Virus record (IMG/VR): IMGVR_UViG_3300046003_006038
Coordinates: 1 to 64,000 of that record
Source of the DNA: a virus
Lineage: Duplodnaviria; Heunggongvirae; Uroviricota; Caudoviricetes
DNA length: 64,000 nucleotides
Reading direction: 5' to 3' (one strand)
Part shown: in pieces, positions 1-64,000 of the stretch
How the letters are laid out: every line of letters starts with the position of its first letter
Numbering within the stretch: the stretch's first letter is position 1
Program-made: the position numbers and the translations under genes
The notes under the pieces: model-generated
Told to the model about the DNA's origin: nothing
The model's database searches: none
The model's input: the letters and a program-made list of their open reading frames with translations, nothing else

Positions 1-599
1 TACTCGTAATCTGCATCAGGAGTCCCTTCTGATCCAGTATTCTGTTTTGGTTGTGCTTGTGTTACTATTTTTGCTAGATCTGGGGATTGTTTACTACATT
101 CCTGTATTGCTAAGTCTATTGCGTTCAGTCTATTTTTTAAACTTGCTAGTGTTGTTGCTACAGAATCTACTATACCCAATATCCCCTTTCTATCTGCTTC
201 CAGTGTGTCCAGTAATTTATTTAACCTAATTAAAGCATCACTATACTTTGTTAATATTTTTATTGGAATACCCAAACCTCCCGACATTGGCGGTATGATT
301 GCGGTAGGAATTGGTATATTCGTAATAATCCTAATAATTGTCCTTACAGTACGTATAGTCGAATCAAGCCTCTTTGCTGTCGCTTTCAGTGAATTTATCC
401 TTTTTTCAAAAGAGTTTATGACTTTAAGTAGGTTGTTTCTCTGCTTTATAATACTCTCTAAATCCTTTCCCGAAGGGCATTGGTTTGTAAATTTTGATAG
501 TATTTCTAATACCCTGCCCTGTACTTGTGCTGATATTTTACCCTGTATAGCACCTACCTGTCTTGCTATTATTCCTGATATTTGCGGTACTATTGCCAT
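1..599 (-). CDS. hypothetical virion-associated protein, partial (N-terminal ~199 aa; C-terminus lies beyond window start)
   Basis: Hand translation of minus strand from ATG ~599 (MAIVPQISGIIARQVGAIQGK...) is open to position 1. TAATG stop/start overlap with the upstream gene. Plus ORFs 47..229 and 205..609 are its shadows. Confidence 0.55.
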   Translation of the reverse strand, partial: MAIVPQISGIIARQVGAIQGKISAQVQGRVLEILSKFTNQCPSGKDLESIIKQRNNLLKVINSFEKRINSLKATAKRLDSTIRTVRTIIRIITNIPIPTAIIPPMSGGLGIPIKILTKYSDALIRLNKLLDTLEADRKGILGIVDSVATTLASLKNRLNAIDLAIQECSKQSPDLAKIVTQAQPKQNTGSEGTPDADYE

Positions 600-1753
600 T
601 ATTCTGTAAATACTTTTTTAGATTGAAATATCTTAAATTGAGCTTTTAGCGACTGTACTGTTGCTTTTAGTGCCGGCCCTGTTGCGTTTAACTGGGTTAC
701 TGGCCCTGCTCCAACTGCAGAAGCTGTTGACATTGCATCTGCTACTGATGATAAGGTATCTAATAGTGCACCTAACCAATTCTCTAGCTGTTTACCTAAA
801 ACTACCGGTTGCTGTACACTTGGTGAAGCAGTCCTTGCTTTTTCTCCTAGTAGTATCTTTTTTGCATCTACACAGAAGTAATCTGTTGCGTCTAGGTTTA
901 ATGTCTTAGCATTCAATCCTACCGACTCTTTAGCTGATAGTAATATACTTTCCTCTTTTGCATTGAAGTACAGTCTTCCTCCATTAACTATTACTTGATT
1001 GCCTTTATATTGATCTGCTGTTTTAGGTTCGGTATTATAAGATTTCCTTTTTGTATTAGCAGACGTTAACGGTACTTTATGGTCTGACATCATGTAAATT
1101 GAGTTTACATCTCTATCTATATCTTCTACAATCGAATCTATACCATTTTTTGTCTTTATCTGACCGTTTCTTATTATTGTAAGGGGTTTTCCGTTATTCG
1201 ATGCTTCTGTCCACGGATTCTTTTCAGTCTTATAACCTCCCATTCGGATAGACTGCCCTTGCCTACCCTGTATTATCACATCTCCAGGAAACGGATAAAG
1301 AGGGTTAATATCTTTTAACTCTGGAATGTTCTTACCTATAGGGGATTGGAAGTCTACGCCTTGTGTTGGAAGTGCATTGTGATGTGTACTCCCCCATATA
1401 TTCACTACACTTGAGTAGTAATTTAGAACTTCACTACTATTTTCCTGGAAGTCTGGTGTTGGACCAACTACTATTACTACGATTTCATTAACAAAAGGAA
1501 AATGCTTCACTGCACTACTAAGTGGGTATGCATGTGGCAGTATTGCTTCCTTATCTACAGGTGTATTGATGTCCTGGTAGATTATTGAACCGATTGGTAG
1601 TTTATTCCCTTGAGCATCGTATAGTGTAGTAGTTTCGTCTAGTACTATATTTACAACTCTACCAAATACCGGTGTAGGTTGAGAATTACCTCCTCCACCT
1701 ACTCCTCTTCCGGCACTACTTATTGTATTCCCAAGAAAATAATTACCTGCCAT
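599..1753 (-). CDS. hypothetical protein, probable structural (tail/baseplate-like) protein, 384 aa
   Basis: Long ORF with ATG start; co-oriented and translationally coupled (ATGA overlap at 1753) with neighbours. No recognisable motif. Confidence 0.6.
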   Translation of the reverse strand: MAGNYFLGNTISSAGRGVGGGGNSQPTPVFGRVVNIVLDETTTLYDAQGNKLPIGSIIYQDINTPVDKEAILPHAYPLSSAVKHFPFVNEIVVIVVGPTPDFQENSSEVLNYYSSVVNIWGSTHHNALPTQGVDFQSPIGKNIPELKDINPLYPFPGDVIIQGRQGQSIRMGGYKTEKNPWTEASNNGKPLTIIRNGQIKTKNGIDSIVEDIDRDVNSIYMMSDHKVPLTSANTKRKSYNTEPKTADQYKGNQVIVNGGRLYFNAKEESILLSAKESVGLNAKTLNLDATDYFCVDAKKILLGEKARTASPSVQQPVVLGKQLENWLGALLDTLSSVADAMSTASAVGAGPVTQLNATGPALKATVQSLKAQFKIFQSKKVFTE

Positions 1754-2100
1754 TACTCTTCTTCTTTTTTAATATCTTTCCCGATTTCCTGACTTTGTTC
1801 CATTAGTTTAGCAAGCTCTTCTGGGTCAAAGAAATCTGCTTCAGATCCTTTTCCTCCAGATTCTAACCTCTGTACTAAAGCTACCATCTTAATAAGGTGT
1901 TCATCATTCTTTACTCCAACTTCTAAGTACTCTTTTATCATAGGAACAACTAAAGTTGCGTCTCCTATGTTTTCTACAAGAGGCTTTAACTCTCCAATGA
2001 GAGCATTAATCTGTTTTTCCTTATTTTTTGAATTATCGTAAATTTCTTTTAGAACATCAGAGACGGTCTTTTTCCCGAATATTGTAGTATCTAATCCCAT
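1753..2100 (-). CDS. hypothetical protein, acidic C-terminus
   Basis: ORF in track; start overlaps stop of downstream gene. Confidence 0.55.
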   Translation of the reverse strand: MGLDTTIFGKKTVSDVLKEIYDNSKNKEKQINALIGELKPLVENIGDATLVVPMIKEYLEVGVKNDEHLIKMVALVQRLESGGKGSEADFFDPEELAKLMEQSQEIGKDIKKEEE

Positions 2101-2133
2101 GCTGTATTTATTTTATAAATATCTTCGAATACA

Positions 2134-2856
2134 TTATTGAATTTCATACCCTGCTTCCTGATATACCTTATATGTCTTATAAAATTTTTCTTTAAGTCTG
2201 GAGATTACTCTAGTAAGAGTGGGTGTTTCGCAGTCTGTCATCTCCCGTATGTAAATGTATAAAGCTTTCTTCTTAAAAATATCTAAATCATGTCTAGTTT
2301 TAAATAACGTTAAAATTGCATCAGCGACAACCTGTTCTGTTTGTTTTTGAAAATCCTCCTCTAAAGTGTTGTAACAATTCTCAACAAACATATCTACTAC
2401 TTTAGCTAGTTTTATTTCCCTAGAGTATTCCTCAATATTACCTGTTTCATACGAATCTTCCATTTCTTCAAAAGATCCTACTTGTTTCAACTTCTTGTAG
2501 TTCTTATTACTGTAATTAATAAGCCACCTCTTCACTATTGTTTGAAAATAGGAAAACGCCTTAGCTCCGTTACTGGGGTCAAATCTGTGTAGTTTCTCCT
2601 CTACAAGCATACTTACTATATCTAACTTTAAATCCTCAATGCTATCTACATCTAGGTAGTAGAACTTAAAAGTATGTATAATGTTTTCTGCTAATTTGTA
2701 GAGCGGTAAATAAATCTCTTTTTTAAATACCTCATCCCTGTACATAGGGTCAGAGGATGCATTGTATCTTACTATTGCATCCTCTGTTCCTTGTGTAAAG
2801 TAGTAATTGTCTTTATTCTGTGGTTTTGCCATAATCATCTGGTAGACGGTAGGCAT
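2134..2856 (-). CDS. T4 gp55-like late-transcription sigma factor (putative)
   Basis: Segment LHRFDPSNGAKAFSYFQTIVKRWLINY resembles the gp55/sigma region-2-like block (LHNFDE...[21 protein letters not shown]). The true start may be a downstream Met (MAKPQNK). Confidence 0.45.
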   Translation of the reverse strand: MPTVYQMIMAKPQNKDNYYFTQGTEDAIVRYNASSDPMYRDEVFKKEIYLPLYKLAENIIHTFKFYYLDVDSIEDLKLDIVSMLVEEKLHRFDPSNGAKAFSYFQTIVKRWLINYSNKNYKKLKQVGSFEEMEDSYETGNIEEYSREIKLAKVVDMFVENCYNTLEEDFQKQTEQVVADAILTLFKTRHDLDIFKKKALYIYIREMTDCETPTLTRVISRLKEKFYKTYKVYQEAGYEIQ

Positions 2857-3106
2857 TTATAGTATCTTGTATTTCTTTCATAAAGTTAAAGAAAACTCCG
2901 ACTTCATCGTCAGACCTAAAAGTGCCTTTCTCATCTAATTGTTCAACATAAATTTTTGATTCACTAATAAGATACGCAACCTTTCTTAAATAACCTACTT
3001 GGTATTCTATAATATCTTCTTGCTTTGTCACCTTACGGTGTAAGTTCCAAGTAGTATATCCGAATACTAAAACCAATATTACTAAAATAACTGTTAATAT
3101 TATCAT
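2813..3106 (-). CDS. small membrane-anchored protein (N-terminal TM helix)
   Basis: Hydrophobic N-terminus IILTVILVILVLVFGY; ORF in track. Confidence 0.5.
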   Translation of the reverse strand: MIILTVILVILVLVFGYTTWNLHRKVTKQEDIIEYQVGYLRKVAYLISESKIYVEQLDEKGTFRSDDEVGVFFNFMKEIQDTINAYRLPDDYGKTTE

Positions 3107-3107
3107 A

Positions 3108-3845
3108 TTAAATTTCTTTTACTAATCCCATTAATCCCTGAGATCCGTTTACTTTCTTACCTGTTGAAGAGGTTGTTTTCTGCACCTTAGGTGTGGAAAT
3201 TCCTCCTGAAGATTTCCATGTATCGTATTCTACTTTAGAAGCTAGAAAGTCTGCTTGATGTAAAATATATACTAGATTTGTTCTGAATTTAGAATCTGGA
3301 TTAAAGGATAGGTAGTAGGGTTTATTTACATCGTCATATAATCCATCATGTAACTTTATAGCTAAATACTCTTTCTCATTCATAGCTATTCCATTTTGTT
3401 GAAGTATGAAAAGAGAACGGTCTTGAATAAGCATAAAAGACAAGTCTTTATTATGAACATACTCCTCACCTAACTTATCCTTCCTCCAGACATCTGTTTG
3501 AGGGAGGTAATTAGGCTGTCCTCTAAACCCTATTTTTCCTAAATCATGATTAAGAGCTGCAAATACTAATTCCTCATCTGTAAAATCAATAGTAGCTCCC
3601 ATAGCCTCCCATAACTCTTTTGACTTAAAAGCACAATGAACAACACGGTTTACGTGGTCAATATACCCTCCGGGAAAAGCATTATGAAAGGAAGGTTTAC
3701 CGGAAGCAGGAGCAAGTATCATTTCCTCCGCCAAAGACTCATAAAGAGATTTTAACTTCTCTTTACGATCTCCGGTGATAAAAGTATCTAATATTCTTAG
3801 ATGCTTATCCCAATTACTTTGTATCTGTTCTGCCGAAAGATTCAT
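3108..3845 (-). CDS. HD-domain metal-dependent phosphohydrolase
   Basis: H...HD...H...D pattern (DHVNRVVH, ALNHDLGK, IKLHDG, LHQADF). Confidence 0.6.
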   Translation of the reverse strand: MNLSAEQIQSNWDKHLRILDTFITGDRKEKLKSLYESLAEEMILAPASGKPSFHNAFPGGYIDHVNRVVHCAFKSKELWEAMGATIDFTDEELVFAALNHDLGKIGFRGQPNYLPQTDVWRKDKLGEEYVHNKDLSFMLIQDRSLFILQQNGIAMNEKEYLAIKLHDGLYDDVNKPYYLSFNPDSKFRTNLVYILHQADFLASKVEYDTWKSSGGISTPKVQKTTSSTGKKVNGSQGLMGLVKEI

Positions 3846-4018
3846 TAGTCTTGGTGCTCTGTGTTTAGTAATGTTTGAATATCACTTACCATTCCTAAAA
3901 GCTCCTCTACTTTTGTATAAGCGATAGCTTGTTCGTTCCTATGGATATGATATCCCATTTTTTTAATCTCTGCTTCTAATCGTTCCAACTTTTGTTGAAA
4001 TAAGTCTTTATTTCTCAT
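3845..4018 (-). CDS. small coiled-coil protein (57 aa)
   Basis: Hand-translated MRNKDLFQQKLERLEAEIKKMGYHIHRNEQAIAYTKVEELLGMVSDIQTLLNTEHQD. TAATG overlap with the HD gene; promoter-like motif upstream (4040-4110). Confidence 0.45.
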   Translation of the reverse strand: MRNKDLFQQKLERLEAEIKKMGYHIHRNEQAIAYTKVEELLGMVSDIQTLLNTEHQD

Positions 4019-4114
4019 CTTTTCTTTTTTTATTAATATTAGTTATTTTTATTTATTATATTATTAATTATCTAATAATGGCTAAGTTATGAACTTTTTT
4101 TTTAAGAAGCAACT

Positions 4115-4768
4115 TTACTGCTCAAACACTACTTTTAACTCTTTAACTACTGTCTGCTTATTCTCTCCGAAAGTGACATTAATATATATAGTTGCTGACT
4201 CCCCTATAAAATCTTCAAAAAACGCCATTGATTGCTGAGGGGTGTAGGTGTATCTGGAATTAGTGCAGAAGTAGGACTGTACTACCGACTGATTGGCATA
4301 GTAATCTGTATGGGGTTGAATTGTGTAACCTACTAAATTCATTATGGTAGTCTGTCCTGAAAGTTGCGGAAATGTGTAGGTTTGTGTACCTACTGCGATA
4401 GGTGTATCCATCTGATTACTTGACCACAACCCTTGGTAGGAATATACAGGGTATGTCCAGGTTACATTTCCCGGCAAGTAGAAGAAATTAGAATCAAAAG
4501 ATGTAATAACTAACGGGACATTGTTAATTACATACCGAGAATCTAAAGGAGATAATTGCCCTTTCACTGTAAAATAGTTTAATCCAGCATGTTTTATATG
4601 CCAAACCCCTTGCCCATCTTGGTAAGTTCCAGGATGCCCTTGAGTATCTACCCAGAAAGTGCCGTAACAATCCCCGGATAAGCACACACTAGGCTCTATT
4701 TCAGGAGTGGAACAACTAAGTACGAATAAAGAAAGTAATAAAAGGAATAAAGTTTTTAACTGTTTCAT
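4115..4768 (-). CDS. secreted lipoprotein (signal peptide + lipobox VLSC)
   Basis: MKQLKTLFLLLLSLFVLSCSTPE signal/lipobox. The track start 4822 lies inside the upstream promoter element, so the ATG at 4768 was chosen. Confidence 0.6.
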   Translation of the reverse strand: MKQLKTLFLLLLSLFVLSCSTPEIEPSVCLSGDCYGTFWVDTQGHPGTYQDGQGVWHIKHAGLNYFTVKGQLSPLDSRYVINNVPLVITSFDSNFFYLPGNVTWTYPVYSYQGLWSSNQMDTPIAVGTQTYTFPQLSGQTTIMNLVGYTIQPHTDYYANQSVVQSYFCTNSRYTYTPQQSMAFFEDFIGESATIYINVTFGENKQTVVKELKVVFEQ

Positions 4769-4787
4769 AACATTTTTATTTTGATTG

Positions 4788-4824
4788 TACCTAAATATAT
4801 GAAGAAAGACGGAGAGGAGCAACT
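4788..4824 (-). promoter_or_regulatory. phage-family promoter element (TTG / TATATTTAGG type)
   Basis: tacctaaatatatgaag...gcaact copy of the conserved intergenic element. Confidence 0.5.
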
Positions 4825-4895
4825 ATTTTATAAGTTATTTTCAAAGAATCGCCGCGCAATTATTTTATATATCCTACCCGGATACCTATTAAGTT

Positions 4896-5528
4896 TTAGT
4901 AAATTATGCATTCCCCAACGGTAAACAATGCACCTACCTCTCGAATCTTATCAAAAGCCTCAAAAGGAGTAACCTTAAAAAATTCTCTTTTACCTCCTCT
5001 ATCGGAAGAAACCCTTACAGAACTAAAATGCTTGTGAACGGCCTTCTCCACTTTTAAAGCCGAACCTTTTTTCAAAGGAAGAGCAAATTTTGGAACCCAC
5101 TCTTCAACCGTAGCTGTAGCGTTTATTGCCGTGACTCTCCTAGGAACGTCATGAATGGTCATTCCTATCTTAACGAGTGAAGTATACCCGGGATTAACCA
5201 GAACGTAAACATACTCTATATCATCGGTAGATTTCTCTTTTATCTTAGAATTCTCTATACCGTGGAAATACCTCCAGGAATATGTATTGGTATCTTGATC
5301 TACCTGTCCTTCGGATACCTCTATAAGGTATCTTGCCGAAAGAAAATCAAGGAGTTTACCTGGGGATATATGTCTGTGTTTGGATTGAAGGGTAGTAAAT
5401 GCTTCTTTCCATTTTTTTCCTACCTTGGGGTAGGCTAGAACAGACTCTGGTGAAGAATCAACAATTGTAATCTCTCCTACTAATTCAAGAGACATGGCCT
5501 CTGTCATACTTATCTTATCTCTAAACAT
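4896..5528 (-). CDS. T5orf172 (GIY-YIG-like) domain protein
   Basis: YVYVLVNPGYTSLVKIGMT ... REFFKVTPFEAFDKI motifs typical of T5orf172/DUF4041. Start moved to the internal Met to avoid overlap. Confidence 0.55.
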   Translation of the reverse strand: MFRDKISMTEAMSLELVGEITIVDSSPESVLAYPKVGKKWKEAFTTLQSKHRHISPGKLLDFLSARYLIEVSEGQVDQDTNTYSWRYFHGIENSKIKEKSTDDIEYVYVLVNPGYTSLVKIGMTIHDVPRRVTAINATATVEEWVPKFALPLKKGSALKVEKAVHKHFSSVRVSSDRGGKREFFKVTPFEAFDKIREVGALFTVGECIIY

Positions 5529-5542
5529 AATTGTTTTGAATT

Positions 5543-5740
5543 TTAGTTGAAAAAATCCCTTACCGCTAAGTTGATAACACTCCCTGCAATTATAGGCCAT
5601 ACGACAATTGTCACTAGTATTTCGCCAAAAGTCATTGTAGTACTAGAACGAGTAGCCCATATAATGGCATCCCCTATTGCTGCACAAATAAATCCTACAA
5701 TAAAGTAATCTAATAAGATATCTAAAATTAAACTTTCCAT
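5543..5740 (-). CDS. small two-TM membrane protein
   Basis: 65 aa ORF with two hydrophobic helices. Confidence 0.5.
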   Translation of the reverse strand: MESLILDILLDYFIVGFICAAIGDAIIWATRSSTTMTFGEILVTIVVWPIIAGSVINLAVRDFFN

Positions 5741-5784
5741 AACCTTTTTGTTTTTAAATTATACATAAAGATAAGTGTTTATTC

Positions 5785-6210
5785 TCACTCTACCAACTGA
5801 TTTAGTAAAAAAAGTTGTTGAAATTTAGATAAAATAATACATTTTTCATAATACTCTTCTTCTATAAATAGATCAAGTATTTCCTGTAGGGCGTAGTTAA
5901 TGGATTGTAATCCAAATTCATCCTGTAGTGATACAATAGTAACTTCCGGTATCTCTTCAATTCTCTCAAGGTATCTCATAAGTCCTATAAAGTACTTTAG
6001 TTTAATAGAATCCCTTACGCAGTCATATTGCTGGCCGTATCTTTTTTCATATAACTGATCTATTATGTAATAATTCTCCACCCCCTTCACCACCGTCCCA
6101 AATAAAACAAAAGTGTTATCCAACACATTCTCGGATTGGTGTTCTCTATACACTTCTTCATCTCCTATCTGGAATATGTTGAAGAGTTGATTTGTATCTA
6201 ATTTTTTCAT
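5785..6210 (-). CDS. hypothetical protein
   Basis: ORF in track, ATG start. Confidence 0.55.
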   Translation of the reverse strand: MKKLDTNQLFNIFQIGDEEVYREHQSENVLDNTFVLFGTVVKGVENYYIIDQLYEKRYGQQYDCVRDSIKLKYFIGLMRYLERIEEIPEVTIVSLQDEFGLQSINYALQEILDLFIEEEYYEKCIILSKFQQLFLLNQLVE

Positions 6211-6270
6211 ATTATCTTTTATATAAATATATAATGTTGATGTAATGAAAAATTTTCCGGAAAAATTCCT

Positions 6271-6537
6271 ATGAATTTCTGGAAATTATACGGAAAAGGT
6301 GATTTGGAATTATTTATTAGTATGGAAGTATATAAAAACTTTAGCGGGAAATCATCTGTATATGCATATATTATAGGAGCAGATTACATATCCATACAGT
6401 TTAAGAATTTAAAAGTTTACAACTACACATACTCTAGGGCAGGGGCAGGTAATGTAGAGAGAATGAAAACTTTAGCCAAACAGGGGTTGGGGTTGAATAC
6501 TTTTATTAAGAGGTATGTCAATAGTAATTATAGTTAA
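6271..6537 (+). CDS. KTSC-domain protein (only plus-strand protein gene accepted)
   Basis: YISIQFKNLKVYNYTYSRAGAGNVERMKTLAKQGLGLNTFIKRY matches the KTSC pattern (..V.FKNG.VY.Y..V.......SKG...N..I...Y). The start could be the internal Met at ~6322. Confidence 0.5.
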   Translation: MNFWKLYGKGDLELFISMEVYKNFSGKSSVYAYIIGADYISIQFKNLKVYNYTYSRAGAGNVERMKTLAKQGLGLNTFIKRYVNSNYS

Positions 6538-6695
6538 ACTTATATAAATATATATTACCATAGTCTAAAAATCATCAGAAATATCTCTCTCAACTAAACC
6601 CGAGAGACCCGACTGTGATACCCGTTAGGGAAACATACTAGCAGTTTTCTCTCAACTTGACATCACCGTGACGTCACCTTGACCATCCACAAAAA

Positions 6696-6716
6696 AAAAA
6701 GAGGCCTAAGCCTCTT
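6696..6716 (-). terminator. rho-independent terminator (bidirectional hairpin GAGGC-CTAA-GCCTC with A10 / T-run flanks)
   Basis: aaaaaaaaaagaggcctaagcctcttgttt; on the minus strand the hairpin is followed by T10. Confidence 0.7.
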
Positions 6717-6981
6717 GTTTAAATTCTACCAAACTTTCAAATCGATATGTTACTACAACCTTCTTACCCATCACAAAGGTAAATCCAGTAAAACTAACTC
6801 TACCTACCCTATCTACATTACATTCGTAATCATTTAATACTATTCTACCATCTAAGGAAGATCTTACTTGTCTTGTAATACATTTACCTGCATCCTCTTT
6901 ATAGGAGTAAGTTGAATCTCCTTTGTAAGTTGATTGTCCGATTGTAAAAGGTGTTCCGTTTAAAAATTGTTCTCTTGTCAT
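6706..6981 (-). CDS. hypothetical protein
   Basis: ORF in track; promoter element upstream (6994-7045). Confidence 0.55.
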   Translation of the reverse strand: MTREQFLNGTPFTIGQSTYKGDSTYSYKEDAGKCITRQVRSSLDGRIVLNDYECNVDRVGRVSFTGFTFVMGKKVVVTYRFESLVEFKQEA

Positions 6982-6993
6982 AATGTTATCTTG

Positions 6994-7045
6994 TTTTAAT
7001 TATTGATACCTAAATATAAGAACTATTCTAATCAAAGGCAACTAT
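6994..7045 (-). promoter_or_regulatory. phage-family promoter element
   Basis: ttttaattattgatacctaaatataagaac...gcaact. Confidence 0.6.
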
Positions 7046-7261
7046 TTTTAAACTATTTTTATCTACTGAGGTTAATTTATTTTCTACTGTCCTTAAGACT
7101 GCTTCATCATTCTGATCAAACATCTCTAATAAGACTCCTATAACTCTCTTTCCAAAGAACTTATCTGTGCCTTCATAAACCATTCCAATCATTGGAGAGG
7201 AAGTCTTAGCGACTTTCCTCCCTTTGACCTTCCATGTTCCTCTTAAATCTCCATCACTCAT
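7028..7261 (-). CDS. hypothetical early protein
   Basis: ORF in track. Confidence 0.55.
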   Translation of the reverse strand: MSDGDLRGTWKVKGRKVAKTSSPMIGMVYEGTDKFFGKRVIGVLLEMFDQNDEAVLRTVENKLTSVDKNSLKIVAFD

Positions 7262-7458
7262 TAGGATGCCTTTGCTAACTCTTCTTGAACATTCTCTAAT
7301 GCGATCTTATAACCAAAGTTGATTGCCATCTGCATTAATAAAATATCCATTGAACCATTATTGGCTTTAGCAAATGCTTCAAGATCTTCTCTTGTGTTAG
7401 GAGTTGCTACAATACCTCTTGATAACATTTTGAACTGCTCTTCGAAAAACTTTTCCAT
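7261..7458 (-). CDS. hypothetical early protein
   Basis: ORF in track; ATGA overlap with downstream gene. Confidence 0.55.
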   Translation of the reverse strand: MEKFFEEQFKMLSRGIVATPNTREDLEAFAKANNGSMDILLMQMAINFGYKIALENVQEELAKAS

Positions 7459-7466
7459 AACTTATT

Positions 7467-7518
7467 TGTTTTAATTATTGATACCTAAATATAAGAAATA
7501 TAATTGTAACTAGCAACT
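7467..7518 (-). promoter_or_regulatory. phage-family promoter element
   Basis: Conserved motif copy. Confidence 0.6.
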
Positions 7519-7519
7519 T

Positions 7520-7879
7520 TTATTCATCATCTCTTTCTTCATCATTTGCTCTTTCTAGCTCAACTAAATCATCTGCTTCTCCAAAGTCCATAAAGGTATT
7601 CTCTAAAGCTTCTCTAACATAATCTAAATTCAATCCAATACTTTCTACTTCCAATCTATTACCATAACTGATATTAAATTCAACTGAAGTATAATCTACA
7701 ATCTCTTCTGTATTCCTTTCAAAGCTACCGATAACTTTATCAATTGCTCTTTCAATATCATCTACTGAGATTACTCTTCCTCCTCCTTCAATTGAATTGA
7801 TAAGATTGATAACATCTTCTTTTGAAAAGATTGAAGATGCTGAATTCTGAACTGACTGTAATACTAATTCTTTTTTCAT
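7520..7879 (-). CDS. hypothetical acidic protein
   Basis: ORF in track. Confidence 0.55.
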   Translation of the reverse strand: MKKELVLQSVQNSASSIFSKEDVINLINSIEGGGRVISVDDIERAIDKVIGSFERNTEEIVDYTSVEFNISYGNRLEVESIGLNLDYVREALENTFMDFGEADDLVELERANDEERDDE

Positions 7880-7889
7880 AATGTTATAT

Positions 7890-7940
7890 GTTTTAATTAT
7901 TGATACCTAAATATAAGAACTTTATCTTTATGAGGCAACT
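7890..7940 (-). promoter_or_regulatory. phage-family promoter element
   Basis: Conserved motif copy. Confidence 0.6.
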
Positions 7941-7948
7941 TTATTTTA

Positions 7949-8218
7949 CTAAGCTTTTTTTATTTCTTTTAAAAATTCCTCTAACATATCTTCATCTGAA
8001 TTATGATACCCTAACTGACTGAAGAAGTTAGTTTCTAATTTTGAAATCAAATCTGTAAAAGATTCTATTGAATCAATTTCAAATAACATTTCCCCAAGAT
8101 TTGAATAATGATTTCTAAATTCTTCTTTCTCTAAAGGAAGATCATCTGCAAAGATGTTGTACATTTCAATTGCAGATTCTTTCAATACTTGTTTTGCTGT
8201 ATATAATAAATTTGACAT
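7949..8218 (-). CDS. hypothetical protein
   Basis: ORF in track. Confidence 0.55.
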   Translation of the reverse strand: MSNLLYTAKQVLKESAIEMYNIFADDLPLEKEEFRNHYSNLGEMLFEIDSIESFTDLISKLETNFFSQLGYHNSDEDMLEEFLKEIKKA

Positions 8219-8227
8219 AATATATTG

Positions 8228-8277
8228 TTTTAATTATTGATACCTAAATGTATGAACTTTAATTCAATTGAGCAACT
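8228..8277 (-). promoter_or_regulatory. phage-family promoter element
   Basis: Conserved motif copy (variant ..aaatgtatgaac..). Confidence 0.55.
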
Positions 8278-8280
8278 TTT

Positions 8281-8538
8281 TTAAACTAAACATTTAAAAG
8301 AAGTTTCAAAATAAACACTACTTTTTACAGCTTGTCTAACAGCATAGATAGCATCCAATAATTCTTCATACTCAAAGACATACATAGGAAGTTTTGTTTG
8401 CATATTGCTGATTGAGAAACTTGTCCTGTTGTGGTTAATTAGAGTGTAATCTAAAGTTTCTCCATTTGAGCGTACTTCAAGATTTTTTTTATTACCCATG
8501 TAATCACTAACTCCGATAACTGCTACTAATTTTGACAT
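8281..8538 (-). CDS. hypothetical protein
   Basis: ORF in track. Confidence 0.55.
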   Translation of the reverse strand: MSKLVAVIGVSDYMGNKKNLEVRSNGETLDYTLINHNRTSFSISNMQTKLPMYVFEYEELLDAIYAVRQAVKSSVYFETSFKCLV

Positions 8539-8549
8539 AATATATACTG

Positions 8550-8600
8550 TTTTAATTATTGATACCTAAATATACGAAATAGATTAGTAACTAGCAACTA
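8550..8600 (-). promoter_or_regulatory. phage-family promoter element
   Basis: Conserved motif copy. Confidence 0.6.
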
Positions 8601-8611
8601 TTTCACAAACT

Positions 8612-8642
8612 ATTTTAACCCAAAAAGGCCCCTAATAGGAGC
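8612..8642 (-). terminator. rho-independent terminator
   Basis: Minus strand: GGGCUCCUAUUAGGGGCC hairpin followed by UUUUUGGG. Confidence 0.5.
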
Positions 8643-8667
8643 CCTTTCTTCGATCAATAATTAAAAA

Positions 8668-9456
8668 CTATTCAGCTAAAGTGTGCTGAACAATATTTTC
8701 TCGTAGTCCATAAACTTGATCAATTATAGAACTAACGTTTACATTTTCTTCACTTGATGTACTACCTCCATGAGCAAAAGTAAGTACTGCAGTACCTTTC
8801 TTACCTGACTTAGAAACATCAATCAACTTAATATTAATTACAGTTGGAGTGTAGTTGTACTTCAATTGAATACCTTTTCCTTTGACAAACTCAACTCCAC
8901 CATTCTTTAAATCGAATTCAATTTTTTCTCTTTCTATAACTCTAATTAACTCTTGAACTTCTCTAACCTCTCTTCCTACTTGTTCCATTTCTTTATACAC
9001 TGCACTATATTCTTCTCTGAAAGAAAGCACAGCTTCATTTGCAGCATCAATTATTTTATCTTGATCATTCAAAACAATCTCTGCTAAATCTCCTAACATT
9101 CTTAATCTTTTTAATTCGAAAGAGTCAACTCCTTTTGTAGAAGTAGTATAGTAAGATAAATCAATTCCACTATAACACTTGTTACTTTTCACTCCATCAA
9201 AATTCCAATTCTCTCTTAAATTTAAACTAAATAATTCTTTCTTGTAAGAGTAATCTGGATGATCTGCTTTGAAGTAAACAGACCCTCTAGTTACTTCAAT
9301 GTAAGCATAAGGACTAAATCCTGAGAAGAAAGGAAGTAAAGCATCTGAAATTGCTTGTTGCTCTCTTACGTAAATGTCCCCTCTTTTGTTTTCTATTAAT
9401 TCTTTTTGAGCTGTAAGGATTGCTCTTTGATCCTCTAATAAACTTAATCTTGTCAT
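8668..9456 (-). CDS. hypothetical protein (262 aa)
   Basis: ORF in track. Confidence 0.6.
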   Translation of the reverse strand: MTRLSLLEDQRAILTAQKELIENKRGDIYVREQQAISDALLPFFSGFSPYAYIEVTRGSVYFKADHPDYSYKKELFSLNLRENWNFDGVKSNKCYSGIDLSYYTTSTKGVDSFELKRLRMLGDLAEIVLNDQDKIIDAANEAVLSFREEYSAVYKEMEQVGREVREVQELIRVIEREKIEFDLKNGGVEFVKGKGIQLKYNYTPTVINIKLIDVSKSGKKGTAVLTFAHGGSTSSEENVNVSSIIDQVYGLRENIVQHTLAE

Positions 9457-9464
9457 GATGTTAT

Positions 9465-9515
9465 ATGTTTTAATTATTGATACCTAAATATATGAACATT
9501 GATCCTAATAAGCAA
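9465..9515 (-). promoter_or_regulatory. phage-family promoter element
   Basis: Conserved motif copy; the ~80 bp region is duplicated at 10021-10100. Confidence 0.6.
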
Positions 9516-9548
9516 CTATTTTAACAACTTTTTTTAAACTTTTTTTAG

Positions 9549-9635
9549 TAGTCAGGACAGGATTTGAACCTGTATCTTTATGTTGCCTAGTATTTTTACC
9601 GTACAACTTGCGTCTACCAATTCCGCCACCTGACT
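9549..9635 (-). tRNA. tRNA-like gene, type II (tRNA-Leu-like D-arm), non-canonical anticodon region; possible pseudo-tRNA
   Basis: Minus strand AGTCAGG-TG-GCGGAATTGGTAGACGC...ACAGG-TTCAAAT-CCTGT-CCTGACT-A. It has a perfect 7-bp acceptor, a Leu-type D-arm and a canonical T-arm. No 5-bp/7-nt anticodon stem-loop can be drawn in the 36-nt middle segment. No encoded CCA. Confidence 0.5.
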
Positions 9636-9649
9636 GTTTTAAAAACCTA

Positions 9650-10012
9650 CTACGATAATTTTCGTAGTAAGTACTTGTAAATATCCTCTGAAGTAATGTC
9701 TAACTTCATATCAGTACAGAATGCTTTAATAACATCAAACTGATCTTCAGGATCTGAAACTAAATCAATGCCGTCTACATTTATCAAACATTGATTACCT
9801 TGAGCATCTTGAACTGCATACAAAGTGTCATTAGGCCAGTTTAGATGATTCTCTACTGCAAATACAGTACCTTGCATACCTACTAAAAATGCCTCATTGT
9901 GCTCAGTATTCTTAAAACCTAACAATCTGAACATGTCATCGTAAGTTGTATAAGTTCTTCCTGGATTAGTAATTACTACTTTGCTTCCTACTTTAATTTT
10001 TGAATTTGCCAT
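9650..10012 (-). CDS. hypothetical protein
   Basis: ORF in track. Confidence 0.55.
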   Translation of the reverse strand: MANSKIKVGSKVVITNPGRTYTTYDDMFRLLGFKNTEHNEAFLVGMQGTVFAVENHLNWPNDTLYAVQDAQGNQCLINVDGIDLVSDPEDQFDVIKAFCTDMKLDITSEDIYKYLLRKLS

Positions 10013-10024
10013 GATTTTTATTGT

Positions 10025-10075
10025 TTTAATTATTGATACCTAAATATATGAACATTGATTCTAATAAGCAACTAT
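10025..10075 (-). promoter_or_regulatory. phage-family promoter element
   Basis: Conserved motif copy. Confidence 0.6.
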
Positions 10076-10108
10076 TTTAACAACTTTTTTTAATTTATTT
10101 TTAAACCC

Positions 10109-10408
10109 TTATTTCAGGGCTTTTAATATTTCTCTCTCAGCATCATTTGAAACTGATTTACTTTTTGATCCGATATGCCATGTTACATACTGATCCCTTT
10201 CTAACGGACGACCTTCCTTCCAGTCGTAAATACAAAATACTTCCCCTTCGTTTGTTTCCATTTCCCATTCGAAATTCGTTTTGTCCTCTCCCGTATTATA
10301 TTCCATGGTCGGCTCTCCGAATGCTGAAATTAATTGATCAACTGTTGCTCGAATTACAACTCCGTGAAATGATGTCCCGTCAGTGTTTTGATAAGTCTTT
10401 TTTGCCAT
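10109..10408 (-). CDS. hypothetical protein
   Basis: ORF in track. Confidence 0.55.
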   Translation of the reverse strand: MAKKTYQNTDGTSFHGVVIRATVDQLISAFGEPTMEYNTGEDKTNFEWEMETNEGEVFCIYDWKEGRPLERDQYVTWHIGSKSKSVSNDAEREILKALK

Positions 10409-10414
10409 GATTTT

Positions 10415-10475
10415 ATATGTTTTAATTATTGATACCTAAAGATAAGAAAAAGGCCCCGAAGGGCCAACCCTTTTG
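10415..10475 (-). promoter_or_regulatory. terminator-promoter unit (GGCCC-UUCG-GGGCC hairpin + U-run, then family promoter)
   Basis: aaaaaggccccgaagggccaaccctttt on the plus strand. On the minus strand the hairpin is followed by UUUUUCUU and TATCTTTAGGTATC. Confidence 0.6.
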
Positions 10476-10479
10476 TCAA

Positions 10480-10737
10480 TTATTTTTTAAAAGTTTTTCT
10501 ATTGGCTGTAAATGAGATAACCTCGTTTAAGTTAACAAATCTGAAGTCTCTTTTCTGCATATCGTATACAGTTAGTAAATTCTTTTCGGAAGGACTGAAA
10601 GAATGTCCAACTCCTTTAACTCCTTTTCTAACCCCTCTCATGGCATTCATTTTTCTAAGACTCCCATCTTTTTTAACAAAAGTTACAGAGAAGATTTTCT
10701 TGTTAGCAGTTTCTTGTAATAGATTTTCTACGATCAT
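10480..10737 (-). CDS. hypothetical basic protein
   Basis: ORF in track. Confidence 0.55.
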   Translation of the reverse strand: MIVENLLQETANKKIFSVTFVKKDGSLRKMNAMRGVRKGVKGVGHSFSPSEKNLLTVYDMQKRDFRFVNLNEVISFTANRKTFKK

Positions 10738-10744
10738 GATTTTA

Positions 10745-10800
10745 TATGTTTTAATTATTGATACCTAAATATAAGAAGAAGCCTCCGAAGAGGCAACTTT
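10745..10800 (-). promoter_or_regulatory. terminator-promoter unit (GCCUC-UUCG-GAGGC hairpin overlapping the -33 TTG)
   Basis: gcctccgaagaggcaacttttttt; same arrangement at 23843 and 61985. Confidence 0.6.
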
Positions 10801-10802
10801 TT

Positions 10803-11099
10803 TTAGATATTTTTTATAACTAATTTCAAATAGATTGGACGAATCTTACCACACTTTAATCTAGAAGCCCACCCCTCTTCTTCCAAAGCTGACTGTATAT
10901 CCTTTACAGATAATCCTTCTCTATGGAGAGCTACGATTCTAATTTTCATAGAATCCTCTTTTGGTTTCTTTTCTACAGTAGCTCCTTTGATATTTTTTTC
11001 AACAAGTGCTTGAAGATCTTCAGTCTTCATCATGTGAGCTGGTTTAGCAGTTTGAACATTTAAACTTTTTACTTGTGCAATTAATTCTGATCTTGTCAT
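10803..11099 (-). CDS. hypothetical protein
   Basis: ORF in track. Confidence 0.55.
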   Translation of the reverse strand: MTRSELIAQVKSLNVQTAKPAHMMKTEDLQALVEKNIKGATVEKKPKEDSMKIRIVALHREGLSVKDIQSALEEEGWASRLKCGKIRPIYLKLVIKNI

Positions 11100-11104
11100 G
11101 ATTT

Positions 11105-11160
11105 TATATGTTTTAATTATTGATACCTAAATATATGAACTTTAATAATGTGATGCAACT
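11105..11160 (-). promoter_or_regulatory. phage-family promoter element
   Basis: Conserved motif copy. Confidence 0.6.
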
Positions 11161-11345
11161 TTTTTTACAACTTTTTTTGAAAAATAAATTTGATAGTCAC
11201 AAATTAATTCAATAGCCTCATCTTCATCTAACTCTCCAAACTCTTCTTCATAGTTGTAAAGTATATCAGATAAGTAATCAAAATCTTCCACTTCTTTCTG
11301 AGTTAGGTTGTGAGCATCTAACCATTTGAAAACTTGTACTTTCAT
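11142..11345 (-). CDS. hypothetical acidic protein
   Basis: ORF in track. Confidence 0.5.
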   Translation of the reverse strand: MKVQVFKWLDAHNLTQKEVEDFDYLSDILYNYEEEFGELDEDEAIELICDYQIYFSKKVVKKVASHY

Positions 11346-11349
11346 AATA

Positions 11350-11405
11350 TATTGTTTTAATTATTGATACCTAAAGATAGTAAATTATATAACGTGAGAC
11401 AACTT
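11350..11405 (-). promoter_or_regulatory. phage-family promoter element
   Basis: Conserved motif copy. Confidence 0.55.
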
Positions 11406-11562
11406 TTTTTCAATTAATTTAATCCCATCCCTTGCTGGGCCATTAATACTACTAGATCTTGAGGATCAAAAGACATGTGAGTGATTCCTCTTAATGTGAC
11501 TGAATAATATACCAATCCTCCTAATGCTACTGTTTTTTCCATAACCTTTTATTTTTTTAGAA

Positions 11563-11784
11563 TTAATCTTCTTGAACTGTGAAAATATAAGTACCTACCT
11601 GAACCCTCTTACCTATCAAATCTTCTATATAGTAACTTCCTTCATCTGTCATGAATAATTGGTCATCAGTCCAATCCTCAGGAGTAGTAAGTAATTTAAA
11701 CAAGTCAACATCTTTGTACTGCTCTGTATTACCCCAATTGTCTACTACCTCTTCACATTTATTGATTTTAATTAAATCTTCCAT
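11563..11784 (-). CDS. hypothetical protein
   Basis: ORF in track. Confidence 0.55.
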   Translation of the reverse strand: MEDLIKINKCEEVVDNWGNTEQYKDVDLFKLLTTPEDWTDDQLFMTDEGSYYIEDLIGKRVQVGTYIFTVQED

Positions 11785-11789
11785 AATCT

Positions 11790-11845
11790 ATATTGTTTTA
11801 ATTATTGATACCTAAATATAAGGAGAAATATTATTACTAGCAACT
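11790..11845 (-). promoter_or_regulatory. phage-family promoter element
   Basis: Conserved motif copy. Confidence 0.6.
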
Positions 11846-12232
11846 TTTTTCTAAGTTATTTTCATTAATAACAAATACTTTATCAGCCCATGTCTTAGCA
11901 TTGACAGATCTATACTGTGCCTGGTCCATTAGATTTGTATTATAGAATAAACCATTAACTGTCCCTACAGTAAGATCCTCAGCTATCTTTTCATCTAATA
12001 TAATTACTTTAGTTCCTTTCTTAGCAAATACTGTCATCCAATGATTAGTTCCTTCAGCTTTGAATTGAATAGTCTGAAGAGCTCCTTTCTTCCATCTAGT
12101 AAGGCTAGGTAATTCAGAACCTATCTCAGATGCTATCATAAAGCCTGCTTGTACCTTTACTATGGCCTGAAATCTACCTTTTCTTTCTCCAATGAAATTT
12201 ACTAACTGTAATCCTTTGATGTTGTTTACCAT
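11837..12232 (-). CDS. hypothetical protein
   Basis: ORF in track. Confidence 0.55.
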   Translation of the reverse strand: MVNNIKGLQLVNFIGERKGRFQAIVKVQAGFMIASEIGSELPSLTRWKKGALQTIQFKAEGTNHWMTVFAKKGTKVIILDEKIAEDLTVGTVNGLFYNTNLMDQAQYRSVNAKTWADKVFVINENNLEKSC

Positions 12233-12237
12233 GATAT

Positions 12238-12290
12238 ATGTCGTTTTAATTATTGATACCTAAAGATAAGGAATTGTATAATATGAACCA
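12238..12290 (-). promoter_or_regulatory. phage-family promoter element
   Basis: Conserved motif copy. Confidence 0.55.
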
Positions 12291-12365
12291 ACTATTTACT
12301 ATAATATTTTCCTATTAAAAGTATACCTGCCATAAATAAAATATATTAAAAAAACTTTGTGAATT

Positions 12366-12400
12366 AGTTGCTGGATAGAATCATTCTTCATATCTTTAGG
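12366..12400 (+). promoter_or_regulatory. plus-strand copy of the family promoter (AGTTGC-N20-TATCTTTAGGTAT)
   Basis: Same -33/-7 spacing as the ~25 minus-strand copies, but oriented rightwards. Confidence 0.55.
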
Positions 12401-12404
12401 TATG

Positions 12405-12548
12405 TTAGAAGGGAATACAGGGGCCTGGCTTTGAGAGATAGTCGGAAGAGTGGACGGTCCGGTACGCCTGTTTCTGTAGTCGGTAATACCTAGTACCTGG
12501 TGATAAAAAAAGAAGGACCCTGATTGGAGTCCTTTTTCTTGTGCTTGT
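12405..12548 (+). ncRNA. candidate small non-coding RNA (~145 nt) bounded by a promoter and an intrinsic terminator
   Basis: Promoter at 12366-12400; GC-rich transcript body with no ORF longer than 10 aa; terminator AGGACCCUGAUUGGAGUCCUUUUUCUU at 12517-12548. Confidence 0.45.
12517..12548. terminator. bidirectional rho-independent terminator
   Basis: aaaaaaagaaggaccctgattggagtcctttttctt; the hairpin has a T-run after it on both strands. Confidence 0.6.
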
Positions 12549-12632
12549 CCTTCCTGGTGTAGGATTTCTTTGACTTGTGTACTAGGTGCTTGGAAGCAGC
12601 CCACCTCTCCTGGAGGGTAACTTGAATTGTTT

Positions 12633-12854
12633 TCATGGTGTATTATTAATAAAGAATATAGAGTAGACATAAGGAGTATTTAGTTTAAAGGTTTTACCTA
12701 CCTTAGCCTGTACCCTGTTAGATATAAATATTGAAGGAGGAGTTACCTCTACAGTACTCCATATAGGCCCTACCTCAACTAACTTCACTCTTCTAGAAGG
12801 TGATTCAGGACACCAGCAATCCCTCCCTATAACCGTATTTAATTCTTTTATCAT
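12633..12854 (-). CDS. hypothetical small protein (73 aa)
   Basis: ATG follows the promoter element at 12860-12905. The track start 12944 lies upstream of that promoter, so it was trimmed. Confidence 0.4.
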   Translation of the reverse strand: MIKELNTVIGRDCWCPESPSRRVKLVEVGPIWSTVEVTPPSIFISNRVQAKVGKTFKLNTPYVYSIFFINNTP

Positions 12855-12859
12855 AACCC

Positions 12860-12905
12860 TTACTGTTTTTAGATACCTAAAGATAAGAACAATAAGCCTT
12901 ATAAG
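12860..12905 (-). promoter_or_regulatory. phage-family promoter element (variant)
   Basis: agatacctaaagataagaac...gcaact. Confidence 0.5.
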
Positions 12906-12944
12906 CAACTTTTTATTAATCTTTTTTTTAACCCCCTCCTGCAA

Positions 12945-13540
12945 GGGGGGAAGAGATGGGGAGAGGTAACGGGTAGCTAGAACGGGTCTCTATCGGGTCT
13001 CTAGACGGGTAACAAAACGGGTTACTAGCCCGGGTTACCAAACGGGTAGCTAGAACGGGTATCTCCTTACACTCTCTCCCTGTCCCCTATAGGTACCGGT
13101 ACCAAACGGGTATCATAACCGGGTATCTCCTTACACTATAAGACAGTATATTACCTCTTATATAGAAAAAAACTATTAGGGAGGCACATACCCCTCATTT
13201 TCCTTATACTTATTTTACCTAGCCTTTTACCTTCTTCTACACATCGTATATACTATACAGTACCTTTTCATACCTACTACCATATGTCTTTATACTCTTT
13301 ACTAGGTTTTACTACTCTTTATGTTTAATCAGAGTCCTTAACCTTTTATTATGTATCTCAGCAGTTCTCCCTATGTCTCTCCTTATATCTCTCCAGCTCT
13401 ATATGTATGTATATTCGGGTAATGGGCCGGGACAGAAACGGGTAATTGAATGGGTATCGGACCGGGTCGCAGACCAAGGAGCCTGCTTAGGCTTCGCCGT
13501 TGGTAGACGGGTCTCTTAACGGGTTTCTCTATAGGATTGT
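12945..13540. repeat. iteron region: at least 15 copies of (A)ACGGGT-type heptamer in two clusters flanking a pyrimidine/AT-rich 280-bp core; candidate replication origin or pac region
   Basis: aacgggtagctagaacgggt occurs twice; gggtatctccttacact occurs twice. More ACGGGT/CCGGGT copies at 13437-13530. No credible ORF. Confidence 0.55.
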
Positions 13541-13627
13541 CCATTGTCCTTATAACGTCTTCTTTATTATCCTATATAGTATTCTTATTTATTATATTGC
13601 TGGAGATATTATTTCTTTCTATAGTAT

Positions 13628-13846
13628 TTACCCCTCTACGGATATTTTCTTTATTCTTATTTGCCAAACTTCTTTTACTTTTATGTATCCATTCTCGTCT
13701 GGCTTTCCTACATACTTTAGTAAGGTCATATGACTATTCTTTTTTATTAGATTGAATGTCTTTGGATCATAATAGTCTCTAAGGGTAATAATATAACCTA
13801 TCCTTCTACATATTCTCCAATAAAGATTTCCTATTAGCTTTTTCAT
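13628..13846 (-). CDS. hypothetical basic protein
   Basis: ORF in track. Confidence 0.45.
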   Translation of the reverse strand: MKKLIGNLYWRICRRIGYIITLRDYYDPKTFNLIKKNSHMTLLKYVGKPDENGYIKVKEVWQIRIKKISVEG

Positions 13847-13847
13847 A

Positions 13848-14036
13848 TTATTCGTCCATTGACATAAAGAATGATACTATAAGAGCCATTACCATATACA
13901 ACCTAACATAGGCCCATTCAATATTTGGTTCAAGAATACTCCATGTTATAAAACATCCTATTGCATACAATACTATACAAAGTGCTAACGGTAATGCTAT
14001 AAAAAATCCTAAATAAATTTCTAAAAACTTTTTCAT
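13848..14036 (-). CDS. small membrane protein
   Basis: ORF in track, trimmed to the MKKFLEIYLG start; two TM helices. Confidence 0.5.
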   Translation of the reverse strand: MKKFLEIYLGFFIALPLALCIVLYAIGCFITWSILEPNIEWAYVRLYMVMALIVSFFMSMDE

Positions 14037-14230
14037 ATCTCTTCCAATGTTAATATTGATATACAATGTGGAAAGTTATCATAGTCTCTTAGGATGATTA
14101 ATCCACCTGCTTCCTTTACCACCTGTACAGCTATTCCTTCTATAACCTTTCCTGCTCCTTTTCTAGAGTTAAAGGTTACTTTATTACCTCTATACTTCTT
14201 ATGATATAATACTACGTCTTCAATTTTCAT
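14033..14230 (-). CDS. hypothetical protein
   Basis: The track start is TTG; the ATG (MKIEDVV) was chosen. Confidence 0.5.
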   Translation of the reverse strand: MKIEDVVLYHKKYRGNKVTFNSRKGAGKVIEGIAVQVVKEAGGLIILRDYDNFPHCISILTLEEI

Positions 14231-14384
14231 CTTGTACAACTAAATAAGGTTTATCATTCTCTGTCTTTTTTATTGTACCCCTTTGTATTAATTCCTGAGT
14301 ACCTTGAGGATCTTTCTGAGACATTATTAGGATTGTCTCCTCCATGTAAATTACTTTCATACTACTTTTATTTAGCTTTTTAAC

Positions 14385-14460
14385 CTCCTACAACTCGGAG
14401 GGTTGGGAGAATTTGCGCGTGACACCTTCGGTAAGGAGAGAGAAGCGCCCCTCCTTCCCT
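14385..14460. repeat. GC-rich structured element, copy 1 (core 14409-14454, shared with 49972-50017)
   Basis: gaatttgcgcgtgacaccttcggtaaggagagagaagcgcccctcc is ~88% identical to the second copy. It has an internal dyad CACCTTCGGTG flanked by C-rich and G-rich tracts. Confidence 0.6.
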
Positions 14461-14466
14461 AAGTCT

Positions 14467-14565
14467 CTAGATTGAATCAATCTGTTCCTGTGTTAAACTA
14501 TCTCTCCATTCTTGTACATACTTCTCATCTTCGTCAAGTAATGCCTGTAATTCTTCTTCTGTCAT
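14467..14565 (-). CDS. acidic micro-ORF (32 aa)
   Basis: Hand translation MTEEELQALLDEDEKYVQEWRDSLTQEQIDSI; lies between the mini-HTH gene and element copy 1. Confidence 0.3.
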   Translation of the reverse strand: MTEEELQALLDEDEKYVQEWRDSLTQEQIDSI

Positions 14566-14580
14566 AACCTTTATTTTTTA

Positions 14581-14703
14581 TTAAGAATTAATAACCCTAC
14601 AAACCCATGCTTGAGAAACATTAAGTCTTTGTGCAATAATAGAAGTTGTTAAATTTTCATTAAAGAATAAATCCTTTGCCATTTGTGTTTTTGTAATTTT
14701 CAT
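14581..14703 (-). CDS. mini helix-turn-helix DNA-binding protein (40 aa)
   Basis: Hand translation MKITKTQMAKDLFFNENLTTSIIAQRLNVSQAWVCRVINS; classic HTH (TTSIIAQRLNVSQAWVCRVI). Family promoter immediately upstream. Confidence 0.5.
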   Translation of the reverse strand: MKITKTQMAKDLFFNENLTTSIIAQRLNVSQAWVCRVINS

Positions 14704-14705
14704 AA

Positions 14706-14760
14706 CCTTTATTGTTTTTAATTATATCTAAATATACGAAAAAAGAGCTGCGCTAGCAAC
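14706..14760 (-). promoter_or_regulatory. terminator-promoter unit (GAGUUGC-UAGC-GCAGCUC hairpin + U-run, family promoter)
   Basis: aaaaaagagctgcgctagcaactcttttatt; near-identical copy at 15485-15515. Confidence 0.55.
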
Positions 14761-14771
14761 TCTTTTATTAA

Positions 14772-15452
14772 TTATTTACTAAATGTTTCGCTGTAGTATT
14801 GTTCTGCTGTTTCAAAATGTTTTCTACTCTTTTCGGGCAATCCGTAGATATTACATTGTAGCCAACCCTCATTAAACGAATCAATAATCTGTTTCTTTTC
14901 CATTTCTTTGGCTTGGTAAAAATCAACTGGTGTTAATTTACCATTAGAGTTGTATTGATTCTCTAAAAATTCTACTGCTGTTTGTTTAGTTCCTACTGGT
15001 TGTAATAATGCAGTGTAATCTTTTTCTTGTTTAGGTTCTTCTTGTGGAATTATAATTTCGTATCTATAATAAGCAAACCTTTTCATGTGGTCAGATATAC
15101 CTTTCTTTTTAACCTCAACCTCCTCACAACTTGGATTATTAACGAACCATTCTAAAAACTCATCATCAATACCTTGTACACCATCTTTGATTAAGTCTTG
15201 GTCTGTTGTAAGTATGATTTTTTTACCATTTTTATCAGCATCAACCCACATAGAATCTATTTTACCTTTATCTCTATGAATTATTTCATTTTTGTAAATA
15301 AACCAATCACCTTCTTTAATTTCTTCATCATTAGTGATGGAGATGTGTTGGGTATTCTTTCTCCATTGAAGTCTATGTAATTCTAATACACCATCTTTGT
15401 TGTAAGATAACCTACTTGAATTTTCCGTTGGTAATACGTGAATATTTTTCAT
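14772..15452 (-). CDS. hypothetical protein (226 aa)
   Basis: ORF in track. Confidence 0.6.
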   Translation of the reverse strand: MKNIHVLPTENSSRLSYNKDGVLELHRLQWRKNTQHISITNDEEIKEGDWFIYKNEIIHRDKGKIDSMWVDADKNGKKIILTTDQDLIKDGVQGIDDEFLEWFVNNPSCEEVEVKKKGISDHMKRFAYYRYEIIIPQEEPKQEKDYTALLQPVGTKQTAVEFLENQYNSNGKLTPVDFYQAKEMEKKQIIDSFNEGWLQCNIYGLPEKSRKHFETAEQYYSETFSK

Positions 15453-15454
15453 AA

Positions 15455-15520
15455 TCTTTTTATTTAATTACTATATCTAAATATACGAAAAAAGAGCTGC
15501 GTAAGCAACTCTTTTACTAA
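15455..15520 (-). promoter_or_regulatory. terminator-promoter unit
   Basis: Conserved motif copy with gagctgcgtaagcaactc hairpin. Confidence 0.55.
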
Positions 15521-15539
15521 TTATTTTTAAAATATTTTA

Positions 15540-16376
15540 CTATTTTATATTCATCATGAAGTTACCTCCACCACTTGTGATGTATTGTGGTACCTTAGAT
15601 CCACCTCTTCTCCATGCTTCAATCCATTGTTGTTGTAATAGCATCGGTGTTAATGTTCTTTGCTTCAAAGTATTTGCTTCAGCTTCAGCTCTTGCTCTTG
15701 TAAGTGTTGATTGAGCATCTCCTTCTGCTTCTGCTACTTTAATCTTTGCTTCAGCTTCGGCTTGCTTAACTCTATTCTCAGCCATTAAAGCTTTCTGTAC
15801 TGCATTGTTTTTGGCATTAATAGCATTCTTAAATGATTTTGGATATTCTAAATTAGTTGTAAATTGATCCAATACAAATCCTTCTGGCTCTAATTGTTTT
15901 CTTAGTGTAGCTTTTACTTTATTATCAAATGCCTCTCTACTTGAGATTAATTGATCAGCAGTATAACTATTTGTAACAATTCTGAATGCTTCTGTTACCG
16001 CTGTCTTTAAGAATCCATTTTCAATACCATCTAAGTCTTTTCTATATTTTGCAAAGATCTGTGTGGCTTTGTCTGGATTAATTCTATAGTTTACAATTGG
16101 GCTAACATGAAACTCTGATCCATCCTTACTATTCACTACAAATGAACCCTCGTCTGTATATTCTTTATGACGAATATTGATTGGAAATTCATAAATTGTA
16201 GTTGTGATTGGATTATAAAACACTGTACCTGTACATTCTGTTACTCCACTCACCCCTCGTCCTGTACCAAACTTGTTTACTTTGATACCAATGTTACCTG
16301 AGTCAATATTTTCACATGACATTGTAACTGCAAAAATTGTTAGGATTAATCCTACTGCTACTAAAATTCTGTTCAT
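15540..16376 (-). CDS. SPFH/band-7 (prohibitin/HflKC-like) domain lipoprotein
   Basis: Signal peptide plus VTMSC lipobox. Ala/Glu-rich coiled segment AKNNAVQKALMAENRVKQAEAEAKIKVAEAEGDAQSTLTRARAEAEA typical of band-7 proteins. Confidence 0.6.
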   Translation of the reverse strand: MNRILVAVGLILTIFAVTMSCENIDSGNIGIKVNKFGTGRGVSGVTECTGTVFYNPITTTIYEFPINIRHKEYTDEGSFVVNSKDGSEFHVSPIVNYRINPDKATQIFAKYRKDLDGIENGFLKTAVTEAFRIVTNSYTADQLISSREAFDNKVKATLRKQLEPEGFVLDQFTTNLEYPKSFKNAINAKNNAVQKALMAENRVKQAEAEAKIKVAEAEGDAQSTLTRARAEAEANTLKQRTLTPMLLQQQWIEAWRRGGSKVPQYITSGGGNFMMNIK

Positions 16377-16411
16377 AACTTGTTGTTTAAATTTGATTTA
16401 TAATTAATTGT

Positions 16412-16891
16412 TTATTTTTTAATTTTAATTGATTCTACACTAACACCAAACTTCTCTGCTATTTGTTCTAATGTAAGTTCTATGTCTTTAGGTCCTTCTA
16501 TTTCTTTGGCGTATTTCCAATCACAAGTACTGAAAACTTCTTCAACATGTTGATTTATTTCAGATCCATTCCAAGCTATAAATTTACCATTCTTTTTCAT
16601 AAACACTTTCCTTCTCTTCCATGTTTCTTCATTATCTGAAACCATCATCCATCGTTCTTGAAACCCTATGTTCTCAAAAGGGTTTCTAATAAAAGCTGAT
16701 GGGTATTTATCATAATGTTGGTATTTACCATCTAATGTATAAGTTGTATAAGTGACTTTACCTGTCCTAATGGGAAAGAAGTCCTCTAGTTTTACATTAG
16801 TAACTTCTATTTCACCATCAGATATAGTCCAAATAGTATCTCCCACTTTTACACCACTAAGGTCTGCTAATTTTAAAATTTCTTCGTTCAT
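16412..16891 (-). CDS. hypothetical protein
   Basis: ORF in track. Confidence 0.55.
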   Translation of the reverse strand: MNEEILKLADLSGVKVGDTIWTISDGEIEVTNVKLEDFFPIRTGKVTYTTYTLDGKYQHYDKYPSAFIRNPFENIGFQERWMMVSDNEETWKRRKVFMKKNGKFIAWNGSEINQHVEEVFSTCDWKYAKEIEGPKDIELTLEQIAEKFGVSVESIKIKK

Positions 16892-16894
16892 ATT

Positions 16895-17386
16895 TTATTT
16901 TTCTAAAATTACTTTTGCGAATGTAGAATCTACTTTCATCTTCTCCATCAACTCTTTAGCTGACATATTCTTAGCTTCGTCTAAGATCTTTTGTTTTTGA
17001 TCTTTGATATTCAAATCTACTTTAGCTTCTGATGCCATGTTCTTTAACTCTGTTACTACAAAGTTGGATAACTCATGTGGGATTTGTTTAGCAGTTGAAT
17101 CTGTTGTTAAGAAATTCATTGTTTGACCTCCTGCTACAATTAGTAATGCATCTTTCTTACTTGGAGTAAAGATAAATAAACTCCAGAATAAAAATGCAAA
17201 TGGATAGGACCACCACATCCACTTTCTAGCTTGTACAGCTGAATCATCTTCACCATTACCTCGGCAAATAAAATTAACTACTGTTGAAATAACTACTACA
17301 GCTGTAAAAATAAATAATCCTACTTTAAACATGTCCCTTGCATTGTCTGCAACTGTTAACCAATAAAATAATTCTGTGTAATTCAT
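16895..17386 (-). CDS. membrane protein (2 TM)
   Basis: ORF in track; hydrophobic helices. Confidence 0.55.
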   Translation of the reverse strand: MNYTELFYWLTVADNARDMFKVGLFIFTAVVVISTVVNFICRGNGEDDSAVQARKWMWWSYPFAFLFWSLFIFTPSKKDALLIVAGGQTMNFLTTDSTAKQIPHELSNFVVTELKNMASEAKVDLNIKDQKQKILDEAKNMSAKELMEKMKVDSTFAKVILEK

Positions 17387-17389
17387 AAC

Positions 17390-17450
17390 TTATTTGTTTT
17401 TATTATTATAACTAAATATACGAAATATATTCTTAGGAGGCAACTATTTT
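17390..17450 (-). promoter_or_regulatory. phage-family promoter element (variant)
   Basis: ataactaaatatacgaaat...ggcaact. Confidence 0.5.
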
Positions 17451-17794
17451 AGCCCTAATTTTTTTCTTTTCCAATTTTCTTTTGAAGCGGTTGCAAACAT
17501 ATCATCAATTCTTTTCTTATTTTTGCTCCATATAGGAATAACACCTACATATTCTATATAGTAAGGAAACAGCCAATGAATTCTCCAAGATTTTTCTATA
17601 TCCTTCTTTAAGTATTTTGGTTCTATTTTATAACAATACTCTGATTGATATACCTCGTACTCATCTGATATCTTATTTAGATATTCTTCTAAAAGATTGT
17701 CATTAAGTATACCTTTGTTTTCAAGAATGAAAAAACTTGACAATATAACTGTTAATATAACTGCTAGAATTGTTAAAATTAATAAAAATACCAT
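17444..17794 (-). CDS. membrane-anchored protein
   Basis: N-terminal TM helix; ORF in track. Confidence 0.55.
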   Translation of the reverse strand: MVFLLILTILAVILTVILSSFFILENKGILNDNLLEEYLNKISDEYEVYQSEYCYKIEPKYLKKDIEKSWRIHWLFPYYIEYVGVIPIWSKNKKRIDDMFATASKENWKRKKLGLK

Positions 17795-17796
17795 AA

Positions 17797-18030
17797 CTAC
17801 TCCTGTTTTTCTTGTTTTACTTCTTCTGTTGATTCTTCCTCCGGCTTGAGTACTTTCAACAAATACAATCCTAAGAATGCAAACGCTACACCTACTATTG
17901 CAAGTACCACTATTCCTAAGTTGAATAAATAACTATCTGGTCTATTCATTAAGTATAATCCTAAGTCCATTAATTGCACTAACCCAAAGGCTAGTATCAA
18001 TCCTGCTAAAATTTTAATAACTGTTTTCAT
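17797..18030 (-). CDS. small two-TM membrane protein
   Basis: ORF in track. Confidence 0.55.
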   Translation of the reverse strand: MKTVIKILAGLILAFGLVQLMDLGLYLMNRPDSYLFNLGIVVLAIVGVAFAFLGLYLLKVLKPEEESTEEVKQEKQE

Positions 18031-18133
18031 ATCAACTATCGTTTATCGTTTATTAGTTCATACAGTACTATGCAAAATCCAATAGTAGCTGCTATTAATA
18101 TAATATTAAGGCAAATTTCAAATACACTTTCCA

Positions 18134-18334
18134 TTACTTACTTGAATTATTGTTTCTAAATAAAATTCCACATAGGATATTAATTCCTAATGCTTGCCAA
18201 AAGCCGATTGGATTGAATCCATCTGCTGCCCCTACTAAAGTATTGTTCCAAAGCCATTGTGTTGGCCATGCTAATACAATTGCTACTACAACTAGCATTC
18301 CTAATGCTGCTAATACTATTCCTAATTTTTCCAT
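18134..18334 (-). CDS. small two-TM membrane protein
   Basis: ORF in track. Confidence 0.5.
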   Translation of the reverse strand: MEKLGIVLAALGMLVVVAIVLAWPTQWLWNNTLVGAADGFNPIGFWQALGINILCGILFRNNNSSK

Positions 18335-18336
18335 AA

Positions 18337-18549
18337 TTACAATTCGTTTTCTTTTGTCCCTGAAAGTGCATCTACGTCTGCATACTTAGCATTTACTTGC
18401 TCAGCTAATACCTCTCTCAGCATTTTAATATTTTCTGATCCTACTTCCCGTAAAGCTCTCAAAGGTGATTTGTAGAGCTTAGGATGTATTTTTCCATTTT
18501 TCAGCACTACCTGAAAATAGTTTTTTGACTTCTCTGCTGCTTTTGTCAT
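18337..18549 (-). CDS. hypothetical basic protein
   Basis: ORF in track. Confidence 0.5.
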   Translation of the reverse strand: MTKAAEKSKNYFQVVLKNGKIHPKLYKSPLRALREVGSENIKMLREVLAEQVNAKYADVDALSGTKENEL

Positions 18550-18555
18550 TGTATT

Positions 18556-18792
18556 CTAGTCTATGTATATTAATTTTCCTTGTTCATCTTCTATTTTTGT
18601 TACTTGCATTTTCTTATCCAAATTCTCCAGCACTACTCGTCCGTTCATTTGGAAGTACATATTGAAGGCTTGTGCAAATGTTTGAAAGTCATGTGTCAAG
18701 TAGGCTCCCTTGTGCTGAAGGTAGTATTCGTAAAACCAAGCCAGATCATACTGGCCTGATTTTCTCATCTGTATGTATTTTTCCCTATCCAT
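18556..18792 (-). CDS. hypothetical protein
   Basis: ORF in track. Confidence 0.5.
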   Translation of the reverse strand: MDREKYIQMRKSGQYDLAWFYEYYLQHKGAYLTHDFQTFAQAFNMYFQMNGRVVLENLDKKMQVTKIEDEQGKLIYID

Positions 18793-19616
18793 TAGTTAAT
18801 GAATGCTGTTGCTAATTTAAAAAGCTTTTGATTAACTTCTAAATCTTTTTCGAATGACTTAATCTTTCTAACCTTTCTTACTTTAGCACCATTTAATGCT
18901 GCTGAATATCCTCCTTGAGTAATCTTCTCCTGGATTACATTAAATACTTTCCAAAGGTCATTTCCTTTATCTTCCTCTCTTGTAGGAGTTAAAACGTCTT
19001 GAATAGTTTCTTCATCCCATACAGCATCGATTCTATTAGTTCTCAACTGCATTGCATCGATAGCTAATTGTCTCTGCTCTACAGGGGTTAATTCTCTTAA
19101 CTGCATTTTGTTAAGAATCTGTACCTTATTAGGAAGATCAGCTACTGCTTGAGATACTACACCTCTTAATTCTTCGAAGGTATACCCTTTGTGACGGATT
19201 TTAAATGCTGAGAATTCCTCATCAGCTACTACAAGTCCATTTGAGCATACTAATCTGTAGATACCAACTCTAAATTGAAATGAATTAAATCCATCATGAG
19301 AGTTAGTTAAAATGATTCTCGGAAAAGCATCATCACCATTCTTACCTTTAATCATAAGATCTGGATTCTGAAATGATATCATGTGCTTGGAGAAGATTGT
19401 AGTCTTATCAGACTTTCTAGCCTTTCTTTGAGAGGCTGTTACTGGTAACCATCCTAACTTTTCTAAGTCATCGATGATAGTTTCAGTATTAACATGTAAG
19501 TATTTATCACTTACTTTGTTGCTTGTCGGCTCTGTAGCAAATGCTACTGGTGCTAAAGCTTTTACTTGATCTTTTGAAAGGTAAGAATCTAAACCTGTGT
19601 TGAATTTTGATAACAT
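18792..19616 (-). CDS. DUF932 (phage/plasmid-like) family protein
   Basis: LTNSHDGFNSF matches the conserved NSHDGS motif of DUF932. Confidence 0.55.
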   Translation of the reverse strand: MLSKFNTGLDSYLSKDQVKALAPVAFATEPTSNKVSDKYLHVNTETIIDDLEKLGWLPVTASQRKARKSDKTTIFSKHMISFQNPDLMIKGKNGDDAFPRIILTNSHDGFNSFQFRVGIYRLVCSNGLVVADEEFSAFKIRHKGYTFEELRGVVSQAVADLPNKVQILNKMQLRELTPVEQRQLAIDAMQLRTNRIDAVWDEETIQDVLTPTREEDKGNDLWKVFNVIQEKITQGGYSAALNGAKVRKVRKIKSFEKDLEVNQKLFKLATAFIN

Positions 19617-19619
19617 AAC

Positions 19620-19690
19620 TTTTTGTTTTTAATTGATTTCTATACCTAAATATACGAACAAAGATTCGTTCTAGCAACTAACTCACAAAC
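19620..19690 (-). promoter_or_regulatory. phage-family promoter element (variant)
   Basis: tatacctaaatatacgaac...agcaact. Confidence 0.5.
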
Positions 19691-19706
19691 TTTTTTTAAT
19701 TTATTT

Positions 19707-20042
19707 TTACAGAACTTCAGTTAATATCCTCCAACTCTTTAACATATTACCATCAAGAGTTACCTCAACCGGTTTTCCTTTTAATCTATCCACGGAGTCC
19801 ACCTTAGCTTCCTTTAATAACTTTGAAACATATCTCATGATTTCAGCATACCATCCATCTCTATCCTCTTCTGACCATTTTGTATGTTCTGACCATTTTA
19901 TTTGCTCTGCATCCCAATTAGCTTTTGAATCGCCAACTCCCCAGCTTCCAGCACTTAATGTAACATGAAGTCCTAACATTGCTCCTTGATAACCGCCAAG
20001 GCCAAAACTTACTGATTCAATTTTTCCTAACTTCTTTTCCAT
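19707..20042 (-). CDS. hypothetical protein
   Basis: ORF in track. Confidence 0.55.
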   Translation of the reverse strand: MEKKLGKIESVSFGLGGYQGAMLGLHVTLSAGSWGVGDSKANWDAEQIKWSEHTKWSEEDRDGWYAEIMRYVSKLLKEAKVDSVDRLKGKPVEVTLDGNMLKSWRILTEVL

Positions 20043-20052
20043 AACTTTTAAT

Positions 20053-20304
20053 TTAATCTACAAGACCTAACGTCTTGGCCCTATAGTAACTTACTTCTTT
20101 ACCTGTTTTAGGATTTAAGAACATTTGTTTTGTTTTAGGAAGATTGGCCTTAATCTTTTCCTTTTTAGCAAATTCTTCTAAATAACCTTTAGGGTATTCG
20201 AACTCTGCCTTCTCTATACCAGATGTAATACTATGTGTCCTATATGTATAAGTTGTAATAATTCCAGTATGCTCACAAGTGAAGATTGATACTAATTTTT
20301 TCAT
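20053..20304 (-). CDS. hypothetical protein
   Basis: ORF in track; ATGA-coupled operon 20929-20053. Confidence 0.55.
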   Translation of the reverse strand: MKKLVSIFTCEHTGIITTYTYRTHSITSGIEKAEFEYPKGYLEEFAKKEKIKANLPKTKQMFLNPKTGKEVSYYRAKTLGLVD

Positions 20305-20603
20305 AAACTTTTATCTTTTAGTTCCTTAATCAGCAGGAATGTATCAATAGCTTCATCTGACATCTCCCACTCTTCGTAATGCTTCAGGCAATTCTCTAGA
20401 GCTATTATCCACTCTTTTGATGTAAGTGAGATTTCAAAAGATGTATCTATTCCCTCCATCTCTATTTCAAATAAGAGAGCTGTCTTCTTACCGCTCTTCA
20501 TAGCTTCCTCAATGCCCTCTCGAATATTGTTTGTCATATCGACTGACTTTTCTCTGAAGATTTGTTCTAACTCCTGTAGGTCTTCTATCTCTAATTTCCT
20601 CAT
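20301..20603 (-). CDS. hypothetical protein
   Basis: ORF in track. Confidence 0.55.
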   Translation of the reverse strand: MRKLEIEDLQELEQIFREKSVDMTNNIREGIEEAMKSGKKTALLFEIEMEGIDTSFEISLTSKEWIIALENCLKHYEEWEMSDEAIDTFLLIKELKDKSL

Positions 20604-20929
20604 ATACGATTGCTATTTGATAATGATTTTTGATTGACTGGCATCTCTGGATTTGTTACGATTGTTTCTGTATCCATTCTGATTACTTCTACATTTGATT
20701 GTACAATATAGACTGGACCATTATACTCGTATGTATGCATTGGTACATTGAACATACTATCTCCTAAGCCTGGCTGTTTGATAGGCTCAGTTATTCTTCT
20801 CTTTCCGTCAAATGATCTGAATTCTCTAGCTGTAGTACGGTACCAATTACCTTTTATACAAACCTCACATACTCCTGAGGTATTAAAGTCGTATATTAAT
20901 TTTGCGGTATTCCCTGTCTTCTCTGCCAT
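20600..20929 (-). CDS. hypothetical protein
   Basis: ORF in track. Confidence 0.55.
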   Translation of the reverse strand: MAEKTGNTAKLIYDFNTSGVCEVCIKGNWYRTTAREFRSFDGKRRITEPIKQPGLGDSMFNVPMHTYEYNGPVYIVQSNVEVIRMDTETIVTNPEMPVNQKSLSNSNRI

Positions 20930-20931
20930 AA

Positions 20932-20985
20932 CCTTTATTTTTTTATTTACCTAAATATATGAATAAAATCTCTACTAGGCAACTT
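20932..20985 (-). promoter_or_regulatory. phage-family promoter element (variant)
   Basis: tttacctaaatatatgaat...ggcaact. Confidence 0.5.
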
Positions 20986-20986
20986 T

Positions 20987-21361
20987 TTATTGAAGAAGTT
21001 TTATTCTTGTATACCCGTCAATATGTATTTGATTTTCACCTTCACCAGATGCTCCTTTAATAGGAATAAATAAATGCTCATGCTCTATTCTTAGCCTACG
21101 TACAATATTCTCAAACAAATACTTTTGTACATGTCTGTTATCTACAGGAAAATCGTATGCAAAAATATCATCATTACAATACCCTCTCATAGTCTCTATT
21201 GTAGGTACTTTAAAGATCAGTACTTTATTTTTAAAGAGCTTCTGAATGTAATAGTCAATTGCTCTTGTAGTATTTCCATACCTTCTAATACTACAATACC
21301 CTACCTCCTTAGCTCTTCTGTTAATGAAGTCTTCTACGTCTGCATTTATTAAATATTCCAT
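20987..21361 (-). CDS. hypothetical protein
   Basis: ORF in track. Confidence 0.55.
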   Translation of the reverse strand: MEYLINADVEDFINRRAKEVGYCSIRRYGNTTRAIDYYIQKLFKNKVLIFKVPTIETMRGYCNDDIFAYDFPVDNRHVQKYLFENIVRRLRIEHEHLFIPIKGASGEGENQIHIDGYTRIKLLQ

Positions 21362-21398
21362 AACCTTTATCTTTTTATTTATACCTAAATATATGAAC

Positions 21399-21947
21399 TT
21401 AATTTCTATTCTGCAACAGATTTAATAATTTATTTACATCACCTATCATTATTTTTTTGTGAAGCTCTCCTTGTATCTCTCTTGTGTAGTGGTATCCATC
21501 AGGATCAAGGGACTCTACAGGCTTCCCTAAGATATCGCTAACCAGTGTGTTGGGTATTGGTACTCCACCTTTTTTAAGCATTATATGTTCCATTGCACCT
21601 GAGAATTCTCCCCAAGCTCTGTTCATCTTAATATCCTCTTGGCTCATCTTTATTAGCCCTTCCTTTCCTTGTATACTTCCGTCTGTTCCTGCGGCAATAG
21701 ATTTTCTCCCCAGTTCGTCCTTGTAGATCTTTACTGTTACAATCCTACCATCCCTTCTAACAAGTTTTGCTAATCCTGTCTTGTTAATTAAATCTTCTTT
21801 AGATTTTGCAGATTTGAATCCTCCTATAGATGCATAACTTTTCTGTAACATGTCCCATATTTCATCTATGTATGGAGCTAGTTGCTGGCTTGTATGTAAA
21901 TTTACATATCTCTCAAACAGTATATTTGCTATTGTTAATTGCTGCAT
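21399..21947 (-). CDS. hypothetical protein
   Basis: ORF in track. Confidence 0.55.
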   Translation of the reverse strand: MQQLTIANILFERYVNLHTSQQLAPYIDEIWDMLQKSYASIGGFKSAKSKEDLINKTGLAKLVRRDGRIVTVKIYKDELGRKSIAAGTDGSIQGKEGLIKMSQEDIKMNRAWGEFSGAMEHIMLKKGGVPIPNTLVSDILGKPVESLDPDGYHYTREIQGELHKKIMIGDVNKLLNLLQNRN

Positions 21948-21968
21948 GTATGTTTTTTTATATAAATA

Positions 21969-22571
21969 CTACCCTATCATGTTTTCCTTAATTGCTCGTA
22001 CAACATCTGATATGTCTTGAAATCTATGATCTTGTTGTGAGTATGATAACCTGTAGGGTACTTCAAAACTTCTAATAAACATTATTACTTCTTTAAAATC
22101 TAATAACTCATCTTGTGTTGATAAGAAAAAGGAACTACTGTTAATACTCTGTGCAGTGTAGTTTTGAATCATTGCTTGGTATATTGTTCGTAGTTCATTC
22201 AGAAACTCGTAAGTAACTTTAAACTGCTCCTGAGTCTTATAGTTTGTAACAGTCTCTCCATTGTGTCGAGTAAGAGTAAGATGAGGTGTGAACGAAGGAT
22301 TTATTATATAAAAATAGTAAGACATCTGATCACAATATATAGTGCTCAGGTACATTGCATAGAACCCACCTAGAGACGTTCCTACTATATGTACTTCATG
22401 TCCCTTGTACAGATCTAAAATTGTACGCAAATGCTCAATAGCCTTCTCAGGCTGGTATGATAGTTGAGGTGCATGTATGAGTACGCTGTCAGGAAACTGT
22501 ATCGATAACTCTACAGCTTTTTGCCCTGGTCCTGAATTGAATCCATGAATATTTATGATAACCTTTTTCAT
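21969..22571 (-). CDS. alpha/beta-hydrolase fold esterase (YqiA-like)
   Basis: IHGFNSGPG ... GTSLGGFYA (GxSxG nucleophile elbow); ~200 aa. Confidence 0.5.
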   Translation of the reverse strand: MKKVIINIHGFNSGPGQKAVELSIQFPDSVLIHAPQLSYQPEKAIEHLRTILDLYKGHEVHIVGTSLGGFYAMYLSTIYCDQMSYYFYIINPSFTPHLTLTRHNGETVTNYKTQEQFKVTYEFLNELRTIYQAMIQNYTAQSINSSSFFLSTQDELLDFKEVIMFIRSFEVPYRLSYSQQDHRFQDISDVVRAIKENMIG

Positions 22572-22574
22572 TGT

Positions 22575-22625
22575 AATTTTTCTATACCTAAATATATGAA
22601 TATGTATTTATATAAGCAACTACTT
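22575..22625 (-). promoter_or_regulatory. phage-family promoter element (variant)
   Basis: ctatacctaaatatatgaat...agcaact. Confidence 0.5.
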
Positions 22626-22731
22626 TTTAAACAATTTAAAAAAATCTGTACTTATATTTTTCTCTCTTAATTTTTCATTCAACTCATGCTGTTTGACTAA
22701 TTGATTGGCAACTATTCTTTCTCTGGAAGGT

Positions 22732-23397
22732 TTAGTCTTCTTCTTCTTTCCCATAGTTATTATAATTTTCTGAGATATAGTTTCTAGGGTCGGTAGGGTT
22801 GATTTCTTCTTTCCAGAGTCCTAATGATTTTAAATGCTCTTTCATTGTATCATCCACCTCCCAGTCAAAACTACCAACCTGTCTATCAACAGAATCTTCC
22901 ATTGCAAGGACTTGCCTGTCAGTAATGGGAGATACCGAGTATAGAAAAGAACAGTTATAGCACATAAGTTCTATATTAGAAAGCTCGTAATTTGTTTTGT
23001 TTTTATCTTTGAACTGAAGTATCAAAGGTATTTTATGATCTGTTAACCTCTCTTCGTGAAAGCCGCATTTACAGCATTCCTCCTTTAAGTACCCTTCAAA
23101 GATTAACCTCTGTTTAATTTTAGCCGGTTCAAAGCTATTAACCGGAATCTTTCCTTCTATTAGTTCTTTGAGAGGAGCTTGTTTACCCTTGTTAGGTAAG
23201 TATTTAGGTATACCAATACCTGATTGATTTTTATGAGCCTCCCATAAAGTTACCCCTTCCTCATTTACATATGTTCTAGCAAACTTCTTATAATGTACAA
23301 AGCTACATCTAAGGAAGCGAGCAGCTCCTCTATTACTTTTAGAGTTCTGCATCGCTCTTAGACAATCATCTTTTGTTATAAATTTAGCTTTTGGCAT
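22732..23397 (-). CDS. HNH-like zinc-binding nuclease-domain protein (putative homing endonuclease)
   Basis: ECCKCGFHEERLTDHKIPL...NYELSNIELMCYNCSF (Cys/His/Asn pattern of HNH). Confidence 0.4.
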   Translation of the reverse strand: MPKAKFITKDDCLRAMQNSKSNRGAARFLRCSFVHYKKFARTYVNEEGVTLWEAHKNQSGIGIPKYLPNKGKQAPLKELIEGKIPVNSFEPAKIKQRLIFEGYLKEECCKCGFHEERLTDHKIPLILQFKDKNKTNYELSNIELMCYNCSFLYSVSPITDRQVLAMEDSVDRQVGSFDWEVDDTMKEHLKSLGLWKEEINPTDPRNYISENYNNYGKEEED

Positions 23398-23802
23398 CTA
23401 TTCGTCGTCTTCTTCTAATTCTAATTCTTCAATACCTTCCAGATCTTCTTCTTCCTCTTCGATGATCTCTTCCTCTAGGTCATCATCCAAGGCTTTACCT
23501 ACAACTGCTACAAGTGCTTTAGCATCATCAGCTAATTCATCTTCATCATAGTTTAACACCTCTAAAGTAACATTTCGTACTCCTCTGGAGGTATTTTCTA
23601 GCTCTTGAAGTTTTCTAGCAACATCTTGATCTAGTACGTCTAATTCTGTTACTGTGTGGTCTCCTTCTCCTATTACTCTAATACGTCCTACCTTTGGCTT
23701 AACATCTGAGCAGTTAACGCAAAAGTCATATCCGAATTTATCTAATCGGAGTTTTGGCATATCATTGCCACATCTTGTACAAGGAATCATTTCTAAATTC
23801 AT
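23398..23802 (-). CDS. DksA/TraR-type C4 zinc-finger protein with polyacidic C-terminal tail
   Basis: CTRCGNDMPKLRLDKFGYDFCVNC fits CxxCG..(I/M)P..RL....P.....CxxC of TraR/DksA. The C-terminal 35 residues are almost entirely D/E. Confidence 0.55.
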   Translation of the reverse strand: MNLEMIPCTRCGNDMPKLRLDKFGYDFCVNCSDVKPKVGRIRVIGEGDHTVTELDVLDQDVARKLQELENTSRGVRNVTLEVLNYDEDELADDAKALVAVVGKALDDDLEEEIIEEEEEDLEGIEELELEEDDE

Positions 23803-23805
23803 AAC

Positions 23806-23870
23806 CGTTTTTATTTATTAATTATATCTAAAGATATGAAATTGCCTCCGAAGAGGCAACTTTTATCTAC
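23806..23870 (-). promoter_or_regulatory. terminator-promoter unit (GCCUC-UUCG-GAGGC)
   Basis: atctaaagatatgaaattgcctccgaagaggcaact. Confidence 0.55.
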
Positions 23871-24271
23871 TATTTTTTTAAACTAGTTATAACATTCCAT
23901 ACCTGCTCAGGTGTTTCAAAGTCTACTGTAATCATATCCTTTCCATCTGAGAGATCTATCTTACCGTCCCAGTTATCTAGGGTAGGTACTTGGTAAATGT
24001 AGTACTGTATTAAAGCGAACTGTTCTTTACTAAAATGTATTTTAAATAGATTCTCTATAATCTGCAGGAACTTCTCTTCATAGACTGACATATCTAATCC
24101 AAGTTCTTCCTCCATAAAGTCTCTCCTGTCCTCTATTTCTCTTAAAAGGATAATATTTTCTATAAAAAGCTTCTTTTCCACTACCTCCCTAGCCATATCC
24201 TTTTCTTTTATCTGAACACTACCCTTTAAGTAGTTGTTTAGTGTTTTCCTTAATTCCTTCTTGAGCACCAT
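23870..24271 (-). CDS. hypothetical protein
   Basis: ORF in track; the start may be a later Met because of the 50-nt overlap with the upstream ORF. Confidence 0.5.
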   Translation of the reverse strand: MVLKKELRKTLNNYLKGSVQIKEKDMAREVVEKKLFIENIILLREIEDRRDFMEEELGLDMSVYEEKFLQIIENLFKIHFSKEQFALIQYYIYQVPTLDNWDGKIDLSDGKDMITVDFETPEQVWNVITSLKK

Positions 24272-24431
24272 ATGTGTAGTTTTTTACTTCAAAAATTATT
24301 AAAAAATCATTCACCGGCAGCATTTTACTTAGTGAGAAGAATTTAACTGCTTCTTCTTTGCTCAATGCCTCTACCACCCCTACTGGTTCTTGTGTTGGGT
24401 CGTTCTTACTGTAAAAACAAAACTTACTCAT
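24219..24431 (-). CDS. hypothetical protein
   Basis: ORF in track. Confidence 0.45.
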   Translation of the reverse strand: MSKFCFYSKNDPTQEPVGVVEALSKEEAVKFFSLSKMLPVNDFLIIFEVKNYTYGAQEGIKENTKQLLKG

Positions 24432-24449
24432 GTTATAATTTATTTATGG

Positions 24450-24791
24450 TTATCCTTTAGCTGCTTGACTTAAAGCATTTATTATTATTTTATTAAGATA
24501 TTCAATGTATATAAAGAAGCCTATAACTGTCTTATCCTTTAGTTCTCTGTCTCTCTCAACAGATAACCCCAGTGAGGATAGTCCTTGATTTAACTTCTGT
24601 TGTAGTTCCATAGCGATGTCATCCTGTTGCTGTCTTGACATGCCTGTAAATGTAGTTGGAAGGAATTGTACCTTCACTCCTTTTTTATTCGGATCTTCAT
24701 TAACATCAATCTTAAGTACAAACTTATGTCCTTTGAAGTTTACTTTTGTTACTTCTGAAAGTATTTGTTTTATTTCGTTTAGTAAAGTCAT
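24450..24791 (-). CDS. hypothetical protein
   Basis: ORF in track. Confidence 0.55.
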   Translation of the reverse strand: MTLLNEIKQILSEVTKVNFKGHKFVLKIDVNEDPNKKGVKVQFLPTTFTGMSRQQQDDIAMELQQKLNQGLSSLGLSVERDRELKDKTVIGFFIYIEYLNKIIINALSQAAKG

Positions 24792-24813
24792 ATTGGTTTT
24801 TTATATAAATAGT

Positions 24814-26040
24814 TTAGTTCTTACATACTATTAGATTATTCTGATATTCTTCTAAAGAGTTAATAGTTAACTTAAATATATCTAGTTCAAACTCTCCTAC
24901 CTCTCCACTCTCTTTTATTATTTCCGGCAATTGTTGAATAATATTAAAGGATTGTTGAGTGAATTGTTTTGCATCAAACTCTAATACAATATCATTTTCT
25001 AACTTAGGATCGTTATACTCTATAGTATATATTCTCTTTGATAAGTCAAATTTAGTATTTAACTGCTCCTTGTCAATATAATGTGAGGTAATAACCTGCA
25101 TAGTATCGTCTATGTATATTCTATCGCACCAAGGTTCTAATACTTCTAGTACCTGTAAATTAGAGTTTTTAATTACATAGGCTATGTTATATTTCGGCGG
25201 AACTTTTGGCATCATAAGTTCATCATGTAGTACATTACTTCCCCATTTTCTCCACCACTCTCTGAATTTAATTGCTCTTAATGCTTTGTATTCTTCAGAG
25301 TCTTTTGGCTTATACCAAATTGTCCCATCTGGTAAAGGAATCTCAGCCTCTATCTCTAATCCATCTTTAAACCTACTTCCTCTACAAGTCATATGGTATG
25401 TCAAAGAATCTCTTGATTGTATTAAATCATATCCGGCTAAGTACATTCTATTGAAGATATCCGAGTCTTCTAATTCCATTGGAGCAAATAACTTGTCATG
25501 TCCTCCTATGGCTTGAAAGTCTTCTTTATTCATACACCATGGAGCAAAGATTCCATTTGTTGTTTGATCTTTGTATACAGTTTGACTCTCTTTTACAAAT
25601 TGTAAGAAGTCTTCTTTCTTAAACTCTTCCGGCTCTGTTCCAAACAGTCTTACAAACTTCTCAGGCCCTGGAGGATGTAGAGGCGGTTCAACTCTAGTAG
25701 CTGCTACAACTGTTTTATCTTTTAAATGCTTAAGTAAGTTCTCTACATATCCTGGAGCTACAACCATATCGGCGTGAAGTATGCTGAATACTTCTGTCTT
25801 AGATATCTCAACTCCTTTGTCATATAGAATGGTATGTCCTTGTCTTTCTGGACCTTCGTTTCTGTATTTAATTATGTTATCTCCTTTTAAGGATTGAATC
25901 CAATCCCAAGTACCATCTGTTGATGCATCGTCTAATAAAACAATATCATGCTGAGTTCCGTAATGCTCTTGTATAGAACCAACTGCTTGTTTTAAGTATT
26001 TTAAATTATTCCTGGAAGGAATTATAAAACTTATTCTCAT
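24814..26040 (-). CDS. glycosyltransferase family 2 (GT-A) with C-terminal extension
   Basis: RISFIIPSRNNLKYL...LLDDASTDGT (GT2 N-terminal signature, DxD-type). Confidence 0.65.
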   Translation of the reverse strand: MRISFIIPSRNNLKYLKQAVGSIQEHYGTQHDIVLLDDASTDGTWDWIQSLKGDNIIKYRNEGPERQGHTILYDKGVEISKTEVFSILHADMVVAPGYVENLLKHLKDKTVVAATRVEPPLHPPGPEKFVRLFGTEPEEFKKEDFLQFVKESQTVYKDQTTNGIFAPWCMNKEDFQAIGGHDKLFAPMELEDSDIFNRMYLAGYDLIQSRDSLTYHMTCRGSRFKDGLEIEAEIPLPDGTIWYKPKDSEEYKALRAIKFREWWRKWGSNVLHDELMMPKVPPKYNIAYVIKNSNLQVLEVLEPWCDRIYIDDTMQVITSHYIDKEQLNTKFDLSKRIYTIEYNDPKLENDIVLEFDAKQFTQQSFNIIQQLPEIIKESGEVGEFELDIFKLTINSLEEYQNNLIVCKN

Positions 26041-26807
26041 TTTAATTTATTATATACATTTTCAATTCCTTGCTCTAATCCGATAAAAGCTATTGGAAGC
26101 TCGGTAAAGGTCCCTATATAATTCTCTCCTGGTAGAGGATCTTCTATGTTAATTGGTACTTTATTTATTGATAAATGGTTATTTATGTAATTAGCTATTT
26201 TGCTTAATGATACTGTATCTTCATATATGCAGTCTACTTCTTTTAAAAGATCTTTACCCTCCATGTAATATACTATTGTAGAGATTAGATCAGGCATGTA
26301 TATAAAGTCCATTAACCTATCTTGGTATACTACCATAGGTTCGTTGTTAAGAACCTTTCTAATACTGGATTTAATAAATCGAGTATCGTTTTCATTTTCA
26401 TCAAACACTGCAAATACTCTTAAGGTATAGAAATCATCATACTTGTGAACTAGTTTATTGATAATATTTTTGCTATGACCATATGGAGTGTCCGGCAAAT
26501 ACCTTTCTGCTCCCGAACCTATATTGATTAGCTTCTTAAAGTGATCTTTTTTTGATAGTAAGTTATAGAACATAACTAAATTCCAGAACGATATAGTCTC
26601 ATCAGGATCTCTAGTATTAGCTACTCCTTTTATAGCAGTATGTATAACAACATCGAACTGCTTATTCTCAAAAAATTTATCTACAGAAGATTTATCAGTT
26701 AAGTCTAATTCATCTTTCCCAGGAGCTATTATATGGTACCTACTCCATAAAGTATTAGTAATACTTTTAGCAATATACCCTTTTCCTCCTGTAACTAATA
26801 TTCTCAT
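26037..26807 (-). CDS. NAD-dependent epimerase/dehydratase (SDR) family protein
   Basis: MRILVTGGKGYIAKS Rossmann GxxGxxG; start trimmed to MRILVTGG. Confidence 0.55.
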   Translation of the reverse strand: MRILVTGGKGYIAKSITNTLWSRYHIIAPGKDELDLTDKSSVDKFFENKQFDVVIHTAIKGVANTRDPDETISFWNLVMFYNLLSKKDHFKKLINIGSGAERYLPDTPYGHSKNIINKLVHKYDDFYTLRVFAVFDENENDTRFIKSSIRKVLNNEPMVVYQDRLMDFIYMPDLISTIVYYMEGKDLLKEVDCIYEDTVSLSKIANYINNHLSINKVPINIEDPLPGENYIGTFTELPIAFIGLEQGIENVYNKLK

Positions 26808-26808
26808 A

Positions 26809-27345
26809 TTACTTCTCTTTACTAAAATCCCCAAATTCAACTAAGATAGTATTTATGCCATCTACTCTATTTAGAGCTTTTTTATAAGCAGGTACAATAT
26901 CTTCAGGTTCAAATAACTCTACAACTTCTATATTACGATTCATCTGCCTGAAAGCCTCCGAGAAGTTTCCTTTGTGTTGACATTGAGGGTCAACTGGTCT
27001 TTCGCTACCTACTGCTACTCGTATAATAACTTTAGGATCTAACTTACCATTAGACATTTCAATAAACTTATCCAGGTGATTAACTATTTGATCAACTCCC
27101 ATAAGTAGGAAATTCCATCTAGGATATGTTGATACAGGTATCATGCCTTCAATTGCCATTCCATTTGCTAGTCCTGTTTGAAAATATTCGGCCACTGGAA
27201 GTTCTAATTTCTTTTCAGCTGGTAGGTGAGACATGGTATCAAATAGTCCAGTTCCTTCGTACTCTACTGCTTGACCTATAAAGAACGTCTTAGGATGTTC
27301 TGCTAACAAGCTCATTGCTTTCTGTAACTCTTCAAAGTATTTCAT
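26809..27345 (-). CDS. TPP-dependent enzyme, beta (pyrimidine-binding, transketolase/E1-beta-like) subunit
   Basis: FFIGQAVEYEGTGLFDTMSHL...AEYFQTGLANGMAIEGMIPV matches the transketolase Pyr-domain pattern. Confidence 0.55.
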   Translation of the reverse strand: MKYFEELQKAMSLLAEHPKTFFIGQAVEYEGTGLFDTMSHLPAEKKLELPVAEYFQTGLANGMAIEGMIPVSTYPRWNFLLMGVDQIVNHLDKFIEMSNGKLDPKVIIRVAVGSERPVDPQCQHKGNFSEAFRQMNRNIEVVELFEPEDIVPAYKKALNRVDGINTILVEFGDFSKEK

Positions 27346-27354
27346 ATCTCTATA

Positions 27355-27981
27355 TTAAAATTGAACTCTCATTCCTGCTCCGGCGTGAGGGTATTTATTA
27401 TTAGTATACTGATAGTATATTAAATTCTTCTGTCTTAACAGCCCTCCTGTATACTCTGATTCAAGATAATACGGTCTTTCTCTCTTCCAGATATCCGGTG
27501 TAGGAGTGCACACTGATTTTTTATTATCCTCTACAACAAAAGTTATTGGTAGGTCATGATTCAAACTGTACTTATAAGCTTCGTGAAATGCTCCTGTTTC
27601 GGCTGACATATCTCCTACCCAGCACCAAACTCTATTTGATTTTCCTTGAAGTTTAATTGCTAATGCAATACCTGCTGCTATGGAAGGAATACCTCCTACA
27701 ATAGAGCTGCATACAAATTTATACTCTGGAAGATTAACCACCATAGATTTCCCTTCTAGAATATTCTTTTTCATTACTTCAGCTGGAATTCCTTTTAATA
27801 ATCCTTGGTAATGGTTTCTCCAGGTACAGCACACCCAGTCATTTTCTACATCGACATCTTTAAACAATTCTATCATTAAATCCTCATTACCCGAATAGAG
27901 GTGTATAGGTGCTTTAATTTCACCCCTATTGAATGAATCCCCAATTTCTGTTTCAAATTGGATTAATTGTTCTCTTACCAT
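27355..27981 (-). CDS. TPP-dependent enzyme, alpha (PP-domain, transketolase/E1-alpha-like) subunit
   Basis: GDMSAETGAFHEAYKYSLNHDLPITFVVEDN is a TPP-binding GDG-X(25-30)-N motif. Confidence 0.6.
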   Translation of the reverse strand: MVREQLIQFETEIGDSFNRGEIKAPIHLYSGNEDLMIELFKDVDVENDWVCCTWRNHYQGLLKGIPAEVMKKNILEGKSMVVNLPEYKFVCSSIVGGIPSIAAGIALAIKLQGKSNRVWCWVGDMSAETGAFHEAYKYSLNHDLPITFVVEDNKKSVCTPTPDIWKRERPYYLESEYTGGLLRQKNLIYYQYTNNKYPHAGAGMRVQF

Positions 27982-28931
27982 ATAAATTTTTCTCTATAAT
28001 ATTCTACAATATACTTTAATTCAGTATCAAAATTAATTTGAGGCTTCCATCCTAATGCTCTCAACTTATCATCATTTAAAGCATATCGAACATCCTGCCC
28101 TTGTCTATCGTATGAGAAGTCTACAAAGTCTTCTAACATATAATCTTGATCTTTATTGTACAATATAAGAACTTTTTTGATAGTATCCAAATTACTTTGC
28201 TCAAATCCTCCACAGATATTAAAGATTTCATTCTGCACTCCTGATTCGATTATCTTCACAACAGCATTGGCTGTATCCTGAGCATGAAGCCAAGTTCTGA
28301 TTGGAGTACCGTTATTGTGTAAAGGAATCTTTTTGCCTAGCTTTAAATGCTTCAATGTTTTTGGAATTAGTTTTTCAGTATACTGCCCAATTCCGTAGTT
28401 GTTAGTTGGACGAACAATTACATATGGAAGGTTGTAAGTCCTACCCCATGCTGTTACAAGCATATCTGCTGCAGCTTTTGTAGCTGAATATGGATTGGAA
28501 GGTTTAAGTAAATCTGTTTCAACATGCTCTCCTTCTTCAATATCGCCATATACTTCATCTGTGCTAAAGTGGAGTAGTGTAGGTTTTGTTGAATGTTCTC
28601 CTCTATGATTCTTAATTAACTCTAATAGGTTATGAACTCCATTTACATTCGAAGATACAAACTCATCTGAATTAGCAATTGAATTACCTACGTGAGTCTC
28701 AGCTGCTGTATTGATTATATAATCACAATCATATAGAAACTTCAAATCGTTAATATCACAATCAACAAAAGAGAAGTTACTGTATTCTTTAAATTCTTTT
28801 AATAGAGTTTTATTGGCTGCATATGTTCCTTTATCAACTCCTTTAACATACCATCCTCTATCAAGGCATACTCTTGTTACATAGGATCCTATAAACCCTA
28901 GACAACCTGTTACGTAAACTACTTTCGTCAT
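27975..28931 (-). CDS. NDP-sugar 4,6-dehydratase (RfbB/dTDP-glucose 4,6-dehydratase-like SDR)
   Basis: VVYVTGCLGFIGS Rossmann; YSATKAAADMLVTAWGRTYNL (YxxxK); ~318 aa. Confidence 0.65.
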   Translation of the reverse strand: MTKVVYVTGCLGFIGSYVTRVCLDRGWYVKGVDKGTYAANKTLLKEFKEYSNFSFVDCDINDLKFLYDCDYIINTAAETHVGNSIANSDEFVSSNVNGVHNLLELIKNHRGEHSTKPTLLHFSTDEVYGDIEEGEHVETDLLKPSNPYSATKAAADMLVTAWGRTYNLPYVIVRPTNNYGIGQYTEKLIPKTLKHLKLGKKIPLHNNGTPIRTWLHAQDTANAVVKIIESGVQNEIFNICGGFEQSNLDTIKKVLILYNKDQDYMLEDFVDFSYDRQGQDVRYALNDDKLRALGWKPQINFDTELKYIVEYYREKFIW

Positions 28932-28932
28932 T

Positions 28933-29604
28933 TTATTCTTTATATAAGTGTTGTGAAAAATCTACTGCATCTACATAGTCCTGATACAGATTAAATACAC
29001 TCTTGTACTTTGAATCTATACCTGTGCCGATCCAAAATTCACATTGATGGCGTTCATCAAATATTAACGGCATCTCTTTTGGATGTTGTAATTTATTAAT
29101 GTGGCTTGCTCTTGTCCACCAAAAGTTCTGTGAGAAATGACGTACTGGGTTATATATCAGTTCAGCACCTACTACATCGTATTCTTTTAAGAACTCTAAA
29201 CTCTCCCTGTACCTAGTTACATTCCAGTGTAGTTGATATTTTCTGACATCTTCAATCCATTTATATTCTGGAACTTGTGTTGAATTGCTAGATCCTTTTG
29301 TATGTAGGTACAATATATTATCTGTTGGATTATACTTACAGTGTTTAATTATTTTATCTAGTGTTGGAAATTCCCAAGCATGTACATTTGTTCCGTTGTA
29401 ATTTATTTTACCCTTAGGTACATTAAACCTAATATTTGGATCCCCTAATAGTTCTAAATTAATTTCATCGACATCTGTATATATTTTTGAATCTAATATA
29501 TGTTGAGCTATTTCATCAACTATTGCTTGACATCTTCCATGGTTATTGTATCCATTCTTGTCTATCAGTAGGTTTGCTGCATGAATAAATATAATGTTTC
29601 TCAT
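28933..29604 (-). CDS. hypothetical protein in glycan locus
   Basis: ORF in track, translationally coupled. Confidence 0.55.
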   Translation of the reverse strand: MRNIIFIHAANLLIDKNGYNNHGRCQAIVDEIAQHILDSKIYTDVDEINLELLGDPNIRFNVPKGKINYNGTNVHAWEFPTLDKIIKHCKYNPTDNILYLHTKGSSNSTQVPEYKWIEDVRKYQLHWNVTRYRESLEFLKEYDVVGAELIYNPVRHFSQNFWWTRASHINKLQHPKEMPLIFDERHQCEFWIGTGIDSKYKSVFNLYQDYVDAVDFSQHLYKE

Positions 29605-30413
29605 ATTGCAGTCCAGGTATTTGGATAGTAATTTTTATTTATAAATTGACTTTCTTTGTCAGAAGGTCCAATATAGTCTTCCGGGCAAACAACTATTTTA
29701 TTTGGATTGTTGTTTAAATAAGCACCCCACCAACTAAAGCTAGAATTTGCAATTATGTTATGATCACATAAAGACATCATACACATATCTACATAATTTG
29801 AATTACCTTCACTAAAGTGTATATTATCCCCTACTAGTACTTCTTTACACCATTCTATATCGTCTGAGAATACTAATAGTTTAAAGTATGTAAATTTTTC
29901 TAAGAATATATTTATAGCTTCATTATAGTAATCTAGTGTAAGATTTAGTGAAGAAACTTCTAAATAATCTCCTCTTCTAAAATGTACAGAAACTATAGGG
30001 TAGTTCTCACCTTCTTTTACCTCTTCTACCTTACTAATAGCTTCAGCTAATATACTCTCCTTAAATTTAAAAGCATCCTTAATAAGATTTTCATACTTAT
30101 CCCAGTAGTGGTATAGGTGGAACCATCCCTGTATATCCCAATTAGTATTTGGATCTAGATTAAAAACTTCTTTATCACATATTTTCTCTTTAAGAGTGTA
30201 TATAGAGTGAGTTCCTTCTGAAATACTTTTGATTGGATGTTTCAAATCAAACGCTTCAAATAACCTTACTCCTCTAAACAGTTCCATATATTCTTTGAAG
30301 AATACAATATCACTACCTAAGTGTTTTGAGAGTGCCAGCAAGCCAGCGTACTGGCTCATCTGCGAACCAAACTGAGGCCCTATTGAGAGGTTTGTTTTTG
30401 TTATATAGTTCAT
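29601..30413 (-). CDS. GT11-family alpha-1,2-fucosyl/colitosyltransferase
   Basis: IVSVHFRRGDY and SSFSWWGAYL motifs are diagnostic of GT11 (FutC/WbsJ/WbgN). Start trimmed to MNYITK after the internal promoter at 30424-30462. Confidence 0.7.
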   Translation of the reverse strand: MNYITKTNLSIGPQFGSQMSQYAGLLALSKHLGSDIVFFKEYMELFRGVRLFEAFDLKHPIKSISEGTHSIYTLKEKICDKEVFNLDPNTNWDIQGWFHLYHYWDKYENLIKDAFKFKESILAEAISKVEEVKEGENYPIVSVHFRRGDYLEVSSLNLTLDYYNEAINIFLEKFTYFKLLVFSDDIEWCKEVLVGDNIHFSEGNSNYVDMCMMSLCDHNIIANSSFSWWGAYLNNNPNKIVVCPEDYIGPSDKESQFINKNYYPNTWTAI

Positions 30414-30423
30414 TATTATTTTA

Positions 30424-30462
30424 TCTTTTATTAATATACGAAATACTCTTCTACTATACAAC
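30424..30462 (-). promoter_or_regulatory. internal family-type promoter within glycan locus
   Basis: aatatacgaaatactcttctactatacaact (TTG-N20-TATATTAA on the minus strand). Confidence 0.4.
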
Positions 30463-31299
30463 TTTATAGTGATCGATAAGTTTTTGCACAATTTCATCAA
30501 TACTATATTCACAGTTGTATCCAAAATTTCTTAACTTTGTTGTATCCAAGTATGAATTTTTTACCTGTACGATATTGTGAAAATGTGTAGGTTCTATATT
30601 AATAATCTGAGAGTTTGAATTAGCTTTTTTAATTGCTTTTTTAATAATGTTTAAGAATAAGTAAGGTTTTCCGCTTCCTATATTTATAATCTCGTCTACA
30701 GGTGCATTCTCTATACAGTGGTGTATTGCTTTACATACATCATCTACGTAAATATAATCTCTAAGTACATTTCCTCCGTAATATAATTCTACGTCTCTAC
30801 CTTCAACAATTTCTTTAATTAAGAACTGTAGTGCATTTTTCTTTTTAGAAATTTTTTGATCTCCTTCTCCTAGTACATTTGCTAGTCTAAATATTCTGTA
30901 CTTTACATTATACGTATTACAAAAACTTATAATTAACTGTTCTGCACATCTCTTTGTAATAGAGTAAAAGCCTGTAGGATTACAGCTTAGGTCATCTTCT
31001 TTAAAAGGAGTCTTATCATTTTGTCCGTATACAAACCAGGAGCTAATAAAATTAAAAGTTGTATCTGGATTATCTTTTATATGCTCTAGAACATTTAATA
31101 AAACTTTTAAGTTTGTATCTACATCTACGTGTAGGTCTTTGTGTATATTATAATTGTCAATCGTACTAATAAAATACAATACTTCTTTTGATTGTGGCTT
31201 ATAGTCTAATCTTTCATTTATAATAACTTCATCTGAATATAATGAACAGTACCTGCTTCCTATGAATCCTGTTCCTCCAAAAATATTTACTTTTTCCAT
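30454..31299 (-). CDS. NAD-dependent epimerase/dehydratase (SDR) family protein
   Basis: VNIFGGTGFIGS; YSITKRCAE (YxxxK). Confidence 0.6.
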   Translation of the reverse strand: MEKVNIFGGTGFIGSRYCSLYSDEVIINERLDYKPQSKEVLYFISTIDNYNIHKDLHVDVDTNLKVLLNVLEHIKDNPDTTFNFISSWFVYGQNDKTPFKEDDLSCNPTGFYSITKRCAEQLIISFCNTYNVKYRIFRLANVLGEGDQKISKKKNALQFLIKEIVEGRDVELYYGGNVLRDYIYVDDVCKAIHHCIENAPVDEIINIGSGKPYLFLNIIKKAIKKANSNSQIINIEPTHFHNIVQVKNSYLDTTKLRNFGYNCEYSIDEIVQKLIDHYKVV

Positions 31300-31371
31300 A
31301 TAACTATTGTATTAAGTTTGCTTTACTAACATGTTGTAGAGGTTACCTCTATGTCTGGTAATTCTATTTTA

Positions 31372-32016
31372 CTATTCATATTGTTCTAATTTTGATATTT
31401 CGGTGCGTGCTGCTTCGTATAACTTTCCATGAAAGCCAAAAGTATTTTTTAAATTATATTCACATTCAGGTATTGCATGTTCTAGTGAAAATCTAGCTGC
31501 TACTTCAACCGGTGCATACTTACATCCATTCTGTTTAAAGTAGCCGTAATACGTGTTTGTTACTAGTACGTCGTTATGTGCTTCTGTATAAGGAATACTT
31601 TCTTCTAAGTTTAAAAATTTTTTACTCTTTAGTACAAATCCTCCATTACCTACTCTGTTCCTTTTACACCATTCTAATCCATCAGGCCAAGGTGCTCCTA
31701 TATAGTCGTATTTGAGAAAATCATCATCCCAGTTATGTGGATTAATAATAAATCCATCATCATGAATAGATAACATATACTCGTTATCAATATACTTAGG
31801 AAGAGTGTTTAAATGAAACCAATTCATTGTATTATGAGATTGCTTCTCTATTTCTATATACTCTATATGATCTGGAAGATTGGAAGGCCTGTAATGTGCA
31901 AGTAATTTTATAGAACCAAACTTTATCTGTTTTGAGCTATACAAAAGAGCTTTTACAGACTCCTCTGGGTTAACACAATTTACTGATATTAGATCTATTT
32001 TTGAAAGGTCTTTCAT
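31372..32016 (-). CDS. hypothetical protein in glycan locus (possible novel glycosyltransferase)
   Basis: ORF in track. Confidence 0.5.
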   Translation of the reverse strand: MKDLSKIDLISVNCVNPEESVKALLYSSKQIKFGSIKLLAHYRPSNLPDHIEYIEIEKQSHNTMNWFHLNTLPKYIDNEYMLSIHDDGFIINPHNWDDDFLKYDYIGAPWPDGLEWCKRNRVGNGGFVLKSKKFLNLEESIPYTEAHNDVLVTNTYYGYFKQNGCKYAPVEVAARFSLEHAIPECEYNLKNTFGFHGKLYEAARTEISKLEQYE

Positions 32017-32990
32017 TATATTGTCTTAAATAAGTTTTCTATATAATAATTCTCTATTTCCTTCTGTTTAACTGTACATCCATATGCCATATGAATTCCG
32101 TAACAGTTTCTTACGTATACTGGAGATCTATCAGTAATGTTTGCGTACATTGTTAACTGTCCTTCATCCCAATTATCAAAGAAAACTTTCTGTGCTTCTA
32201 AATAAAATTCTGTTTTTGCTATAAATAAATTATTACAGAAGTAAGGTGTTAGGTATTTTTCTAAAAAAAGTTCTGAGTTATTCAGTACAAGTTCTTTCTT
32301 CTCTGCTGCATGTCTAGCAATGTACATGTTGTAGTCGTAAGAGAATCTGGCAGGATGTACCCCTTTAACTATGCTGTAGAACCATGGTAGCCCTTCCCTT
32401 CCTTTTACAGGATTAATCCTATCTACTAACTTCCAATAGTCTTCTCCATTCCATGCACTTAATCCCTCTATGTACCTAAACACTTCAGAATAATTACATC
32501 CAAAAATATTCGGATCTATATTATCTTTCAGAAAAATTTTATATACATCCTCTTTTTCTTGTTCTGTTAAAAAATCTTGTAGAAATAACTCTACAGAAGG
32601 CATTCCATTTGATAATGTAGGAGCTAACACTGACACGGTAGGGTCATTTAGTATACCTCTATTTTCAATCATATAGTCCCAGACATGTCGATTTACAAAA
32701 ACATCATCATCCCATTTACAGAAATATTCTGTTGTTGTTTGTTGAGCTACTTGCATCTTATGTTCGTAGGCATCTGTTGGCATACTAGCTAGAGTAGCCT
32801 CTATGCCTGCTTCTACTACTGGGTATAATATTTCTTCCCAAAGTCTGTTATCATTTTCATGACAGTACACGTAAAGCTGTATTTCTTTCTTGTTACCTTC
32901 TTTAATGTTTACAAGTTCTTTTAAAGCTGCTTTTACTAAAGGTAGTCTGTATTTATTCTGTGAACTGTTAAATAAGTTAATCTGTATCAT
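32016..32990 (-). CDS. hypothetical protein in glycan locus
   Basis: ORF in track; ATGA overlap. Confidence 0.55.
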   Translation of the reverse strand: MIQINLFNSSQNKYRLPLVKAALKELVNIKEGNKKEIQLYVYCHENDNRLWEEILYPVVEAGIEATLASMPTDAYEHKMQVAQQTTTEYFCKWDDDVFVNRHVWDYMIENRGILNDPTVSVLAPTLSNGMPSVELFLQDFLTEQEKEDVYKIFLKDNIDPNIFGCNYSEVFRYIEGLSAWNGEDYWKLVDRINPVKGREGLPWFYSIVKGVHPARFSYDYNMYIARHAAEKKELVLNNSELFLEKYLTPYFCNNLFIAKTEFYLEAQKVFFDNWDEGQLTMYANITDRSPVYVRNCYGIHMAYGCTVKQKEIENYYIENLFKTI

Positions 32991-33777
32991 CTGGTAGTAA
33001 TTTGTACTGTAAATCTGTATTTAGAACTCTAGCAAAATAGTTTACATTAGAGTTAGTGCAACATAGTAACATGTTAGCTTTGGATAGTAAGTATGCTTCT
33101 ACAATTACATCTTCGCCTACATAGTACTTACTACATTTATAGTCATTAGCATAATGTAACGGGATATCATTATTGCTTCTAAAAGTTGCAGGATACTCCA
33201 CTACTTTATCGCCAAAAGCTTTCTTTATTGCATCTACTCTATTCTGCTCATCAGATGCTATGAAAAGCACATCGTACTCATCTATGTACTTTTTAATACG
33301 TTGAATATAGAAATCCATAGAAAGTTTATCTGGATGATCTGTACCTCTACAATGTACTCCTAATACTCTTTTTCCTTTAAAGTGAGTATTGTAAAAACTG
33401 TTAATTTTAGACTCTACATGAGGAAGAAGTTTTACGTACTTTTTTACTATTTCTCCATACTCTTTACGTTTAACTTTATAGTCTTCCGGGGTGGTGTATA
33501 TGTCCCTAAATTCACTAAACTCATCATGAAGTAATCCTACCTCTGATAAAATTTCAGAAGAAGTAGGCTTAGTGTCTGTGTGAGGTTGTTCAAAGTAGTA
33601 TTCCCAAACGTTCTCTATTTCTTGTTGACGGTACATTTCTTCATCGAAGTAGCAAGATTCTCTACCAAAATGTATGTAGTACTTATCGTTAGGGTAGTGG
33701 TACATTCCTCTTATTGTTTGCCAAATAAAAGCAAACATCCCTGAGTTGTGTTGTGTGGGGTGTAAATATCTGTACAT
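32977..33777 (-). CDS. putative fucosyltransferase-like glycosyltransferase (GT23/NodZ-like motif)
   Basis: GVHCRGTDH resembles the H(V/I)RRGD motif of GT-B fucosyltransferases; weak. Confidence 0.35.
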   Translation of the reverse strand: MYRYLHPTQHNSGMFAFIWQTIRGMYHYPNDKYYIHFGRESCYFDEEMYRQQEIENVWEYYFEQPHTDTKPTSSEILSEVGLLHDEFSEFRDIYTTPEDYKVKRKEYGEIVKKYVKLLPHVESKINSFYNTHFKGKRVLGVHCRGTDHPDKLSMDFYIQRIKKYIDEYDVLFIASDEQNRVDAIKKAFGDKVVEYPATFRSNNDIPLHYANDYKCSKYYVGEDVIVEAYLLSKANMLLCCTNSNVNYFARVLNTDLQYKLLPDDTD

Positions 33778-35432
33778 TAATTAATTAATTTTTTAAAATA
33801 CTTATTAAATAACTGATCATTGTCGTAAGCGTACTGTTTAGCTTTTTCAAAATTCTCTTTAATATATTCCTCTCTGGAGAGGTAATCCTGTTCTGTTAGG
33901 TTGTTAATTATTTCAAGAAGCTCTTCCTCTGTATTAAATATAAGAAAACCTTTTGTATTAAAAAACTCACTAATATTTTTACAACCTCTGTAAATTGGAA
34001 TAACCCCTGTTAGAAAACAGTCTAATATTTTTTCTGTAAAATAATTATCATGTACTCCATTTTCAATTGCTATAGAAAATTTATAATCTCTTAGCCCTTC
34101 AATTTTACCTTGAACTTCTCTTATGCCCACTCCGTATAGATCTACATTAGGTATTTTAAGGTCAATAATCTTTTGAGCACATCCTACCCTAAACCTATGC
34201 CCCTCTGTCATTCCTTTGTTAGAAGTAATAAAAGAGATATGTTTCGGTTTATCTCTGTATATCTGAATTAAGGTACTATCCTGAAGAAGTGGATGTTCTG
34301 CTCTGTGTACATTTTTATTTAAAACAGCTTCGTAACCTCCATTTCTAAACACGGCATTCGGTAACTTAAGTAACTCTTTATCGAAAGTTAGTATTAGGTC
34401 AAACATTTGGCTATTCTCTTGCACAGCAGTATATACTTCGTTCTGGGAGAGTAGGTGTGGAGCTTCATGTACATCTGCTACAATCAGTCCCCTATTTATT
34501 TTTATCTCACCTTTTACAAATCTTAGTATTTCTGTATCTTCAATAAGAGTTATGTCAAATTCCCCATCTTGTAAATTATACGTATAAGAAAATGTCTGAG
34601 GTATACTATTCTTTTCTCTAAAGCTACCTACTATGTTTATTTGAGGTAATTTTTCACCTGACAGGTTCTCCTTATACTTCTTTCTATTTCTAATTTCTAT
34701 TTCGTACTTACTGTTATCAATACTTTCTCTTTCGTGAGTACGTACTTGATTAGCCTTACTGTGGTTGTACACACAGTCGTAAAAATCTACTACTTGAATC
34801 TTCTCTTTAGGGCACATCTCCATACACGGATATTGGAAAGCTAAATCTGCTGCATGCCAATAATACTCCCCATCTTGTAAAGACCTTAAATCCTCTAGCT
34901 TAACTGCTTGCAATAGAAATGCCCTATAGGTCCTTAAGTGAGAAGCTCTCCAGTGATCTTGACGGTACATTTTATATTTATGTACAAAATCTGAATGCTC
35001 TGTTGATTGAGGATATGGTAGTGTTGATTCTGCTTCTGGTCCATTCCATACAATGAATCCTCCATATGTCATCCAGCAGTCTTTTTCATTATAAAAAGCA
35101 TTAAGCTTTTCTAAAACTGTTTCATCATATAACCAGTCATCCCCATCTAAGTGAATTACTATCTCTTCAGGATCCTCTATATAATCGTTTAGGTTATGGA
35201 AGTAGTTATACATAGCTCCTTTATTTTGAGAATTTTTTATAACATTCCAATTAGGAAGCTCTCCTACAACTTCTTTTACTTTTTCATAAGTATTATCTGT
35301 AGAAGCATCATCTATATAGGTAACTTTGTAGTTTGTATATGTTTGGTTTAGAATACTTGCAAGATTGTATTCAATCCACTCTTCATTGTTATAGGAGGGT
35401 GTTATTATTCTAAACTTATTTTGCTTTTCCAT
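33777..35432 (-). CDS. two-domain glycosyltransferase: N-terminal GT2 + C-terminal GT10-like (alpha-1,3-fucosyltransferase motif)
   Basis: N-terminus IITPSYNNEEWIEYNLASILNQTY...IDDASTDNT (GT2). C-terminus YKFSIAIENGVHDNYFTEK matches GT10 (YKFxLAFENS..DYVTEK). Confidence 0.6.
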   Translation of the reverse strand: MEKQNKFRIITPSYNNEEWIEYNLASILNQTYTNYKVTYIDDASTDNTYEKVKEVVGELPNWNVIKNSQNKGAMYNYFHNLNDYIEDPEEIVIHLDGDDWLYDETVLEKLNAFYNEKDCWMTYGGFIVWNGPEAESTLPYPQSTEHSDFVHKYKMYRQDHWRASHLRTYRAFLLQAVKLEDLRSLQDGEYYWHAADLAFQYPCMEMCPKEKIQVVDFYDCVYNHSKANQVRTHERESIDNSKYEIEIRNRKKYKENLSGEKLPQINIVGSFREKNSIPQTFSYTYNLQDGEFDITLIEDTEILRFVKGEIKINRGLIVADVHEAPHLLSQNEVYTAVQENSQMFDLILTFDKELLKLPNAVFRNGGYEAVLNKNVHRAEHPLLQDSTLIQIYRDKPKHISFITSNKGMTEGHRFRVGCAQKIIDLKIPNVDLYGVGIREVQGKIEGLRDYKFSIAIENGVHDNYFTEKILDCFLTGVIPIYRGCKNISEFFNTKGFLIFNTEEELLEIINNLTEQDYLSREEYIKENFEKAKQYAYDNDQLFNKYFKKLIN

Positions 35433-36376
35433 TTATCTATACTGTAATATTTCTTGTAATTTTCCTTAGACGTTGTACTACATTTCTGATAAAACTCTTT
35501 ATCATCTCTTAACCTTTCAGCCAGCATTACTGCTTTCTCTACATCCTCTACATCTACTGCTAGGTCTGGATGACAAAGTCTTTGTGTGTCTACTTTCTCA
35601 TTTCCTATACAAGGTATACCGAAGTAAGCACAATTCAAACTAAATGTACCAGCTGCAACGGTTGGCATAAGGTGTACAGCGTATTTGAATGAACTTAACT
35701 GTTCCATCCAATCTGTCCACATAACTCTTGGTAAATGATTTATCAACTGATCCTCTCCCTCTCTCATTGCATGAGAAGTCTGTCCCCATATTGGAACATC
35801 AAACCTCTGTGCTACTGTAAAGCTTTCCATACCTCCATACCATCTAGCAAAATTACCTCCTATAATAACTTTTTCTTCTCTAATAGGTTGAATATCTTCT
35901 ACTATAGAATCAATCATTAGAGTAGGAATAACGTGCACAGGTACGTTAGTAAACATTCCTTTATAGTATTTTACATCGTGTTGGTTATGTGCAAAGATAC
36001 CGTCTGAGGAGATGAGCATATTATAGAATAATACTTGATCGATCATTTTATAATCATTCCACCACCAGTGAGGTCCTTCCTGAACTATATACACTTTTTT
36101 ATTGGTAAGCTTTAATCTCTCTACTGGCTCTTTTATTAAAAGTTCACTTACTGGATTCTGATCATCTGCAAGTTGACTTCCTTCTGCACTTAAGTATAAC
36201 TTTCCTTTAGGAAAAATAATAAAGACATGATCATATCCCTCTACTTCTTGAAAGTGATGTATGTACCTATGATCGGCATTTAAAGCATGCATCCAAGCAA
36301 ACTCTGTTCGCATATTAGAGTGGTTAGAGGGAATCTTTCCCTCAAAACCCATCTCTGTTAGGAATGCTATCTTCAT
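35405..36376 (-). CDS. hypothetical protein in glycan locus
   Basis: ORF in track. Confidence 0.55.
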   Translation of the reverse strand: MKIAFLTEMGFEGKIPSNHSNMRTEFAWMHALNADHRYIHHFQEVEGYDHVFIIFPKGKLYLSAEGSQLADDQNPVSELLIKEPVERLKLTNKKVYIVQEGPHWWWNDYKMIDQVLFYNMLISSDGIFAHNQHDVKYYKGMFTNVPVHVIPTLMIDSIVEDIQPIREEKVIIGGNFARWYGGMESFTVAQRFDVPIWGQTSHAMREGEDQLINHLPRVMWTDWMEQLSSFKYAVHLMPTVAAGTFSLNCAYFGIPCIGNEKVDTQRLCHPDLAVDVEDVEKAVMLAERLRDDKEFYQKCSTTSKENYKKYYSIDKWKSKISLE

Positions 36377-36377
36377 A

Positions 36378-37688
36378 TTATTTATTGAAGAACTTATCTA
36401 CGATTGTTTCTATATATTCAATTTGCTCTAAAGTAATAACTGGAGAGCATCCTAAGAAGAAAGTATCTGTTGTTACTTTTCTTGATACTGGATATTTTTC
36501 AATTACTTCTTTAGGGTCAATTAAATGAGAGTATCCTGGCTGAAGCATAATGTTACCTGCAAAGTAAGGTCTTGTTTGAATCTTATTTGCTTCTAAGTAT
36601 TGACAGAACTCAGCTCTTGTAAAGTCCATTCCATCTTTAACTGTTAATGCAACTGCAAACCAATCTGGATCTGATTTATCAGTAGCTTTAGGAAGGATAA
36701 ACTTATCTTCATACTTTTTAAAGATGTCAACAATTGCTTTATGATTTCTTCTTCTTATTACTCCAATCTCTTCTAACTTACCTAACTGAACATTACCCAT
36801 TGCAGCTTGTAATTCAGTTGGTTTTAAATTGTAACCAATTTCTTCATAAGTATATTTATGGTCAAATATTTCATTAGGCAAACTTGGTAACCAATTGCTG
36901 AATCTTATTCCGCATGAACCGCACTCTAAAGCATTTGCCTTACCTTGACAGTAACATCCTCTACCCCAGTCTCTAAAACTTCTTAAGATTTTTTCTAGCT
37001 GTGGATCACTACATGCTACAAATCCTCCTTCACCCATCGTAATGTGATGTGCTGGATAGAATGAACATGAGGACATTTTACCGAATGATCCTAACATCTT
37101 ACCATTATAAGTTGTTCCTAAAGCATCACAGCAATCTTCTAATAAGATTAAATCGTATTTGTTTACAATTTCCATCAATCGATCCATGTTAGGTGGATTA
37201 CCTAATACGTGAGCAAATGTAACCACTTTAGCATCTGGATGATCAATACATGCTTGCTCTACTTGATCTAAATCTAAGTTTAAAGATTCTAATTCAATAT
37301 CAACAAAGATTGGTGTAAAGCCTGCTTGAATGGTAGGACTTAAAGTAGCTGGGAATCCAGCAATTGGAGTAATTACTTTCGTACCTTTTGGTAAGTTCAT
37401 TCCTCTTTTAGATGTTAAAGCTAACATCATTAGTAGATTAGCACTAGAACCGCTATTAACAATAACTCCGGTCTTGTGTCCTAGTTTTTTAGGAAACTTT
37501 CTTTCGAACATTGCTCCTTCTTTTCCTAAAACCAACCAACCTTCTAGCATAGTCTTAACTACAGCTTGATATTCTTTTTCGTCAAAATAAGGTCCGGCAT
37601 ACTGAACTAAGTCCTCTCCTGCTACCCACTTTTTTTCACTGTTCTTTTTTGTAATGTGCTCTTGTACTAAGCTTAAAATTTGATCCAT
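36378..37688 (-). CDS. NDP-4-keto-6-deoxyhexose 3-dehydratase (ColD/E1 family, DegT/DnrJ/EryC1 fold)
   Basis: SFYPAHHITMGEGG has His where aminotransferases of this fold have the PLP-Lys. CC...57 aa...CYC-X8-C-X2-C cysteine pattern as in E1-type [2Fe-2S] dehydrases. Start trimmed to MDQILSL after the promoter at 37698-37745. Confidence 0.6.
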   Translation of the reverse strand: MDQILSLVQEHITKKNSEKKWVAGEDLVQYAGPYFDEKEYQAVVKTMLEGWLVLGKEGAMFERKFPKKLGHKTGVIVNSGSSANLLMMLALTSKRGMNLPKGTKVITPIAGFPATLSPTIQAGFTPIFVDIELESLNLDLDQVEQACIDHPDAKVVTFAHVLGNPPNMDRLMEIVNKYDLILLEDCCDALGTTYNGKMLGSFGKMSSCSFYPAHHITMGEGGFVACSDPQLEKILRSFRDWGRGCYCQGKANALECGSCGIRFSNWLPSLPNEIFDHKYTYEEIGYNLKPTELQAAMGNVQLGKLEEIGVIRRRNHKAIVDIFKKYEDKFILPKATDKSDPDWFAVALTVKDGMDFTRAEFCQYLEANKIQTRPYFAGNIMLQPGYSHLIDPKEVIEKYPVSRKVTTDTFFLGCSPVITLEQIEYIETIVDKFFNK

Positions 37689-37697
37689 ATAACTGAT

Positions 37698-37745
37698 TTT
37701 ATTTGTTTTATTAATATATGAAATTATCTTATTGCTGGCAACTAT
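37698..37745 (-). promoter_or_regulatory. internal family promoter
   Basis: aatatatgaaattatcttattgctggcaact. Confidence 0.5.
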
Positions 37746-38721
37746 TTTTATAATAATTCTCCCAGTATTCAATCATTTCATCCAACATACTTTCAAAAGT
37801 ATATTCATGCTTCCATCCTGTTGTTTCAACTAACTTAGAGCAATCTCCTTTCAAGTCATGTAATTCTTCTGGACGTAAGAATTTTTCATCCTGCTTAACA
37901 TATTCCTTCCAATCTAATCCTAGCTTACTAAATACATATTCACATAACTCTTGTACCGAATGTGATACTCCTGTTGAGCAGATAAAATCATCTGGCTTGT
38001 CTTGTTGAAGTATTAACCACATTGCATAAACATAGTCCTTAGCATGACCCCAGTCTCTTGTGGCATCTAAGTTCCCTAGCTTTAATTCATTCGATAGACC
38101 TAATTTAATCTTAACTGCTTCTTTACATACTTTATTTGTAACAAAGTTTGTACCTCTGCGAGGTGATTCATGATTAAATAGGATACCGTTTGATACAAAC
38201 ATACCATAAGAGTTACGGTAATTTCTACTAATGTTATATGCAAATACCTTAGCACATCCGTAAGGTGATACTGGATTGAGTGGTGTAGTTTCTCTTTGAA
38301 ATCTATCCTCATCAATACTATTTCCAAACATTTCTGAAGATGATGCTTGGTATATTTTTGTTTTAGGGGATACAAGCCTTACTGCTTCAAGGATATTTAA
38401 TGTACCTATTCCTGTTGTATTGGCTGTATATAGGGGTTGGTCGAAGGATATTCTAACATGCGATTGTGCTGCTAAATTATATAATTCATCTGGCTGTACC
38501 TTTGCAACAACCCTTACCAGTGATGCTAGGTCTGTAAGGTCAGCGTACTCTAGCTTGATACTACTGTATACTGCATCTAATCTTGCTGTTTGATTTTCAG
38601 CTACAGAATTCCTCTTTACTGTTCCCCATACTTCATATCCCTTTTCTAGGAGTAATTCAGCTAAGTATGATCCGTCTTGTCCGTTTATTCCTGTTATAAG
38701 TGCTACTTTATTTTCTCGCAT
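37729..38721 (-). CDS. gmd: GDP-mannose 4,6-dehydratase
   Basis: KVALITGINGQDGSYLAELLLEKGYEVWG and NGILFNHESPRRG; near-collinear with E. coli Gmd. Confidence 0.85.
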   Translation of the reverse strand: MRENKVALITGINGQDGSYLAELLLEKGYEVWGTVKRNSVAENQTARLDAVYSSIKLEYADLTDLASLVRVVAKVQPDELYNLAAQSHVRISFDQPLYTANTTGIGTLNILEAVRLVSPKTKIYQASSSEMFGNSIDEDRFQRETTPLNPVSPYGCAKVFAYNISRNYRNSYGMFVSNGILFNHESPRRGTNFVTNKVCKEAVKIKLGLSNELKLGNLDATRDWGHAKDYVYAMWLILQQDKPDDFICSTGVSHSVQELCEYVFSKLGLDWKEYVKQDEKFLRPEELHDLKGDCSKLVETTGWKHEYTFESMLDEMIEYWENYYKNSCQQ

Positions 38722-39616
38722 TATCGTAATTTTCTATAAACCATTTAACTGTTTCTTTTATCCCTTGTTCAATTGAAGTGTACTTAAAGTCTGGAAGATA
38801 TCTTTTTACCTTTTCATTTGAAGAAGGTTTTCTAAATTGTCCATCTGGCTTATCTGTTTCAAAAATAATATTTCCTTTATAATTAAACTCCTCAGCTATT
38901 AGCCCTACCAAGTTTTTAATACTTATTTCCTCTGAGGTTGTAAATATGATTGGTTCTTCTTCGTCGTAATTCTCAACAGCCCATTTAGCTAATTCAGCTA
39001 CATCTTTAGAGTAGATAAATTCTCTTAAAGGCTTCCCCGTACCCCATACTTTGAAGTCTGTTTTATTTTGTATTGCTAAATACATTTTATGTAGAAGCAT
39101 CGGAACTACATGTCCATGTTCTAAAGAGAAGTTATCATTTGGTCCGTATATGTTTGTTGGAATTACAGAAGTATATTTCAATCCATACTGCTCTCTATAG
39201 GCTCTAATTTGTATATCTGCTAGACGTTTAGCATAGGCATAAGGATAGTTTGAACTGTGAGGAAATCCATTATGTACTTGGTCTTCTGTTAGAGGATAGT
39301 TTACTTTGTCTGGAAATACGCAGGTAGATAAAAATGATACTAGATTTGTAACTCCAGCCAATCTAGCTGATTCAATAACATTTGTATTGATCATTACATT
39401 ATCATATAAGTACTCTCCTTTGTACTTCATATTTCCTCCAAGACCTCCTACCTTTCCTGCACAGTGAATAACGTGAGTTGGTTTATGCCATTCAAACGCC
39501 TTTAGAGTTTCTTCTGGGTTGGTTAAATTATACTCTCTTCCTAATTTTACATCAGCATCAATAGCCGATCCTACCAATCCTTTTCCTCCTGTTACTAATA
39601 GTTTAGAGTGTGTCAT
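38708..39616 (-). CDS. GDP-L-fucose synthase-like 3,5-epimerase/4-reductase (Fcl/ColC family)
   Basis: LLVTGGKGLVGSAI; SNYPYAYAKRLADIQIRAY; IPTNIYGPNDNF; VWGTGKPLREF - collinear with E. coli Fcl. Confidence 0.8.
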   Translation of the reverse strand: MTHSKLLVTGGKGLVGSAIDADVKLGREYNLTNPEETLKAFEWHKPTHVIHCAGKVGGLGGNMKYKGEYLYDNVMINTNVIESARLAGVTNLVSFLSTCVFPDKVNYPLTEDQVHNGFPHSSNYPYAYAKRLADIQIRAYREQYGLKYTSVIPTNIYGPNDNFSLEHGHVVPMLLHKMYLAIQNKTDFKVWGTGKPLREFIYSKDVAELAKWAVENYDEEEPIIFTTSEEISIKNLVGLIAEEFNYKGNIIFETDKPDGQFRKPSSNEKVKRYLPDFKYTSIEQGIKETVKWFIENYDNARK

Positions 39617-40217
39617 AGTAATTATTTTGTTTTTCTTGTCTGTCGATTGTCTTTGGATGGTATAAGGCCCATTCCTCTTCTACCGGAAGCATACCATGTA
39701 TCTTAAATCCTTCTAATACTTCGTGTACTTTATTTTTCCATCTTATATGAGGAGCATTCTTATAGATTCTCATTTGCCAATCAGCCCAGTTGACCCATCC
39801 TTTTTCATTCACATGCCATCCCCACTTCTGAATATGTTCTTGAGTTAAACCCTCTACAGTATTTACTCTAGGGATTCTAAGCATATCGACATCATTAGTC
39901 TTCAGCATTTCAGGAAGATTTTGTATCAAATTGATATGAGGAATTTCATCAGCATCTATATTGAAGATATAATCTCCTGTACAGTATGATGTTAGTAAGT
40001 TTTTCCAATTAGCAAAATGATTTTCAAAATCATGAACTGCTACTGTAGTTTGGTGTGCTATTGAGGTTAGGTAGTCTTTTACTATCTGTGTTCCGTTCTT
40101 CTCATCAAATAGGATTACTATCTCATCTTCTGTACGTTTGTTGGAAAGGAGGAAAGAAACTAAACGTTTAATTTCCTCCAATTCATTACAAACTGTTATT
40201 GCATAACTAATTTTCAT
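39603..40217 (-). CDS. glycosyltransferase family 2 (small)
   Basis: ISYAITVCNELEEI...DADE (GT2-like, DxD). Confidence 0.55.
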   Translation of the reverse strand: MKISYAITVCNELEEIKRLVSFLLSNKRTEDEIVILFDEKNGTQIVKDYLTSIAHQTTVAVHDFENHFANWKNLLTSYCTGDYIFNIDADEIPHINLIQNLPEMLKTNDVDMLRIPRVNTVEGLTQEHIQKWGWHVNEKGWVNWADWQMRIYKNAPHIRWKNKVHEVLEGFKIHGMLPVEEEWALYHPKTIDRQEKQNNYYDTL

Positions 40218-40258
40218 ACTTAAATATATGAAATTTATTCTTTATCTGCAACTTCTAC
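40218..40258 (-). promoter_or_regulatory. family promoter heading the glycan locus
   Basis: cttaaatatatgaaatttattctttatctgcaact. Confidence 0.5.
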
Positions 40259-40693
40259 ATCAAAAAATCCTATTACTTCTAAGGCATCCATAAAATCTCT
40301 TTGACCAAATATTTGAAGGTTTCCCATATCCATCTTATGTGTTTGCCCTTTAGGGAAGTTTGCTTTTTCTTCCTCTACAATTTCGATAGCTTTTACTGCA
40401 GACCACATCCAATTATCTTTTGATGTACCGTCTAAGAATACCATTCCTTTACCTGGGATAGTGATTGTGGCTGGAAGCCATACCTTACCTGAATCATCTG
40501 TGTATAAGAGATCTTTGTATAGTTCCGGTGATGCTTCTAAGGTTTTGTTTACCAAATCTCCTCCCTCAACCATTAAGGTTGAAGTTGAATATCCGCAACC
40601 AAAGCAAAAGCTTGTTGTTACTTCTTCTGTTACTGCTTGTTCATAGCAAGCATTTCCTCCACAGTGTGGACAGTCTACCATTTTTTCTTCCAT
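40235..40693 (-). CDS. zinc-ribbon protein
   Basis: CPHCGG...C..FCFGCG cysteine pairs. Confidence 0.5.
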   Translation of the reverse strand: MEEKMVDCPHCGGNACYEQAVTEEVTTSFCFGCGYSTSTLMVEGGDLVNKTLEASPELYKDLLYTDDSGKVWLPATITIPGKGMVFLDGTSKDNWMWSAVKAIEIVEEEKANFPKGQTHKMDMGNLQIFGQRDFMDALEVIGFFDVEVADKE

Positions 40694-41235
40694 TATACTT
40701 TTTTAGTTATATACCAGGTATCATCATCTTCAGAGTACCCTTTATTAAATTCAAACTCACTACTATTTAATTTTCTAAACATGTTTTGAAAATAACTTAA
40801 TCTATCATCTTCAAGACCATCTCCATCATAAGGTTCAAATTTTATACCCTCACTATCAGTATTATTTAAAAAAGGAATGATTTCACTATTCATTACTTTT
40901 TGTAAAAATATTGCTTTAGGTAATCGATTTGGATCATTATCATCCCACTTAAACTGCTCTTCAGGAGTAGGTGCATTTAGATTTCCAAATTTCAATTCCC
41001 AAAAATTATCACTTGGATCATATACTAACCTAACTTCAAAAGGAGAACTATCATTAGTTCCTCTAAATTCTTTTGGTTTGAATATTATAATATTACCTTG
41101 GTTTAATTTTCTTACCCCCCATTGAGATATTTCAGTAAGGATGTATTGTTTTGTAGCTTCTTTCTTTTCTGTTAAGTTTGTATACTTACCTAATGACTGA
41201 TAAACTTCAGTTGCTAGTATTGTTAAAGCTCTCAT
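40693..41235 (-). CDS. hypothetical protein
   Basis: ORF in track. Confidence 0.55.
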   Translation of the reverse strand: MRALTILATEVYQSLGKYTNLTEKKEATKQYILTEISQWGVRKLNQGNIIIFKPKEFRGTNDSSPFEVRLVYDPSDNFWELKFGNLNAPTPEEQFKWDDNDPNRLPKAIFLQKVMNSEIIPFLNNTDSEGIKFEPYDGDGLEDDRLSYFQNMFRKLNSSEFEFNKGYSEDDDTWYITKKV

Positions 41236-42531
41236 TTATTGTATTTTCTTTAATTTTGGTAATTCTATTTTCTTAAGCTGTGGTAGCTTTAATTGAACTT
41301 GTTTTGGGAACTCAGGTACATACTGTGTTAGAAAAGAATCTAACGTCTCTCTCATCTTTTCGTATGAGAACTGTGTTCTACTCTTATGTCCTTGTCTCTT
41401 AGCAAGAGGTTTCCACTTTTCATAGTTGTCGTAGATGTCCTTAAATGCCTGACCTACCTGCACTGGATCTGCTGAGAACCATTGACTGTCGGTTAATATC
41501 ATATTAGGAACTGCCGCTGAAGGATGTACATTTGTAAGATTACCTCCTATGTATTTTACAAATTCTTTATCAAGAAAATCTACATGACCTGACCAAGCTG
41601 ATGCTATAATTGGTTTGTTTACTAGACTAAACTCTAATAGAGGTCTTCCAAACCCTTCTCCTTTTGTTAGAGAAACCATTGCTTTTACTTTACCGTAGTT
41701 GTATAGTTCGTTAATCTCTGTATCAGTCATGTCACCATGGAGTAGGTATACGTTAGGTAAATCACCTTTAACTGTCTTTCTTATTGCATCTATCCTGTCT
41801 AGCAGTTCTTCCCTATCCATAATAGATGTTCCTGATCCTGCTTGTACTTTCAGTAGTAGTGCCGGCCTTTTTCCTTTAGGTTTATTTTTAAATGTCTCCA
41901 GGAAAGTCTTAATGGTATACCCTATATTCTTCCTATCCTCTCCCATGATTCCAGGTAACCAATGTCCTACTGCTAAGAAGCAAAACATTTCATCTATCTC
42001 ATCAAATTTTAACTCTACAGGAAATGCAAGTGGGGAGTATTTTGTAATATCAGCTCCTTCAAACAACACCTCTACTTTTGACTTTAATACAAGTTCTCCC
42101 GTTACTTGACCTGTATTACTGTCCTGCATATTAAATTTTGAATCTTCAAATACTTTTTTTGCATGCTCAGAAGATACTAATACCAAGTCCATGTTATTAC
42201 ATCCCTGTATCCAGGTAGGATCACATACTGTAGTCTCAATTCCGGCTGTTACTCCTATATTATATTTACCTACTTTTTGAAATTCATTCGGTACTGTGAT
42301 CTGAATCCATATATCAGGCTGTTGTGTTAGTTGTGGTATGATTCTAGAGACTAAGGATTCGTTATTATGGTCTTTTAAGTATCCGAATCTAGTTCCTCCC
42401 CATCTCTGTGATAATATTTTTACATCATACTTATCTGTATCGATAATTGATTGTACAAAGTCTCTTGCTCTTGCTCCATATCCTGAGTAAGTATCAACTG
42501 GACAGCTTACTACTAATGTAGGTTTACTCAT
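41236..42531 (-). CDS. glycosyltransferase family 4 (GT-B, GT1-like)
   Basis: EGFGRPLLEFSLVNKPIIAS (E-X7-E region of GT4). Confidence 0.65.
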   Translation of the reverse strand: MSKPTLVVSCPVDTYSGYGARARDFVQSIIDTDKYDVKILSQRWGGTRFGYLKDHNNESLVSRIIPQLTQQPDIWIQITVPNEFQKVGKYNIGVTAGIETTVCDPTWIQGCNNMDLVLVSSEHAKKVFEDSKFNMQDSNTGQVTGELVLKSKVEVLFEGADITKYSPLAFPVELKFDEIDEMFCFLAVGHWLPGIMGEDRKNIGYTIKTFLETFKNKPKGKRPALLLKVQAGSGTSIMDREELLDRIDAIRKTVKGDLPNVYLLHGDMTDTEINELYNYGKVKAMVSLTKGEGFGRPLLEFSLVNKPIIASAWSGHVDFLDKEFVKYIGGNLTNVHPSAAVPNMILTDSQWFSADPVQVGQAFKDIYDNYEKWKPLAKRQGHKSRTQFSYEKMRETLDSFLTQYVPEFPKQVQLKLPQLKKIELPKLKKIQ

Positions 42532-42533
42532 AA

Positions 42534-43976
42534 CTAGTATATTAATTTATGTGTTATACGTTTTTTAGGTCTGTCTGTAATTTTATGTAATTCGAATCTT
42601 TCTCTTGGAACAAACTTCTCAAATGATTCATCCATTGCATCAATTACATTCTCACACATCTGTCTTGCTGACATTCCTGATTCATCAGATATTACCCATT
42701 CTCTTGCTTTCAATCCTTTAGCATCTCTTTCTTCTTTTGACATCTCATATGCCTTTAAAATAGCTTTTGCTACATCTTCTGGTGCACATCTATCGTCAAA
42801 AATATAAGGAGTTGGAACTGAACCTACCAGTGAAATGTTTGAAGGGAATACCGGGATGGCCCATTCACCACACTCCCTATATGTTCCTCTATGGTTAGAA
42901 GGAAAGTCTGAACTGAAGTCAATCCACTTACCATTCTCATCCGTAAATCTCATTTGATCCTGCATACCTCCAGTTACATTTGCAATGATCATTCTACCTG
43001 CCATCATAGTTTCAGTTAGAGATAGTCCCCATCCTTCGTTTGAAGTAATAAGTAATCCTACATCTGCTACATTGTAAAGTAAGTTCATTTGTGGAGTATC
43101 CAGTTTATCCTGAGAGAAGAATACATTTACATTTTCATCACATAGAGCTTCTCTTACCGCATAAAGATCTGTTCCATTTTCATCTACAGCTTGAGTATGC
43201 ATTACAAGTGCACATCTCTTTGCTCTCTCTTCTCCGATTAAATCACAGAATAATTTGTATGAAAGGATGACATCTCCTGGAGATTTTCTTCTAATGTTTC
43301 TTGAATTAAAGAGAACTACAAAGTCGATTTGTTTTTCTCCAAACATATTGTTCTTAAACTCTTGTAATAGTTCAAAATTTTCATGACCTTCTCTAATAGG
43401 AAAGAAGTGTTTATCATTTATTCCATGAGGAACGTACTTGATAATTTTACCCTTAGTAGACTCTCCTAAAACTATTTCATTAATATTTTTAGTTTGTTTT
43501 GAGATTGCCATTAATAAGTCACATGATTCGTAGTATGCTTTATTGTATAACGGTGCTGGAAGATCATCCCAAATGTTTAGGTACATTAGTGGGATTTCAT
43601 TTCTAATTTCTCTCTCTATCTCAAACAACCAAGTCCAATATCTTGGATCTGTGAATATAAAAATTGCATCAGGCTTTTCCTGCTGCATAAGTGAACGTAT
43701 AAGCATTGCATCTCCATATCCATTGCTAGGCAATACTCTTACCCAAGCATCTTCAATATCTGCAAACTTATTTACCTCCGAGGATATATCAAGTCCTTTT
43801 CCTGCATCAGGATGATTAATGGCTGCTCCTACATTAAGCCAATTGAAATGGTGGGCTGTTCCTACAACAATCTCTCTTGCCATAGTTGCGATACCGGAAT
43901 GCATCCTAATATCATCGCATAACAGAAGAATCTTCTTTCGATCTTCTCTCTTTACATAACGAAATTTTTCTTTCAT
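42534..43976 (-). CDS. glycosyltransferase family 4 (GT-B)
   Basis: EGWGLSLTETMMAGRMIIA. Confidence 0.65.
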   Translation of the reverse strand: MKEKFRYVKREDRKKILLLCDDIRMHSGIATMAREIVVGTAHHFNWLNVGAAINHPDAGKGLDISSEVNKFADIEDAWVRVLPSNGYGDAMLIRSLMQQEKPDAIFIFTDPRYWTWLFEIEREIRNEIPLMYLNIWDDLPAPLYNKAYYESCDLLMAISKQTKNINEIVLGESTKGKIIKYVPHGINDKHFFPIREGHENFELLQEFKNNMFGEKQIDFVVLFNSRNIRRKSPGDVILSYKLFCDLIGEERAKRCALVMHTQAVDENGTDLYAVREALCDENVNVFFSQDKLDTPQMNLLYNVADVGLLITSNEGWGLSLTETMMAGRMIIANVTGGMQDQMRFTDENGKWIDFSSDFPSNHRGTYRECGEWAIPVFPSNISLVGSVPTPYIFDDRCAPEDVAKAILKAYEMSKEERDAKGLKAREWVISDESGMSARQMCENVIDAMDESFEKFVPRERFELHKITDRPKKRITHKLIY

Positions 43977-43980
43977 GTAA

Positions 43981-44163
43981 CTACTTTAATTTTAAATTTG
44001 TTTGGTTGTGTAACTTTTGCTTAAAGCTCTCCTCTGTAAGGTATAAGTAAATTGCTCTATCTACAAGTTTCTGTAAGGAAAATTTATACCTCACACATTC
44101 TTCTTTAAATTCTTGAAACAATTCTTGTTCTACCTTTACGCTGGTTAATTTTTTTGTGTCCAT
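43981..44163 (-). CDS. hypothetical small protein
   Basis: ORF in track. Confidence 0.4.
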   Translation of the reverse strand: MDTKKLTSVKVEQELFQEFKEECVRYKFSLQKLVDRAIYLYLTEESFKQKLHNQTNLKLK

Positions 44164-44208
44164 TGTAAGTGTGTTTTTACTGTTATTATATATAAATATA
44201 TACAGTTT

Positions 44209-45144
44209 TTAAAAAGTCGATCCACAATGCTCTGTTCCTCTGTATTCACAGAACATACAATTTGACTTGGAAGGTTTCTTTTCATACTCCTTGTCAATAT
44301 ACTGTCCTTGCTCATCAAAAGCATCGTCAATAAATTTTGCAAGAGCTGTTGTTGCTTGCCCTCTTTTTATCTTTCCTGAAGGTGGTATAAATTCTTGAAC
44401 TCTTCTTCCCATTGCTGGGTATTCTGGATTGGTAGGGACTTTTCTCTTTACAATAAAATACTTTACATCTACCTTGTCAACATCGATATTAAACTGTCTT
44501 GCAAGGAATTCCTTATACAGTAGTAATTGTGCCAGCTTTTTATCATCCTTCTTTGCATAATCATTCCACCCTGAGGTTGATGTTTTAATGTCTAAAATAA
44601 TATACTTGTCATCTTGCTCATCGTATAAAACGATATCGATATACCCTTTAAAAAATACATTATCGGCTATCTTATGTACTAAGGGAATTTCTACTCCTAC
44701 CAACTTATAGTACTTGGTACCAAAGTAATTAGCACGTTTCTTACGGACGTAATTTAATATTTCAACACCATCATTATGAAACTCAGATAACTCCTCAGAA
44801 CTAGAAAAATGTTTTCCATACTTTTCTTTCTCTTCAGTGTAAATACTGAATAGTTTTTGTTCAAGCATTGCACCAAGATCCATTTCATTGGACTTCTTTA
44901 CTGTTCCGTCATAAAGTTCTGTTAACCATTCCTGCATTACCTCATGTACTGCTGTACCAAATACTGTGTGAATGGAAGGTCTATACTCCTGTAGCCCTTT
45001 TACGTACTTCAATGCCCATTGGTGTGGACATGTATTGTATGCTAAAGTTTGACTGTATGAAATTGATTTTTGAGTAGTATAATCTAGTTCAGGTTTACAA
45101 AAGTCTCTAATTAGGCTTACTTGTTTAAGAATCTTCTTTGCCAT
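44209..45144 (-). CDS. Cas4-like PD-(D/E)XK nuclease with Fe-S cysteine cluster
   Basis: N-terminal CPHQW...Y plus C-terminal CMFCEYRGTEHC (the 1+3 Cys arrangement of Cas4/AddB nuclease domains); ILDIKTS (D..K catalytic). Confidence 0.65.
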   Translation of the reverse strand: MAKKILKQVSLIRDFCKPELDYTTQKSISYSQTLAYNTCPHQWALKYVKGLQEYRPSIHTVFGTAVHEVMQEWLTELYDGTVKKSNEMDLGAMLEQKLFSIYTEEKEKYGKHFSSSEELSEFHNDGVEILNYVRKKRANYFGTKYYKLVGVEIPLVHKIADNVFFKGYIDIVLYDEQDDKYIILDIKTSTSGWNDYAKKDDKKLAQLLLYKEFLARQFNIDVDKVDVKYFIVKRKVPTNPEYPAMGRRVQEFIPPSGKIKRGQATTALAKFIDDAFDEQGQYIDKEYEKKPSKSNCMFCEYRGTEHCGSTF

Positions 45145-45394
45145 CTTTTAATTTTCTAAGTTCTCTTTTCAAGTACCACAATGCTTTTTCAAGCTCCTGA
45201 ATTGTGTCGTCTTTCTTACCTGCTCTGGAAATATATTTTATAGTATTTCCTAAGCAGAATCCTAAGTTCCATGCTTCTATAACTTTAATTGCTTCGTAAG
45301 GATTGTCCTTTCCTCCATAGTGTTGAGGGTGGTTAACTAATTCCTTTTTCCTCTTTTGTTTGTCAACAGTATACTTTACCTCTCTTGGATTCAT
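45125..45394 (-). CDS. DUF3310 family protein
   Basis: HYGGKDNPYEAIKVIEAWNLGFCLGNTIKYISRAGKK pattern; start trimmed to MNPREV. Confidence 0.55.
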   Translation of the reverse strand: MNPREVKYTVDKQKRKKELVNHPQHYGGKDNPYEAIKVIEAWNLGFCLGNTIKYISRAGKKDDTIQELEKALWYLKRELRKLKDGKEDS

Positions 45395-45420
45395 ATTATA
45401 ACATTTATATAAGTATAATA

Positions 45421-45455
45421 TAAGAAAAAAGGCTTGCAAAAGCAAGCCTGGTTTT
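45421..45455 (-). terminator. rho-independent terminator
   Basis: ggcttgcaaaagcaagcc hairpin, followed by a T-run on the minus strand. Confidence 0.65.
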
Positions 45456-45856
45456 TATTTTATTAGAAGGTATATACTGAGAAATGTTGCTATACCTGTT
45501 GTTACTTTATAAAATACACTAGCAGTTTTAGCTGATCTTACTTCTTTATGAAGATCATCTGTTAGATGTTCATATTGTCCTATTTGTAATTCTTGTTGAC
45601 GAATGATGAATTTGTTATTCTCATCCTTATCATTTAGTAATTTTATAATCGTATCTTTGTGTGCTTCCCTTTCCTGAAGTTTTGATATCTTTTCTTTAGT
45701 AAGTTCTAATTCAAATTTACATCCATCGTATCTAATAAGATCTGCTACTATAAGTCTAGCAGTCTTAGTTGGAATTATTACTTTGGTTGTATCTGTTTGA
45801 GAAAAACTGCTCAAGCTCAGCATTAGAAAACTTATTAGTACTACTAACTTTTTCAT
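45455..45856 (-). CDS. secreted coiled-coil protein (spanin-like candidate)
   Basis: Signal peptide MKKLVVLISFLMLSLSSFSQ; coiled coil; hydrophobic C-terminus. Confidence 0.45.
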   Translation of the reverse strand: MKKLVVLISFLMLSLSSFSQTDTTKVIIPTKTARLIVADLIRYDGCKFELELTKEKISKLQEREAHKDTIIKLLNDKDENNKFIIRQQELQIGQYEHLTDDLHKEVRSAKTASVFYKVTTGIATFLSIYLLIK

Positions 45857-46145
45857 CTGTTTGTTTTTTTATTATGTTTATATTTTTATCAATATAGTGA
45901 ATTTCTTTTGAAATTCCAAATACTCTTTGTTGGACTGAGTCAATTTTTACTGTTATAGTCTTGTCTATAGTTTTTGCAGAATCAACTTTGGTTTCTATTA
46001 GTTCTATCTGCTTTTTATATTGTTTAATATCAGTAGAAATTCCTTTAGTATTGATAAGGTTCCATATTAATAGTCCTGCAACTAATGCTAGTACTATGTT
46101 TTGCTTGTTAATTGCTGTTATCTCTTTCACCTTTATGTTTATCAA
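45765..46145 (-). CDS. type-II membrane coiled-coil protein (i-spanin-like candidate)
   Basis: N-terminal TM helix IVLALVAGLLIWNL then coiled coil. Confidence 0.45.
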   Translation of the reverse strand: MINIKVKEITAINKQNIVLALVAGLLIWNLINTKGISTDIKQYKKQIELIETKVDSAKTIDKTITVKIDSVQQRVFGISKEIHYIDKNINIIKKQTDEKVSSTNKFSNAELEQFFSNRYNQSNNSN

Positions 46146-46533
46146 GTTTATCTAAAATTTGTATAAGTAACTCATTCTTTACTATACCTACCATTGAAGC
46201 ATTTTTAAAAATAGAAATTAATTGAAATACTAGAAATGGAGCTATAATAGTTTCACTTAACCATGATGTTCCAGTAAACCCTTTCTCTATAGTTAGTATA
46301 GCAGATAGCATTACCACCCAGAATCCAAAGGTTCTTAGTACTTTTAATGCTTTACAAGTTTGGAAACCTTTTGCTTTTGTACCTGCCCATACACCAAAAA
46401 AACCATCAGCAAATACTACAAATGCTACTGAAAGGTATTGTTCGATGTTATCTGCTGTAAGTTCCATAAAGTAGGAACCTATAAATGCACAAGCTGTTGT
46501 CAATGTTAATAGGATTATAAGTGATGTTTTCAT
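46108..46533 (-). CDS. holin candidate (multi-TM membrane protein)
   Basis: 3-4 hydrophobic helices; immediately downstream of the endolysin. Confidence 0.5.
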   Translation of the reverse strand: MKTSLIILLTLTTACAFIGSYFMELTADNIEQYLSVAFVVFADGFFGVWAGTKAKGFQTCKALKVLRTFGFWVVMLSAILTIEKGFTGTSWLSETIIAPFLVFQLISIFKNASMVGIVKNELLIQILDKLDKHKGERDNSN

Positions 46534-46544
46534 GCTATATGTAA

Positions 46545-47156
46545 CTATTTTACAAATTCGTAATACTTTTTAGTTTTTTGATTTCTGTCTTCTAATCCGT
46601 GAGTACCACCGTTAATTCTTTTCGTAAGAGCTAATATGGCTGCATCGTTAATTCCTTTATCGCATATCTCCCACAATTTATTTTTGTCAAAGAAGAACAT
46701 TGCTGATTCGAAAGAATAAGTCGTTGCTACTAGATCTGGATTGGTCATAATTTCTGGCTTGTTTAAGTACTTAGCAAATGCTGCGTAGTTGTCTTTACCA
46801 GTTAATTGAAGAGCTCCTCTTCCTCTAAATTTAAAACCGTCTCCTGATTTTTCATCTCCGTTACCCATTCTTGATGCGTAAACTCTATTAGCAATCTTTT
46901 CAGGATTTCTAGCATATGATTCTTCTAAATTACCTGGGAAGTATTTTCCAAAGATACCTTGAAGTCCTTGTGCTGAATAGTTTAAGTTTTCAGAAAATGC
47001 TTTAAATCCTCCTGTTTCATGAGATGTTTGCGCAAAGAAATGTGCTGCTCTAACTGGAGTTAATTTGTAAAACTCCATTGCTTTTTTCATTGTTCCTGGA
47101 CCAAAAGCACCATCGGCTGTTACTCCGATCTTAGTTTGTAATGCTGCTAAGCTCAT
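46545..47156 (-). CDS. endolysin, glycoside hydrolase family 19 with N-terminal peptidoglycan-binding motif
   Basis: FFAQTSHETGG and RGRGALQLT (GH19 catalytic signature); N-terminal GVTADGAFGPGT PG-binding-like. Confidence 0.8.
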   Translation of the reverse strand: MSLAALQTKIGVTADGAFGPGTMKKAMEFYKLTPVRAAHFFAQTSHETGGFKAFSENLNYSAQGLQGIFGKYFPGNLEESYARNPEKIANRVYASRMGNGDEKSGDGFKFRGRGALQLTGKDNYAAFAKYLNKPEIMTNPDLVATTYSFESAMFFFDKNKLWEICDKGINDAAILALTKRINGGTHGLEDRNQKTKKYYEFVK

Positions 47157-47187
47157 ACTGTACTGTTTTTATTTATAATAAATAGTA

Positions 47188-47628
47188 CTAGAAATCCTTA
47201 TTTAATCCTATACAGAAAGCTTGTGTAGTTGCCCCAAAAGCACTTTGAGTGTTATACGTTACGATAAGTGATAGATTGTCTTTAAGAGGAAAAGCATAAT
47301 TGATGTCATACTCCATTGTAATTTCTTTTTGAAAATAGAACCATCCTATTCCTGCAGATACTGTAATTGGTATTTCTTTACTAATGGGTACAGTTATAAT
47401 TGCCTCTGAGTAAAGTGAATTGCTTTGCAAAGAGAATAATCCTGTGCTTATTCCTATTGCACTATCTCCCACATACTTCCCTACTTCTACAGTACATCCC
47501 AATAAGTTATTAGGATCTCTAACTGTGGAATTAAAAGCCACATTTGGTGCAACACATATGTAATACTTAGCTTGAGAATAACTCATCATAGACACAAGTA
47601 ATATAAGGGATATCAATAGTTTTTTCAT
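47188..47628 (-). CDS. secreted protein (signal peptide)
   Basis: MKKLLISLILLVSMMSYSQA. Confidence 0.5.
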   Translation of the reverse strand: MKKLLISLILLVSMMSYSQAKYYICVAPNVAFNSTVRDPNNLLGCTVEVGKYVGDSAIGISTGLFSLQSNSLYSEAIITVPISKEIPITVSAGIGWFYFQKEITMEYDINYAFPLKDNLSLIVTYNTQSAFGATTQAFCIGLNKDF

Positions 47629-48443
47629 TACTTCTTAACTGTTCTTCTAGTTGTTGTAGGTTTTTTTGCTGCAGGCTTTCTAGCTGCAGGTTTCTTTGCA
47701 GGAGCCTTTCTTCTTGTCTTTGGTTGTTCTTTTGGTTTTTTTATCATTGGATACACAATAGAACCTAGCAATACAACCGCTAGAGCTAAGGCACCTACCA
47801 TAAAATTTGAGAAGTTTTTAAGTAGGCCAATCATCTTTACAGTTTCTTGCCTACCTACTTCAGTTTGTAAATCCATTAAAGCATTTGTGTCATCAAGTAC
47901 AGGAGTAATCTTTTCATTTAGTATTCCTGTTTTTAAAATACTGTCAACAGCTTTCCTATCGGTAACTGCCTTTTCAAGTAACATACTAACCATAGCATCT
48001 ACCTCATCCATTCCTTCTTGGGCATGGTCTACAAGTTTTGCTTCCTCTGGAGTCAGATATGTTGTTTTATAGCTTTCCCACCCCTTTTCAGTTTCTTTTT
48101 TAACTCTCTCTATTTCTCCTCTATTAGCTAGTAGTTGTTCATAGTTAACTACATTACTTGAAAAATTATCCTGAATGGTAGTTCCGTAGTAATCAAATCT
48201 ATGAGAGATAAGAGGTACTGGTTTTAATCTGTCTTCTAATATTGTTGTAGCAGAAGCTTTTATACTTTTCTCTACATAAATTCCATAACCCGCAATAAGT
48301 AAAACTATTGAGGTTAAAACTAACATAAATGTTTTTTGATTATTCATATGACTATTTTCTTTTAACTGGCTTTTTAACAGCTCTAGTAGCTCGTTTAGGT
48401 GGAGTTTGTACCTTTCCTGATTTGATATTTGATAGGAATTCAC
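47628..48443 (-). CDS. membrane protein with basic K/R/P-rich C-terminal tail
   Basis: TM helices; C-terminus KPKEQPKTRRKAPAKKPAARKPAAKKP. Confidence 0.55.
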   Translation of the reverse strand: MNSYQISNQERYKLHLNELLELLKSQLKENSHMNNQKTFMLVLTSIVLLIAGYGIYVEKSIKASATTILEDRLKPVPLISHRFDYYGTTIQDNFSSNVVNYEQLLANRGEIERVKKETEKGWESYKTTYLTPEEAKLVDHAQEGMDEVDAMVSMLLEKAVTDRKAVDSILKTGILNEKITPVLDDTNALMDLQTEVGRQETVKMIGLLKNFSNFMVGALALAVVLLGSIVYPMIKKPKEQPKTRRKAPAKKPAARKPAAKKPTTTRRTVKK

Positions 48444-48747
48444 CAGGATTATTTGAGAAGGATGTGGATATTTTTAAGATACCGCTTAGTATTTCAGGTG
48501 AATTTAAACCTCCCAGGCCATATATCAATGCTTTGTATATAGAATCAATTTCAAATTGTTCTAATATAAACCAAGCCAATAGCGAAGTAATCATAGCTGC
48601 CATAATATTCTTAACAATACTACTAACACTAGTCTCCTCTGGGGAGGTCGAGGTAACCAACCGAGCAATCATTCCTGCTGCACCGATTAACAATACCACC
48701 CAACCCCCATTTATAAATGCAGGTATAAATTCATTTAAGTTCTTCAA
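48352..48747 (-). CDS. membrane protein with basic C-terminus
   Basis: ORF in track; overlaps the downstream gene start, so the true start may be later. Confidence 0.45.
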   Translation of the reverse strand: MKNLNEFIPAFINGGWVVLLIGAAGMIARLVTSTSPEETSVSSIVKNIMAAMITSLLAWFILEQFEIDSIYKALIYGLGGLNSPEILSGILKISTSFSNNPGEFLSNIKSGKVQTPPKRATRAVKKPVKRK

Positions 48748-48758
48748 CGGCTTCAGTT

Positions 48759-49001
48759 TTATTCCGGTTTATTACCCCCTCTGAAGTTGGCGAACTTTTC
48801 GATTACGTCTGGAAGAAAGCTACCTAAGGTTATGTACATGAATGCATCGAAAATGTATTCGTTTAGCTCAAGAGCCTTACCCATATAACCTGTAACAAGG
48901 TCTACTACAATGGCAATTACCATTACCATAAATGACATGAATCCAATTACAACTTTTTCGTTATAATCATTTGACTTTTTAAAAATGCTGAAAAATCCCA
49001 T
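48759..49001 (-). CDS. small membrane protein
   Basis: ORF in track. Confidence 0.5.
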   Translation of the reverse strand: MGFFSIFKKSNDYNEKVVIGFMSFMVMVIAIVVDLVTGYMGKALELNEYIFDAFMYITLGSFLPDVIEKFANFRGGNKPE

Positions 49002-49089
49002 AAAATATTTTTTAAGTTAGTTAGGGTATAACTAATTAGTAATAACAAAATTTTATAGTAACTTATTCAATTTATAATAAATAGGCATA

Positions 49090-49125
49090 AAAAAAAGAGG
49101 CACAAGGCCTCTTTGGTGTTTAAGT
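49090..49125 (-). terminator. rho-independent terminator
   Basis: aaaaaaaagaggcacaaggcctctttggtgttt; the hairpin is followed by U8 on the minus strand. Confidence 0.65.
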
Positions 49126-49135
49126 AAAGTCTGTT

Positions 49136-49393
49136 TTACTCTCCTATGTTCATATGTTTTAATTCCTTTGGTAGGAACTCAGTATTGACATGGCCGCAGG
49201 CCTTGCACGCGAATACCGGAATAGGCATGTAAGTGGTTTGGCCGGTACCTGTTAAAAGTCCCGATGCCTTTCTAATGTGAAGAGCTTCTTCAAAAAATGT
49301 ATGATTACATTTCTCGCATTCTACCGGAAGTGTTTGATCAATCGATAGGTTTAATCTTGGTTGTTCCATTGTTTTTGTTTTTGTGGTGTACAT
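49136..49393 (-). CDS. zinc-ribbon protein
   Basis: CEKCNH...CKACGH. Confidence 0.5.
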   Translation of the reverse strand: MYTTKTKTMEQPRLNLSIDQTLPVECEKCNHTFFEEALHIRKASGLLTGTGQTTYMPIPVFACKACGHVNTEFLPKELKHMNIGE

Positions 49394-49626
49394 AGTTCAT
49401 CCACCTTAGCCTCAACACTGACAATGCTGAATACTGTTGCAGGTGACATTTCTGGGTTTTGTAACGAAAGTGATACTACCTTTTTCAACACTACGTCTAG
49501 ATTTTGTGCAACCATTGCTGCACGAACAATCTCCACTATTGTACCAATTGACTTTTGGTGTGGACTATTCTGCAATAGTCTACCTTCTTGTAATAATTCG
49601 TGATACTTTGCTACTGAATCTGACAT
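49351..49626 (-). CDS. hypothetical protein
   Basis: ORF in track. Confidence 0.5.
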   Translation of the reverse strand: MSDSVAKYHELLQEGRLLQNSPHQKSIGTIVEIVRAAMVAQNLDVVLKKVVSLSLQNPEMSPATVFSIVSVEAKVDELCTPQKQKQWNNQD

Positions 49627-49629
49627 GTG

Positions 49630-49929
49630 TTATTTCTTCTTAGGGTAGTACTTTCTCTTCTTCTTAGTAGGTGTTGTTACTATGTCTACAAGATCTTTTG
49701 CCAACTGCTGTGACTCTTCCTGTGTGGTAGGTGTATTTGTTACCTTGTCAATTTCTTTGATAAGTTCTTTTGCCGACTCTGTAAGACGGGCTTTTGTAGT
49801 ATCCGGGGTAGTTGGAGTATCCTCTTCCATACTCTTTAACGTAGGCTGGTCTTTTGTTAGATAGTACCCAACTCCTGCCGACATTAACACTATAGATACA
49901 ATTAGGATGATAATTTCAATTCCGTTCAT
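49630..49929 (-). CDS. membrane-anchored protein with Thr/Pro-rich and basic C-terminal tail
   Basis: N-terminal TM helix; TPTTQ repeats; KKKRKYYPKKK. Confidence 0.55.
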   Translation of the reverse strand: MNGIEIIILIVSIVLMSAGVGYYLTKDQPTLKSMEEDTPTTPDTTKARLTESAKELIKEIDKVTNTPTTQEESQQLAKDLVDIVTTPTKKKRKYYPKKK

Positions 49930-49940
49930 ATTGCTTTGTT

Positions 49941-50025
49941 TTGTCCCCCCTCCTTGGGTGGGGTGTTAGTAAAATTTGCGCGTGGCACCTTCGGTGAGGA
50001 GAGAAAGCCCCCTCCCCCCCTGCCG
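49941..50025. repeat. GC-rich structured element, copy 2 (core 49972-50017)
   Basis: aaatttgcgcgtggcaccttcggtgaggagagaaagccccctcccc; paired with the copy at 14409-14454. Confidence 0.6.
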
Positions 50026-50225
50026 GTCCTTACTTTGCTTTTGATTCTTCTGTTGAAGCTTTTCTATATTCTGTGATTAATTTCTTAACCTCTCCAATTG
50101 CTTTACGTGCATTGGCTTGTGACTTCTTAGTTGTTCCGTTGTGTTGTGCAACGAATTCTTCATACAACCCATCAATCTTTTCGAATAACTCTTGTTTGTT
50201 CATTTTGTTTGATTTTAAATTAGTA

Positions 50226-51860
50226 TTACATGAACATGCTAGGATCTACTCCTGCGTCTTGTCCATCTTTCTCTTTTATACTTGTGATAATACATTCTGT
50301 AATTAACATTGTTCCTGCTACTGATGCTGCATTCTCTAAAGCCAGTCTTGTTACTTTAGTTGGATCGATGATTCCTTCTGTGAGCATATTTACATACTCT
50401 CCAACTCTAGGATTAAACCCTTGCCAAATATCTCCGTCTACTAACCTTACCATTCTTTCGTTAATAGTGTCTTGAGTTTCACCTGCATTTAAAAGTATCT
50501 GTTCGAATGGCTTTGTAATTGCTCTCCTTACGATATCGAATCCTTTTTGTTGATCTGGATGAGAAGCTACTGATGGATTGTTGTATAGGTATGCTGCTGC
50601 ATTTAGTAAAGCGATACCACCACCTGGTAAGATTCCTTCTTGAAGTGCTGCTTTAGTTGCATGAAGAGCATCATCTACTCTATCTTTCTTCTCTTTCATT
50701 TCAACTTCCGTATGACCTCCGACATGAATCATAGCTACTCCTCCTATAAGTTTTGCCAATCTGTCCTGTAAGATTTCTTTCTCGTAAGGTGAAACTGTAT
50801 TATCGATTTGTTCTTTTAACTCTTCGATTCTTTTTGTAATAGCTTCTTCAGATCCTTTCCCATCTACAATGGTAGTATCATCTTTACCTACTGTTACTTT
50901 TCTAGACTTACCAAACCATTCTAAGTTGAATTTGTCTAGCTTCATTCCTTTCTCTTCTGATACAACTGTACCCCCTGTCAAAGCTGCAATGTCTTCTAGC
51001 ATAGCTTTCTTCTTGTCTCCAAATTCAGGAGCTTTAACTGCTACTACTCTCAAGATACCTCTCATCTTGTTTACAACAAGTGTTGATAAAGCCTCTCCAT
51101 CAATATCGTCTGCAATGATAAGCAAGTCTTTATTTTGTTGTGATACTGATTCTAATAATGGAAGCATCTCTTTTACATGTTGGATTCTTTTATCTGTGAT
51201 AAGAATTAAGGGATTGTTTAGCACTGAAGTCATGGTACTATTATCTGTAACAAAGTATGGAGATTTATATCCTCTATTGAATTGCATACCCTCTACAGTT
51301 TCAAGATAAGTCTCTCCTGTTTTAGATTCTTCAATAGTTACTAATCCATCTCTACCAACTTTATCCATTGCTGTTGCAATAAGATTTCCTACCTCTGGAT
51401 CGTTGTTACCTGAGATTGTTGCTACTTGTTTGATTTGCTCTTCATCTGTGATGTCCTTCGAGTATTGATCTCTCAAGTAGTTGACTACTGCTTTAGTTGC
51501 AATGTCGATACCTCGCTTTACTTCTACTGCATTTGAGTTATCCAACTCGGCTAAACCTTGTTTGTAAATCTCTCTTGCAAGTAATGTTGCTGTTGTAGTT
51601 CCATCCCCAGCCAATCTTGCTGATTCGATTGCAACTTGTTTTACAGCTTGTGCTCCAGTATTTTCGATTGGATCTTCCAATACTACTTCTTTTGCTACTG
51701 TTACACCATCCTTTGTTGATGTTGGATTACCTCCCTGTTGTTGAATGAATACATTCCTACCTGAAGGCCCTAATGTACATACAACTGCGTCCGCTAACTG
51801 GTCTACTCCTGAAAGTAGCTTCTCTCTGGCTTCTTTTGAAAAACTAATTTGTTTACTCAT
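50226..51860 (-). CDS. groEL: chaperonin GroEL (Cpn60)
   Basis: TLGPSGRNV, AGDGTTTATLLA, C-terminal ...GGMFM-like tail; collinear with bacterial GroEL. Confidence 0.9.
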   Translation of the reverse strand: MSKQISFSKEAREKLLSGVDQLADAVVCTLGPSGRNVFIQQQGGNPTSTKDGVTVAKEVVLEDPIENTGAQAVKQVAIESARLAGDGTTTATLLAREIYKQGLAELDNSNAVEVKRGIDIATKAVVNYLRDQYSKDITDEEQIKQVATISGNNDPEVGNLIATAMDKVGRDGLVTIEESKTGETYLETVEGMQFNRGYKSPYFVTDNSTMTSVLNNPLILITDKRIQHVKEMLPLLESVSQQNKDLLIIADDIDGEALSTLVVNKMRGILRVVAVKAPEFGDKKKAMLEDIAALTGGTVVSEEKGMKLDKFNLEWFGKSRKVTVGKDDTTIVDGKGSEEAITKRIEELKEQIDNTVSPYEKEILQDRLAKLIGGVAMIHVGGHTEVEMKEKKDRVDDALHATKAALQEGILPGGGIALLNAAAYLYNNPSVASHPDQQKGFDIVRRAITKPFEQILLNAGETQDTINERMVRLVDGDIWQGFNPRVGEYVNMLTEGIIDPTKVTRLALENAASVAGTMLITECIITSIKEKDGQDAGVDPSMFM

Positions 51861-51862
51861 AA

Positions 51863-52168
51863 CTACTCTTGTGATTCTTTAATTGTTGCTAAGATCTCTC
51901 TGTCTGGTGTAATAAAGTATTCCTCTCCTTCAAAATCAATTCGTAACGAACCGATCTTAGGTACTAGTATTACATCTCCTACTTTAGCTTTGACTTCTAT
52001 CCATGTACCGAACTCTGATTGTCGACCTGGACCTACTGCGATAACTTCTCCCATTTCTGGTTTTTCTTTTCCCATGTCCGGAATAATAATCGTTCCGTAC
52101 ATCTCTTCTCCTGTCTGTACAGGTTTGATAAGAACTCTATCGTTCTGTGGTAATAACTTTTTTGGCAT
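51863..52168 (-). CDS. groES: co-chaperonin GroES (Cpn10)
   Basis: RVLIKPVQ...GEVIAVGPGR...KVGDVILV; ~100 aa; immediately upstream of groEL. Confidence 0.85.
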   Translation of the reverse strand: MPKKLLPQNDRVLIKPVQTGEEMYGTIIIPDMGKEKPEMGEVIAVGPGRQSEFGTWIEVKAKVGDVILVPKIGSLRIDFEGEEYFITPDREILATIKESQE

Positions 52169-52238
52169 AAACTAATTTTAATTTTATAACTTATTTCTAT
52201 TAATATAAACTATTTTTTTCTAATATGCAACTATACTG

Positions 52239-52508
52239 CTAAAACTTATTGTCTAGATACGGTACACCCATAAAACCATGTATCCCTTCGTTTTCTAATT
52301 GTATCTCATACTGCTGCCAGTCTTCAGGTGATTGTGTTAAATCTCGCCAAGCAACATCGACACTGTATTTATCTGAGATTATAAAACCCTCTTCGTCCTG
52401 TATAATATGCCCTATTTCTACTATACTATGTAAATGGTACCCCAACTGTTGTATCTTTTGTTGAGCTTGTTGTTGTGTATCAAATTCGTATTTTGCAATT
52501 CTTATCAT
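52239..52508 (-). CDS. hypothetical protein
   Basis: ORF in track. Confidence 0.55.
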   Translation of the reverse strand: MIRIAKYEFDTQQQAQQKIQQLGYHLHSIVEIGHIIQDEEGFIISDKYSVDVAWRDLTQSPEDWQQYEIQLENEGIHGFMGVPYLDNKF

Positions 52509-53869
52509 GATGTTATTTCTGCTAATTGTGAGTCTGTTAGTCTAGTTTTCCATAGTGCTGCGTAGTCAATACTAGCATCACCTTGTTGCCCTGAGTACCA
52601 GCTTCCTATGTCAATTCTACTAAGCGAATTCCCAAAAGTCAACGTGCTCGTATTTGTTGCTACTTGTGCTCCATTTATATATAATTTAGAGTTACTTGAG
52701 CTGTATGCTACAGCTACTCTAACACTGCCAGAGTATGATAGTGGACTTGTAAGTATTACTGTATCTCCTGTAGGTGTTGAACCTGATACGTGCACTGCTA
52801 TTTGTGAATTTTCTTCTCTACTAACATATAGAAAAGGACCTACACCACCTGCCGGTATTGGGTATGACAGCCCTAGAATAATCGAATTTGATGCCGATAT
52901 TGGAGCTGTAGGTAGATTTGCTTGAACGTAAATGGTACCCTCCTGCTGTCCTATTAAATTACTTGACGATGTTCTGAACAGTAAGTCGGCTGCTCTTGTT
53001 ACTGATTCACTGTTAGGTGTTTCGATATAACTTGTAGAGCCAAAGCCTCGTTCAAGTTGCAGGTACGCTATGTCGTGGTAAAAACTTGCACTCTGGTATC
53101 TTCGGGTATTTAGTGTACCTGACCCTGTGGTCGGTACCATTCGTATAAAACGTGCTGTACCACTGCCACTATGGTTAAACGTTATATCTAGTTTGTAACT
53201 TCCTGTATTATCGAGTTGCCTATAAGATGCTGTATAGTAGTCATCACTTATTGAGCTTGTAAATATTCTACTTTCAAAATCAAATGCTATTTGCGGGTTT
53301 GATAGACCTGTTGTAGCAGATCCTGTGGCCCATACAAAACTGCTAAGATACATCCACAAATTACGTACATTACCTTGTCTGACTACTGTGGAAAGTGTGT
53401 AGTACCCCGATCCTGATAGTGGCCCTAATCGGTAGGCGAGGCTTCCTGTTACATCACTTCCCCCTGTTCCCGCTGTTCCCGCTCTACTTCCTGTGTAGGT
53501 AAATCTTGTTGCAGGCAACCCTGCTATAGGTGTAATACTTTGTGTCTGCAGTAAGTAGTCTATACCGTCTCTCCATGCTTTGTTTGCAGACGAAGCAGTC
53601 ACATACGGTGTTCCTGACAGCCCTATTTCGTTCAAGCTCTGTCTTTCTATCAATGTAGATGGGTAGGTACTTCCGGAATTATATGTCAACCTAGGTACAT
53701 CTAGTGATCGTGTCACAAATTGGCTCTGACTTGTAAATACATACCCTGAGGAGTTTCTTACAAATTGAAAATCCCCAGAGGTTGTGTTGTTAGGTATAGC
53801 TGTATAGATGTCTCCTACTTTAAACCCTGTAGGAGTTATTAATAAACTTGCACTCTGTATTAATGTCAT
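52505..53869 (-). CDS. Ser/Thr/Gly-rich hypothetical protein (possible fiber/adhesin-like structural protein)
   Basis: 454 aa; low-complexity S/T/G-rich, beta-rich composition; no motif recognised. Confidence 0.5.
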   Translation of the reverse strand: MTLIQSASLLITPTGFKVGDIYTAIPNNTTSGDFQFVRNSSGYVFTSQSQFVTRSLDVPRLTYNSGSTYPSTLIERQSLNEIGLSGTPYVTASSANKAWRDGIDYLLQTQSITPIAGLPATRFTYTGSRAGTAGTGGSDVTGSLAYRLGPLSGSGYYTLSTVVRQGNVRNLWMYLSSFVWATGSATTGLSNPQIAFDFESRIFTSSISDDYYTASYRQLDNTGSYKLDITFNHSGSGTARFIRMVPTTGSGTLNTRRYQSASFYHDIAYLQLERGFGSTSYIETPNSESVTRAADLLFRTSSSNLIGQQEGTIYVQANLPTAPISASNSIILGLSYPIPAGGVGPFLYVSREENSQIAVHVSGSTPTGDTVILTSPLSYSGSVRVAVAYSSSNSKLYINGAQVATNTSTLTFGNSLSRIDIGSWYSGQQGDASIDYAALWKTRLTDSQLAEITS

Positions 53870-53909
53870 ATAATTTCGTATATATTATAAATAGTACATA
53901 GTATGGCTT

Positions 53910-56243
53910 TTAATGACCCTCGGCGAAGTTGTTTGCTATCTGCGGTGGTGCTTTTAAGGTTACTCCTGGAAGTTGTGTTGTGTTTTCCATTAATTCTTGG
54001 ACATAAGGCATGAACATTTCTGCTTGATCTTCTCTTACGTTTATAATTAACTGGTCATGAATCTGAGCTTGTACTCTGGCATCTACTCCTAGTTCTTTTG
54101 CTTTCCTGTTAATTTGAATTGCTGCTCTGTTTACAACCGCTGCTGCAAGTGATTGTAGTTGGAAATTTAAACAGTTGTTGATTCCATTTCGATAATCCAT
54201 ATACATTCTGTTCACAGGATCTTTTCCGTATTTGGTTTCTAGATCTTTTCTAAATCTCCAATCTAATACTTGGTCTCCAAACTTTTCAAAGATCTGTTTT
54301 ACTTTTGGTAAGTGACGAATACGTCCTACTTTATTTGTAACAAACCCATGAGTCTTTGCTTGATTGCGTGAAGCAATCATCCACTCTCTTAATTGTGGAA
54401 ACCCACTTAAATATCCTTCAACTAATTTGTCTCCTTCCTTAGCAGGTATTCCCAATGTCATTGCTAATGCATATCCTGACATTCCGTATGCTACTCCTAG
54501 TGAATACGACTTTGCTTGTTGTCTCTTAACTGGATCTAGTTTCTTTAGGAATATTGGTGACTTGGTGTCTGGTGATACTCCGTTTGGATATTTCACAGTA
54601 TCTTGGTCCAACTTTTCTGTCTTGATGGCAATAGTGGAGTAAAAATCCCATCCATTGTTAAAAATGTCTTGTAATCCCTTATCTCCCGATACTGATGCAA
54701 AGCAGTGAGGTTCTAGAGAAGTGTAGTCATTATCAATTAATTTTCTTCCTTGTCCTGCAATTAGGAACTCTCTTACTACGTTTGTGTAATGTACTAGTAG
54801 TGGAGATTCTTCTCCTTCTTCTTTTGGTTTAGGAAGTTGTTGAGCATCTGAACCATACCTTCCTGATACCGTACCATTTTGTTTGTAGTAGAAGTAGTAT
54901 CGTCCATCCTCTTGTCCATCTAAGAATCTATCGATGTATGTTGATTTAATCTTAACTAATTTGTTATATGTTCTAAGATTATTTGCCCACTCGTATGTTT
55001 TAGAAAGCTCCTCCAACATATCCATATCAAATTGATCCTGCCCTTTCTTAGTTTGTGTAAGAGGTTTGATTCCCATATACTTGAAAGCAATCTCACCTAA
55101 GTGTTTCTTAGATTGAATGTTCAAATAGTCACCATCATTCTCATCCTTCCACATCGACATAGAAATTCTAACAACTTCCATTTCATCCAATAGAGAAATA
55201 TCTCCTGTCTGTAAAAATTGTTTAACATTACTATCTTCTAAGTTGTCAATATCTTTTTTACCTAAAGAATACTTTCCAGTCTTTTCACTTCTTGGTAATG
55301 GTAGTGAATGCATGATTGCTAAATTCTGAGCCCAGTTACCTCTGTGTGATGGTGGATAGTTGTGTAATGCTGTATCCACTACCCATTCCTTTGCTTCTGG
55401 AATGCTTAGGATGCTGTCTATTACAATCTTCTTGTTTGCTTGTAGATCTCTTATGATATCTTGTTTTGTTTTTTCTAATAGTGGAAGATCTAAAGCTACT
55501 CCAAACTCCTCCATTGGAACAGTTACTTCTCTGTAGAGAGGCATCACTTCTTCCTCAAAGAAGAACTTTTCTAGTTCTTCCTCTTTTAGTACTTTTATAA
55601 AGTGATTACAAACTCTTAAAGTTAAGTCCGTATCAGCAGCAGCATACTTGGAAAGGATTGCCATATCTGCTTTAAAGATTTCGTAAAGATCTTTTGTAGT
55701 CGATCCACCATTCTTCTTTATCGATTCCTTCAACTCCAACTGCTCTTGGTTGGCTGCTTTTTCAACATCTAACCCTATGTGCTGCTGGATGGAGATTGCT
55801 AAAGGCTTTAGTCCAAACACACCCATACCGGCACCCTCTTCCTGTACTGTATGCACAAGGAGCGCTGTATCTACCCAAAGATCTTCCAGTAATGATACTC
55901 CATAGAAGTTCTTAGTAATACGGCAGTCAAAAGAAGCATTGTGCATTACTAGCCTCTTACCCTTTAACATCGGTAGTAGCTTTTTAGTAATACCATGTGC
56001 TCCTTTTCCGCCAATGGTACATTCCTCCAATTGATTTGTTTCTGTATTCCATTTCTGAGTTGGAAGGTAAAATCCTATTCCTTCCTCGCCTGATACAGAC
56101 CATCCTACAACTTGATCTTTTCTTACGTTCAATCCTGTTGTTTCAGTATCGTAAGCAAGAACTTCTGATTGATTAATATGTTCGATAAGGAGGTTGACAG
56201 TCTCAATACTGTCGACGTGGTAGTACCTCTTTTCTATTTGCAT
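53910..56243 (-). CDS. DNA polymerase I family A with 3'-5' proofreading exonuclease domain
   Basis: Exo I LAYDTETTGL; motif A DNDYTSLEPH; motif B RQQAKSYSLGVAYGMSGYALA; motif C IHDQL. The track start is TTG inside the upstream terminator, so the ATG (MQIEK) was chosen. Confidence 0.85.
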   Translation of the reverse strand: MQIEKRYYHVDSIETVNLLIEHINQSEVLAYDTETTGLNVRKDQVVGWSVSGEEGIGFYLPTQKWNTETNQLEECTIGGKGAHGITKKLLPMLKGKRLVMHNASFDCRITKNFYGVSLLEDLWVDTALLVHTVQEEGAGMGVFGLKPLAISIQQHIGLDVEKAANQEQLELKESIKKNGGSTTKDLYEIFKADMAILSKYAAADTDLTLRVCNHFIKVLKEEELEKFFFEEEVMPLYREVTVPMEEFGVALDLPLLEKTKQDIIRDLQANKKIVIDSILSIPEAKEWVVDTALHNYPPSHRGNWAQNLAIMHSLPLPRSEKTGKYSLGKKDIDNLEDSNVKQFLQTGDISLLDEMEVVRISMSMWKDENDGDYLNIQSKKHLGEIAFKYMGIKPLTQTKKGQDQFDMDMLEELSKTYEWANNLRTYNKLVKIKSTYIDRFLDGQEDGRYYFYYKQNGTVSGRYGSDAQQLPKPKEEGEESPLLVHYTNVVREFLIAGQGRKLIDNDYTSLEPHCFASVSGDKGLQDIFNNGWDFYSTIAIKTEKLDQDTVKYPNGVSPDTKSPIFLKKLDPVKRQQAKSYSLGVAYGMSGYALAMTLGIPAKEGDKLVEGYLSGFPQLREWMIASRNQAKTHGFVTNKVGRIRHLPKVKQIFEKFGDQVLDWRFRKDLETKYGKDPVNRMYMDYRNGINNCLNFQLQSLAAAVVNRAAIQINRKAKELGVDARVQAQIHDQLIINVREDQAEMFMPYVQELMENTTQLPGVTLKAPPQIANNFAEGH

Positions 56244-56285
56244 AACTGATTTTATTATTGTGTAAAGGTAATAAAAGAGCTGCAA

Positions 56286-56768
56286 TTAAGCAACTCTTTC
56301 TTCAAACTTTTTTATAATTACATTTGTTTCTACAGGTAACCATACCCCAATTGCTCCGTTCCTCAGGTATGACATCTTTATATTACTCTTTGATACTCTG
56401 TCATTAATGTAATTTCTCATCTGATTTACATTATAGTAGTATACTTTTTCGGTAACTAAGCTGTAACATATAATCCAATCCGACTTAGTTGTGTGAAACC
56501 ATCCTAATACCCCTTCTTTCTTATATAGTTCTAAAAAAGTTAGACCTGTTTCTGAGATATTTGTTTTAATATCCGCCCTATCCCAGGCATTAGTTTCTGT
56601 GTTTAAAAACTCTATATCTAAGCCTTTTTGTTGGTAGGCTTTGTTTTCGGTATAGTCTGTTAAATCCCGTACCTGTAACTTTTTGGATAAAATCTCAATA
56701 ACGGCTTGTTCACCAAGACCTCCCTTTTTTAGATTCTCCAGGAAGGTCTGTTGTGTACCTGCCTCCAT
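56286..56768 (-). CDS. hypothetical protein
   Basis: ORF in track. Confidence 0.55.
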   Translation of the reverse strand: MEAGTQQTFLENLKKGGLGEQAVIEILSKKLQVRDLTDYTENKAYQQKGLDIEFLNTETNAWDRADIKTNISETGLTFLELYKKEGVLGWFHTTKSDWIICYSLVTEKVYYYNVNQMRNYINDRVSKSNIKMSYLRNGAIGVWLPVETNVIIKKFEERVA

Positions 56769-57694
56769 TATTGTCGTAATGTTTTTGACATTCTACATTT
56801 AATGTCTGTAAAGAAGCTTGGAATTAATTCTTTATGTGAAGCTCTAATTGGATTAATATCTAATCCTCCTCTACGAGTATAAAGACAAGCTACCATTAAT
56901 TCTTCTGGACTGTAAGCTTCTTTTAAGTGCATATAAATCATCTCACAAATTTCTTCATGGAAGTGACTTACTTGTCTATGACTTACAATATACTTTGCTA
57001 ATGATTGTAGGTTAGGAACAACTCCTGCTTTTGGCTTAATGTGAATAAATACATCACCCCAGTCTGGTTGATTTGTTACTCTACAATTCGATCTTAGTAA
57101 ATTTGATTGTATTTTTATTTCATTTAATTGGAAGTCTTCGTCTACTTCTTCTGTCTCTAATTGAGAGGCATCTGAATGATAGGAAGTAAATTCAATAGCA
57201 TCTAAGTCTACTAATGCTCCTAATTCAGCATACCCTTTAAATGAGTATGTTGGAGTAAAGTCTGAGGTAAACATTACCACCTTTACGTCTGTTTGTAGTA
57301 ATTCTGATAAATCTTTTGATACTTTTTTCTCCAACAATTCAATACATTCTTGAGCTGTATCTCCTAATTGAGTCATATTGAATGAATTCAAATACAATTT
57401 GATAGATTTAGACTCTACGTGTAATTTTGAATCCGCTGAATACCAAATCTTCAACATTCCAACCACTGGAAGCCCTTTTGTGGTAATTGCAGATACTTCG
57501 TACGCATTCCACACATCTCCTCCTACGAAGGGTAGGTTATCTTCTTTGATTCCGTACGCTTCTCTATTCAAGTAACGTGGAATTTCTACCAATAGGCTTG
57601 GATCATAAGTATCGCTATAGCCTGCTCCACCTATTTGTCCTAGATGCTTTCCTGCAATCTTTACAACTTCTGCTTGATTTAATTCTTGTGTCAT
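56768..57694 (-). CDS. queF: QueF-like NADPH-dependent 7-cyano-7-deazaguanine (preQ0) reductase
   Basis: ESKSIKLYLNSF matches the QueF motif E(S/L)K(S/A)hK(L/Y)(Y/F/W). C-terminal YTRRGGLDINP. Length ~300 aa (YqcD type). Confidence 0.65.
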   Translation of the reverse strand: MTQELNQAEVVKIAGKHLGQIGGAGYSDTYDPSLLVEIPRYLNREAYGIKEDNLPFVGGDVWNAYEVSAITTKGLPVVGMLKIWYSADSKLHVESKSIKLYLNSFNMTQLGDTAQECIELLEKKVSKDLSELLQTDVKVVMFTSDFTPTYSFKGYAELGALVDLDAIEFTSYHSDASQLETEEVDEDFQLNEIKIQSNLLRSNCRVTNQPDWGDVFIHIKPKAGVVPNLQSLAKYIVSHRQVSHFHEEICEMIYMHLKEAYSPEELMVACLYTRRGGLDINPIRASHKELIPSFFTDIKCRMSKTLRQ

Positions 57695-57696
57695 GT

Positions 57697-58224
57697 TTAT
57701 TTTATATAGTTTAATATTTGTTCAACTCTTTGTTTAGGACTTCCTGTTACTGTTAGGTAATCTTTCCCTTGTACTTTCTTTATACTTGTTAAAGCTGATC
57801 TAAATTGATTATCGATTTTAGTTCTCCACTCTTCGTCTACACTTCTTACTCCATCATCTACTGATGGGAATTCTATTGGAAAGTAAATAAAATGTGTATA
57901 CTGATTCATAACTCTCATCCAAGTATCTAAGATACAGTTATATGCACTATTTGACATCTTATCCATATAAGTAGAATATACTACAAGATCTAAATAACAT
58001 CTATCAAGTATTACATCTTTCGGACATAGTAGAGCTTCTAAATGGAAAGAAGAGATAGCAAGCTGTGTTTCAGAAGTACCTGCCTTATTGATGGGAAATC
58101 CGTATTTACCAACCGTTCTTGTTGATTCATTTATAAATTCATACTCTGGAATGTATTGTTTTAGTAATTCATATACAGTAGTCTTTCCTACTGATGATGC
58201 TCCTACAAGTGCTATTCTTTTCAT
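57697..58224 (-). CDS. P-loop NTPase (putative nucleoside/nucleotide kinase)
   Basis: Walker A IALVGASSVGKTT; start trimmed to MKRIALVG. Confidence 0.5.
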   Translation of the reverse strand: MKRIALVGASSVGKTTVYELLKQYIPEYEFINESTRTVGKYGFPINKAGTSETQLAISSFHLEALLCPKDVILDRCYLDLVVYSTYMDKMSNSAYNCILDTWMRVMNQYTHFIYFPIEFPSVDDGVRSVDEEWRTKIDNQFRSALTSIKKVQGKDYLTVTGSPKQRVEQILNYIK

Positions 58225-58226
58225 AA

Positions 58227-58769
58227 CTAATTTTTTAAGAAGTCTACCCAAAGACTTACTGATATACTATGTAATATATGGAATAATTCCCCAATTTCCA
58301 ACCCCGTTATTGATACCTTTCTACTACGAAGTATCTCTCCTTCATCAACTCCTTCTGTTACTCTATGAATAACACATCCTGAAGATTCTAATCCTAAATC
58401 AAAAGCTTTTTGCTGAGGATCTTTTCCTTTTAGTTCTGGATATTCAGTTATAAGTCCTGGATGTCCGTTGTAGATCTCAAATCGATTACAGATATCTGGA
58501 GGCATAATTCTCAACCATCCATGTAGAGTTACAACTGGATTGATATAAGAACCTAAAGCTAAACCTATTTCTTCTTCTGAAGGTTTATTATCTAGAAAAA
58601 TTAAATGCTTATTCTCCAAAGCCGGGTGAATCTTTCTAAGATGCTCTGGTCTTTCGTTTGTAACTATCATATCAGGCCATCTTCCTAAAAGCTTTGACAC
58701 TTCTACGATCTCTGATCCTGTTTGTGAAAAAAAAAAAACTATCCAAGGTCTTTTTGGAATATTACTCAT
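58227..58769 (-). CDS. PurN-like formyltransferase domain protein
   Basis: YNGHPGLIT ... GCVIHRVTEGVDEGEIL aligns with PurN NIHPSLLP ... HFVTDELDGGPVI (catalytic His/Asp). Confidence 0.6.
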   Translation of the reverse strand: MSNIPKRPWIVFFFSQTGSEIVEVSKLLGRWPDMIVTNERPEHLRKIHPALENKHLIFLDNKPSEEEIGLALGSYINPVVTLHGWLRIMPPDICNRFEIYNGHPGLITEYPELKGKDPQQKAFDLGLESSGCVIHRVTEGVDEGEILRSRKVSITGLEIGELFHILHSISVSLWVDFLKN

Positions 58770-59541
58770 TTTTATTTTTTCTTTTTAAATTATTATACGT
58801 TGTCCAATCTGATTTACTTCGTTTTATATTTAGTTCTTCTATTACTTTTAATATAGGACTTTCGCTTTTAAATCCCAACTCTTTAGCAATCTGTTTACAT
58901 CCTATCCACTCTTTTAAGTACCTATTCTTAATATATTCTTTCTGTTCTTGAGAAAAATTTGGATTTCTTGAACCTAGTAAGATTCCTGCTTCACGTAGGG
59001 CTTTTTGTGATTCGTGCCTATCTTTAACATCCTCTCCTGCTCTTAAAAGTACTCTTTTACAAAGGTATTTAGATAGGCCTGATTGATTAGAGACTTCTTT
59101 TAAAGTCTTTATTTTAAGACTTTTCCAAATACTTAGTAGAACTTCTTGCTGCTCTACAGATACTTTTTTATAATTTGGACTAGCTTCTCCTTTAGGAGGG
59201 GAATATTGTTCAGACCTCTTCTTAAAAATCTCTTCTTTGTTAGGGTGAGTAGATATTGTATCCCCTCCTTCTCCTCCTTTTGCAATATTAAATACCCCTT
59301 GTTCTGCTATATACATTACCTCTTTTCGATTTAACTCCTGTAAGCAGTCTATATGTTCTTCTATAATCCGAAAGGATATCCTTTTTGCATCTTTATTAAA
59401 AATATTTTGCAGATATGGATTGTGATGCCTATTATGTAGGAGTAACGTTAAGTGCTCCTTTACTCTTTGTCTAAAAGGTCTTTCTGTTTTTCCAATATAC
59501 CCTTTTCCTGTTTCATTATCAACTATCTTATAAATTATCAT
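58762..59541 (-). CDS. GIY-YIG homing endonuclease (I-TevI-like) with C-terminal DNA-binding region
   Basis: IIYKIVDNETGKGYIGKT...RVKEH GIY-YIG motif. Confidence 0.75.
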   Translation of the reverse strand: MIIYKIVDNETGKGYIGKTERPFRQRVKEHLTLLLHNRHHNPYLQNIFNKDAKRISFRIIEEHIDCLQELNRKEVMYIAEQGVFNIAKGGEGGDTISTHPNKEEIFKKRSEQYSPPKGEASPNYKKVSVEQQEVLLSIWKSLKIKTLKEVSNQSGLSKYLCKRVLLRAGEDVKDRHESQKALREAGILLGSRNPNFSQEQKEYIKNRYLKEWIGCKQIAKELGFKSESPILKVIEELNIKRSKSDWTTYNNLKRKNKNE

Positions 59542-59589
59542 ACTAATCTTTATTATAAATAGTCATTTTTCTCCTAAACAGGATGTGAG

Positions 59590-59793
59590 TTATATATCTG
59601 GCTTTTCTAATATACCTATTTCGTACTGTATTATGTCATCTTCATCTACAAAGAAGAATCGTTTACCAACTCTTAGGCTGTATGCTGATTTTCTCCCTAA
59701 ATCTAAATTAATGTATGCAAATACTTCTGCATCTACTATTTCATTATCAGAATTTAAAAGCACTTTTTCTCCTATCTTATACTTTCTTTCCAT
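59590..59793 (-). CDS. hypothetical small protein
   Basis: ORF in track. Confidence 0.45.
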   Translation of the reverse strand: MERKYKIGEKVLLNSDNEIVDAEVFAYINLDLGRKSAYSLRVGKRFFFVDEDDIIQYEIGILEKPDI

Positions 59794-60580
59794 TTACAAG
59801 CCAATTGAACTTATGTATATTCCCCTGAACTTTGTTTAAATCTACCTGGTCTGCAGGGTAGTTTATAAGTTCGAATAGTTTTTGAGAGTCTTTATGCCAT
59901 AGTCCCATTTCTCCGTAAGATGTCCCTTTTATAGCTGCTACTACCGGATTTGATGTATCAATAGAGTATATCCATTTGTAATCCGAATAGAAAGAGAATT
60001 CCAAGGCAATCGAACATCCTAATAAATGGTGTTTCTTCTCCTCGTTTATAACACCGTCTCTCAATAGATCTCCCAGTAGCTTAACCCTTCCCATAGCCCA
60101 GCTTACCAGTTTATTAGGATGTGGAAAAGTCTGCGTATAGTACGAATAGTCAAATGAAATTGCAATCATATCTACATTTGCAATCTTATCCATATACTCA
60201 TAACAGATTTTAATCTGCTCGTAAGTCTTTCCTTGAACAACTCCTATTTTCTTTCCTGGAAGATTTTTATACTTGTTATTCCATTCTGTCATTTGCTGTA
60301 CAGTCTTCTTTGCATCTTCTAAAGCATCTGGAACTATATACCAGTCTGGTTTTAGTTCCAATACCCATCCTGCAAACTTCTCTGCATCGAAAGCTTCCTC
60401 TAATTCAAAAATAGAATTATCTAAGATAATTTCTCTACCTGCTTCTTTAGCATCTTGAAATTGCTTTAAGTACTCTGGATCTTCTTCCAGCAAATGTACC
60501 AAACAGTAATCATAGTCTGTAAGAGATTGTACTGTTTTAAAAATTGATTTTGGAGCCTCATGGGCTATACGTATCGCCAT
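59777..60580 (-). CDS. putative DpdA-like 7-deazaguanine DNA transglycosylase (TGT-fold); tentative
   Basis: ILDNSIFEL and SIDTSNPV resemble the two catalytic-Asp segments of TGT (LTDSGGFQ / MFDCVLPTR). Context: queF, folE and formyltransferase neighbours. Confidence 0.35.
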   Translation of the reverse strand: MAIRIAHEAPKSIFKTVQSLTDYDYCLVHLLEEDPEYLKQFQDAKEAGREIILDNSIFELEEAFDAEKFAGWVLELKPDWYIVPDALEDAKKTVQQMTEWNNKYKNLPGKKIGVVQGKTYEQIKICYEYMDKIANVDMIAISFDYSYYTQTFPHPNKLVSWAMGRVKLLGDLLRDGVINEEKKHHLLGCSIALEFSFYSDYKWIYSIDTSNPVVAAIKGTSYGEMGLWHKDSQKLFELINYPADQVDLNKVQGNIHKFNWLVNGKKV

Positions 60581-61181
60581 AGATTTTTTTAATTTTATTA
60601 ACCCAGTGTTGAAGGGCTGCGTTGGTTATGTTTTTTAGTACACAAATTTCTTTCCTACTATATAACTTTAATAGTTCTTTGTATTCTTCAAGTTGACAGT
60701 TAGCTTCATGCCACCTTACGTTAAGGTCTCTTGCGGTCATTTCCCCGCACCTGCTGCACTGCACTTTAGTTTTTTCCCATTTTTTTCCAGAATTCCAATT
60801 TGGCTTACCTGTTCTTGCATTATTCTTTACTATTTTATCAATAGTTTCTTGTCGTAACTTTTTTCCTTTTTGACCAAAAGCTGCTGCTTCTCTAGCTTCT
60901 TGAAAACCTCTTGAAGAAGTTACCCTTTTTTGACCTCTTCCTACCCGTAACATAGCGTTAAATGCTAAGGCAGTTTGCCTGTCTCTATACATTCTCCATA
61001 AAAGCCAGTGAGCTAGAAAATGCTCTCTTGCTGTCAAGATTATTAGATTTTCTTTATCACCAGTTCCTCCTTTGCATCTAGGTATTATATGATGTATTTC
61101 ATAATAGTTACTGTCTTGCTTTGATCTAGATAGTAATTTTCTTGTTTCGATTAACCTATCGTAATGCCATTTATAATCCAT
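60558..61181 (-). CDS. HNH homing endonuclease
   Basis: YYEIHHIIPRCKGGTGDKENLIILTAREHFLAH (HNH motif). Confidence 0.75.
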   Translation of the reverse strand: MDYKWHYDRLIETRKLLSRSKQDSNYYEIHHIIPRCKGGTGDKENLIILTAREHFLAHWLLWRMYRDRQTALAFNAMLRVGRGQKRVTSSRGFQEAREAAAFGQKGKKLRQETIDKIVKNNARTGKPNWNSGKKWEKTKVQCSRCGEMTARDLNVRWHEANCQLEEYKELLKLYSRKEICVLKNITNAALQHWVNKIKKIYGDTYSP

Positions 61182-61227
61182 CTCTTTTTATTATAAATAG
61201 TTTACTTTAACCTATACATGAGCTATC

Positions 61228-61428
61228 TTAATCATTTTCTTGGTTTAAATTACTTATATCCTGAAATATACCTTCTATTTGTGAAGAAATACTCTCTACA
61301 CTGTCTTCTAGTTGTTTGTTTACAGACATTTCTAAAGCCTTATACGCTACTGTCAACGGTACTACCTCTGTCTGCAAAGTGTCGAAGTATATTTTATTCT
61401 TTTCTAAAAGATCAACTGCTTCTTGCAT
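61228..61428 (-). CDS. hypothetical small protein
   Basis: ORF in track. Confidence 0.45.
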   Translation of the reverse strand: MQEAVDLLEKNKIYFDTLQTEVVPLTVAYKALEMSVNKQLEDSVESISSQIEGIFQDISNLNQEND

Positions 61429-61429
61429 A

Positions 61430-61954
61430 CTACTCTCCTGTTATTTGTTTTAAATAAGACTTCTGAAGTTCTTTATCTGTGAATAATTGTCTTAAGTCAG
61501 GTTTGAAATAATTAACATTCTTCATTACTTTTCTATCTCTTGTTCTATAAACGACGTAATAGTCCCCAACTTTTTCGTAATGACACTCCTCACCTTGCTC
61601 ACTCGATCTTTGAATGACAGTTGCTTTAGCGTCTTCTTCAGTTTGGCAAGCTTTCGATAAATTTGATGCTTGAACTTCTTGATATGCTGGCCATATCTTA
61701 TCCTTAAGGCCATGTAACATAGTACCGTTCCCAGTGGCAACATAAGTAATATCGCACAAAGCATCCAGAACCTCAACGATGTCTCCTCTTTCGCAAGCTT
61801 CTCTATATTCTTCAAGTTCTTCAAGGATGAAATCGTATACGAACTCCCACTCTTTTCTCTCTGGTACTGTTGGTTCATAGTTATTAGGTTTGCCCATTAC
61901 GGCATTAAATTCTTCTACCTCGTCAATAAAGGGTACTTTTGGATCTGTTATCAT
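61430..61954 (-). CDS. MazG-like all-alpha NTP pyrophosphohydrolase (putative)
   Basis: ILEELEEYREACERGDIVEVLDALCDITYV resembles the EExxE...E..D metal-binding helices. Confidence 0.4.
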   Translation of the reverse strand: MITDPKVPFIDEVEEFNAVMGKPNNYEPTVPERKEWEFVYDFILEELEEYREACERGDIVEVLDALCDITYVATGNGTMLHGLKDKIWPAYQEVQASNLSKACQTEEDAKATVIQRSSEQGEECHYEKVGDYYVVYRTRDRKVMKNVNYFKPDLRQLFTDKELQKSYLKQITGE

Positions 61955-61959
61955 AACTT

Positions 61960-62010
61960 TACTTTTTATTTAATATAGGAAATTGCCTCCGAAGAGGCAA
62001 CTTTTTTTAT
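61960..62010 (-). promoter_or_regulatory. terminator-promoter unit (GCCUC-UUCG-GAGGC)
   Basis: taggaaattgcctccgaagaggcaacttttttt. Confidence 0.5.
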
Positions 62011-62207
62011 TCTTCAATTACTTTTAGAATTTTAGATTGATTAACTCCTACTACTGAAAAGTTAGACTCTCCGTCGAATTCTTTATAGATTTTTGCTTCT
62101 GCTTCTGTAGCTGAAACTGCATCTACTAGATATAATTCTTTTACTCTTTGGATACGACCTCTGTCGTTTTCGTGCTCCAATTGCACGGTTACTTGCCAAT
62201 AATTCAT
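62007..62207 (-). CDS. hypothetical small protein
   Basis: ORF in track. Confidence 0.5.
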   Translation of the reverse strand: MNYWQVTVQLEHENDRGRIQRVKELYLVDAVSATEAEAKIYKEFDGESNFSVVGVNQSKILKVIEE

Positions 62208-62218
62208 AGTGTTTAATT

Positions 62219-62926
62219 TTAGTTTTTATAACCTTTTGTGAACTGATAGAACTCTGCTCTTGCTGAATCTTCATCTAAGAAACATCCAGTTAACTTTGCA
62301 GTCTTCATTGAAGCTCCTTCATGCTTTACTCCTCTACAGCTTACACAATTGTGACCTGCTTCAATCATAACTGCTACTCCTAGATTACCTTCACAGATCT
62401 TATCTACTGCATTATGAATTGCAACTGTTAATTGTTCTTGGATTGCTCCTCTACGGGCAAACTGCTCTACAATTCTATTTAGTTTTGAAAGCCCTACTAC
62501 CTTTCCATCTGGTGAAGGAACATATCCAATGTGAACTTTTCCTGTAATAGTCTGGTGGTGGTGAGAGCACATTGAGGTAAGAGGAATATTTCCTTCGAAT
62601 ACAATTCCATCATAACCATCTGAAGGGAATGCTGTAACTCTTGTTAATGGTTCAAATCGTCCGGCCCATAAATCGTTTACATAAGCCTTTGCAACTCTTT
62701 TAGGAGTATCAGAAGAGTTCGGATCATTACTCCAATCGCATCCTAAAGCTGAAAGGAATTCACCAAATGCTACTGCTGCTTTGTCGATAATATCCTGCTT
62801 TTCTTCTTGAGTTAACCTTGCTTCTGGTCCTTCTATTAATTGCTTTTTAGCCAATTGAGAGGAGATACCATTTGCGAATCCGGCTTGTACTAGTTCTGTA
62901 CCGTCGATAAATTTTTTACTTGACAT
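62219..62926 (-). CDS. folE: GTP cyclohydrolase I (FolE)
   Basis: DTPKRVAKAY, MCSHHH, QEQLT, HNCVSCRGV - collinear with E. coli FolE signature blocks. Confidence 0.85.
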   Translation of the reverse strand: MSSKKFIDGTELVQAGFANGISSQLAKKQLIEGPEARLTQEEKQDIIDKAAVAFGEFLSALGCDWSNDPNSSDTPKRVAKAYVNDLWAGRFEPLTRVTAFPSDGYDGIVFEGNIPLTSMCSHHHQTITGKVHIGYVPSPDGKVVGLSKLNRIVEQFARRGAIQEQLTVAIHNAVDKICEGNLGVAVMIEAGHNCVSCRGVKHEGASMKTAKLTGCFLDEDSARAEFYQFTKGYKN

Positions 62927-62997
62927 ATAAGATTGTTTTTATGGAGGTTCTACGACTCCGTTTCTATTAATATAACACTTTTTATTTTACTATACAA

Positions 62998-63393
62998 CTA
63001 CTTTTTTAAATAATCCTGTATACTTTCACTATCACTTCTCTCCCAAGGATAAACAATCCACTCTGTTCCTGTTTCCTTTGCATAAAAGTCAGGAGTAAAT
63101 GATGCTGTAGGTTTGTAGTGAAGTGTTGCTGTAAATCCTCCTACTGCTCTTTTTAGTGTTTCTCCTGTGTCGCAAATGTCATCCACTACCAAAGTATCCT
63201 TATTTGTTTTACTTACGTAAGGTATGTTTAATTTATGTGAGATCATTACTGCTGGTATCAGTCCTCCTCTTTGTATTCCTGTAATAGATTTGATCTGTGC
63301 GCCTGATTGCTTTATTGTATTGCATAGGTCTTCAACTAAAATGTTAATATCATCCCAGCTTAAATAAACCTTGTTTCCTACTTTTAGTGCCAT
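62998..63393 (-). CDS. type I phosphoribosyltransferase (small Gpt/Hpt-like PRTase)
   Basis: PRPP-binding motif LVVDDICDTGETL; 131 aa. Confidence 0.65.
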   Translation of the reverse strand: MALKVGNKVYLSWDDINILVEDLCNTIKQSGAQIKSITGIQRGGLIPAVMISHKLNIPYVSKTNKDTLVVDDICDTGETLKRAVGGFTATLHYKPTASFTPDFYAKETGTEWIVYPWERSDSESIQDYLKK

Positions 63394-63674
63394 TATATTC
63401 TCGCTACTGTTATACCTTCTGCTCCTACAATTTTCATCTGCGAAATCATATCATCTGTTGGTTGTTGTGGATCTGTTTCCTCCAACACGTAGTTGATAAG
63501 TTCATCTATTGATACCTTGTCTTTGAATCCTGTCTTACCTGAGTCGCTTACTATTAATTCTAAATCTCCCTCTTTGGTTAATTTATAGTCCCAAATATAA
63601 AGCCCATCTGCTTTTGGGTAACTTTTTGAAAGCTCTCTGTCTCCTGCTAAATCTATTAAATCTTTTAATGTCAT
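63393..63674 (-). CDS. hypothetical protein
   Basis: ORF in track; ATGA overlap. Confidence 0.55.
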   Translation of the reverse strand: MTLKDLIDLAGDRELSKSYPKADGLYIWDYKLTKEGDLELIVSDSGKTGFKDKVSIDELINYVLEETDPQQPTDDMISQMKIVGAEGITVARI

Positions 63675-63689
63675 AACTGTGTTTTTTAT

Positions 63690-63881
63690 TTACTTAATTG
63701 AATACTTGGTTTTACCGTCTGGTGATTGTGCTGCTATTTCTCCGTTTGCTAGAACTGTCAGTTGTAGGAAGTAGGTTGTTAGTAGTAGGTGCTTTACTTG
63801 TGCTGCTTCTATCTGTCCTTTCTTCCATAATGTATGAAGTACTGTCAATGTTTCAAACTGTGTTGCGTTTCTTACTGCCAT
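63690..63881 (-). CDS. hypothetical small protein
   Basis: ORF in track. Confidence 0.45.
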   Translation of the reverse strand: MAVRNATQFETLTVLHTLWKKGQIEAAQVKHLLLTTYFLQLTVLANGEIAAQSPDGKTKYSIK

Positions 63882-63888
63882 TTTACTT

Positions 63889-64000
63889 TTACTTTACTAC
63901 CATTCTAACCATACATGCTCTACTTGCCTCAGGCATATATTCATCTGGGGTTGATAAGACTTTCTCAAGTTTATCACGAAGAGATTGTTTCATCATTTCG
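63889..64000 (-). CDS. hypothetical protein, partial (C-terminal 37 aa; start beyond window end)
   Basis: Minus strand open from the window end to TAA ~63889 (...EMMKQSLRDKLEKVLSTPDEYMPEASRACMVRMVVK). Confidence 0.4.
   Translation of the reverse strand, partial: EMMKQSLRDKLEKVLSTPDEYMPEASRACMVRMVVK

Follow-up and report, generated by a model that had tools for sequence, protein, structure and literature searches.

The described systems closest to the element analysed here are the RNase III sites of phage T7, of which R0.3 lies in a leader and the others between genes, and the elongation-control RNAs of lambda (nutL and nutR), of rrn leaders (boxB–boxA) and of phage HK022 (putL and putR). The GC clusters of yeast mitochondria, the palindromic elements of Rickettsia, and the PeSL (promoter-early stem-loop) cassettes of T4-type phages offer further points of comparison. 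Bacteroidota have unusual promoters, largely ignore Shine-Dalgarno signals and are not known to possess Hfq, and gene regulation in their phages is almost uncharted. We analysed a GC-rich element that occurs twice in the window, by which we mean the whole 64,000-nt stretch of DNA under analysis. Flavobacterium phage immuto is a relative of the window, and a 164-kb metagenome contig, Ga0255098_1000002 (loci L312 and L321), has essentially the same sequence, with L321 identical to copy 2. The genome has a GC content of 34% and is transcribed in one direction; the genes around both copies all lie on the minus, transcribed strand, and the element is described throughout in the minus-strand (RNA) sense. 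Comparative analysis gives good support for a conserved structured RNA of ~62 nt, encoded in cis and carried by the sense transcript, which we tentatively interpret, by analogy with the T7 RNase III sites, as a signal for mRNA processing or stability.

Two real copies of the element are present, as originally predicted. A 30-nt degenerate pattern, for which shuffling gave 0 expected matches (100 shuffles), and a covariance model both matched precisely these two sites, and there was no third copy in the window, where the next-best covariance-model score with all filters off was 10.8 bits. The hexamer CACGCG, in RNA sense, occurs at only these two places in the 64 kb. The identity between copies of ~88% that had been proposed was close to the ~85% found over a 46-nt span (40/47 aligned columns), but the proposed extent of ~45 nt was too short: the similar unit spans ~62–63 nt, from the hairpin base directly after the stop codon to the end of CAAAUU. 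The features at the two sites are as follows.

14729..14759, minus strand: host-type (Bacteroidota) promoter TTGC-N19-TTCGTATATTTAG, ~250 nt upstream of copy 1
14581-14703, minus strand: 40-aa helix-turn-helix (HTH) ORF
14467..14565, minus strand: 32-aa ORF upstream of copy 1, whose stop codon (14467-14469) overlaps the first covariance-model bases
14406..14468, minus strand: element copy 1, whole unit, RNA sense AGAGACUUAGGGAAGGAGGGGCGCUUCUCUCUCCUUACCGAAGGUGUCACGCGCAAAUUCUCC; covariance model R1, 42 bits, E 7.6e-10
14448-14459, minus strand: copy 1 G-arm
14442-14447, minus strand: copy 1 loop
14430-14441, minus strand: copy 1 3' arm
14423-14433, minus strand: copy 1 mini-hairpin
14409-14422, minus strand: copy 1 box
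14385..14409, minus strand: copy 1 second hairpin, CUCC-CAAC-CCUCCGA-GUUG-UA-GGAG, followed by a leader and an AUG at 14360
50030..50203, minus strand: 57-aa Hc1 (histone H1-like) gene upstream of copy 2; Pfam PF07432, 24.1 bits against a cut-off of 23.5
49969..50031, minus strand: element copy 2, whole unit, RNA sense AAGGACCGGCAGGGGGGGAGGGGGCUUUCUCUCCUCACCGAAGGUGCCACGCGCAAAUUUUAC; covariance model R1, 57.5 bits, E 2.5e-14
50025-50029, minus strand: copy 2 outer stem 5' strand, GGACC (part of 50008..50029)
within 50008..50029, minus strand: copy 2 internal loop, GGCA, between the outer stem and the G-rich arm
50008-50020, minus strand: copy 2 G-rich 5' arm, GGGGGGGAGGGGG
50002-50007, minus strand: copy 2 apical loop, CUUUCU
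49993-50001, minus strand: copy 2 pyrimidine-rich 3' arm, CUCCUCACC
49986..49996, minus strand: copy 2 mini-hairpin, CACC-GAA-GGUG; its CACC is common to the long-hairpin base, so that the pairings are alternatives
49971..49985, minus strand: copy 2 invariant box, predicted single-stranded, CCACGCGCAAAUUUU
49945..49965, minus strand: copy 2 optional second hairpin, CACCCCACCC-AAG-GAGGGGGG, with a C-rich 5' arm and a G-rich 3' arm
49630..49929, minus strand: gene for a 99-aa protein downstream of copy 2, with an N-terminal hydrophobic helix ('FliL-like' in the immuto annotation)

Copy 2 adjoins the stop codon (50030-50032) of hc1, the last gene of a groES-groEL-hc1 unit, and is followed by the second hairpin, an A-rich leader and the AUG at 49929. 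Copy 1 lies in an early region where the promoter at 14729..14759 heads the 40-aa HTH ORF, the 32-aa ORF and then the element, with 46-aa and 68-aa ORFs downstream. Both copies had been placed between a tiny ORF and a small membrane-protein gene; both do follow a small ORF (32 aa and the 57-aa Hc1), but an obvious membrane helix is found downstream of copy 2 only. The element was also said to be distinct from the genome-wide promoter, and this is correct: the promoter is TTGC-N19-TTCnTATATTTAGG (also written TTGC-N19-TATATTTAGG), an unrelated sequence that frequently comes with the leader TATCAATAATTAAAAC. These PeSL-like promoter cassettes with their leader are repeated at least 13 times in the window. 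A sense-strand scan for the Bacteroidota sigma-A promoter (TTG at −33, TAnnTTTG at −7, ~19-nt spacing) had matches at 14759, 15508, 12908 and elsewhere and none within the element, which rejects a host promoter as its identity.

Read from the stop codon, the consensus is GGACC-GAGA-GGGGAGGGGG-(loop)-CCUCCUCACC-GAA-GGUG-YCACGCGCAAAUUU, with a loop usually made of GCGY plus an A-rich or CU-rich stretch. The first part is predicted to form a long, imperfect hairpin of ~15 bp (~20 bp in a marine group described below), with a purine- and G-rich 5' arm and a pyrimidine- and CU-rich 3' arm, in which an outer stem (GACC with GG(U)GUC) is separated by a 4x3 internal loop from a 10-bp stem. The long stems originally proposed were drawn differently, between the tracts cctcc...ggaggg and cccccctcc...ggtgggg; these belong instead to the separate, dispensable second hairpin (14385-14409 and 49945-49965), and the main stem pairs the GGAGAGA side with the GCCCCCTCC side. 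The second hairpin is absent from many orthologous loci, which we call short forms, and the inner stem of the copy 1 second hairpin differs by insertions among relatives.

Covariation points to this long hairpin. Among 104 sequences (70 distinct), 87.9% of cells were paired and 12 of 15 pairs had compensatory double changes, counts that are biased towards this structure because the alignment was fitted to the structure of the model; the same level of pairing was reached by 0 of 500 shuffles, and shifted registers gave 44–64%. Pair swaps are also visible in the raw sequences, from A-U to C-G in the marine group, from G-C to A-U in copy 1 of the window and from A-U to U-A in the outer stem of locus L308. 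G-U or U-G pairs make up ~13% of the paired cells in the sense orientation. Read on the complementary strand they would become A-C mismatches, which identifies the sense strand as the folded one and the RNA as, most simply, the molecule that folds.

A second fold is in competition with the long-hairpin base. The CACC-TTC-GGTG dyad of the original prediction is real and co-varies in relatives: as a mini-hairpin it has three co-varying forms, CACC/GGUG, CAAC/GUUG (L047 and L051b) and CUCC/GGAG (L309b and L271b), and in each of these lineages the 5' partner of the long hairpin stays complementary too. The combination of upper stem and mini-hairpin had 97.1% of cells paired and double changes in 8 of 10 pairs. 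Since mutually exclusive helices are both maintained, the element looks bistable, and it may switch between the mini-hairpin and the long-hairpin base. A further, long-range fold in which the G-arm pairs with a downstream CUCCC is the MFE structure at some early-region and in-ORF loci; it cannot form in the short forms and was rejected as a general structure.

Adjoining the 3' side of the mini-hairpin is the nearly invariant box, YCACGCGCAAAUU, whose C-A-C-G-C-G columns are identical in 43–44 of 44 sequences. Structure prediction leaves the box unpaired in the consensus and in the MFE fold of most of the 33 variants. Base pairing between loop and tail, either of GCGY to RCGC or of an A-run to a U-run, makes a pseudoknot possible; a joint change to loop UUGAG and tail CUCAA in L007 is suggestive of it, but three sequences without the loop GCG still keep the box.

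An exact 24-nt pattern detected 44 loci in IMG/VR, and homologues were also sampled via their neighbouring proteins to avoid circularity. Among 80 loci encoding an Hc1-like protein, the element lies 0–8 nt after the Hc1-like stop codon in 64; it is missing from the other 16, the most distant, most of which have an ordinary hairpin and U-tract in its place. A metagenome scan added 57 loci with the element, and the total exceeds 100 homologues on viral and metagenome contigs, from aquatic Flavobacterium-type phages. The element was absent from the GroEL-encoding Cellulophaga phage phi38:1 and Bacteroides phage DAC23. In cellular genomes, the 16-base pattern ACCGAAGGTGNCACGCG matched GC-rich bacteria only, with covariance-model scores of at most 19 bits, which we ascribe to chance (~280 chance matches were expected in the 596 Gb scanned). 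Searches of Rfam 15 with both copies and five variant loci returned noise only (local E-value at least 0.5, scores far below the cut-offs), and the whole window at the gathering threshold gave tRNA only. With more than 100 homologues and co-varying stems, the element is genuine and structured, as the original prediction proposed, and its alternative of a chance duplication, which supposed that no further copies would be found, is rejected.

Homologues occupy four contexts, at one to three copies per ~160-kb genome. The commonest is that of copy 2, after hc1 and downstream of groES-groEL. The second is the early-region site of copy 1, which is filled in L249 and L256, empty in L260, L259 and L261, and occupied by decayed remnants without the 3' arm and mini-hairpin in immuto, L258, L265, L257 and L255; the 32-aa ORF is kept in L249, L256, L257, L258 and L260. 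At this site in L254 a promoter lies directly upstream, so that the element starts the transcript. In the third context the element sits in-frame inside a small ORF (...GWGFD-[element]-C(S/H)Y(S/G)GL...) and is read in two frames across contigs, so its conservation there is at the nucleotide and not the protein level. The fourth is found in the marine group, whose GroEL shares 66% amino-acid identity with that of the window, and where groEL is followed by two 56-aa ORFs, the element and a terminator-like hairpin; a KOW annotation of the upstream 56-aa ORF was not significant (13.4 bits against a cut-off of 22.3). The end of the groES-groEL unit, where relatives carry a terminator, is the putative ancestral position.

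Spacing around the element excludes several functions that depend on a fixed neighbour or frame. The stop-to-stem spacers include 0 and 4–8 nt, with indels that are not multiples of three, so the element is non-coding there; a coding sequence was rejected because indels break the frame and frames differ between types. Readthrough, frameshifting and bypass were rejected because the types do not share one reading frame across the element and have no fixed distance from stop codon to stem. Translation control of one downstream gene is incompatible with a distance to the next AUG that ranges from ~15 nt to well over 100 nt and with copies inside an ORF. Co-varying stems with invariant unpaired nucleotides are what a riboswitch would have, but this identity was rejected on the four unrelated gene contexts, one of them within an ORF, the variable AUG distance and the scarcity of adjacent terminators, which most loci lack. 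The element looks like a self-contained RNA module of the sense strand that would work irrespective of its particular neighbours.

The invariance of the box could also be read at the level of duplex DNA. Originally, a protein-binding operator had been one suggestion, with the phage's own 40-aa HTH protein (encoded at 14581-14703) as an example of the protein to bind it, and a box whose sequence is invariant, persists in decayed copies that lack the hairpin, and accompanies the short palindromes GTGTCAC, GCGC and AAATTT would suit such a site. We consider this very improbable. The HTH gene is absent at most element loci (for example L249 and L254), the box has no extended dyad and has drifted in two of the five decayed remnants, and a duplex-DNA site leaves the G-U stem covariation unexplained. 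Moreover, in immuto DNA every G is replaced by a 7-deazaguanine derivative (PMC10516641), which alters major-groove recognition. As this derivative lacks N7 and the G-run co-varies as a stem, a DNA G-quadruplex, H-DNA or triplex, and a CSB-II-like R-loop are likewise disfavoured.

Presence and absence at the same site raise the question of mobility. A GC-rich palindromic element that moves or recombines promiscuously at the DNA or single-stranded-DNA level, comparable to yeast mitochondrial GC clusters, Rickettsia palindromic elements or the hairpin ends of the IS200/IS605 type, would account for a filled early-region site in L249 against empty ones in L260, L259 and L261, for the decay of some copies, for in-frame ORF insertion in two different frames, and for a GC-rich sequence within a 34% GC genome. 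An internal direct repeat, ACCGARAGGNG...ACCGAAGGUG, flanks the core palindrome, and in L051 an HNH endonuclease gene (its Pfam match is weak) lies between two same-orientation copies; the element may also be a homing target of an HNH endonuclease. Each genome has only one to three copies, though (2 in the 64 kb of the window, 1 intact in 100 kb of immuto), filled and empty sites show no clean target-site duplication, and no transposase is associated with the element. Its long persistence with compensatory changes at the orthologous position downstream of groEL, together with many G-U pairs and a strict sense orientation, argues for selection on RNA, and we regard mobility as the main explanation as unlikely.

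The position after a stop codon could suggest a transcription terminator, and the original prediction had set this aside for want of a U-tract. That judgement holds: the hairpin is GC-rich (10 + 3–5 bp), but no U-tract begins within 0–2 nt of the stem, a 9-nt GC-rich spacer (ACGCGCAAA) precedes any U-run, and a terminator scan that found canonical sites nearby listed neither copy. Other parts of the genome do contain canonical hairpin and U-tract terminators (49114..49094 is one), and such terminators occupy the orthologous place in distant relatives (L110, L112-L126 and Cellulophaga phage phi38:1), so the site is a transcript-boundary position. A weak, factor-dependent or otherwise regulated terminator or attenuator at the operon end would fit a GC-rich hairpin placed right after the stop codon where relatives terminate, a run of 3–7 U situated 8–10 nt downstream of the stem (L051 has ACGCGCAUUUUUUU and L080 ACGAAAUUUUUUU, for example), and two mutually exclusive helices, which are typical of attenuators. 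However, the intervening ACGCGCAAA would form a strong RNA-DNA hybrid, neither alternative fold brings a hairpin beside the U-run, and in L254 the element stands at the start of a transcript; together with the negative scan, this makes an atypical terminator quite improbable.

A hairpin followed by a conserved linear box is also the order of rrn leaders, and an elongation-control RNA like lambda nut, rrn boxB–boxA or HK022 put could be a function of the element, although we judge it rather unlikely. Such an RNA would act through a nascent hairpin and box that bind RNA polymerase or a phage or host factor, and would alter pausing or drive read-through of downstream terminators, which are present at 49114..49094 and, in the marine group, immediately after the element. 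One or two copies per genome are what nutL/nutR and putL/putR provide; copy 1 lies ~250 nt from its promoter, behind a tiny HTH gene of Cro size and directly after a stop codon, like nutR, the promoter of L254 is directly upstream, and a function largely independent of neighbours would suit the four contexts. The details fit less well. The closest promoter-like site to copy 2 is ~2.2 kb away, ribosomes would run across the in-ORF copies, and the initial 100 kb of the 160-kb immuto record showed no recognisable N-like, Q-like or NusG-like gene. The box CACGCGCAAAUU is unlike boxA, matching only ~3–4 of 8 core positions of the GCUCUUUAACAA-like consensus in our own comparison. In Bacteroidetes and other phyla, a boxA motif associated with CRISPR has been detected that is very close to the E. 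coli consensus GCUCUUUAACAA (PMC7665894). The GNRA-like pentaloop of the short boxB hairpin, to which an N-like peptide binds, is absent as well, the loops being GAA in the mini-hairpin and 5–11 nt, GCGY-rich, in the main hairpin.

The marine group suggests yet another function, since its succession of stem-loop, single-stranded box and terminator-like hairpin with U-rich tail is the classic layout of a small RNA. A trans-acting small RNA embedded in the mRNA, which the original prediction had considered in the form of conserved small-RNA ends, would use the box as a seed or as an aptamer surface for a conserved host RNA or protein and would be stabilised by its structured 5' domain. Independence of context (5' leader, intercistronic, in-ORF and 3'-UTR-like), extreme conservation of an unpaired 12–14-nt stretch across phages at 66% GroEL identity, and the decay of extra copies, expected of a dosage-redundant gene, all agree with it. 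But many short forms lack a 3' hairpin or terminator, a dedicated promoter is absent at most loci, and a search for complementary targets of the box in the window and 100 kb of immuto gave nothing above background, so that this interpretation seems rather doubtful. Outside the element, the CACGCG hexamer in RNA sense was absent from the 100 kb of immuto as well as from the window. The 3' end and helix 45 of 16S rRNA read ACCGGAAGGUG...CACCUCC, and the likeness of CCUCC...ACCGAAGGUG to them is at chance level (rough expectation ~0.3), with the parts in the wrong order.

Among the three options originally offered (operator, RNA regulatory or processing motif, conserved ends of small RNAs), an RNA regulatory or processing motif, or an embedded small RNA, fits best with stems that co-vary and carry frequent G-U pairs in the sense orientation only. 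Our preferred but still tentative reading is an mRNA processing or stability signal like the T7 RNase III sites. The stem-loop after the stop codon at the end of groES-groEL-hc1 would be a barrier to 3' exonucleases, a double-stranded substrate, or both, and the box with its A/U tract would offer a sequence-specific factor or endonuclease its site of recognition or cutting. RNase E has a loose preference for RN|WUU, and CAA|AUU in the element fits it. In this way the upstream chaperonin RNA and the downstream small membrane-protein RNA could meet different fates while transcription still reads through. Covariation of the sense-strand stems in 12 of 15 pairs, the lack of a U-tract adjoining the stem in a genome with canonical terminators elsewhere, and a location that carries a terminator in distant relatives, and so marks a transcript boundary, are consistent with processing or stabilisation. 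So are retention of the element downstream of groEL in phages with GroEL at 66% identity and its leader (L254), intercistronic and pre-terminator positions, which parallel the placement of T7 RNase III sites.

Several observations count against a processing or stability signal. The ~15-bp helix of the main type is short for RNase III, although that of the marine group reaches ~20 bp; one to three copies per ~160 kb compare with 10 sites in the 40 kb of T7; and a simple stabiliser needs neither an invariant GC-rich box nor a co-varying alternative helix. A separate 3' barrier seems redundant in the marine group, whose element runs straight into a terminator-like hairpin; one context places the element in-frame within an ORF; and one copy has decayed in immuto itself, which marks it as dispensable.

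Taken together, comparative sequence evidence lends good support to a previously undescribed RNA motif that is absent from Rfam 15. Co-varying stems, a mutually exclusive second helix and an invariant box, kept across phages whose GroEL proteins are 66% identical, imply a specific molecular partner. A broader possibility, held with no more confidence than a working idea warrants, is a bistable, context-independent RNA of Bacteroidota phages that either reprograms host RNA polymerase in the manner of put and nut or, as an embedded small RNA, targets a conserved host factor through its CACGCGCAAAUU box; to our knowledge, neither has a described counterpart among Bacteroidota phages. Immuto and its host, Flavobacterium sp. 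LMO8, have both been isolated in culture, so the question is directly testable by experiment.

The element belongs to the broad, known kind of phage intercistronic structured RNA signals and outside every specific family against which it could be tested. Like the T7 RNase III signals (R0.3, R0.5, R1.1 and others), it is predicted to form an irregular hairpin with an internal loop, and its sites are leaders, intercistronic gaps and positions directly behind stop codons in a phage genome transcribed in one direction; in both, the copies are mutually homologous and non-terminating, and the hairpin can stay as a protective 3' end. It differs from them in its shorter helix (~15 bp in the main type), its low copy number (1–3 per ~160 kb), the putative status of cleavage, the addition of an invariant GC-rich box and a co-varying mini-hairpin, and the lack of sequence similarity. 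With lambda nutL/nutR, rrn boxB–boxA and HK022 putL/putR it shares two copies per genome, a hairpin with a conserved linear box (in rrn order), a location in a leader or immediately behind the stop codon that ends a small early gene, and action irrespective of neighbours. Unlike these, it has a box that is not boxA, a loop that is not a boxB-like GNRA-type pentaloop, no identified N-like factor, a copy 2 far from a promoter and some copies inside an ORF. HK022 put consists of two adjacent stem-loops, ~65–70 nt, that contact RNA polymerase directly and act in cis against termination, and the alternative fold of the element would also give two adjacent stem-loops.

The yeast mitochondrial GC clusters and Rickettsia palindromic elements are, like the element, GC-rich palindromic islands in an AT-rich genome that are optional or polymorphic, can lie in-frame in ORFs and decay. 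The element is set apart from them by its very low copy number, long orthologous retention with compensatory changes, a non-palindromic invariant box, and a strict sense orientation with G-U pairs. In contrast to the PeSL cassettes of T4-type phages, it contains neither promoter nor terminator, and it is likewise distinct from the PeSL-like cassettes of the window; like the PeSL cassettes, it is a conserved module that borders cassettes of small genes where the early region is hyperplastic, and recombination is likely to shuffle both kinds of module. As the element marks cassette borders at which genes are shuffled and an HNH gene has been inserted, it may help to explain mosaicism in these phages.

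The element, a folded sense-strand RNA of about 62 nt, is contained in-frame within a small ORF of the pattern ...L[KR]GWGFD...C[SH]Y[SG]GL... at several homologous loci from viral and metagenome contigs (L284, L271, L309, L295 and L288), where it is read in two different frames depending on the contig. At loci of the L284 type, the G-rich arm of the element is formed by the ORF's own GWG codons. These same contigs carry a second element copy 0.6-0.75 kb upstream, the mini-hairpin of which takes the CUCC/GGAG form.

A truncated element occupies the copy-1 position in Flavobacterium phage immuto (MW353176 64710-64753, equivalent to 14710-14753 of locus L128), and the same form was detected in L258, L265, L257 and L255. 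The 3' arm and the mini-hairpin have disappeared from it, leaving the G-rich arm and GCGC followed by the box, and the C-terminal ...RRGR* of a small membrane protein is now encoded by the G-rich arm.

At locus L051 (1712-2369), a gene for an HNH-type endonuclease of 171 aa is inserted at the element site. The gene is flanked by two element copies in identical orientation, one on either side; in the upstream one of the two, the stem differs, the mini-hairpin is missing and the tail is ACGCGCAUUUUUUU. The position of this gene at the element site, with same-orientation copies on both sides, is suggestive of a homing cassette for which the conserved element would be the sequence targeted or duplicated.

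A stretch of roughly 600 nt with few ORFs at 12950-13540, some 900 nt from element copy 1 on its downstream side, contains 18 ACCCG cores (minus-strand sense); half of these (9/18) take the form ACCCG(T/A)T, e.g., GCTACCCGTTTGGTAACCCGGGCTAGTAACCCGTTTTGTTACCCGTCTAGAGACCCGATAGAGACCCGTT. The ACCCG core is almost restricted to this stretch, the rest of the window being nearly free of it. Because it looks like an iteron array, the stretch is a candidate for either a replication origin or a partition site. Elsewhere on the minus strand, Rfam gave a tRNA match at 9549-9635 (43.5 bits) with an insert of 31 nt, compared with 17 in the model; this is probably a tRNA with a long variable arm, e.g., like the tRNA-Ser annotated in immuto. 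ARAGORN found no tRNA over the whole window.

A repeated promoter/leader cassette was distributed in the window as follows:

6993-12291, minus strand: promoter/leader cassettes
12908, 14759, 15508, 17443, 19677, 20982, 21416, 22619, 23859 and 40251, minus strand: single sites

Directly before the promoter at 12908 lies a C-rich/G-rich hairpin, CCCCCCTTGCAGGAGGGGG (12927-12945, minus strand), which is followed by an A-run rather than a U-run and is similar to the optional second hairpins downstream of the element. The promoter-like variant TTGCATATTAGAAAAAAATAGTTTATATTAA (52170-52240, minus strand) lies in the gap separating groES from the DNA polymerase gene, and the groES-groEL-hc1 unit, which has element copy 2 at its end, probably begins here. 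The repeated cassettes, AAAAAGTTGC-N19-TTCnTATATTTAGG(TATCAATAATTAAAAC), are present in 13 near-identical copies, each preceding small early ORFs, and often have a terminator hairpin embedded at the -33 element. Their promoter fits the Bacteroidota TTG / TAnnTTTG type, and they are similar to the PeSL cassettes of T4-type phages.

Follow-up and report, generated by a model that had tools for sequence, protein, structure and literature searches.

The window (the whole 64,000-nucleotide stretch of viral DNA analysed here) belongs to an Immutovirus-like Flavobacterium myovirus, and its backbone is syntenic with that of phage immuto at 80-95% amino acid identity. Between positions 24814 and 43976 lies a 19-kb island of 21 genes, all of them ORFs on the minus strand. 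At 15 of its 20 gene junctions the neighbours overlap or are separated by at most 2 nt, and the sole sizeable intergenic gap is at 31300-31371. The initial annotation had reported about 19 co-oriented, mostly coupled genes, which was correct for orientation and coupling but too low in number; its statement that no structural or replication genes lie inside the locus is borne out by ORF annotation. All 21 proteins are predicted to be soluble, and a transmembrane segment was found in none of them. The island is surrounded by non-structural genes (nuclease, lysis, chaperonin, polymerase), with DNA-metabolism genes (PD-(D/E)XK nuclease, DUF3310, DNA polymerase A) on its flanks. The DNA polymerase, GroEL and lysis genes that had been attributed to this phage are confirmed by homology to immuto.

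Table 1. Genes and promoter-like motifs of the island, and nearby phage genes, by position in the window.
Feature	Position	Strand	Length (aa)	Remarks
GT4a, GT-B/GT4-like glycosyltransferase	42534..43976	-	480	First island gene; core gene of the phage lineage
GT4b, GT4-like glycosyltransferase	41236..42531	-	431	Frame gene
Optional small gene	40693..41235	-	180	Inserted in frame
u152	40235..40693	-	152	Frame gene; N-terminal CxxC...CxxC zinc ribbon and alpha/beta domain
Promoter-like motif AGTTGC-N14-TTTCATATATTTA	40221..40253	-		Ends 3 nt upstream of GT2s start codon
GT2s, GT-A/GT2 glycosyltransferase	39603..40217	-	204	Semi-conserved frame gene heading variable part
Fcl-like GDP-4-keto-6-deoxymannose epimerase/reductase	38708..39616	-	302	Module A
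Gmd, GDP-mannose 4,6-dehydratase	37729..38721	-	330	Module A
Promoter-like bipartite motif	37711..37743	-		Upstream of 3-dehydrase gene, at Gmd/Fcl insertion junction
E1/RfbH-type PMP-dependent NDP-4-keto-6-deoxyhexose 3-dehydrase	36378..37688	-	436	Module B; from ATG 37688
GT4-like protein, candidate glycosyltransferase	35405..36376	-	323	
GT2 + GT10-like fusion	33777..35432	-	551	Fucosyltransferase C-terminal domain
NodZ/GT23-like fucosyltransferase candidate	32977..33777	-	266	
Protein with WDDD motif	32016..32990	-	324	
DUF5672 protein	31372..32016	-	214	Pfam DUF5672 59.6 bits
Short SDR, putative nucleotide-sugar epimerase/reductase	30454..31299	-	281	Pfam Epimerase 111 bits
Promoter-like bipartite motif	30431..30463	-		Upstream of GT11 gene
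GT11 alpha-1,2-fucosyltransferase-family protein	29601..30413	-	270	From ATG 30413
223-aa protein	28933..29604	-	223	
RfbB-like NDP-glucose 4,6-dehydratase	27975..28931	-	318	Module B
Mini PDH-E1 alpha-like TPP-binding subunit	27355..27981	-	208	Module B; half of split TPP enzyme
Mini PDH-E1 beta-like (Transket_pyr) subunit	26809..27345	-	178	Module B
SDR, candidate ketoreductase	26037..26807	-	256	Module B; from ATG 26807 (start re-read)
Tail-end GT2	24814..26040	-	408	Last island gene; ~190-aa C-terminal extension
Holin	46108-46533			By immuto homology
Endolysin	46545-47156			By immuto homology
GroEL	50226-51860			By immuto homology
GroES	51863-52168			By immuto homology
DNA polymerase A	53910-56285			By immuto homology

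Three phage-type promoters had been proposed at 40218-40258, 37698-37745 and 30424-30462, and all three prove to be real instances of a bipartite motif, AGTTGC-N14-15-TTTCRTATATTWA, that recurs. This motif is present in 19 copies compared with 1.9 expected, all on the coding strand, and 18 of the 19 carry the upstream AGTTGC. It also precedes immuto gp178, and promoters of this kind serve many small non-structural genes. Based on the motif positions, the starts of the 3-dehydrase and GT11 genes were corrected.

The island is a fixed slot edged by lineage-conserved glycosyltransferases, with GT4a, GT4b, u152 and GT2s at its head and the 408-aa GT2 at its tail. GT4a scores slightly below the cut-off for Pfam Glycos_transf_1 (25.6 bits) and matches PHROG 2170 (E 1.3e-14); PF00534 is precomputed on its homologues, and its low-confidence model is placed among GT-B enzymes by Foldseek. 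Its identity to immuto gp181 is 85%, and relatives of it occur in at least 598 IMG/VR loci, with at least 8000 database homologues. GT4b likewise has a weak Glycos_transf_1 score slightly below cut-off and matches PHROG 2170 (E 5.8e-14); it shares 80% identity with immuto gp180 and 43% with its counterpart in Microcystis phage Mel-JY01, and occurs in 71 of 80 related loci. The lineage-specific u152 has 726 homologues, and its fold gave no lead to a known one. GT2s exceeds the Pfam Glycos_transf_2 cut-off (48.7 bits) and is 59% identical to immuto gp178, 90% to the protein of related locus L055 and 38% to that of Mel-JY01. The tail GT2 does so as well (69.6 bits), with identities of 59% to immuto gp169, 99% to L084 and 86-88% to L085 and L086; its N-terminus weakly matches a GtrB-like PHROG, and the same backbone genes follow it in relatives. 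The 180-aa gene has no match in Pfam, PHROG or NCBIfam, is absent from immuto and was found among related loci only in L006, L058 and L086; in other phages its slot holds unrelated small genes.

In total the locus encodes at least 8 glycosyltransferase proteins. In the variable part, both halves of the GT2+GT10 fusion are above their Pfam cut-offs (Glycos_transf_2 70.4 bits, Glyco_transf_10 42.0 bits), and the protein is 91% identical to that of L086. The GT11 protein is also above cut-off (Glyco_transf_11 96.8 bits). The NodZ-like candidate matches NodZ (PDB 2hhc) in profile comparison (E 4.5e-5) and FUT8 and Pfam NodZ weakly. The GT4-like candidate has no Pfam match; it shows 23% identity to immuto gp173 (annotated as a mannosyltransferase), a profile match to the C-terminal half of BshA (E 0.005) and 38 ORF homologues among the related loci fetched. 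The earlier transferase calls (GT10 fusion, GT11, two GT4 and a possible GT23-like protein) therefore stand, except that the three GT2 proteins counted are two stand-alone GT2 enzymes plus the fusion. The WDDD protein matched nothing in Pfam, PHROGs, NCBIfam or a PDB profile search, and its homologues are confined to related cassettes L059, L084, L093 and L144. DUF5672 is duplicated in relatives, as a 427-aa tandem version in L084 and as two adjacent genes in L093 and L144. The 223-aa protein had no match in Pfam, NCBIfam or PHROG, and its sole homologue among related loci is in L084. The 281-aa SDR has an N-terminal GGTGFIG Rossmann motif and no NCBIfam equivalog match.

The remaining cassette genes fall into two modules, and we infer their sugar products from homology and gene linkage. 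Equivalog scores are under the curated cut-offs for all sugar enzymes except RfbH. Module A would yield GDP-L-fucose. Its Gmd (Pfam GDP_Man_Dehyd E 3.9e-119; TIGR01472 399.5 bits) is 96% identical to that of L018, compared with 76-78% for the best cellular homologue among 185,579 species genomes searched. The Fcl-like enzyme scores 230 bits as an NCBIfam GDP-L-fucose synthase, under the equivalog cut-off of 500, and is 95% identical to that of L026 and 90% to that of L019; the Gmd and Fcl-like pair is an insertion relative to L086. Three fucosyltransferase-type families accompany this pair, and the GT11, GT10-domain and NodZ-like transferases would consume the GDP-L-fucose.

Module B would produce a C-branched 3,6-dideoxyhexose resembling yersiniose, with the RfbB-like 4,6-dehydratase, the E1-type 3-dehydrase, the PDH-E1-like TPP pair and the 256-aa SDR as its enzymes. 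The 3-dehydrase scores above the RfbH cut-off (462 bits compared with 423), matches the E1 structure 3bcx at 345 bits and ColD at 177, and keeps the active-site His (YPAHHITMGEGG) and the Cys-x-Cys...Cys motif. Its nearest homologues (88-95% identical) co-occur with RfbB-like and TPP genes, not with Gmd. The RfbB-like enzyme also matches Pfam GDP_Man_Dehyd/Epimerase, and scores 305 bits against TIGR01181, whose cut-off is 365. Matches of the alpha-like subunit are to Pfam E1_dh (58 bits) and, partially, to TIGR03182; its homologues of about 209 aa number 1668, and identity is 77-91% for the best 120 of them. The beta-like subunit matches Pfam Transket_pyr (27.7 bits) and, partially, NCBIfam PDH E1 beta, and its gene adjoins the alpha-like gene in every related cassette compared. 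The SDR (Pfam Epimerase 74.7 bits, RmlD_sub_bind 53 bits) comes after the TPP pair in related cassettes, and the order 4,6-dehydratase, E1 alpha, E1 beta, SDR is seen again in L086, L145, L149 and L153. On a 174.6-kb phage contig the alpha-like gene adjoins genes for a 4,6-dehydratase, an AHAS-like TPP enzyme and an SDR. An E1-type dehydrase ordinarily requires an E3 reductase, and none was found in the locus. Because of the E1-type scores, the Cys motif and the company its homologues keep, fucose plus a branched dideoxyhexose is likelier than colitose. Thus, of the sugar enzymes named initially, Gmd, the Fcl-like and RfbB-like enzymes, two SDRs and the split TPP enzyme are retained, and the ColD/colitose reading is not supported. 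For comparison, AviB1/AviB2 (as proposed) and YerE add a C2 branch, and a ketoreductase subsequently reduces it (PMC4753412).

The toolkit had been called essentially complete, which it is not. Profile searches found no ManC/RmlA-type nucleotidyltransferase among the locus genes, and the locus contains no initiating phosphoglycosyl transferase, flippase, polymerase, exporter or ligase. Among 657 cassette genes from related loci (577 kb) there are no polytopic membrane proteins, and none has more than two hydrophobic segments.

In immuto the same backbone slot holds an 11-kb cluster, gp169-gp181, compared with 19 kb here; five frame genes are conserved between the two, and the 13.6-kb centre is replaced. 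The same architecture, GT4-GT4-u152-GT2 ... GT2 around a hypervariable centre, was found in the IMG/VR loci examined. Across 50 relatives, the 339 genes of the variable part fall into 180 families, of which 124 are singletons, and 61% of locus pairs have no centre family in common. Modules are exchanged between phages as little as 60% identical in frame: cassette genes are 88-96% identical between phages whose GT4a is merely 60-83% identical. Insertion/deletion junctions are visible in the cassette, and nucleotide identity to L084 breaks at 31336-31343. Concerning a possible chimera, the window has no GC discontinuity, and the cassette recurs at 98.6% nucleotide identity in L084, an independent metagenome contig. 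The view that the island is not passively carried host DNA is upheld by the immuto slot, the number of IMG/VR loci with GT4a, the uniform GC and the inter-phage identity of cassette genes of 93-96%, compared with at most 76-78% to any of the 185,579 species genomes. Mel-JY01, which infects a host of another phylum, shares the frame of PD-(D/E)XK nuclease, GT4a, GT4b and GT2s ... GT2, without u152.

We tentatively favour, with somewhat less than even confidence, the reading that a phage-encoded acceptor, probably a virion protein, is glycosylated in the cytoplasm independently of the membrane. The 21 soluble proteins would work in the cytoplasm of the infected cell and draw on host GDP-mannose and NDP-glucose. 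The frame transferases might lay a core on a lineage-conserved acceptor, for which one or several virion proteins are the likeliest candidates, and the cassette transferases would then build a variable outer glycan on this core; we infer this order and, above all, the acceptor. If so, related phages would display differing sugar coats. Assembly independent of the membrane is suggested by the lack of transmembrane segments in the locus and of polytopic proteins in related cassettes, and the same frame in Mel-JY01 suggests that conservation of the acceptor follows the phage and not the host. On the inner side of the membrane, undecaprenyl-linked intermediates are also substrates for soluble glycosyltransferases; thus, host initiating and export machinery might still be used despite the absence of membrane proteins. 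Virion glycosylation by virus-encoded enzymes has precedents in large DNA viruses (PMC4691112) and in mycobacteriophages (as summarised in PMC12619734). In mycobacteriophages, however, the glycosylation genes lie beside capsid and tail genes, whereas the island lies among non-structural genes. Also against a virion acceptor, no obvious Ser/Thr-rich terminal extension was seen in the major capsid and tail-tube proteins of immuto.

The main rival is remodelling of the host surface, which we regard as rather unlikely, and sequence alone does not separate this masking from virion glycosylation. Here, the enzymes would modify undecaprenyl-linked precursors of host LPS, O-antigen, capsule or protein O-glycans at the cytoplasmic face of the membrane, and host flippase, polymerase and ligase would export the altered glycan. 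This might result in superinfection exclusion, in progeny that do not attach to infected cells or to debris, or in altered recognition by grazers. A host-surface role is the published reading for Immutovirus (quoted in PMC11500664) and for GT-rich cyanomyovirus clusters (PMC12801897), and it fits the O-antigen-typical families of the locus (GT2, GT4, GT11, Gmd/Fcl, RfbH, RfbB), the weakly GtrB-like tail GT2, and a non-structural setting under promoters common to many small genes. However, neither the locus nor the 657 cassette genes of relatives include an initiating transferase, Wzx, Wzy, Wzz, ABC transporter or ligase. Genes of these kinds usually sit alongside glycan-specific genes, since flippases and polymerases are selective for structure. 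Given 180 families across 50 loci, the host export machinery would need to accept nearly any product. The frame transferases are also kept in a cyanobacterial phage, although cyanobacterial and flavobacterial envelope glycans differ, and the passage of modules between phages with such divergent frames argues against this role as well.

It is improbable that the glycan is placed on another soluble target, whether a small molecule, a protein of the host cytoplasm or a phage protein that is not part of the virion. Such glycosylation might, for example, inactivate a host defence or the precursor of a receptor, or yield an oligosaccharide that is secreted or released, and u152 might be its carrier or adaptor. 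The solubility of all enzymes and the position of the zinc-ribbon u152, with its many homologues, between frame transferases are consistent with such a target. Against it, u152 is missing from the Mel-JY01 frame, an oligosaccharide this large has no precedent on such targets, and the extreme cassette diversity is the pattern expected of a surface-exposed structure under diversifying selection, which is harder to reconcile with an intracellular target. Sugar decoration of DNA, suggested initially, is more improbable still. In this case, the transferases would put an oligosaccharide on a modified phage base to evade restriction or other DNA-targeting defences. Phage GT clusters are known to hypermodify 5hmC with mono- to trisaccharides, using enzymes that resemble LPS and teichoic-acid transferases (bioRxiv 10.1101/2023.12.21.572611), and the DNA-metabolism flanks of the island would suit this role. 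However, nucleoside LC-UV-MS of immuto_2-6A DNA showed canonical dA, dC and dT and complete replacement of dG by fdPreQ1, and no sugar-bearing nucleoside was reported, though immuto has the same frame transferases (PMC10516641). The window encodes immuto's 7-deazaguanine genes (QueF, DpdN, DpdA and FolE, 81-91% identity), so that DNA protection would already be provided, and fdPreQ1 has no hydroxyl for a sugar. Neither a cytosine methyltransferase nor 5mYOX was found among the window ORFs scanned, and the syntenic immuto genes are not annotated as such. Furthermore, at least 8 transferases and two deoxysugar pathways greatly surpass the known DNA glycans.

A phage cluster of this sort is not without precedent. 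The describers of Immutovirus (Hoetzinger 2021) assigned its cluster to putative glycosylation of host cell-surface components (quoted in PMC11500664), and clusters with 13 glycosyltransferases have been published for cyanomyoviruses (PMC12801897). Such loci are thus already known; what is new is the architecture of frame and centre, the exchange of modules between phages, the absence of membrane proteins and a frame shared by phages whose hosts belong to different phyla.

As the initial annotation had noted, the minus strand between 24814 and 43976 holds a sugar locus of about 19 kb, here called the island; it comprises 21 genes rather than the 19 or so counted at that stage. Every ORF of at least 80 aa is on this strand, apart from a few short opposite-strand ORFs nested inside genes, and 15 of the 20 gene junctions overlap or leave a gap of no more than 2 nt. 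The sole real intergenic gap of the island is at 31300-31371. GC content is flat along the whole window.

Most of the family assignments made at first reading were upheld by Pfam, NCBIfam and PHROGs (see table). Beyond Gmd, the Fcl-like enzyme and the RfbB-like dehydratase there are two further SDRs, and the gene set is completed by one DUF5672 protein and four proteins without family assignment. Two proteins, of 324 and 223 aa, matched nothing in Pfam, PHROGs or NCBIfam, nor, for the 324-aa protein, in a PDB profile search. A structural match was likewise lacking for u152, a 152-aa protein encoded near the head of the island. The model of GT4a, the outermost glycosyltransferase, was built from a shallow alignment (83-91% identity) and has a pLDDT of 55; Foldseek returned generic GT-B/GT4 enzymes only, and the fold match of this model says nothing about the acceptor. 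The best PDB sequence match of both GT4a and its neighbour GT4b is a chlorovirus glycosyltransferase, and is weak (E 0.009 and 0.06, respectively).

Features of the island and of the deazaguanine cluster, with the basis of each assignment or its context
Feature	Position	Strand	Basis or context
GT2 (tail)	24814-26040	-	Pfam/NCBIfam/PHROGs
Split PDH-E1-like TPP enzyme	27355-27981 + 26809-27345	-	Pfam/NCBIfam
RfbB-like 4,6-dehydratase	27975-28931	-	Pfam/NCBIfam
GT11	29601-30413	-	Above Pfam cut-off
NodZ/GT23-like	32977-33777	-	Profile vs PDB 2hhc, E 4.5e-5
GT2+GT10 fusion	33777-35432	-	GT10 domain above Pfam cut-off
Weakly GT4-like protein	35405-36376	-	Weak matches
RfbH/E1-type 3-dehydrase	36378-37688	-	NCBIfam
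Gmd	37729-38721	-	399.5 bits
Fcl-like enzyme	38708-39616	-	230 bits, below equivalog cut-off
GT2 (GT2s)	39603-40217	-	Pfam/NCBIfam/PHROGs
GT4b, divergent GT4-like	41236-42531	-	Pfam/PHROGs
GT4a, divergent GT4-like	42534-43976	-	Pfam/PHROGs
QueF	56768-57694	-	Deazaguanine cluster 56768-64000
Thymidylate kinase	57697-58251	-	Deazaguanine cluster
DpdN-like formyltransferase	58227-58769	-	Deazaguanine cluster
DpdA	59777-60580	-	Deazaguanine cluster
FolE	62219-62926	-	Deazaguanine cluster

Within the phage collection, nucleotide matches to the island were found only in the vB_FspM_immuto phages of Flavobacterium (Immutovirus, 160 kb, Baltic Sea; hereafter immuto), at about 80% identity and over just 21% of the island, namely its two ends. 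The backbone of the window is syntenic with immuto at 80-95% protein identity and includes a holin, an endolysin, GroES/GroEL and DNA polymerase A, as well as the 7-deazaguanine genes QueF, DpdN, DpdA and FolE. Precisely where the window has its 19.2-kb island, immuto carries an annotated cluster of 10.8 kb (gp169-gp181): downstream of a PD-(D/E)XK nuclease and DUF3310 and upstream of the gp168-gp164 homologues, with flanks of 84-94% amino acid identity (tblastn against immuto). In both phages the nuclease is accompanied by a small ORF on one side of the slot and HNH/DksA-like genes lie on the other, and the same flanks are seen in IMG/VR loci.

The outer genes of the island, which we call the frame, have counterparts in immuto: GT4a (gp181, 85% identity), GT4b (gp180, 80%) and the zinc-ribbon protein u152 (gp179, 78%), followed by the small glycosyltransferase GT2s (gp178) and, at the tail, a 408-aa GT2 (gp169), both 59% identical. 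By contrast, the 14 central genes (26037-39616, 13.6 kb) have no immuto orthologue, only weak paralogue-level matches of 23-26%. The centre of immuto is instead about 5.8 kb long and encodes two DegT aminotransferases, a methyltransferase, a "pilin glycosylation" protein and a mannosyltransferase; the window island also has an extra 180-aa gene relative to immuto. The differing centre is regarded here as a property of the island family rather than grounds for exclusion from it, variability being the rule across the lineage. The island thus belongs to the already known Immutovirus-type phage glycan islands, and is comparable to the glycosyltransferase-rich clusters of cyanomyoviruses.

Elsewhere in the window, the 7-deazaguanine cluster (56768-64000, minus strand) is 81-91% identical to that of immuto. 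Two homing-endonuclease-like ORFs absent from immuto, one GIY-YIG-like and one with HNH and NUMOD3 domains, flank dpdA at 58762-59541 and 60558-61181 (both minus strand). Between the genes for GroES and DNA polymerase A, 52505-53869 (minus strand) encodes a 454-aa protein that is also absent from immuto; it has a C-terminal ConA-like lectin/Laminin_G_3 domain (E 6e-8) and could be a glycan-binding protein. A five-gene block at 14772-17794 (minus strand), again absent from immuto, codes for several small membrane proteins and for an SPFH/Band 7 protein whose N-terminus carries a membrane anchor (15540-16376, minus strand). Finally, an 87-nt Rfam tRNA match at 9549-9635 (minus strand; 43.5 bits, E 6e-6), not reported by ARAGORN, could represent either a tRNA-like element or a tRNA whose variable arm is long.

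Homologues of GT4a are found in at least 598 IMG/VR stretches (59-91% identity, contigs up to 191 kb), and at least 8000 protein homologues exist. ORFs of 80 related loci were clustered. Nearly all loci share one order: PD-(D/E)XK nuclease, GT4a, GT4b, an optional small gene, u152 and GT2s, then a variable stretch, the 408-aa GT2 and the backbone. In 50 relatives, with the stretch seen up to 10 kb only, the variable part comprises 339 genes in 180 families, 124 of them singletons, and 61% of locus pairs have no variable gene in common. The relatives encode other sugar chemistries, including NeuB with a cytidylyltransferase, a nucleotide-sugar dehydrogenase, an APS-kinase-like protein and DegT-family aminotransferases (as annotated in immuto). 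Roughly 40% of cassettes in tail-anchored loci exceed about 13.5 kb, so that the 19-kb island is long but not exceptional.

The frame extends to the Microcystis phage Mel-JY01 (PP395634.1, 83441-89690), where the nuclease (39% identity), GT4a (38-53%), GT4b (43%), GT2s (38%) and a terminal GT2 (25%) enclose a small centre of three genes, a methyltransferase and two hypothetical proteins. GT4a of Mel-JY01 is annotated as two ORFs, possibly through a frameshift or sequencing error. A literature search found no paper on this phage.

The distribution of the central genes suggests that modules have been exchanged. One independent metagenome contig of 32 kb, L084, is 98.6% identical to the window at the nucleotide level over 20046-31336 and 89.0% over 31343-35468. 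The break coincides with the intergenic gap of the island, where relatives have a second copy of DUF5672, in L084 fused into a 427-aa protein (L084 4125-4704); it looks like a deletion or recombination scar. Relative to L086, a related locus on another contig, the window has two insertions, one of Gmd and Fcl (37700-39598), with a junction that abuts a promoter motif, and one of the NodZ-like gene, the 324-aa gene, DUF5672, an SDR, GT11 and the 223-aa gene (28944-33784). Cassette genes are 88-96% identical between phages whose GT4a proteins are only 60-83% identical.

Cellular homologues are more distant. In a set of 185,579 species genomes no match to Gmd exceeds 78% identity, or 76% where the contig is clearly bacterial, and some of the matches in bacterial "MAGs" are misbinned phage contigs. 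High identity between phages, set against lower identity to cellular genes, indicates that these genes circulate within a phage gene pool. Recent capture from a Flavobacterium host was considered and rejected, given the uniform GC content, the ceiling of 76-78% for cellular Gmd and the several "MAG" matches that are misbinned phage. The view that the locus is not a host fragment carried passively is thereby borne out, and a chimeric assembly is ruled out by the uniform GC content, the match to L084 and the identities within the phage pool. A contig labelled "Saprospiraceae MAG" (L159, CAXGOB010000083.1) encodes homologues of island and backbone proteins, namely those encoded at 35405 (62%) and 24814 (43%) and the HNH protein (44%); this locus and probably also L157, another related locus, appear to be misbinned phage DNA. 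Such contigs can inflate the apparent number of "bacterial" homologues of phage glycan genes.

Three sites in the island had been flagged as phage-type promoters, and all are copies of one recurrent, phage-wide bipartite motif. With one mismatch allowed, TTTCRTATATTWA occurs 19 times in the window against 1.9 expected, always on the coding strand; in 18 of the 19, AGTTGC precedes it by 14-15 nt and a start codon follows 3-30 nt later. The copies, on the minus strand, are spread over 4792-23841, 30431-40233 and 61970. AGTTGC-N14-15-TTTCRTATATTWA often precedes a conserved leader (GGTATCAATAATTAAAACA). In immuto the motif was counted 32 times, without exception on the coding strand (four stretches that together make up the whole genome), and in both phages one copy precedes the small GT2. 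The shared motif, its spacing from AGTTGC and the start codons downstream identify the flagged sites as copies of a recurrent phage promoter-like element. Motif positions shifted two start codons, to the ATGs at 37688 and 30413, and a third start was corrected to the ATG at 26807. The copy at 33935-33947 was not counted as a promoter, as it has neither AGTTGC upstream nor a start codon downstream. The motif is common before small non-structural genes, but four copies lie in the structural block of immuto; an early or middle expression class was therefore dropped, and no conclusion is drawn on timing.

The sugars made by the cassette can be predicted in outline. Its 3-dehydrase had been called "ColD/E1-type", of which the second half fits better: the protein scores 345 bits to Yersinia E1 and 177 to ColD, and along with the active-site His that replaces the catalytic Lys in both enzymes it keeps the Cys-x-Cys...Cys motif of E1. 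Gene linkage agrees, since the closest homologues of the 3-dehydrase (88-95%) neighbour an RfbB-like dehydratase (88-94%) and TPP genes with no Gmd in view, while the closest homologues of the window Gmd and Fcl (93-96%) neighbour a different DegT-family protein. On these scores and this linkage colitose was downgraded as the main product; it is a possible product, since dehydrase-family proteins at a greater distance (about 69%) are encoded next to Gmd.

In known pathways a C2 branch is added to 4-keto sugars by the PDH-E1-like AviB1/AviB2 (proposed, with pyruvate as the source of the branch) or by YerE, followed by ketoreduction (PMC4753412). Together with the linkage and the similarity to E1, this literature led us to infer two modules. 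In the first, Gmd and the Fcl-like enzyme would make GDP-L-fucose, feeding the fucosyltransferase-type families GT11, GT10 and GT23-like; genes for all of these putative steps are present, namely Gmd, the Fcl-like enzyme (below its equivalog cut-off), GT11 and GT10 domains (both above Pfam cut-offs) and the NodZ-like protein. The second would yield a yersiniose-like C-branched 3,6-dideoxyhexose, as the linked pair of predicted 4,6-dehydratase and E1-type 3-dehydrase suggests. As in the yersiniose (YerE/YerF) and avilamycin/paulomycin pathways, the genes of this pair occur together with those of a putative TPP enzyme and a candidate ketoreductase. The TPP pair is AviB1/AviB2-like rather than YerE-like, and is tightly linked, together with an SDR, to the dehydratase; its subunits are truncated "mini" forms of 208 and 178 aa, in contrast to about 315-330 aa in normal subunits. 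The two enzymes of the first pair point to different nucleotide carriers, the dehydratase looking dTDP-type and the 3-dehydrase CDP-type. Pfam found no E3 reductase partner of E1 and no ferredoxin-reductase-type protein in the locus, so that a reductase of the host or from elsewhere in the phage would be needed.

Several cassettes repeat the order 4,6-dehydratase, E1 alpha, E1 beta, SDR, and one of them adds an AHAS/YerE-like TPP enzyme. A further phage cassette, on L153-L156 (one JGI contig of 174.6 kb and three from ENA; locus coordinates 5245-9944), encodes in order a 4,6-dehydratase, a 597-aa AHAS/YerE-like TPP enzyme, the mini E1 alpha and beta subunits and an SDR; a GT61, a hexapeptide acetyltransferase and an NTP-transferase fusion of 624 aa are encoded there as well. 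For mini E1 alpha there are 1668 homologues, of which the best 120 listed are 77-91% identical. A single-protein scan of genome contigs found no relative, and the gene context was taken from metagenome contigs, which proved to be phage. Abundant and accompanied by deoxysugar genes, the mini PDH-E1-like pair may represent an uncharacterised route to branched-chain sugars.

None of the 21 island proteins has a membrane segment; a lone hydrophobic stretch occurs in the E1 alpha-like protein and probably belongs to the TPP-binding region there. Likewise, not one of 657 cassette genes from related loci (577 kb) encodes more than two hydrophobic segments. An initiating phosphoglycosyl transferase of the WecA, WbaP or PglC type is absent from the island by Pfam, NCBIfam and a scan for membrane segments, and neither the island nor the 657 cassette genes of relatives include such a transferase, Wzx, Wzy, Wzz, an ABC transporter (Wzm/Wzt) or a ligase. 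The window cassette also has no nucleotidyltransferase, so the island enzymes must use GDP-mannose and NDP-glucose of the host. What had been described as an essentially complete assembly toolkit therefore lacks its initiating transferase, its nucleotidyltransferase and all genes for export, polymerisation and ligation. The broader picture of a phage-owned, active-looking locus stands, although it is neither complete nor unprecedented and the suggested decoration of DNA is unlikely.

O-antigen and capsule clusters (Wzx/Wzy or ABC) resemble the island in their hypervariable, modular sugar and transferase genes between conserved flanks, in cassette exchange, and in the families Gmd, Fcl, RfbH, RfbB, GT2, GT4 and GT11. 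Unlike them, the island is devoid of a chain-length regulator and export genes and sits in a phage backbone. Nor does it resemble the seroconversion modules of temperate phages (GtrABC, Oac or Wzy-inhibitor type): GtrA, an anchored GtrB, GtrC or an O-acetyltransferase were not found. The tail GT2 has a weak GtrB-like PHROG match, over its first 117 residues only and without a membrane anchor, and no integrase was seen among the window ORFs scanned or the annotated syntenic genes of immuto.

On what, then, is the glycan built? The lack of export genes, the passage of modules between divergent phages and the presence of the frame in Mel-JY01 speak, indirectly, for an acceptor carried along by the phage itself, in the first place a virion protein. 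A virion or other phage protein is our tentative choice. The island combines soluble transferases and sugar-nucleotide enzymes without membrane export, in clade-specific gene sets, as does the autonomous virion glycosylation of chloroviruses, mimiviruses and mycobacteriophages, the precedents for this reading; against it, it lies away from the structural genes. Mycobacteriophage glycoproteins carry Ser/Thr-rich terminal extensions; these are absent from the major capsid and tail-tube proteins of immuto, and patches in its fibre-like proteins are unspecific. Maf-like protein glycosyltransferases were sought in the relatives, with only an MptE-like Pfam match (E 2.4e-5) and none in NCBIfam; being sub-threshold, this hint was not used as evidence. 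Remodelling of the host surface seems rather unlikely. Soluble transferases can work on lipid-linked intermediates, and the usual view of comparable gene clusters in cyanophages is that they alter the host surface (PMC12801897), but membrane and export genes are systematically missing over extremely diverse cassettes, modules move between divergent phages, and the frame is kept in Mel-JY01, whose host has a different envelope. Some other soluble target is improbable.

Glycosylation of DNA we consider very improbable. The clusters that hypermodify DNA with sugars (T-even glucosyltransferases; MT + 5mYOX + GT) are like the island in encoding soluble phage glycosyltransferases akin to LPS/teichoic-acid enzymes, sometimes several of them. 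They need a hydroxymethylated pyrimidine, and no genes for its synthesis (dCMP/dUMP hydroxymethylase, MT + 5mYOX) were seen among those window ORFs that were scanned. A long ThyA-like protein is encoded by immuto, in a part of its genome that is not syntenic with the window. The DNA modification system predicted for the window is instead 7-deazaguanine (fdPreQ1). In immuto_2-6A, LC-UV-MS detected dA, dC, dT and fdPreQ1, which fully replaces dG, and no sugar-bearing nucleoside (PMC10516641). As the window carries the same deazaguanine genes, its DNA is probably modified in the same way.

Returning to a virion acceptor, we suggest, as a somewhat doubtful extension, that an abundant aquatic lineage of large phages carries an O-antigen-like "serotype" locus for its own particle, the frame building a conserved core on a virion protein and recombining cassettes an outer glycan that varies. 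In the window phage this outer glycan would be fucose-rich and would bear a C-branched octose made by an undescribed mini PDH-E1-type enzyme. If so, no earlier hypervariable virion-glycan system would have been described in tailed phages of Gram-negative bacteria. Differences between sugar coats could adjust adsorption, for instance to the surface proteins with which polysaccharide-foraging Flavobacteria bind glycans, or could help to evade recognition by hosts or grazers. Exchangeable sugar serotypes on the virion, if they exist, would matter for host range, for the co-evolution of phages with polysaccharide-degrading Bacteroidota, and for the interpretation of viral "auxiliary metabolic genes" in metagenomes. 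For the glycosyltransferase and nucleotide-sugar clusters of lytic marine phages, the guesses are modification of the host surface or of DNA and glycosylation of the virion; we know of no tests of these outside mycobacteriophages and giant viruses. The present lineage has a cultured member, immuto on Flavobacterium sp. LMO8, and the comparative picture gives sharp predictions.

Among known systems, mycobacteriophages have their glycosyltransferase genes in or near the structural operon, whereas the island is in a non-structural region. Like the island, chloroviruses, Mimiviridae and mycobacteriophages encode soluble glycosyltransferases and nucleotide-sugar enzymes without membrane export, in clade-specific sets (PMC4691112, PMC12619734). 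Their virion glycans have been shown chemically, and no homology beyond the fold level was found between them and the island. Comparable in content are the "cell wall/LPS" clusters of the cyanomyoviruses P-SSM2, S-SCSM1 and S-SCSM2R (13 glycosyltransferases), lytic marine myoviruses in which GT2, GT10, GT11 and other transferases occur with NDP-sugar epimerases and for which modification of the host surface is the usual guess (PMC12801897). GT4a has weak matches in the cyanophage S-CBS4 and a 43% homologue in Mel-JY01. The cyanomyovirus clusters belong to another phage lineage and host phylum, and no conserved frame with a swappable centre has been described for them. To these systems the present analysis adds an architecture of conserved frame and hypervariable cassette across hundreds of loci, the total absence of membrane steps, a frame kept across host phyla and a module-level reading of the predicted sugars.

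Follow-up and report, generated by a model that had tools for sequence, protein, structure and literature searches.

The window, the whole stretch of 64,000 nucleotides that was analysed (positions 1 to 64,000 of the IMG/VR record IMGVR_UViG_3300046003_006038), encodes a putative two-subunit thiamine diphosphate (ThDP) enzyme related to 2-oxoacid dehydrogenase E1 but about half its size, located within a variable glycan island of an immuto-like Flavobacterium phage. Judged from its gene context and from known sugar pathways, the pair is probably, at somewhat better than even chances, a carboligase that adds a two-carbon unit, likely derived from pyruvate, to a 4-keto-6-deoxyhexose, with an adjacent SDR then reducing the branch. 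The compact pair belongs to a large uncharacterised family that is present in marine phages, SAR11, Prochlorococcus and ultra-small microbes. The relevant features are:

24814..43976, minus strand: variable glycan island of an immuto-like Flavobacterium phage, genes identified by Pfam scans (context, not part of the enzyme)
27975..28931, minus strand: RmlB-like NDP-hexose 4,6-dehydratase, 318 aa (TIGR01181, Pfam GDP_Man_Dehyd)
27355..27981, minus strand: compact E1-alpha-like subunit, 208 aa, consisting of the ThDP diphosphate-binding (PP) domain only
26809..27345, minus strand: compact E1-beta-like subunit, 178 aa, consisting of the ThDP pyrimidine-binding (Pyr) domain only
26037..26807, minus strand: divergent extended SDR, 256 aa (Pfam Epimerase and RmlD_sub_bind; PHROG 540)

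The alpha and beta open reading frames are complete in the window, with no frameshifts or internal stops. A preliminary description of this locus had placed a minimal two-subunit ThDP enzyme between SDR and dehydratase genes, with a Pyr domain following a PP domain, and this arrangement is confirmed (E1_dh in alpha, then Transket_pyr in beta); the alternative it raised, that the frames are frameshifted remnants, does not apply. The dehydratase stop codon overlaps the alpha start codon (ATGGTAA), and the pair is predicted to be translationally coupled to the dehydratase gene. The alpha and beta genes are separated by 9 nt, and the SDR begins 1 nt past the beta stop if the ATG at 26807 is taken as its start, as here, rather than the TTG at 26840 given in the open reading frame list. 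Both subunit genes have dN/dS values of ~0.06–0.12 and are under strong purifying selection. These values, together with the model confidences (pLDDT 95 for the alpha AlphaFold model and 87 for that of beta) and the numbers of homologue clusters (more than 1,600 for alpha, with a constant length of 208–209 aa, and more than 7,900 for beta, with a constant length of 178 aa), indicate that the gene pair is real, far beyond chance.

The flanking genes have features of nucleotide-sugar enzymes. The dehydratase matches TIGR01181 (E 6.7e-91) with 304.7 bits, under the equivalog cut-off of 365.1, as well as Pfam GDP_Man_Dehyd (1e-56), and its translation contains STDEVYG and YSATK motifs. The SDR has a Rossmann motif (MRILVTGGKGYIA) and a YGHSK motif (YxxxK), matches Pfam Epimerase (9.7e-21) and RmlD_sub_bind (3.5e-14), and is a member of PHROG 540, annotated as nucleotide-sugar epimerase. 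No nucleotidyltransferase gene is present in the sugar locus of the window.

The alpha subunit matches Pfam E1_dh (E 9e-16) over residues 6–161, corresponding to profile positions 6–169 of 300, and a profile of its family matches human PDH E1-alpha residues 44–216 (E 3e-24). Its Mg/ThDP motif is G123-D124-M125 ... N153, with spacing equal to that of GDG...NN in human E1-alpha; of the GDG...N motif in the preliminary description, the asparagine stands, and the GDG reads GDM. Among 24 diverse members of the alpha family that were aligned, G123 and N153 never vary and D124 is retained in at least 90%; other family-conserved residues are H27, R55/H57 and a C-terminal YPHxG (H199, G201). The top Foldseek matches to the alpha model are all E1-alpha (TMq 0.6–0.75, TMt ~0.4). 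The subunit spans ~40% of E1-alpha structures and is without the C-terminal third, including the active-site His loop region; an hhalign alignment with a canonical 436-aa E1-alpha ends at residue 168, before the YPHxG histidine.

The beta subunit matches Pfam Transket_pyr (E 2.5e-6) and aligns with human E1-beta residues 19–161. A catalytic-type glutamate, Glu53 (in PVAE), aligns with that in PISE of human E1-beta and does not vary in alignments of 25 and 28 sequences, and family-specific invariant residues are Q56, R76, N89-H90 and Q123-H124. Foldseek matches the beta model to the N-terminal domain of E1-beta (TMq 0.83–0.87, rmsd 2.3 Å, TMt ~0.47). The protein stops after the Pyr domain, with no Transketolase_C match in a Pfam scan, and the C-terminal domain of E1-beta, which docks the E2 peripheral-subunit-binding domain, is wholly absent; accordingly, the beta model spans only ~47% of E1-beta structures.

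The sequences and structures closest to the pair are those of the alpha2beta2 E1 components of the pyruvate, branched-chain 2-oxoacid and acetoin dehydrogenases, with which it shares the PP and Pyr cores, the GDx...N motif, the Pyr-domain glutamate and the histidine of the E1-beta 'QH'. It differs from metabolic E1 in its small size, the loss of the E2-binding domain, the lack of linked E2/E3 genes and its glycan context. The label 'transketolase/E1-like' in the preliminary description therefore holds for E1 and not for transketolase, the nearest family in both profiles and structures being 2-oxoacid dehydrogenase E1. Split transketolases and DXS have the same PP-then-Pyr order, but the pair has neither Transketolase_N nor Transketolase_C, and its matches to these enzymes are much weaker than those to E1: DXP_synthase_N scores 21.4 bits over 61 residues, barely at its cut-off of 21.2, and transketolase NF004559 scores 27 bits against 488. 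A true transketolase or DXS was rejected, these matches being weak and partial.

SAR11, Prochlorococcus, CPR bacteria, DPANN archaea and cyanophages have relatives of the pair, either split or fused, and these are associated exclusively with nucleotide-sugar loci. Gene order is conserved. In all 75 related viral loci beta lies directly downstream of alpha; an SDR homologue follows beta in 63 of the 75, 49 have an RmlB-like dehydratase no more than 2 kb upstream of alpha, and 41 have the full cassette of dehydratase, alpha, beta and SDR. Cellular relatives, obtained by scanning a genome collection with a 6-sequence alpha alignment, are similarly organized, with beta directly downstream of alpha in most of 74 loci and an extended SDR in 51 of them (directly flanking in 30). 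The other cellular neighbours are all nucleotide-sugar enzymes too: RmlC-like and DegT proteins, nucleotidyltransferases, GmhA-like SIS proteins, GHMP or PfkB kinases, and glycosyltransferases. A 4,6-dehydratase signature is found within six genes in only 19 of the 74 cellular loci, and a 4-keto-6-deoxy acceptor is therefore not universal for the compact family. Cyanophages S-SM2 and P-TIM68 and ten cellular loci have natural alpha–beta fusions of ~400 aa; PHROG 34187 corresponds to this fused form. The fusions and the constant position of beta after alpha suggest that the two subunits function jointly.

The compact family has no characterised member, and we infer donor, acceptor and product from context; cofactor binding, subunit assembly, the branching position and the role of the SDR are likewise predictions. 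As proposed here, alpha and beta would form a minimal heteromeric ThDP enzyme, derived from 2-oxoacid dehydrogenase E1 by removal of the parts that couple it to lipoyl-E2, and would act as a stand-alone carboligase within the four-gene cassette. The RmlB-like enzyme would convert a host NDP-glucose, probably dTDP-glucose, to NDP-4-keto-6-deoxyglucose. The alpha/beta enzyme would then form hydroxyethylidene-ThDP by decarboxylating a 2-oxoacid (most likely pyruvate), and add this intermediate to the C-4 ketone, giving a 4-C-acetyl-6-deoxyhexose, an eight-carbon branched sugar with a tertiary alcohol. The SDR, like YerF and Pau7, would turn the acetyl group into a 1-hydroxyethyl branch by reducing its carbonyl, although it may instead act on a ring keto group, and the branched product would be used by one of the phage's glycosyltransferases.

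This pathway has two kinds of precedent. The 'alphaKADH2' class of actinomycete antibiotic pathways includes AviB1/AviB2, Pau11/Pau12, AlmDI/AlmDII, EvdU5/EvdS3 and KbDH-alpha/beta (PMC12247030; PMC4425429; PMC4753412; PMC10338323). A pyruvate-derived C2 branch is proposed to be added to C-3 or C-4 keto-sugars by AviB1/B2, Pau11/12 and AlmDI/DII, and this has been shown for KbDH (PMC12247030 section 2.2; PMC4425429; PMC4753412); a reductase often acts after branching in these pathways (PMC12247030; PMC4425429; PMC4753412). Like AviB1/B2, Pau11/12 and KbDH, the window genes constitute an E1-like alpha/beta pair in an NDP-deoxysugar pathway that starts with an NDP-hexose 4,6-dehydratase. They differ in size, the window subunits having 208 and 178 aa compared with published sizes of 325 aa for Pau11 and 345 aa for Pau12 (PMC4425429), and in setting: the actinomycete branching enzymes serve secondary metabolites, whereas the compact pair of phages, SAR11, Prochlorococcus, CPR and DPANN belongs to loci of the surface-glycan type. 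The second precedent is YerE/YerF of yersiniose A biosynthesis (with ErwE and MygE, YerE-like enzymes for branched LPS sugars), in which a keto-sugar supplier, a ThDP carboligase and an NAD(P)H reductase are encoded in a cell-surface glycan locus (PMC9306805). The cassette follows the same logic of supplier, carboligase and reductase, but YerE is a single-chain flavoenzyme of the AHAS/decarboxylase superfamily with TPP_enzyme_N/M/C domains, whereas the window pair is of the E1 superfamily; Pfam reports no TPP_enzyme_N or TPP_enzyme_M match in the pair and only a sub-threshold TPP_enzyme_C match (16.7 bits against a cut-off of 21.9). The suggestion in the preliminary description that a two-carbon unit is transferred to a keto-sugar is consistent with the coupling to the dehydratase, the conserved SDR and the actinomycete E1-type precedent, although the chemistry itself is deduced.

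Another ThDP chemistry carried out by the same enzyme class in the same pathway is possible but distinctly less probable. Such an enzyme could transfer a hydroxyacetyl (glycolyl) or longer acyl group from hydroxypyruvate, a ketose or a longer 2-oxoacid, could extend a chain by addition to an aldehyde (DXS-like or acyloin-type), or could cleave an alpha-hydroxyketone in a sugar, with the SDR or a Zn-ADH making or removing the carbonyl. All of these reactions are performed by ThDP enzymes of the superfamily to which E1 belongs: transketolases are proposed to add the hydroxyacetyl branches of miharamycin and amipurimycin (PMC12247030 section 2.3), and acetoin is cleaved by AcoAB-type E1 (PMC12247030 section 2.2.1). 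However, the characterised E1-type enzymes of sugar pathways take pyruvate as their donor and form only C2 branches (review PMC12247030), and the sole coupled carbonyl-generating enzyme in the window is the 4,6-dehydratase, whose product has a ring ketone and no aldehyde. The fused form always adjoins Zn-ADH and ADP-heptose-type genes and not a 4,6-dehydratase, and the invariant beta residues Q56, R76 and H90 are missing from canonical E1-beta, both of which point to a different chemistry. A YerE/AHAS-type TPP enzyme is encoded directly beside alpha in some close relatives (L005–L008) and nearby in 11 of the 74 cellular loci, allowing a division of labour; if that neighbour is the branching enzyme, alpha/beta must have another job.

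Two further explanations are much less credible than the proposed carboligase. Small two-subunit TPP decarboxylases occur in glycan loci, and the preliminary description had offered phosphonopyruvate or sulfopyruvate decarboxylation, providing a phosphonate or sulfonate decoration, as an alternative. The beta model weakly resembles a split 168-aa TPP decarboxylase, AzcB/C (9u8q, TMq ~0.6), but the top structural matches of both subunits are all E1, and the E1_dh and Transket_pyr matches and the PP-then-Pyr order, rather than Pyr-then-PP, together with the failure to match TPP_enzyme_N and the sub-threshold TPP_enzyme_C score, place the pair in the wrong superfamily. Since, in addition, the search for a PEP mutase found none in the scanned open reading frames of the window or in the 20 commonest neighbour families of the 74 cellular loci, a decarboxylase of this type is not supported and is very improbable. 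It is scarcely credible that the pair is a decayed or captured host pyruvate/acetoin dehydrogenase E1 fragment with no sugar role, or an auxiliary gene of central metabolism. Homologues carry the automatic annotation 'pyruvate dehydrogenase E1 component alpha subunit' and the best curated-model matches of both subunits are to PDH E1, but the scores are far under the equivalog cut-offs (77.7 bits against 393.85 for alpha with NCBIfam PDH_E1_alph_y, and 49.3 against 321 for beta). The fixed lengths across thousands of homologues, the low dN/dS, the missing E2-binding domain and the sugar-locus context also argue against a fragment, and no E2, E3 or lipoyl genes are present in the window or among the commonest neighbour families of the 74 cellular loci. 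The outcome anticipated in the preliminary description, in which the best hits would be ordinary PDH E1 fragments lacking any glycan association, is not what was found.

The glycan island of the phage contains genes for GT2, GT11, a GT2+GT10 fusion, DUF5672, Gmd, an Fcl-like SDR, a DegT aminotransferase and GT1-like proteins, as well as several genes without a family match in Pfam scans. Its flanks have 84–86% DNA identity to Flavobacterium phage immuto; the island interior, between ~26 and 40 kb, has no DNA match, and immuto itself has other sugar genes and lacks a TPP enzyme. In a megablast search of the locus against deposited phages, the GT2 edge alone was matched, in immuto. If the proposed function is correct, the phage makes a branched deoxysugar for its own use or for remodelling of the host surface.

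Carboligation by the pair would extend ThDP-dependent sugar branching beyond actinomycete antibiotics and a small number of LPS types to the most abundant marine bacteria and their phages, in whose glycan islands the determinants of phage recognition are believed to lie (bioRxiv 10.64898/2026.04.03.716430). A 2025 review explicitly points to viruses as territory not yet explored for enzymes of this sort (PMC12247030). A carboligase of ~390 residues that forms tertiary alcohols would also be of interest in biocatalysis. More broadly, and at a little under even chances, the compact pair may found an unrecognised structural class of ThDP enzymes, E1-derived PP+Pyr heteromers or single-chain fusions of ~390 residues and with no accessory domains, that would act on NDP-keto-hexoses and NDP-heptoses to form C-acyl branches or perform other C–C chemistry. 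In that case, C-branched sugars of eight or nine carbons would be widespread but unseen in the surface glycans, hypervariable as these are, of SAR11, Prochlorococcus, CPR and DPANN and of the phages of marine and freshwater bacteria. The labels that the family now bears, 'pyruvate dehydrogenase E1', 'transketolase central region' and unknown (PHROG 34187), mislead in metabolic reconstructions and AMG catalogues.

PLSDB plasmids contain no compact member, only canonical full-length E1-alpha at an identity of 32% or less. Nothing significant was matched among the BFVD viral structures, where the best plausible hit, with E 0.011, was to a Campylobacter phage CP21 protein of 192 aa labelled 'transketolase'. 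The literature searched yielded no earlier assignment of function to the cyanophage 'transketolase central region', to phage ThDP sugar enzymes, or to E1 or acetoin dehydrogenase genes located at loci for O-antigen or capsule. Some of the cellular loci bearing the compact pair also contain true split transketolases, which are encoded there as separate genes.

The preliminary description placed a minimal two-subunit ThDP enzyme at 26809–27981, between SDR and dehydratase genes, and both the location and the setting are borne out by two intact open reading frames in a four-gene cassette:

27975–28931, minus strand, RmlB-like 4,6-dehydratase with STDEVYG and YxxxK signatures (TIGR01181, E 7e-91)
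27355–27981, minus strand, alpha, compact E1-alpha-like, complete, 208 aa (Pfam E1_dh, E 9e-16)
26809–27345, minus strand, beta, compact E1-beta-like, complete, 178 aa (Pfam Transket_pyr, E 2.5e-6)
26037–26807, minus strand, SDR of 256 aa with the canonical N-terminus MRILVTGG

The stop codon of the dehydratase gene and the start of alpha overlap (ATGGTAA), a 9-nt gap separates alpha from beta, and the SDR begins with an ATG 1 nt past the beta stop; no frameshifts were found in alpha or beta. The alpha match spans only positions 6–169 of the 300 in E1_dh, and a Pfam scan found no Transketolase_C domain in beta. The nearest NCBIfam models are pyruvate dehydrogenase (PDH) E1 alpha and beta respectively, with scores far below the curated cut-offs (77.7 vs 393.85 bits for alpha and 49.3 vs 321 bits for beta).

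The PP-domain core of alpha aligns with human E1-alpha, including the HL histidine, the R-x-H segment and the Mg/ThDP motif. This motif, previously given as GDG...N, is present with spacing identical to that of the human protein but reads GDM...N (GDG...NN in human E1-alpha). Across 24 diverse alpha family members H27, G123, N153 and G201 never vary, and conservation of D124, E151 and H199 is 90% or more. Beta retains the Pyr-domain glutamate (E53, aligned with PISE in the human protein) as well as the QH histidine, and has invariant residues absent from canonical E1-beta (Q56, R76 and N89-H90). AlphaFold models have pLDDT values of 95.0 (alpha) and 87.2 (beta); all PDB matches of the alpha model are E1-alpha chains, of which it covers ~40%, and the beta model superimposes on the E1-beta N-terminal domain with 2.3 Å rmsd (TMq 0.83–0.87, ~47% covered). 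The pair lacks the E2-docking domain and the C-terminal third of E1-alpha, and a profile-profile alignment of the alpha family with a canonical 436-aa E1-alpha ends at residue 168, before the conserved C-terminal YPHxG histidine, a candidate counterpart of the E1-alpha active-site histidine. Alpha/beta is not a canonical E1: on testing, three defining features proved absent, namely the E1-beta C-terminal domain, an E1-alpha of full length, and linkage to E2/E3 together with scores at equivalog level. ORF scans of the window revealed no E2, E3, lipoyl or PEP mutase genes, and none is among the frequent neighbours in 74 other loci.

The compact alpha/beta proteins are a real and large family without a name. 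The alpha query has 1,668 homologue clusters, the best 120 of which are 77–91% identical and all but two 208–209 aa long; 95 representatives at 50% identity (E ≤ 1e-30) are mostly 200–220 aa, with some fused chains of ~400 aa. The beta profile matches at least 7,935 clusters, of ~178 aa in almost every case. At least 563 IMG/VR viral contigs contain a relative, as do 75 loci in GTDB (one genome per species), in SAR11/Pelagibacter, Prochlorococcus, CPR bacteria, DPANN archaea, Chloroflexota, Verrucomicrobiota, Omnitrophota and others. Comparison of the window with two relatives gives a dN/dS of 0.06–0.09 (alpha) and 0.12 (beta), synonymous sites being close to saturation. Homologues are annotated as 'pyruvate dehydrogenase E1 component' or 'hypothetical protein'. 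The homologue counts, distribution and selection dispose of both a frameshifted remnant and an ordinary PDH E1 fragment, and with the constant length, conservation and gene context they leave a remnant barely conceivable.

In 75 viral loci with sufficient flank, beta always lies directly 3′ of alpha (75/75), a homologue of the 256-aa SDR follows beta in 63, and an RmlB-like dehydratase is within 2 kb upstream in 49 (directly adjacent in 37); 41 have the complete cassette. A 735-kb uncultured megaphage (LR756501.1, 322608–324811) departs from the strict alpha-then-beta adjacency seen elsewhere, with beta first and alpha ~1.1 kb away. Four close immuto-like relatives (L005:8201-9994, and L006–L008) have an additional 597-aa AHAS/YerE-type enzyme (TPP_enzyme_N/M/C), scoring under every acetolactate-synthase equivalog cut-off and inserted between the dehydratase and alpha, such that one sugar cassette has two different ThDP enzymes.

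Gene calling and clustering also covered the 74 other loci, of which nearly all are cellular. Besides alpha and beta, the commonest families are extended SDRs (51 loci, directly flanking in 30), B12-radical-SAM enzymes (22), GHMP kinases (20), DegT aminotransferases (19), nucleotidyltransferases (16), GmhA-like SIS isomerases and RmlC-like epimerases (14 each), short SDRs (12) and AHAS/YerE-type TPP enzymes (11). Further repeated neighbours are GT2 glycosyltransferases and split transketolases. Two settings are evident. Split pairs accompany GDP-heptose-type genes and 4-keto-sugar tailoring enzymes. Fused alpha-beta genes (~400 aa; L002:8971-10179 in cyanophage S-SM2, L003:9049-10194 in cyanophage P-TIM68, L064, L068, L072–L076, L078 and L079) occupy a fixed ADP-heptose-type set, unlike the window's cassette, of Zn-dependent alcohol dehydrogenase (nearly always first), alpha-beta, PfkB kinase, sometimes a HAD phosphatase, SDR and GmhA-like SIS isomerase. 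The cyanophage fusions are annotated 'transketolase central region-containing protein', and PHROGs family 34187, the fused form, is listed as function unknown. A module of an AHAS-like TPP enzyme with split transketolase N and C genes is repeatedly present in glycan loci of SAR11 and other cellular organisms, a few genes from alpha/beta (L022, L036, L042, L049, L052 and L077), which gives some loci three kinds of ThDP enzyme. The split transketolase could be a source of sedoheptulose-7-phosphate.

In ThDP enzymes a PP and a Pyr domain constitute a complete active site, and the natural fusions and strict adjacency speak for assembly of alpha with beta. Without an E2-docking domain or lipoyl partner, hydroxyethylidene-ThDP would have to be transferred to a carbonyl acceptor or protonated. 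Because the cassette would make just one carbonyl, the ketone at C-4 of NDP-4-keto-6-deoxyglucose formed by the 4,6-dehydratase, carboligation is the most economical reading. We therefore lean towards alpha/beta adding a pyruvate-derived C2 unit to this ketone, giving a 4-C-acetyl-6-deoxyhexose whose branch carbonyl the conserved SDR would reduce; loss of the E1-alpha loops and beta C-terminal domain may have opened the site to a bulky NDP-sugar. The same carboligation-then-reduction logic operates in yersiniose synthesis by YerE/YerF (PMC9306805) and with the E1-type pairs AviB1/B2, Pau11/12, AlmDI/DII, EvdU5/EvdS3 and KbDH of actinomycete antibiotics (PMC12247030; PMC4425429; PMC4753412; PMC10338323).

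Different chemistry within the same sugar pathway—another donor (hydroxypyruvate, a ketose or a 2-oxoacid with a longer chain), acyloin cleavage, or addition to an aldehyde—is possible but distinctly less likely; scope for it is given by the YerE/AHAS-type genes beside alpha in L005–L008 and in the 11 cellular loci, by the Zn-alcohol dehydrogenase/heptose setting of the fused form, and by a 4,6-dehydratase being recognisable within six genes in only 19 of the 74 loci. Phosphonopyruvate or sulfopyruvate decarboxylation, also proposed in the preliminary description, which called for a search for a PEP mutase partner, is very improbable given the wrong superfamily, the wrong domain order and the lack of the mutase in the window and among the frequent neighbours.

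The closest functional resemblance is to the sugar-branching E1-type enzymes, of which characterised pairs are full length (325 and 345 aa; PMC4425429). A 2025 review assigns YerE-like enzymes to LPS and E1-type enzymes to antibiotics, and describes viruses as unexplored (PMC12247030). Sugar branching by full-length E1-type pairs and YerE is known; the minimal form in glycan islands differs from both canonical E1 and the full-length pairs, and we found no paper assigning it a function. Alpha/beta is a minimal E1-derived ThDP enzyme, probably a carboligase, that is common in phage and cellular glycan islands.

The window is related to Flavobacterium phage vB_FspM_immuto: the flanks of the sugar locus are syntenic and 84–86% identical at the DNA level to this phage on both sides, but the interior (~26–40 kb; window 26000–40100) has no DNA match, including in immuto, which has other sugar genes there. 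The interior is wholly swapped between close relatives, acting like a hypervariable cassette site in the manner of bacterial O-antigen loci. A 32-kb IMG/VR contig (IMGVR_UViG_3300024549_000306, L089) has alpha and dehydratase 100% and SDR 99% identical to those of the window, and the two are probably one phage population. Other genes of interest are:

29601–30524, GT11, fucosyltransferase-like
33777–35432, GT2+GT10 fusion, fucosyltransferase-like
36378–37772, GDP-mannose 4,6-dehydratase
37729–38721, Fcl-like SDR
38708–39616, DegT aminotransferase
28933–29604, 32016–32990, 35405–36376 and 40693–41235, four island genes with no Pfam match
56768–57694, QueF-like nitrile reductase
62219–62926, GTP cyclohydrolase I

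The protein encoded immediately upstream of the dehydratase (223 aa) has no match in Pfam or PHROG. The first five genes, which lie in the same island, together suggest a second phage-encoded branch making a GDP-6-deoxyhexose (fucose- or perosamine-type). The last two suggest a 7-deazaguanine (preQ) pathway, which in some phages serves DNA modification.
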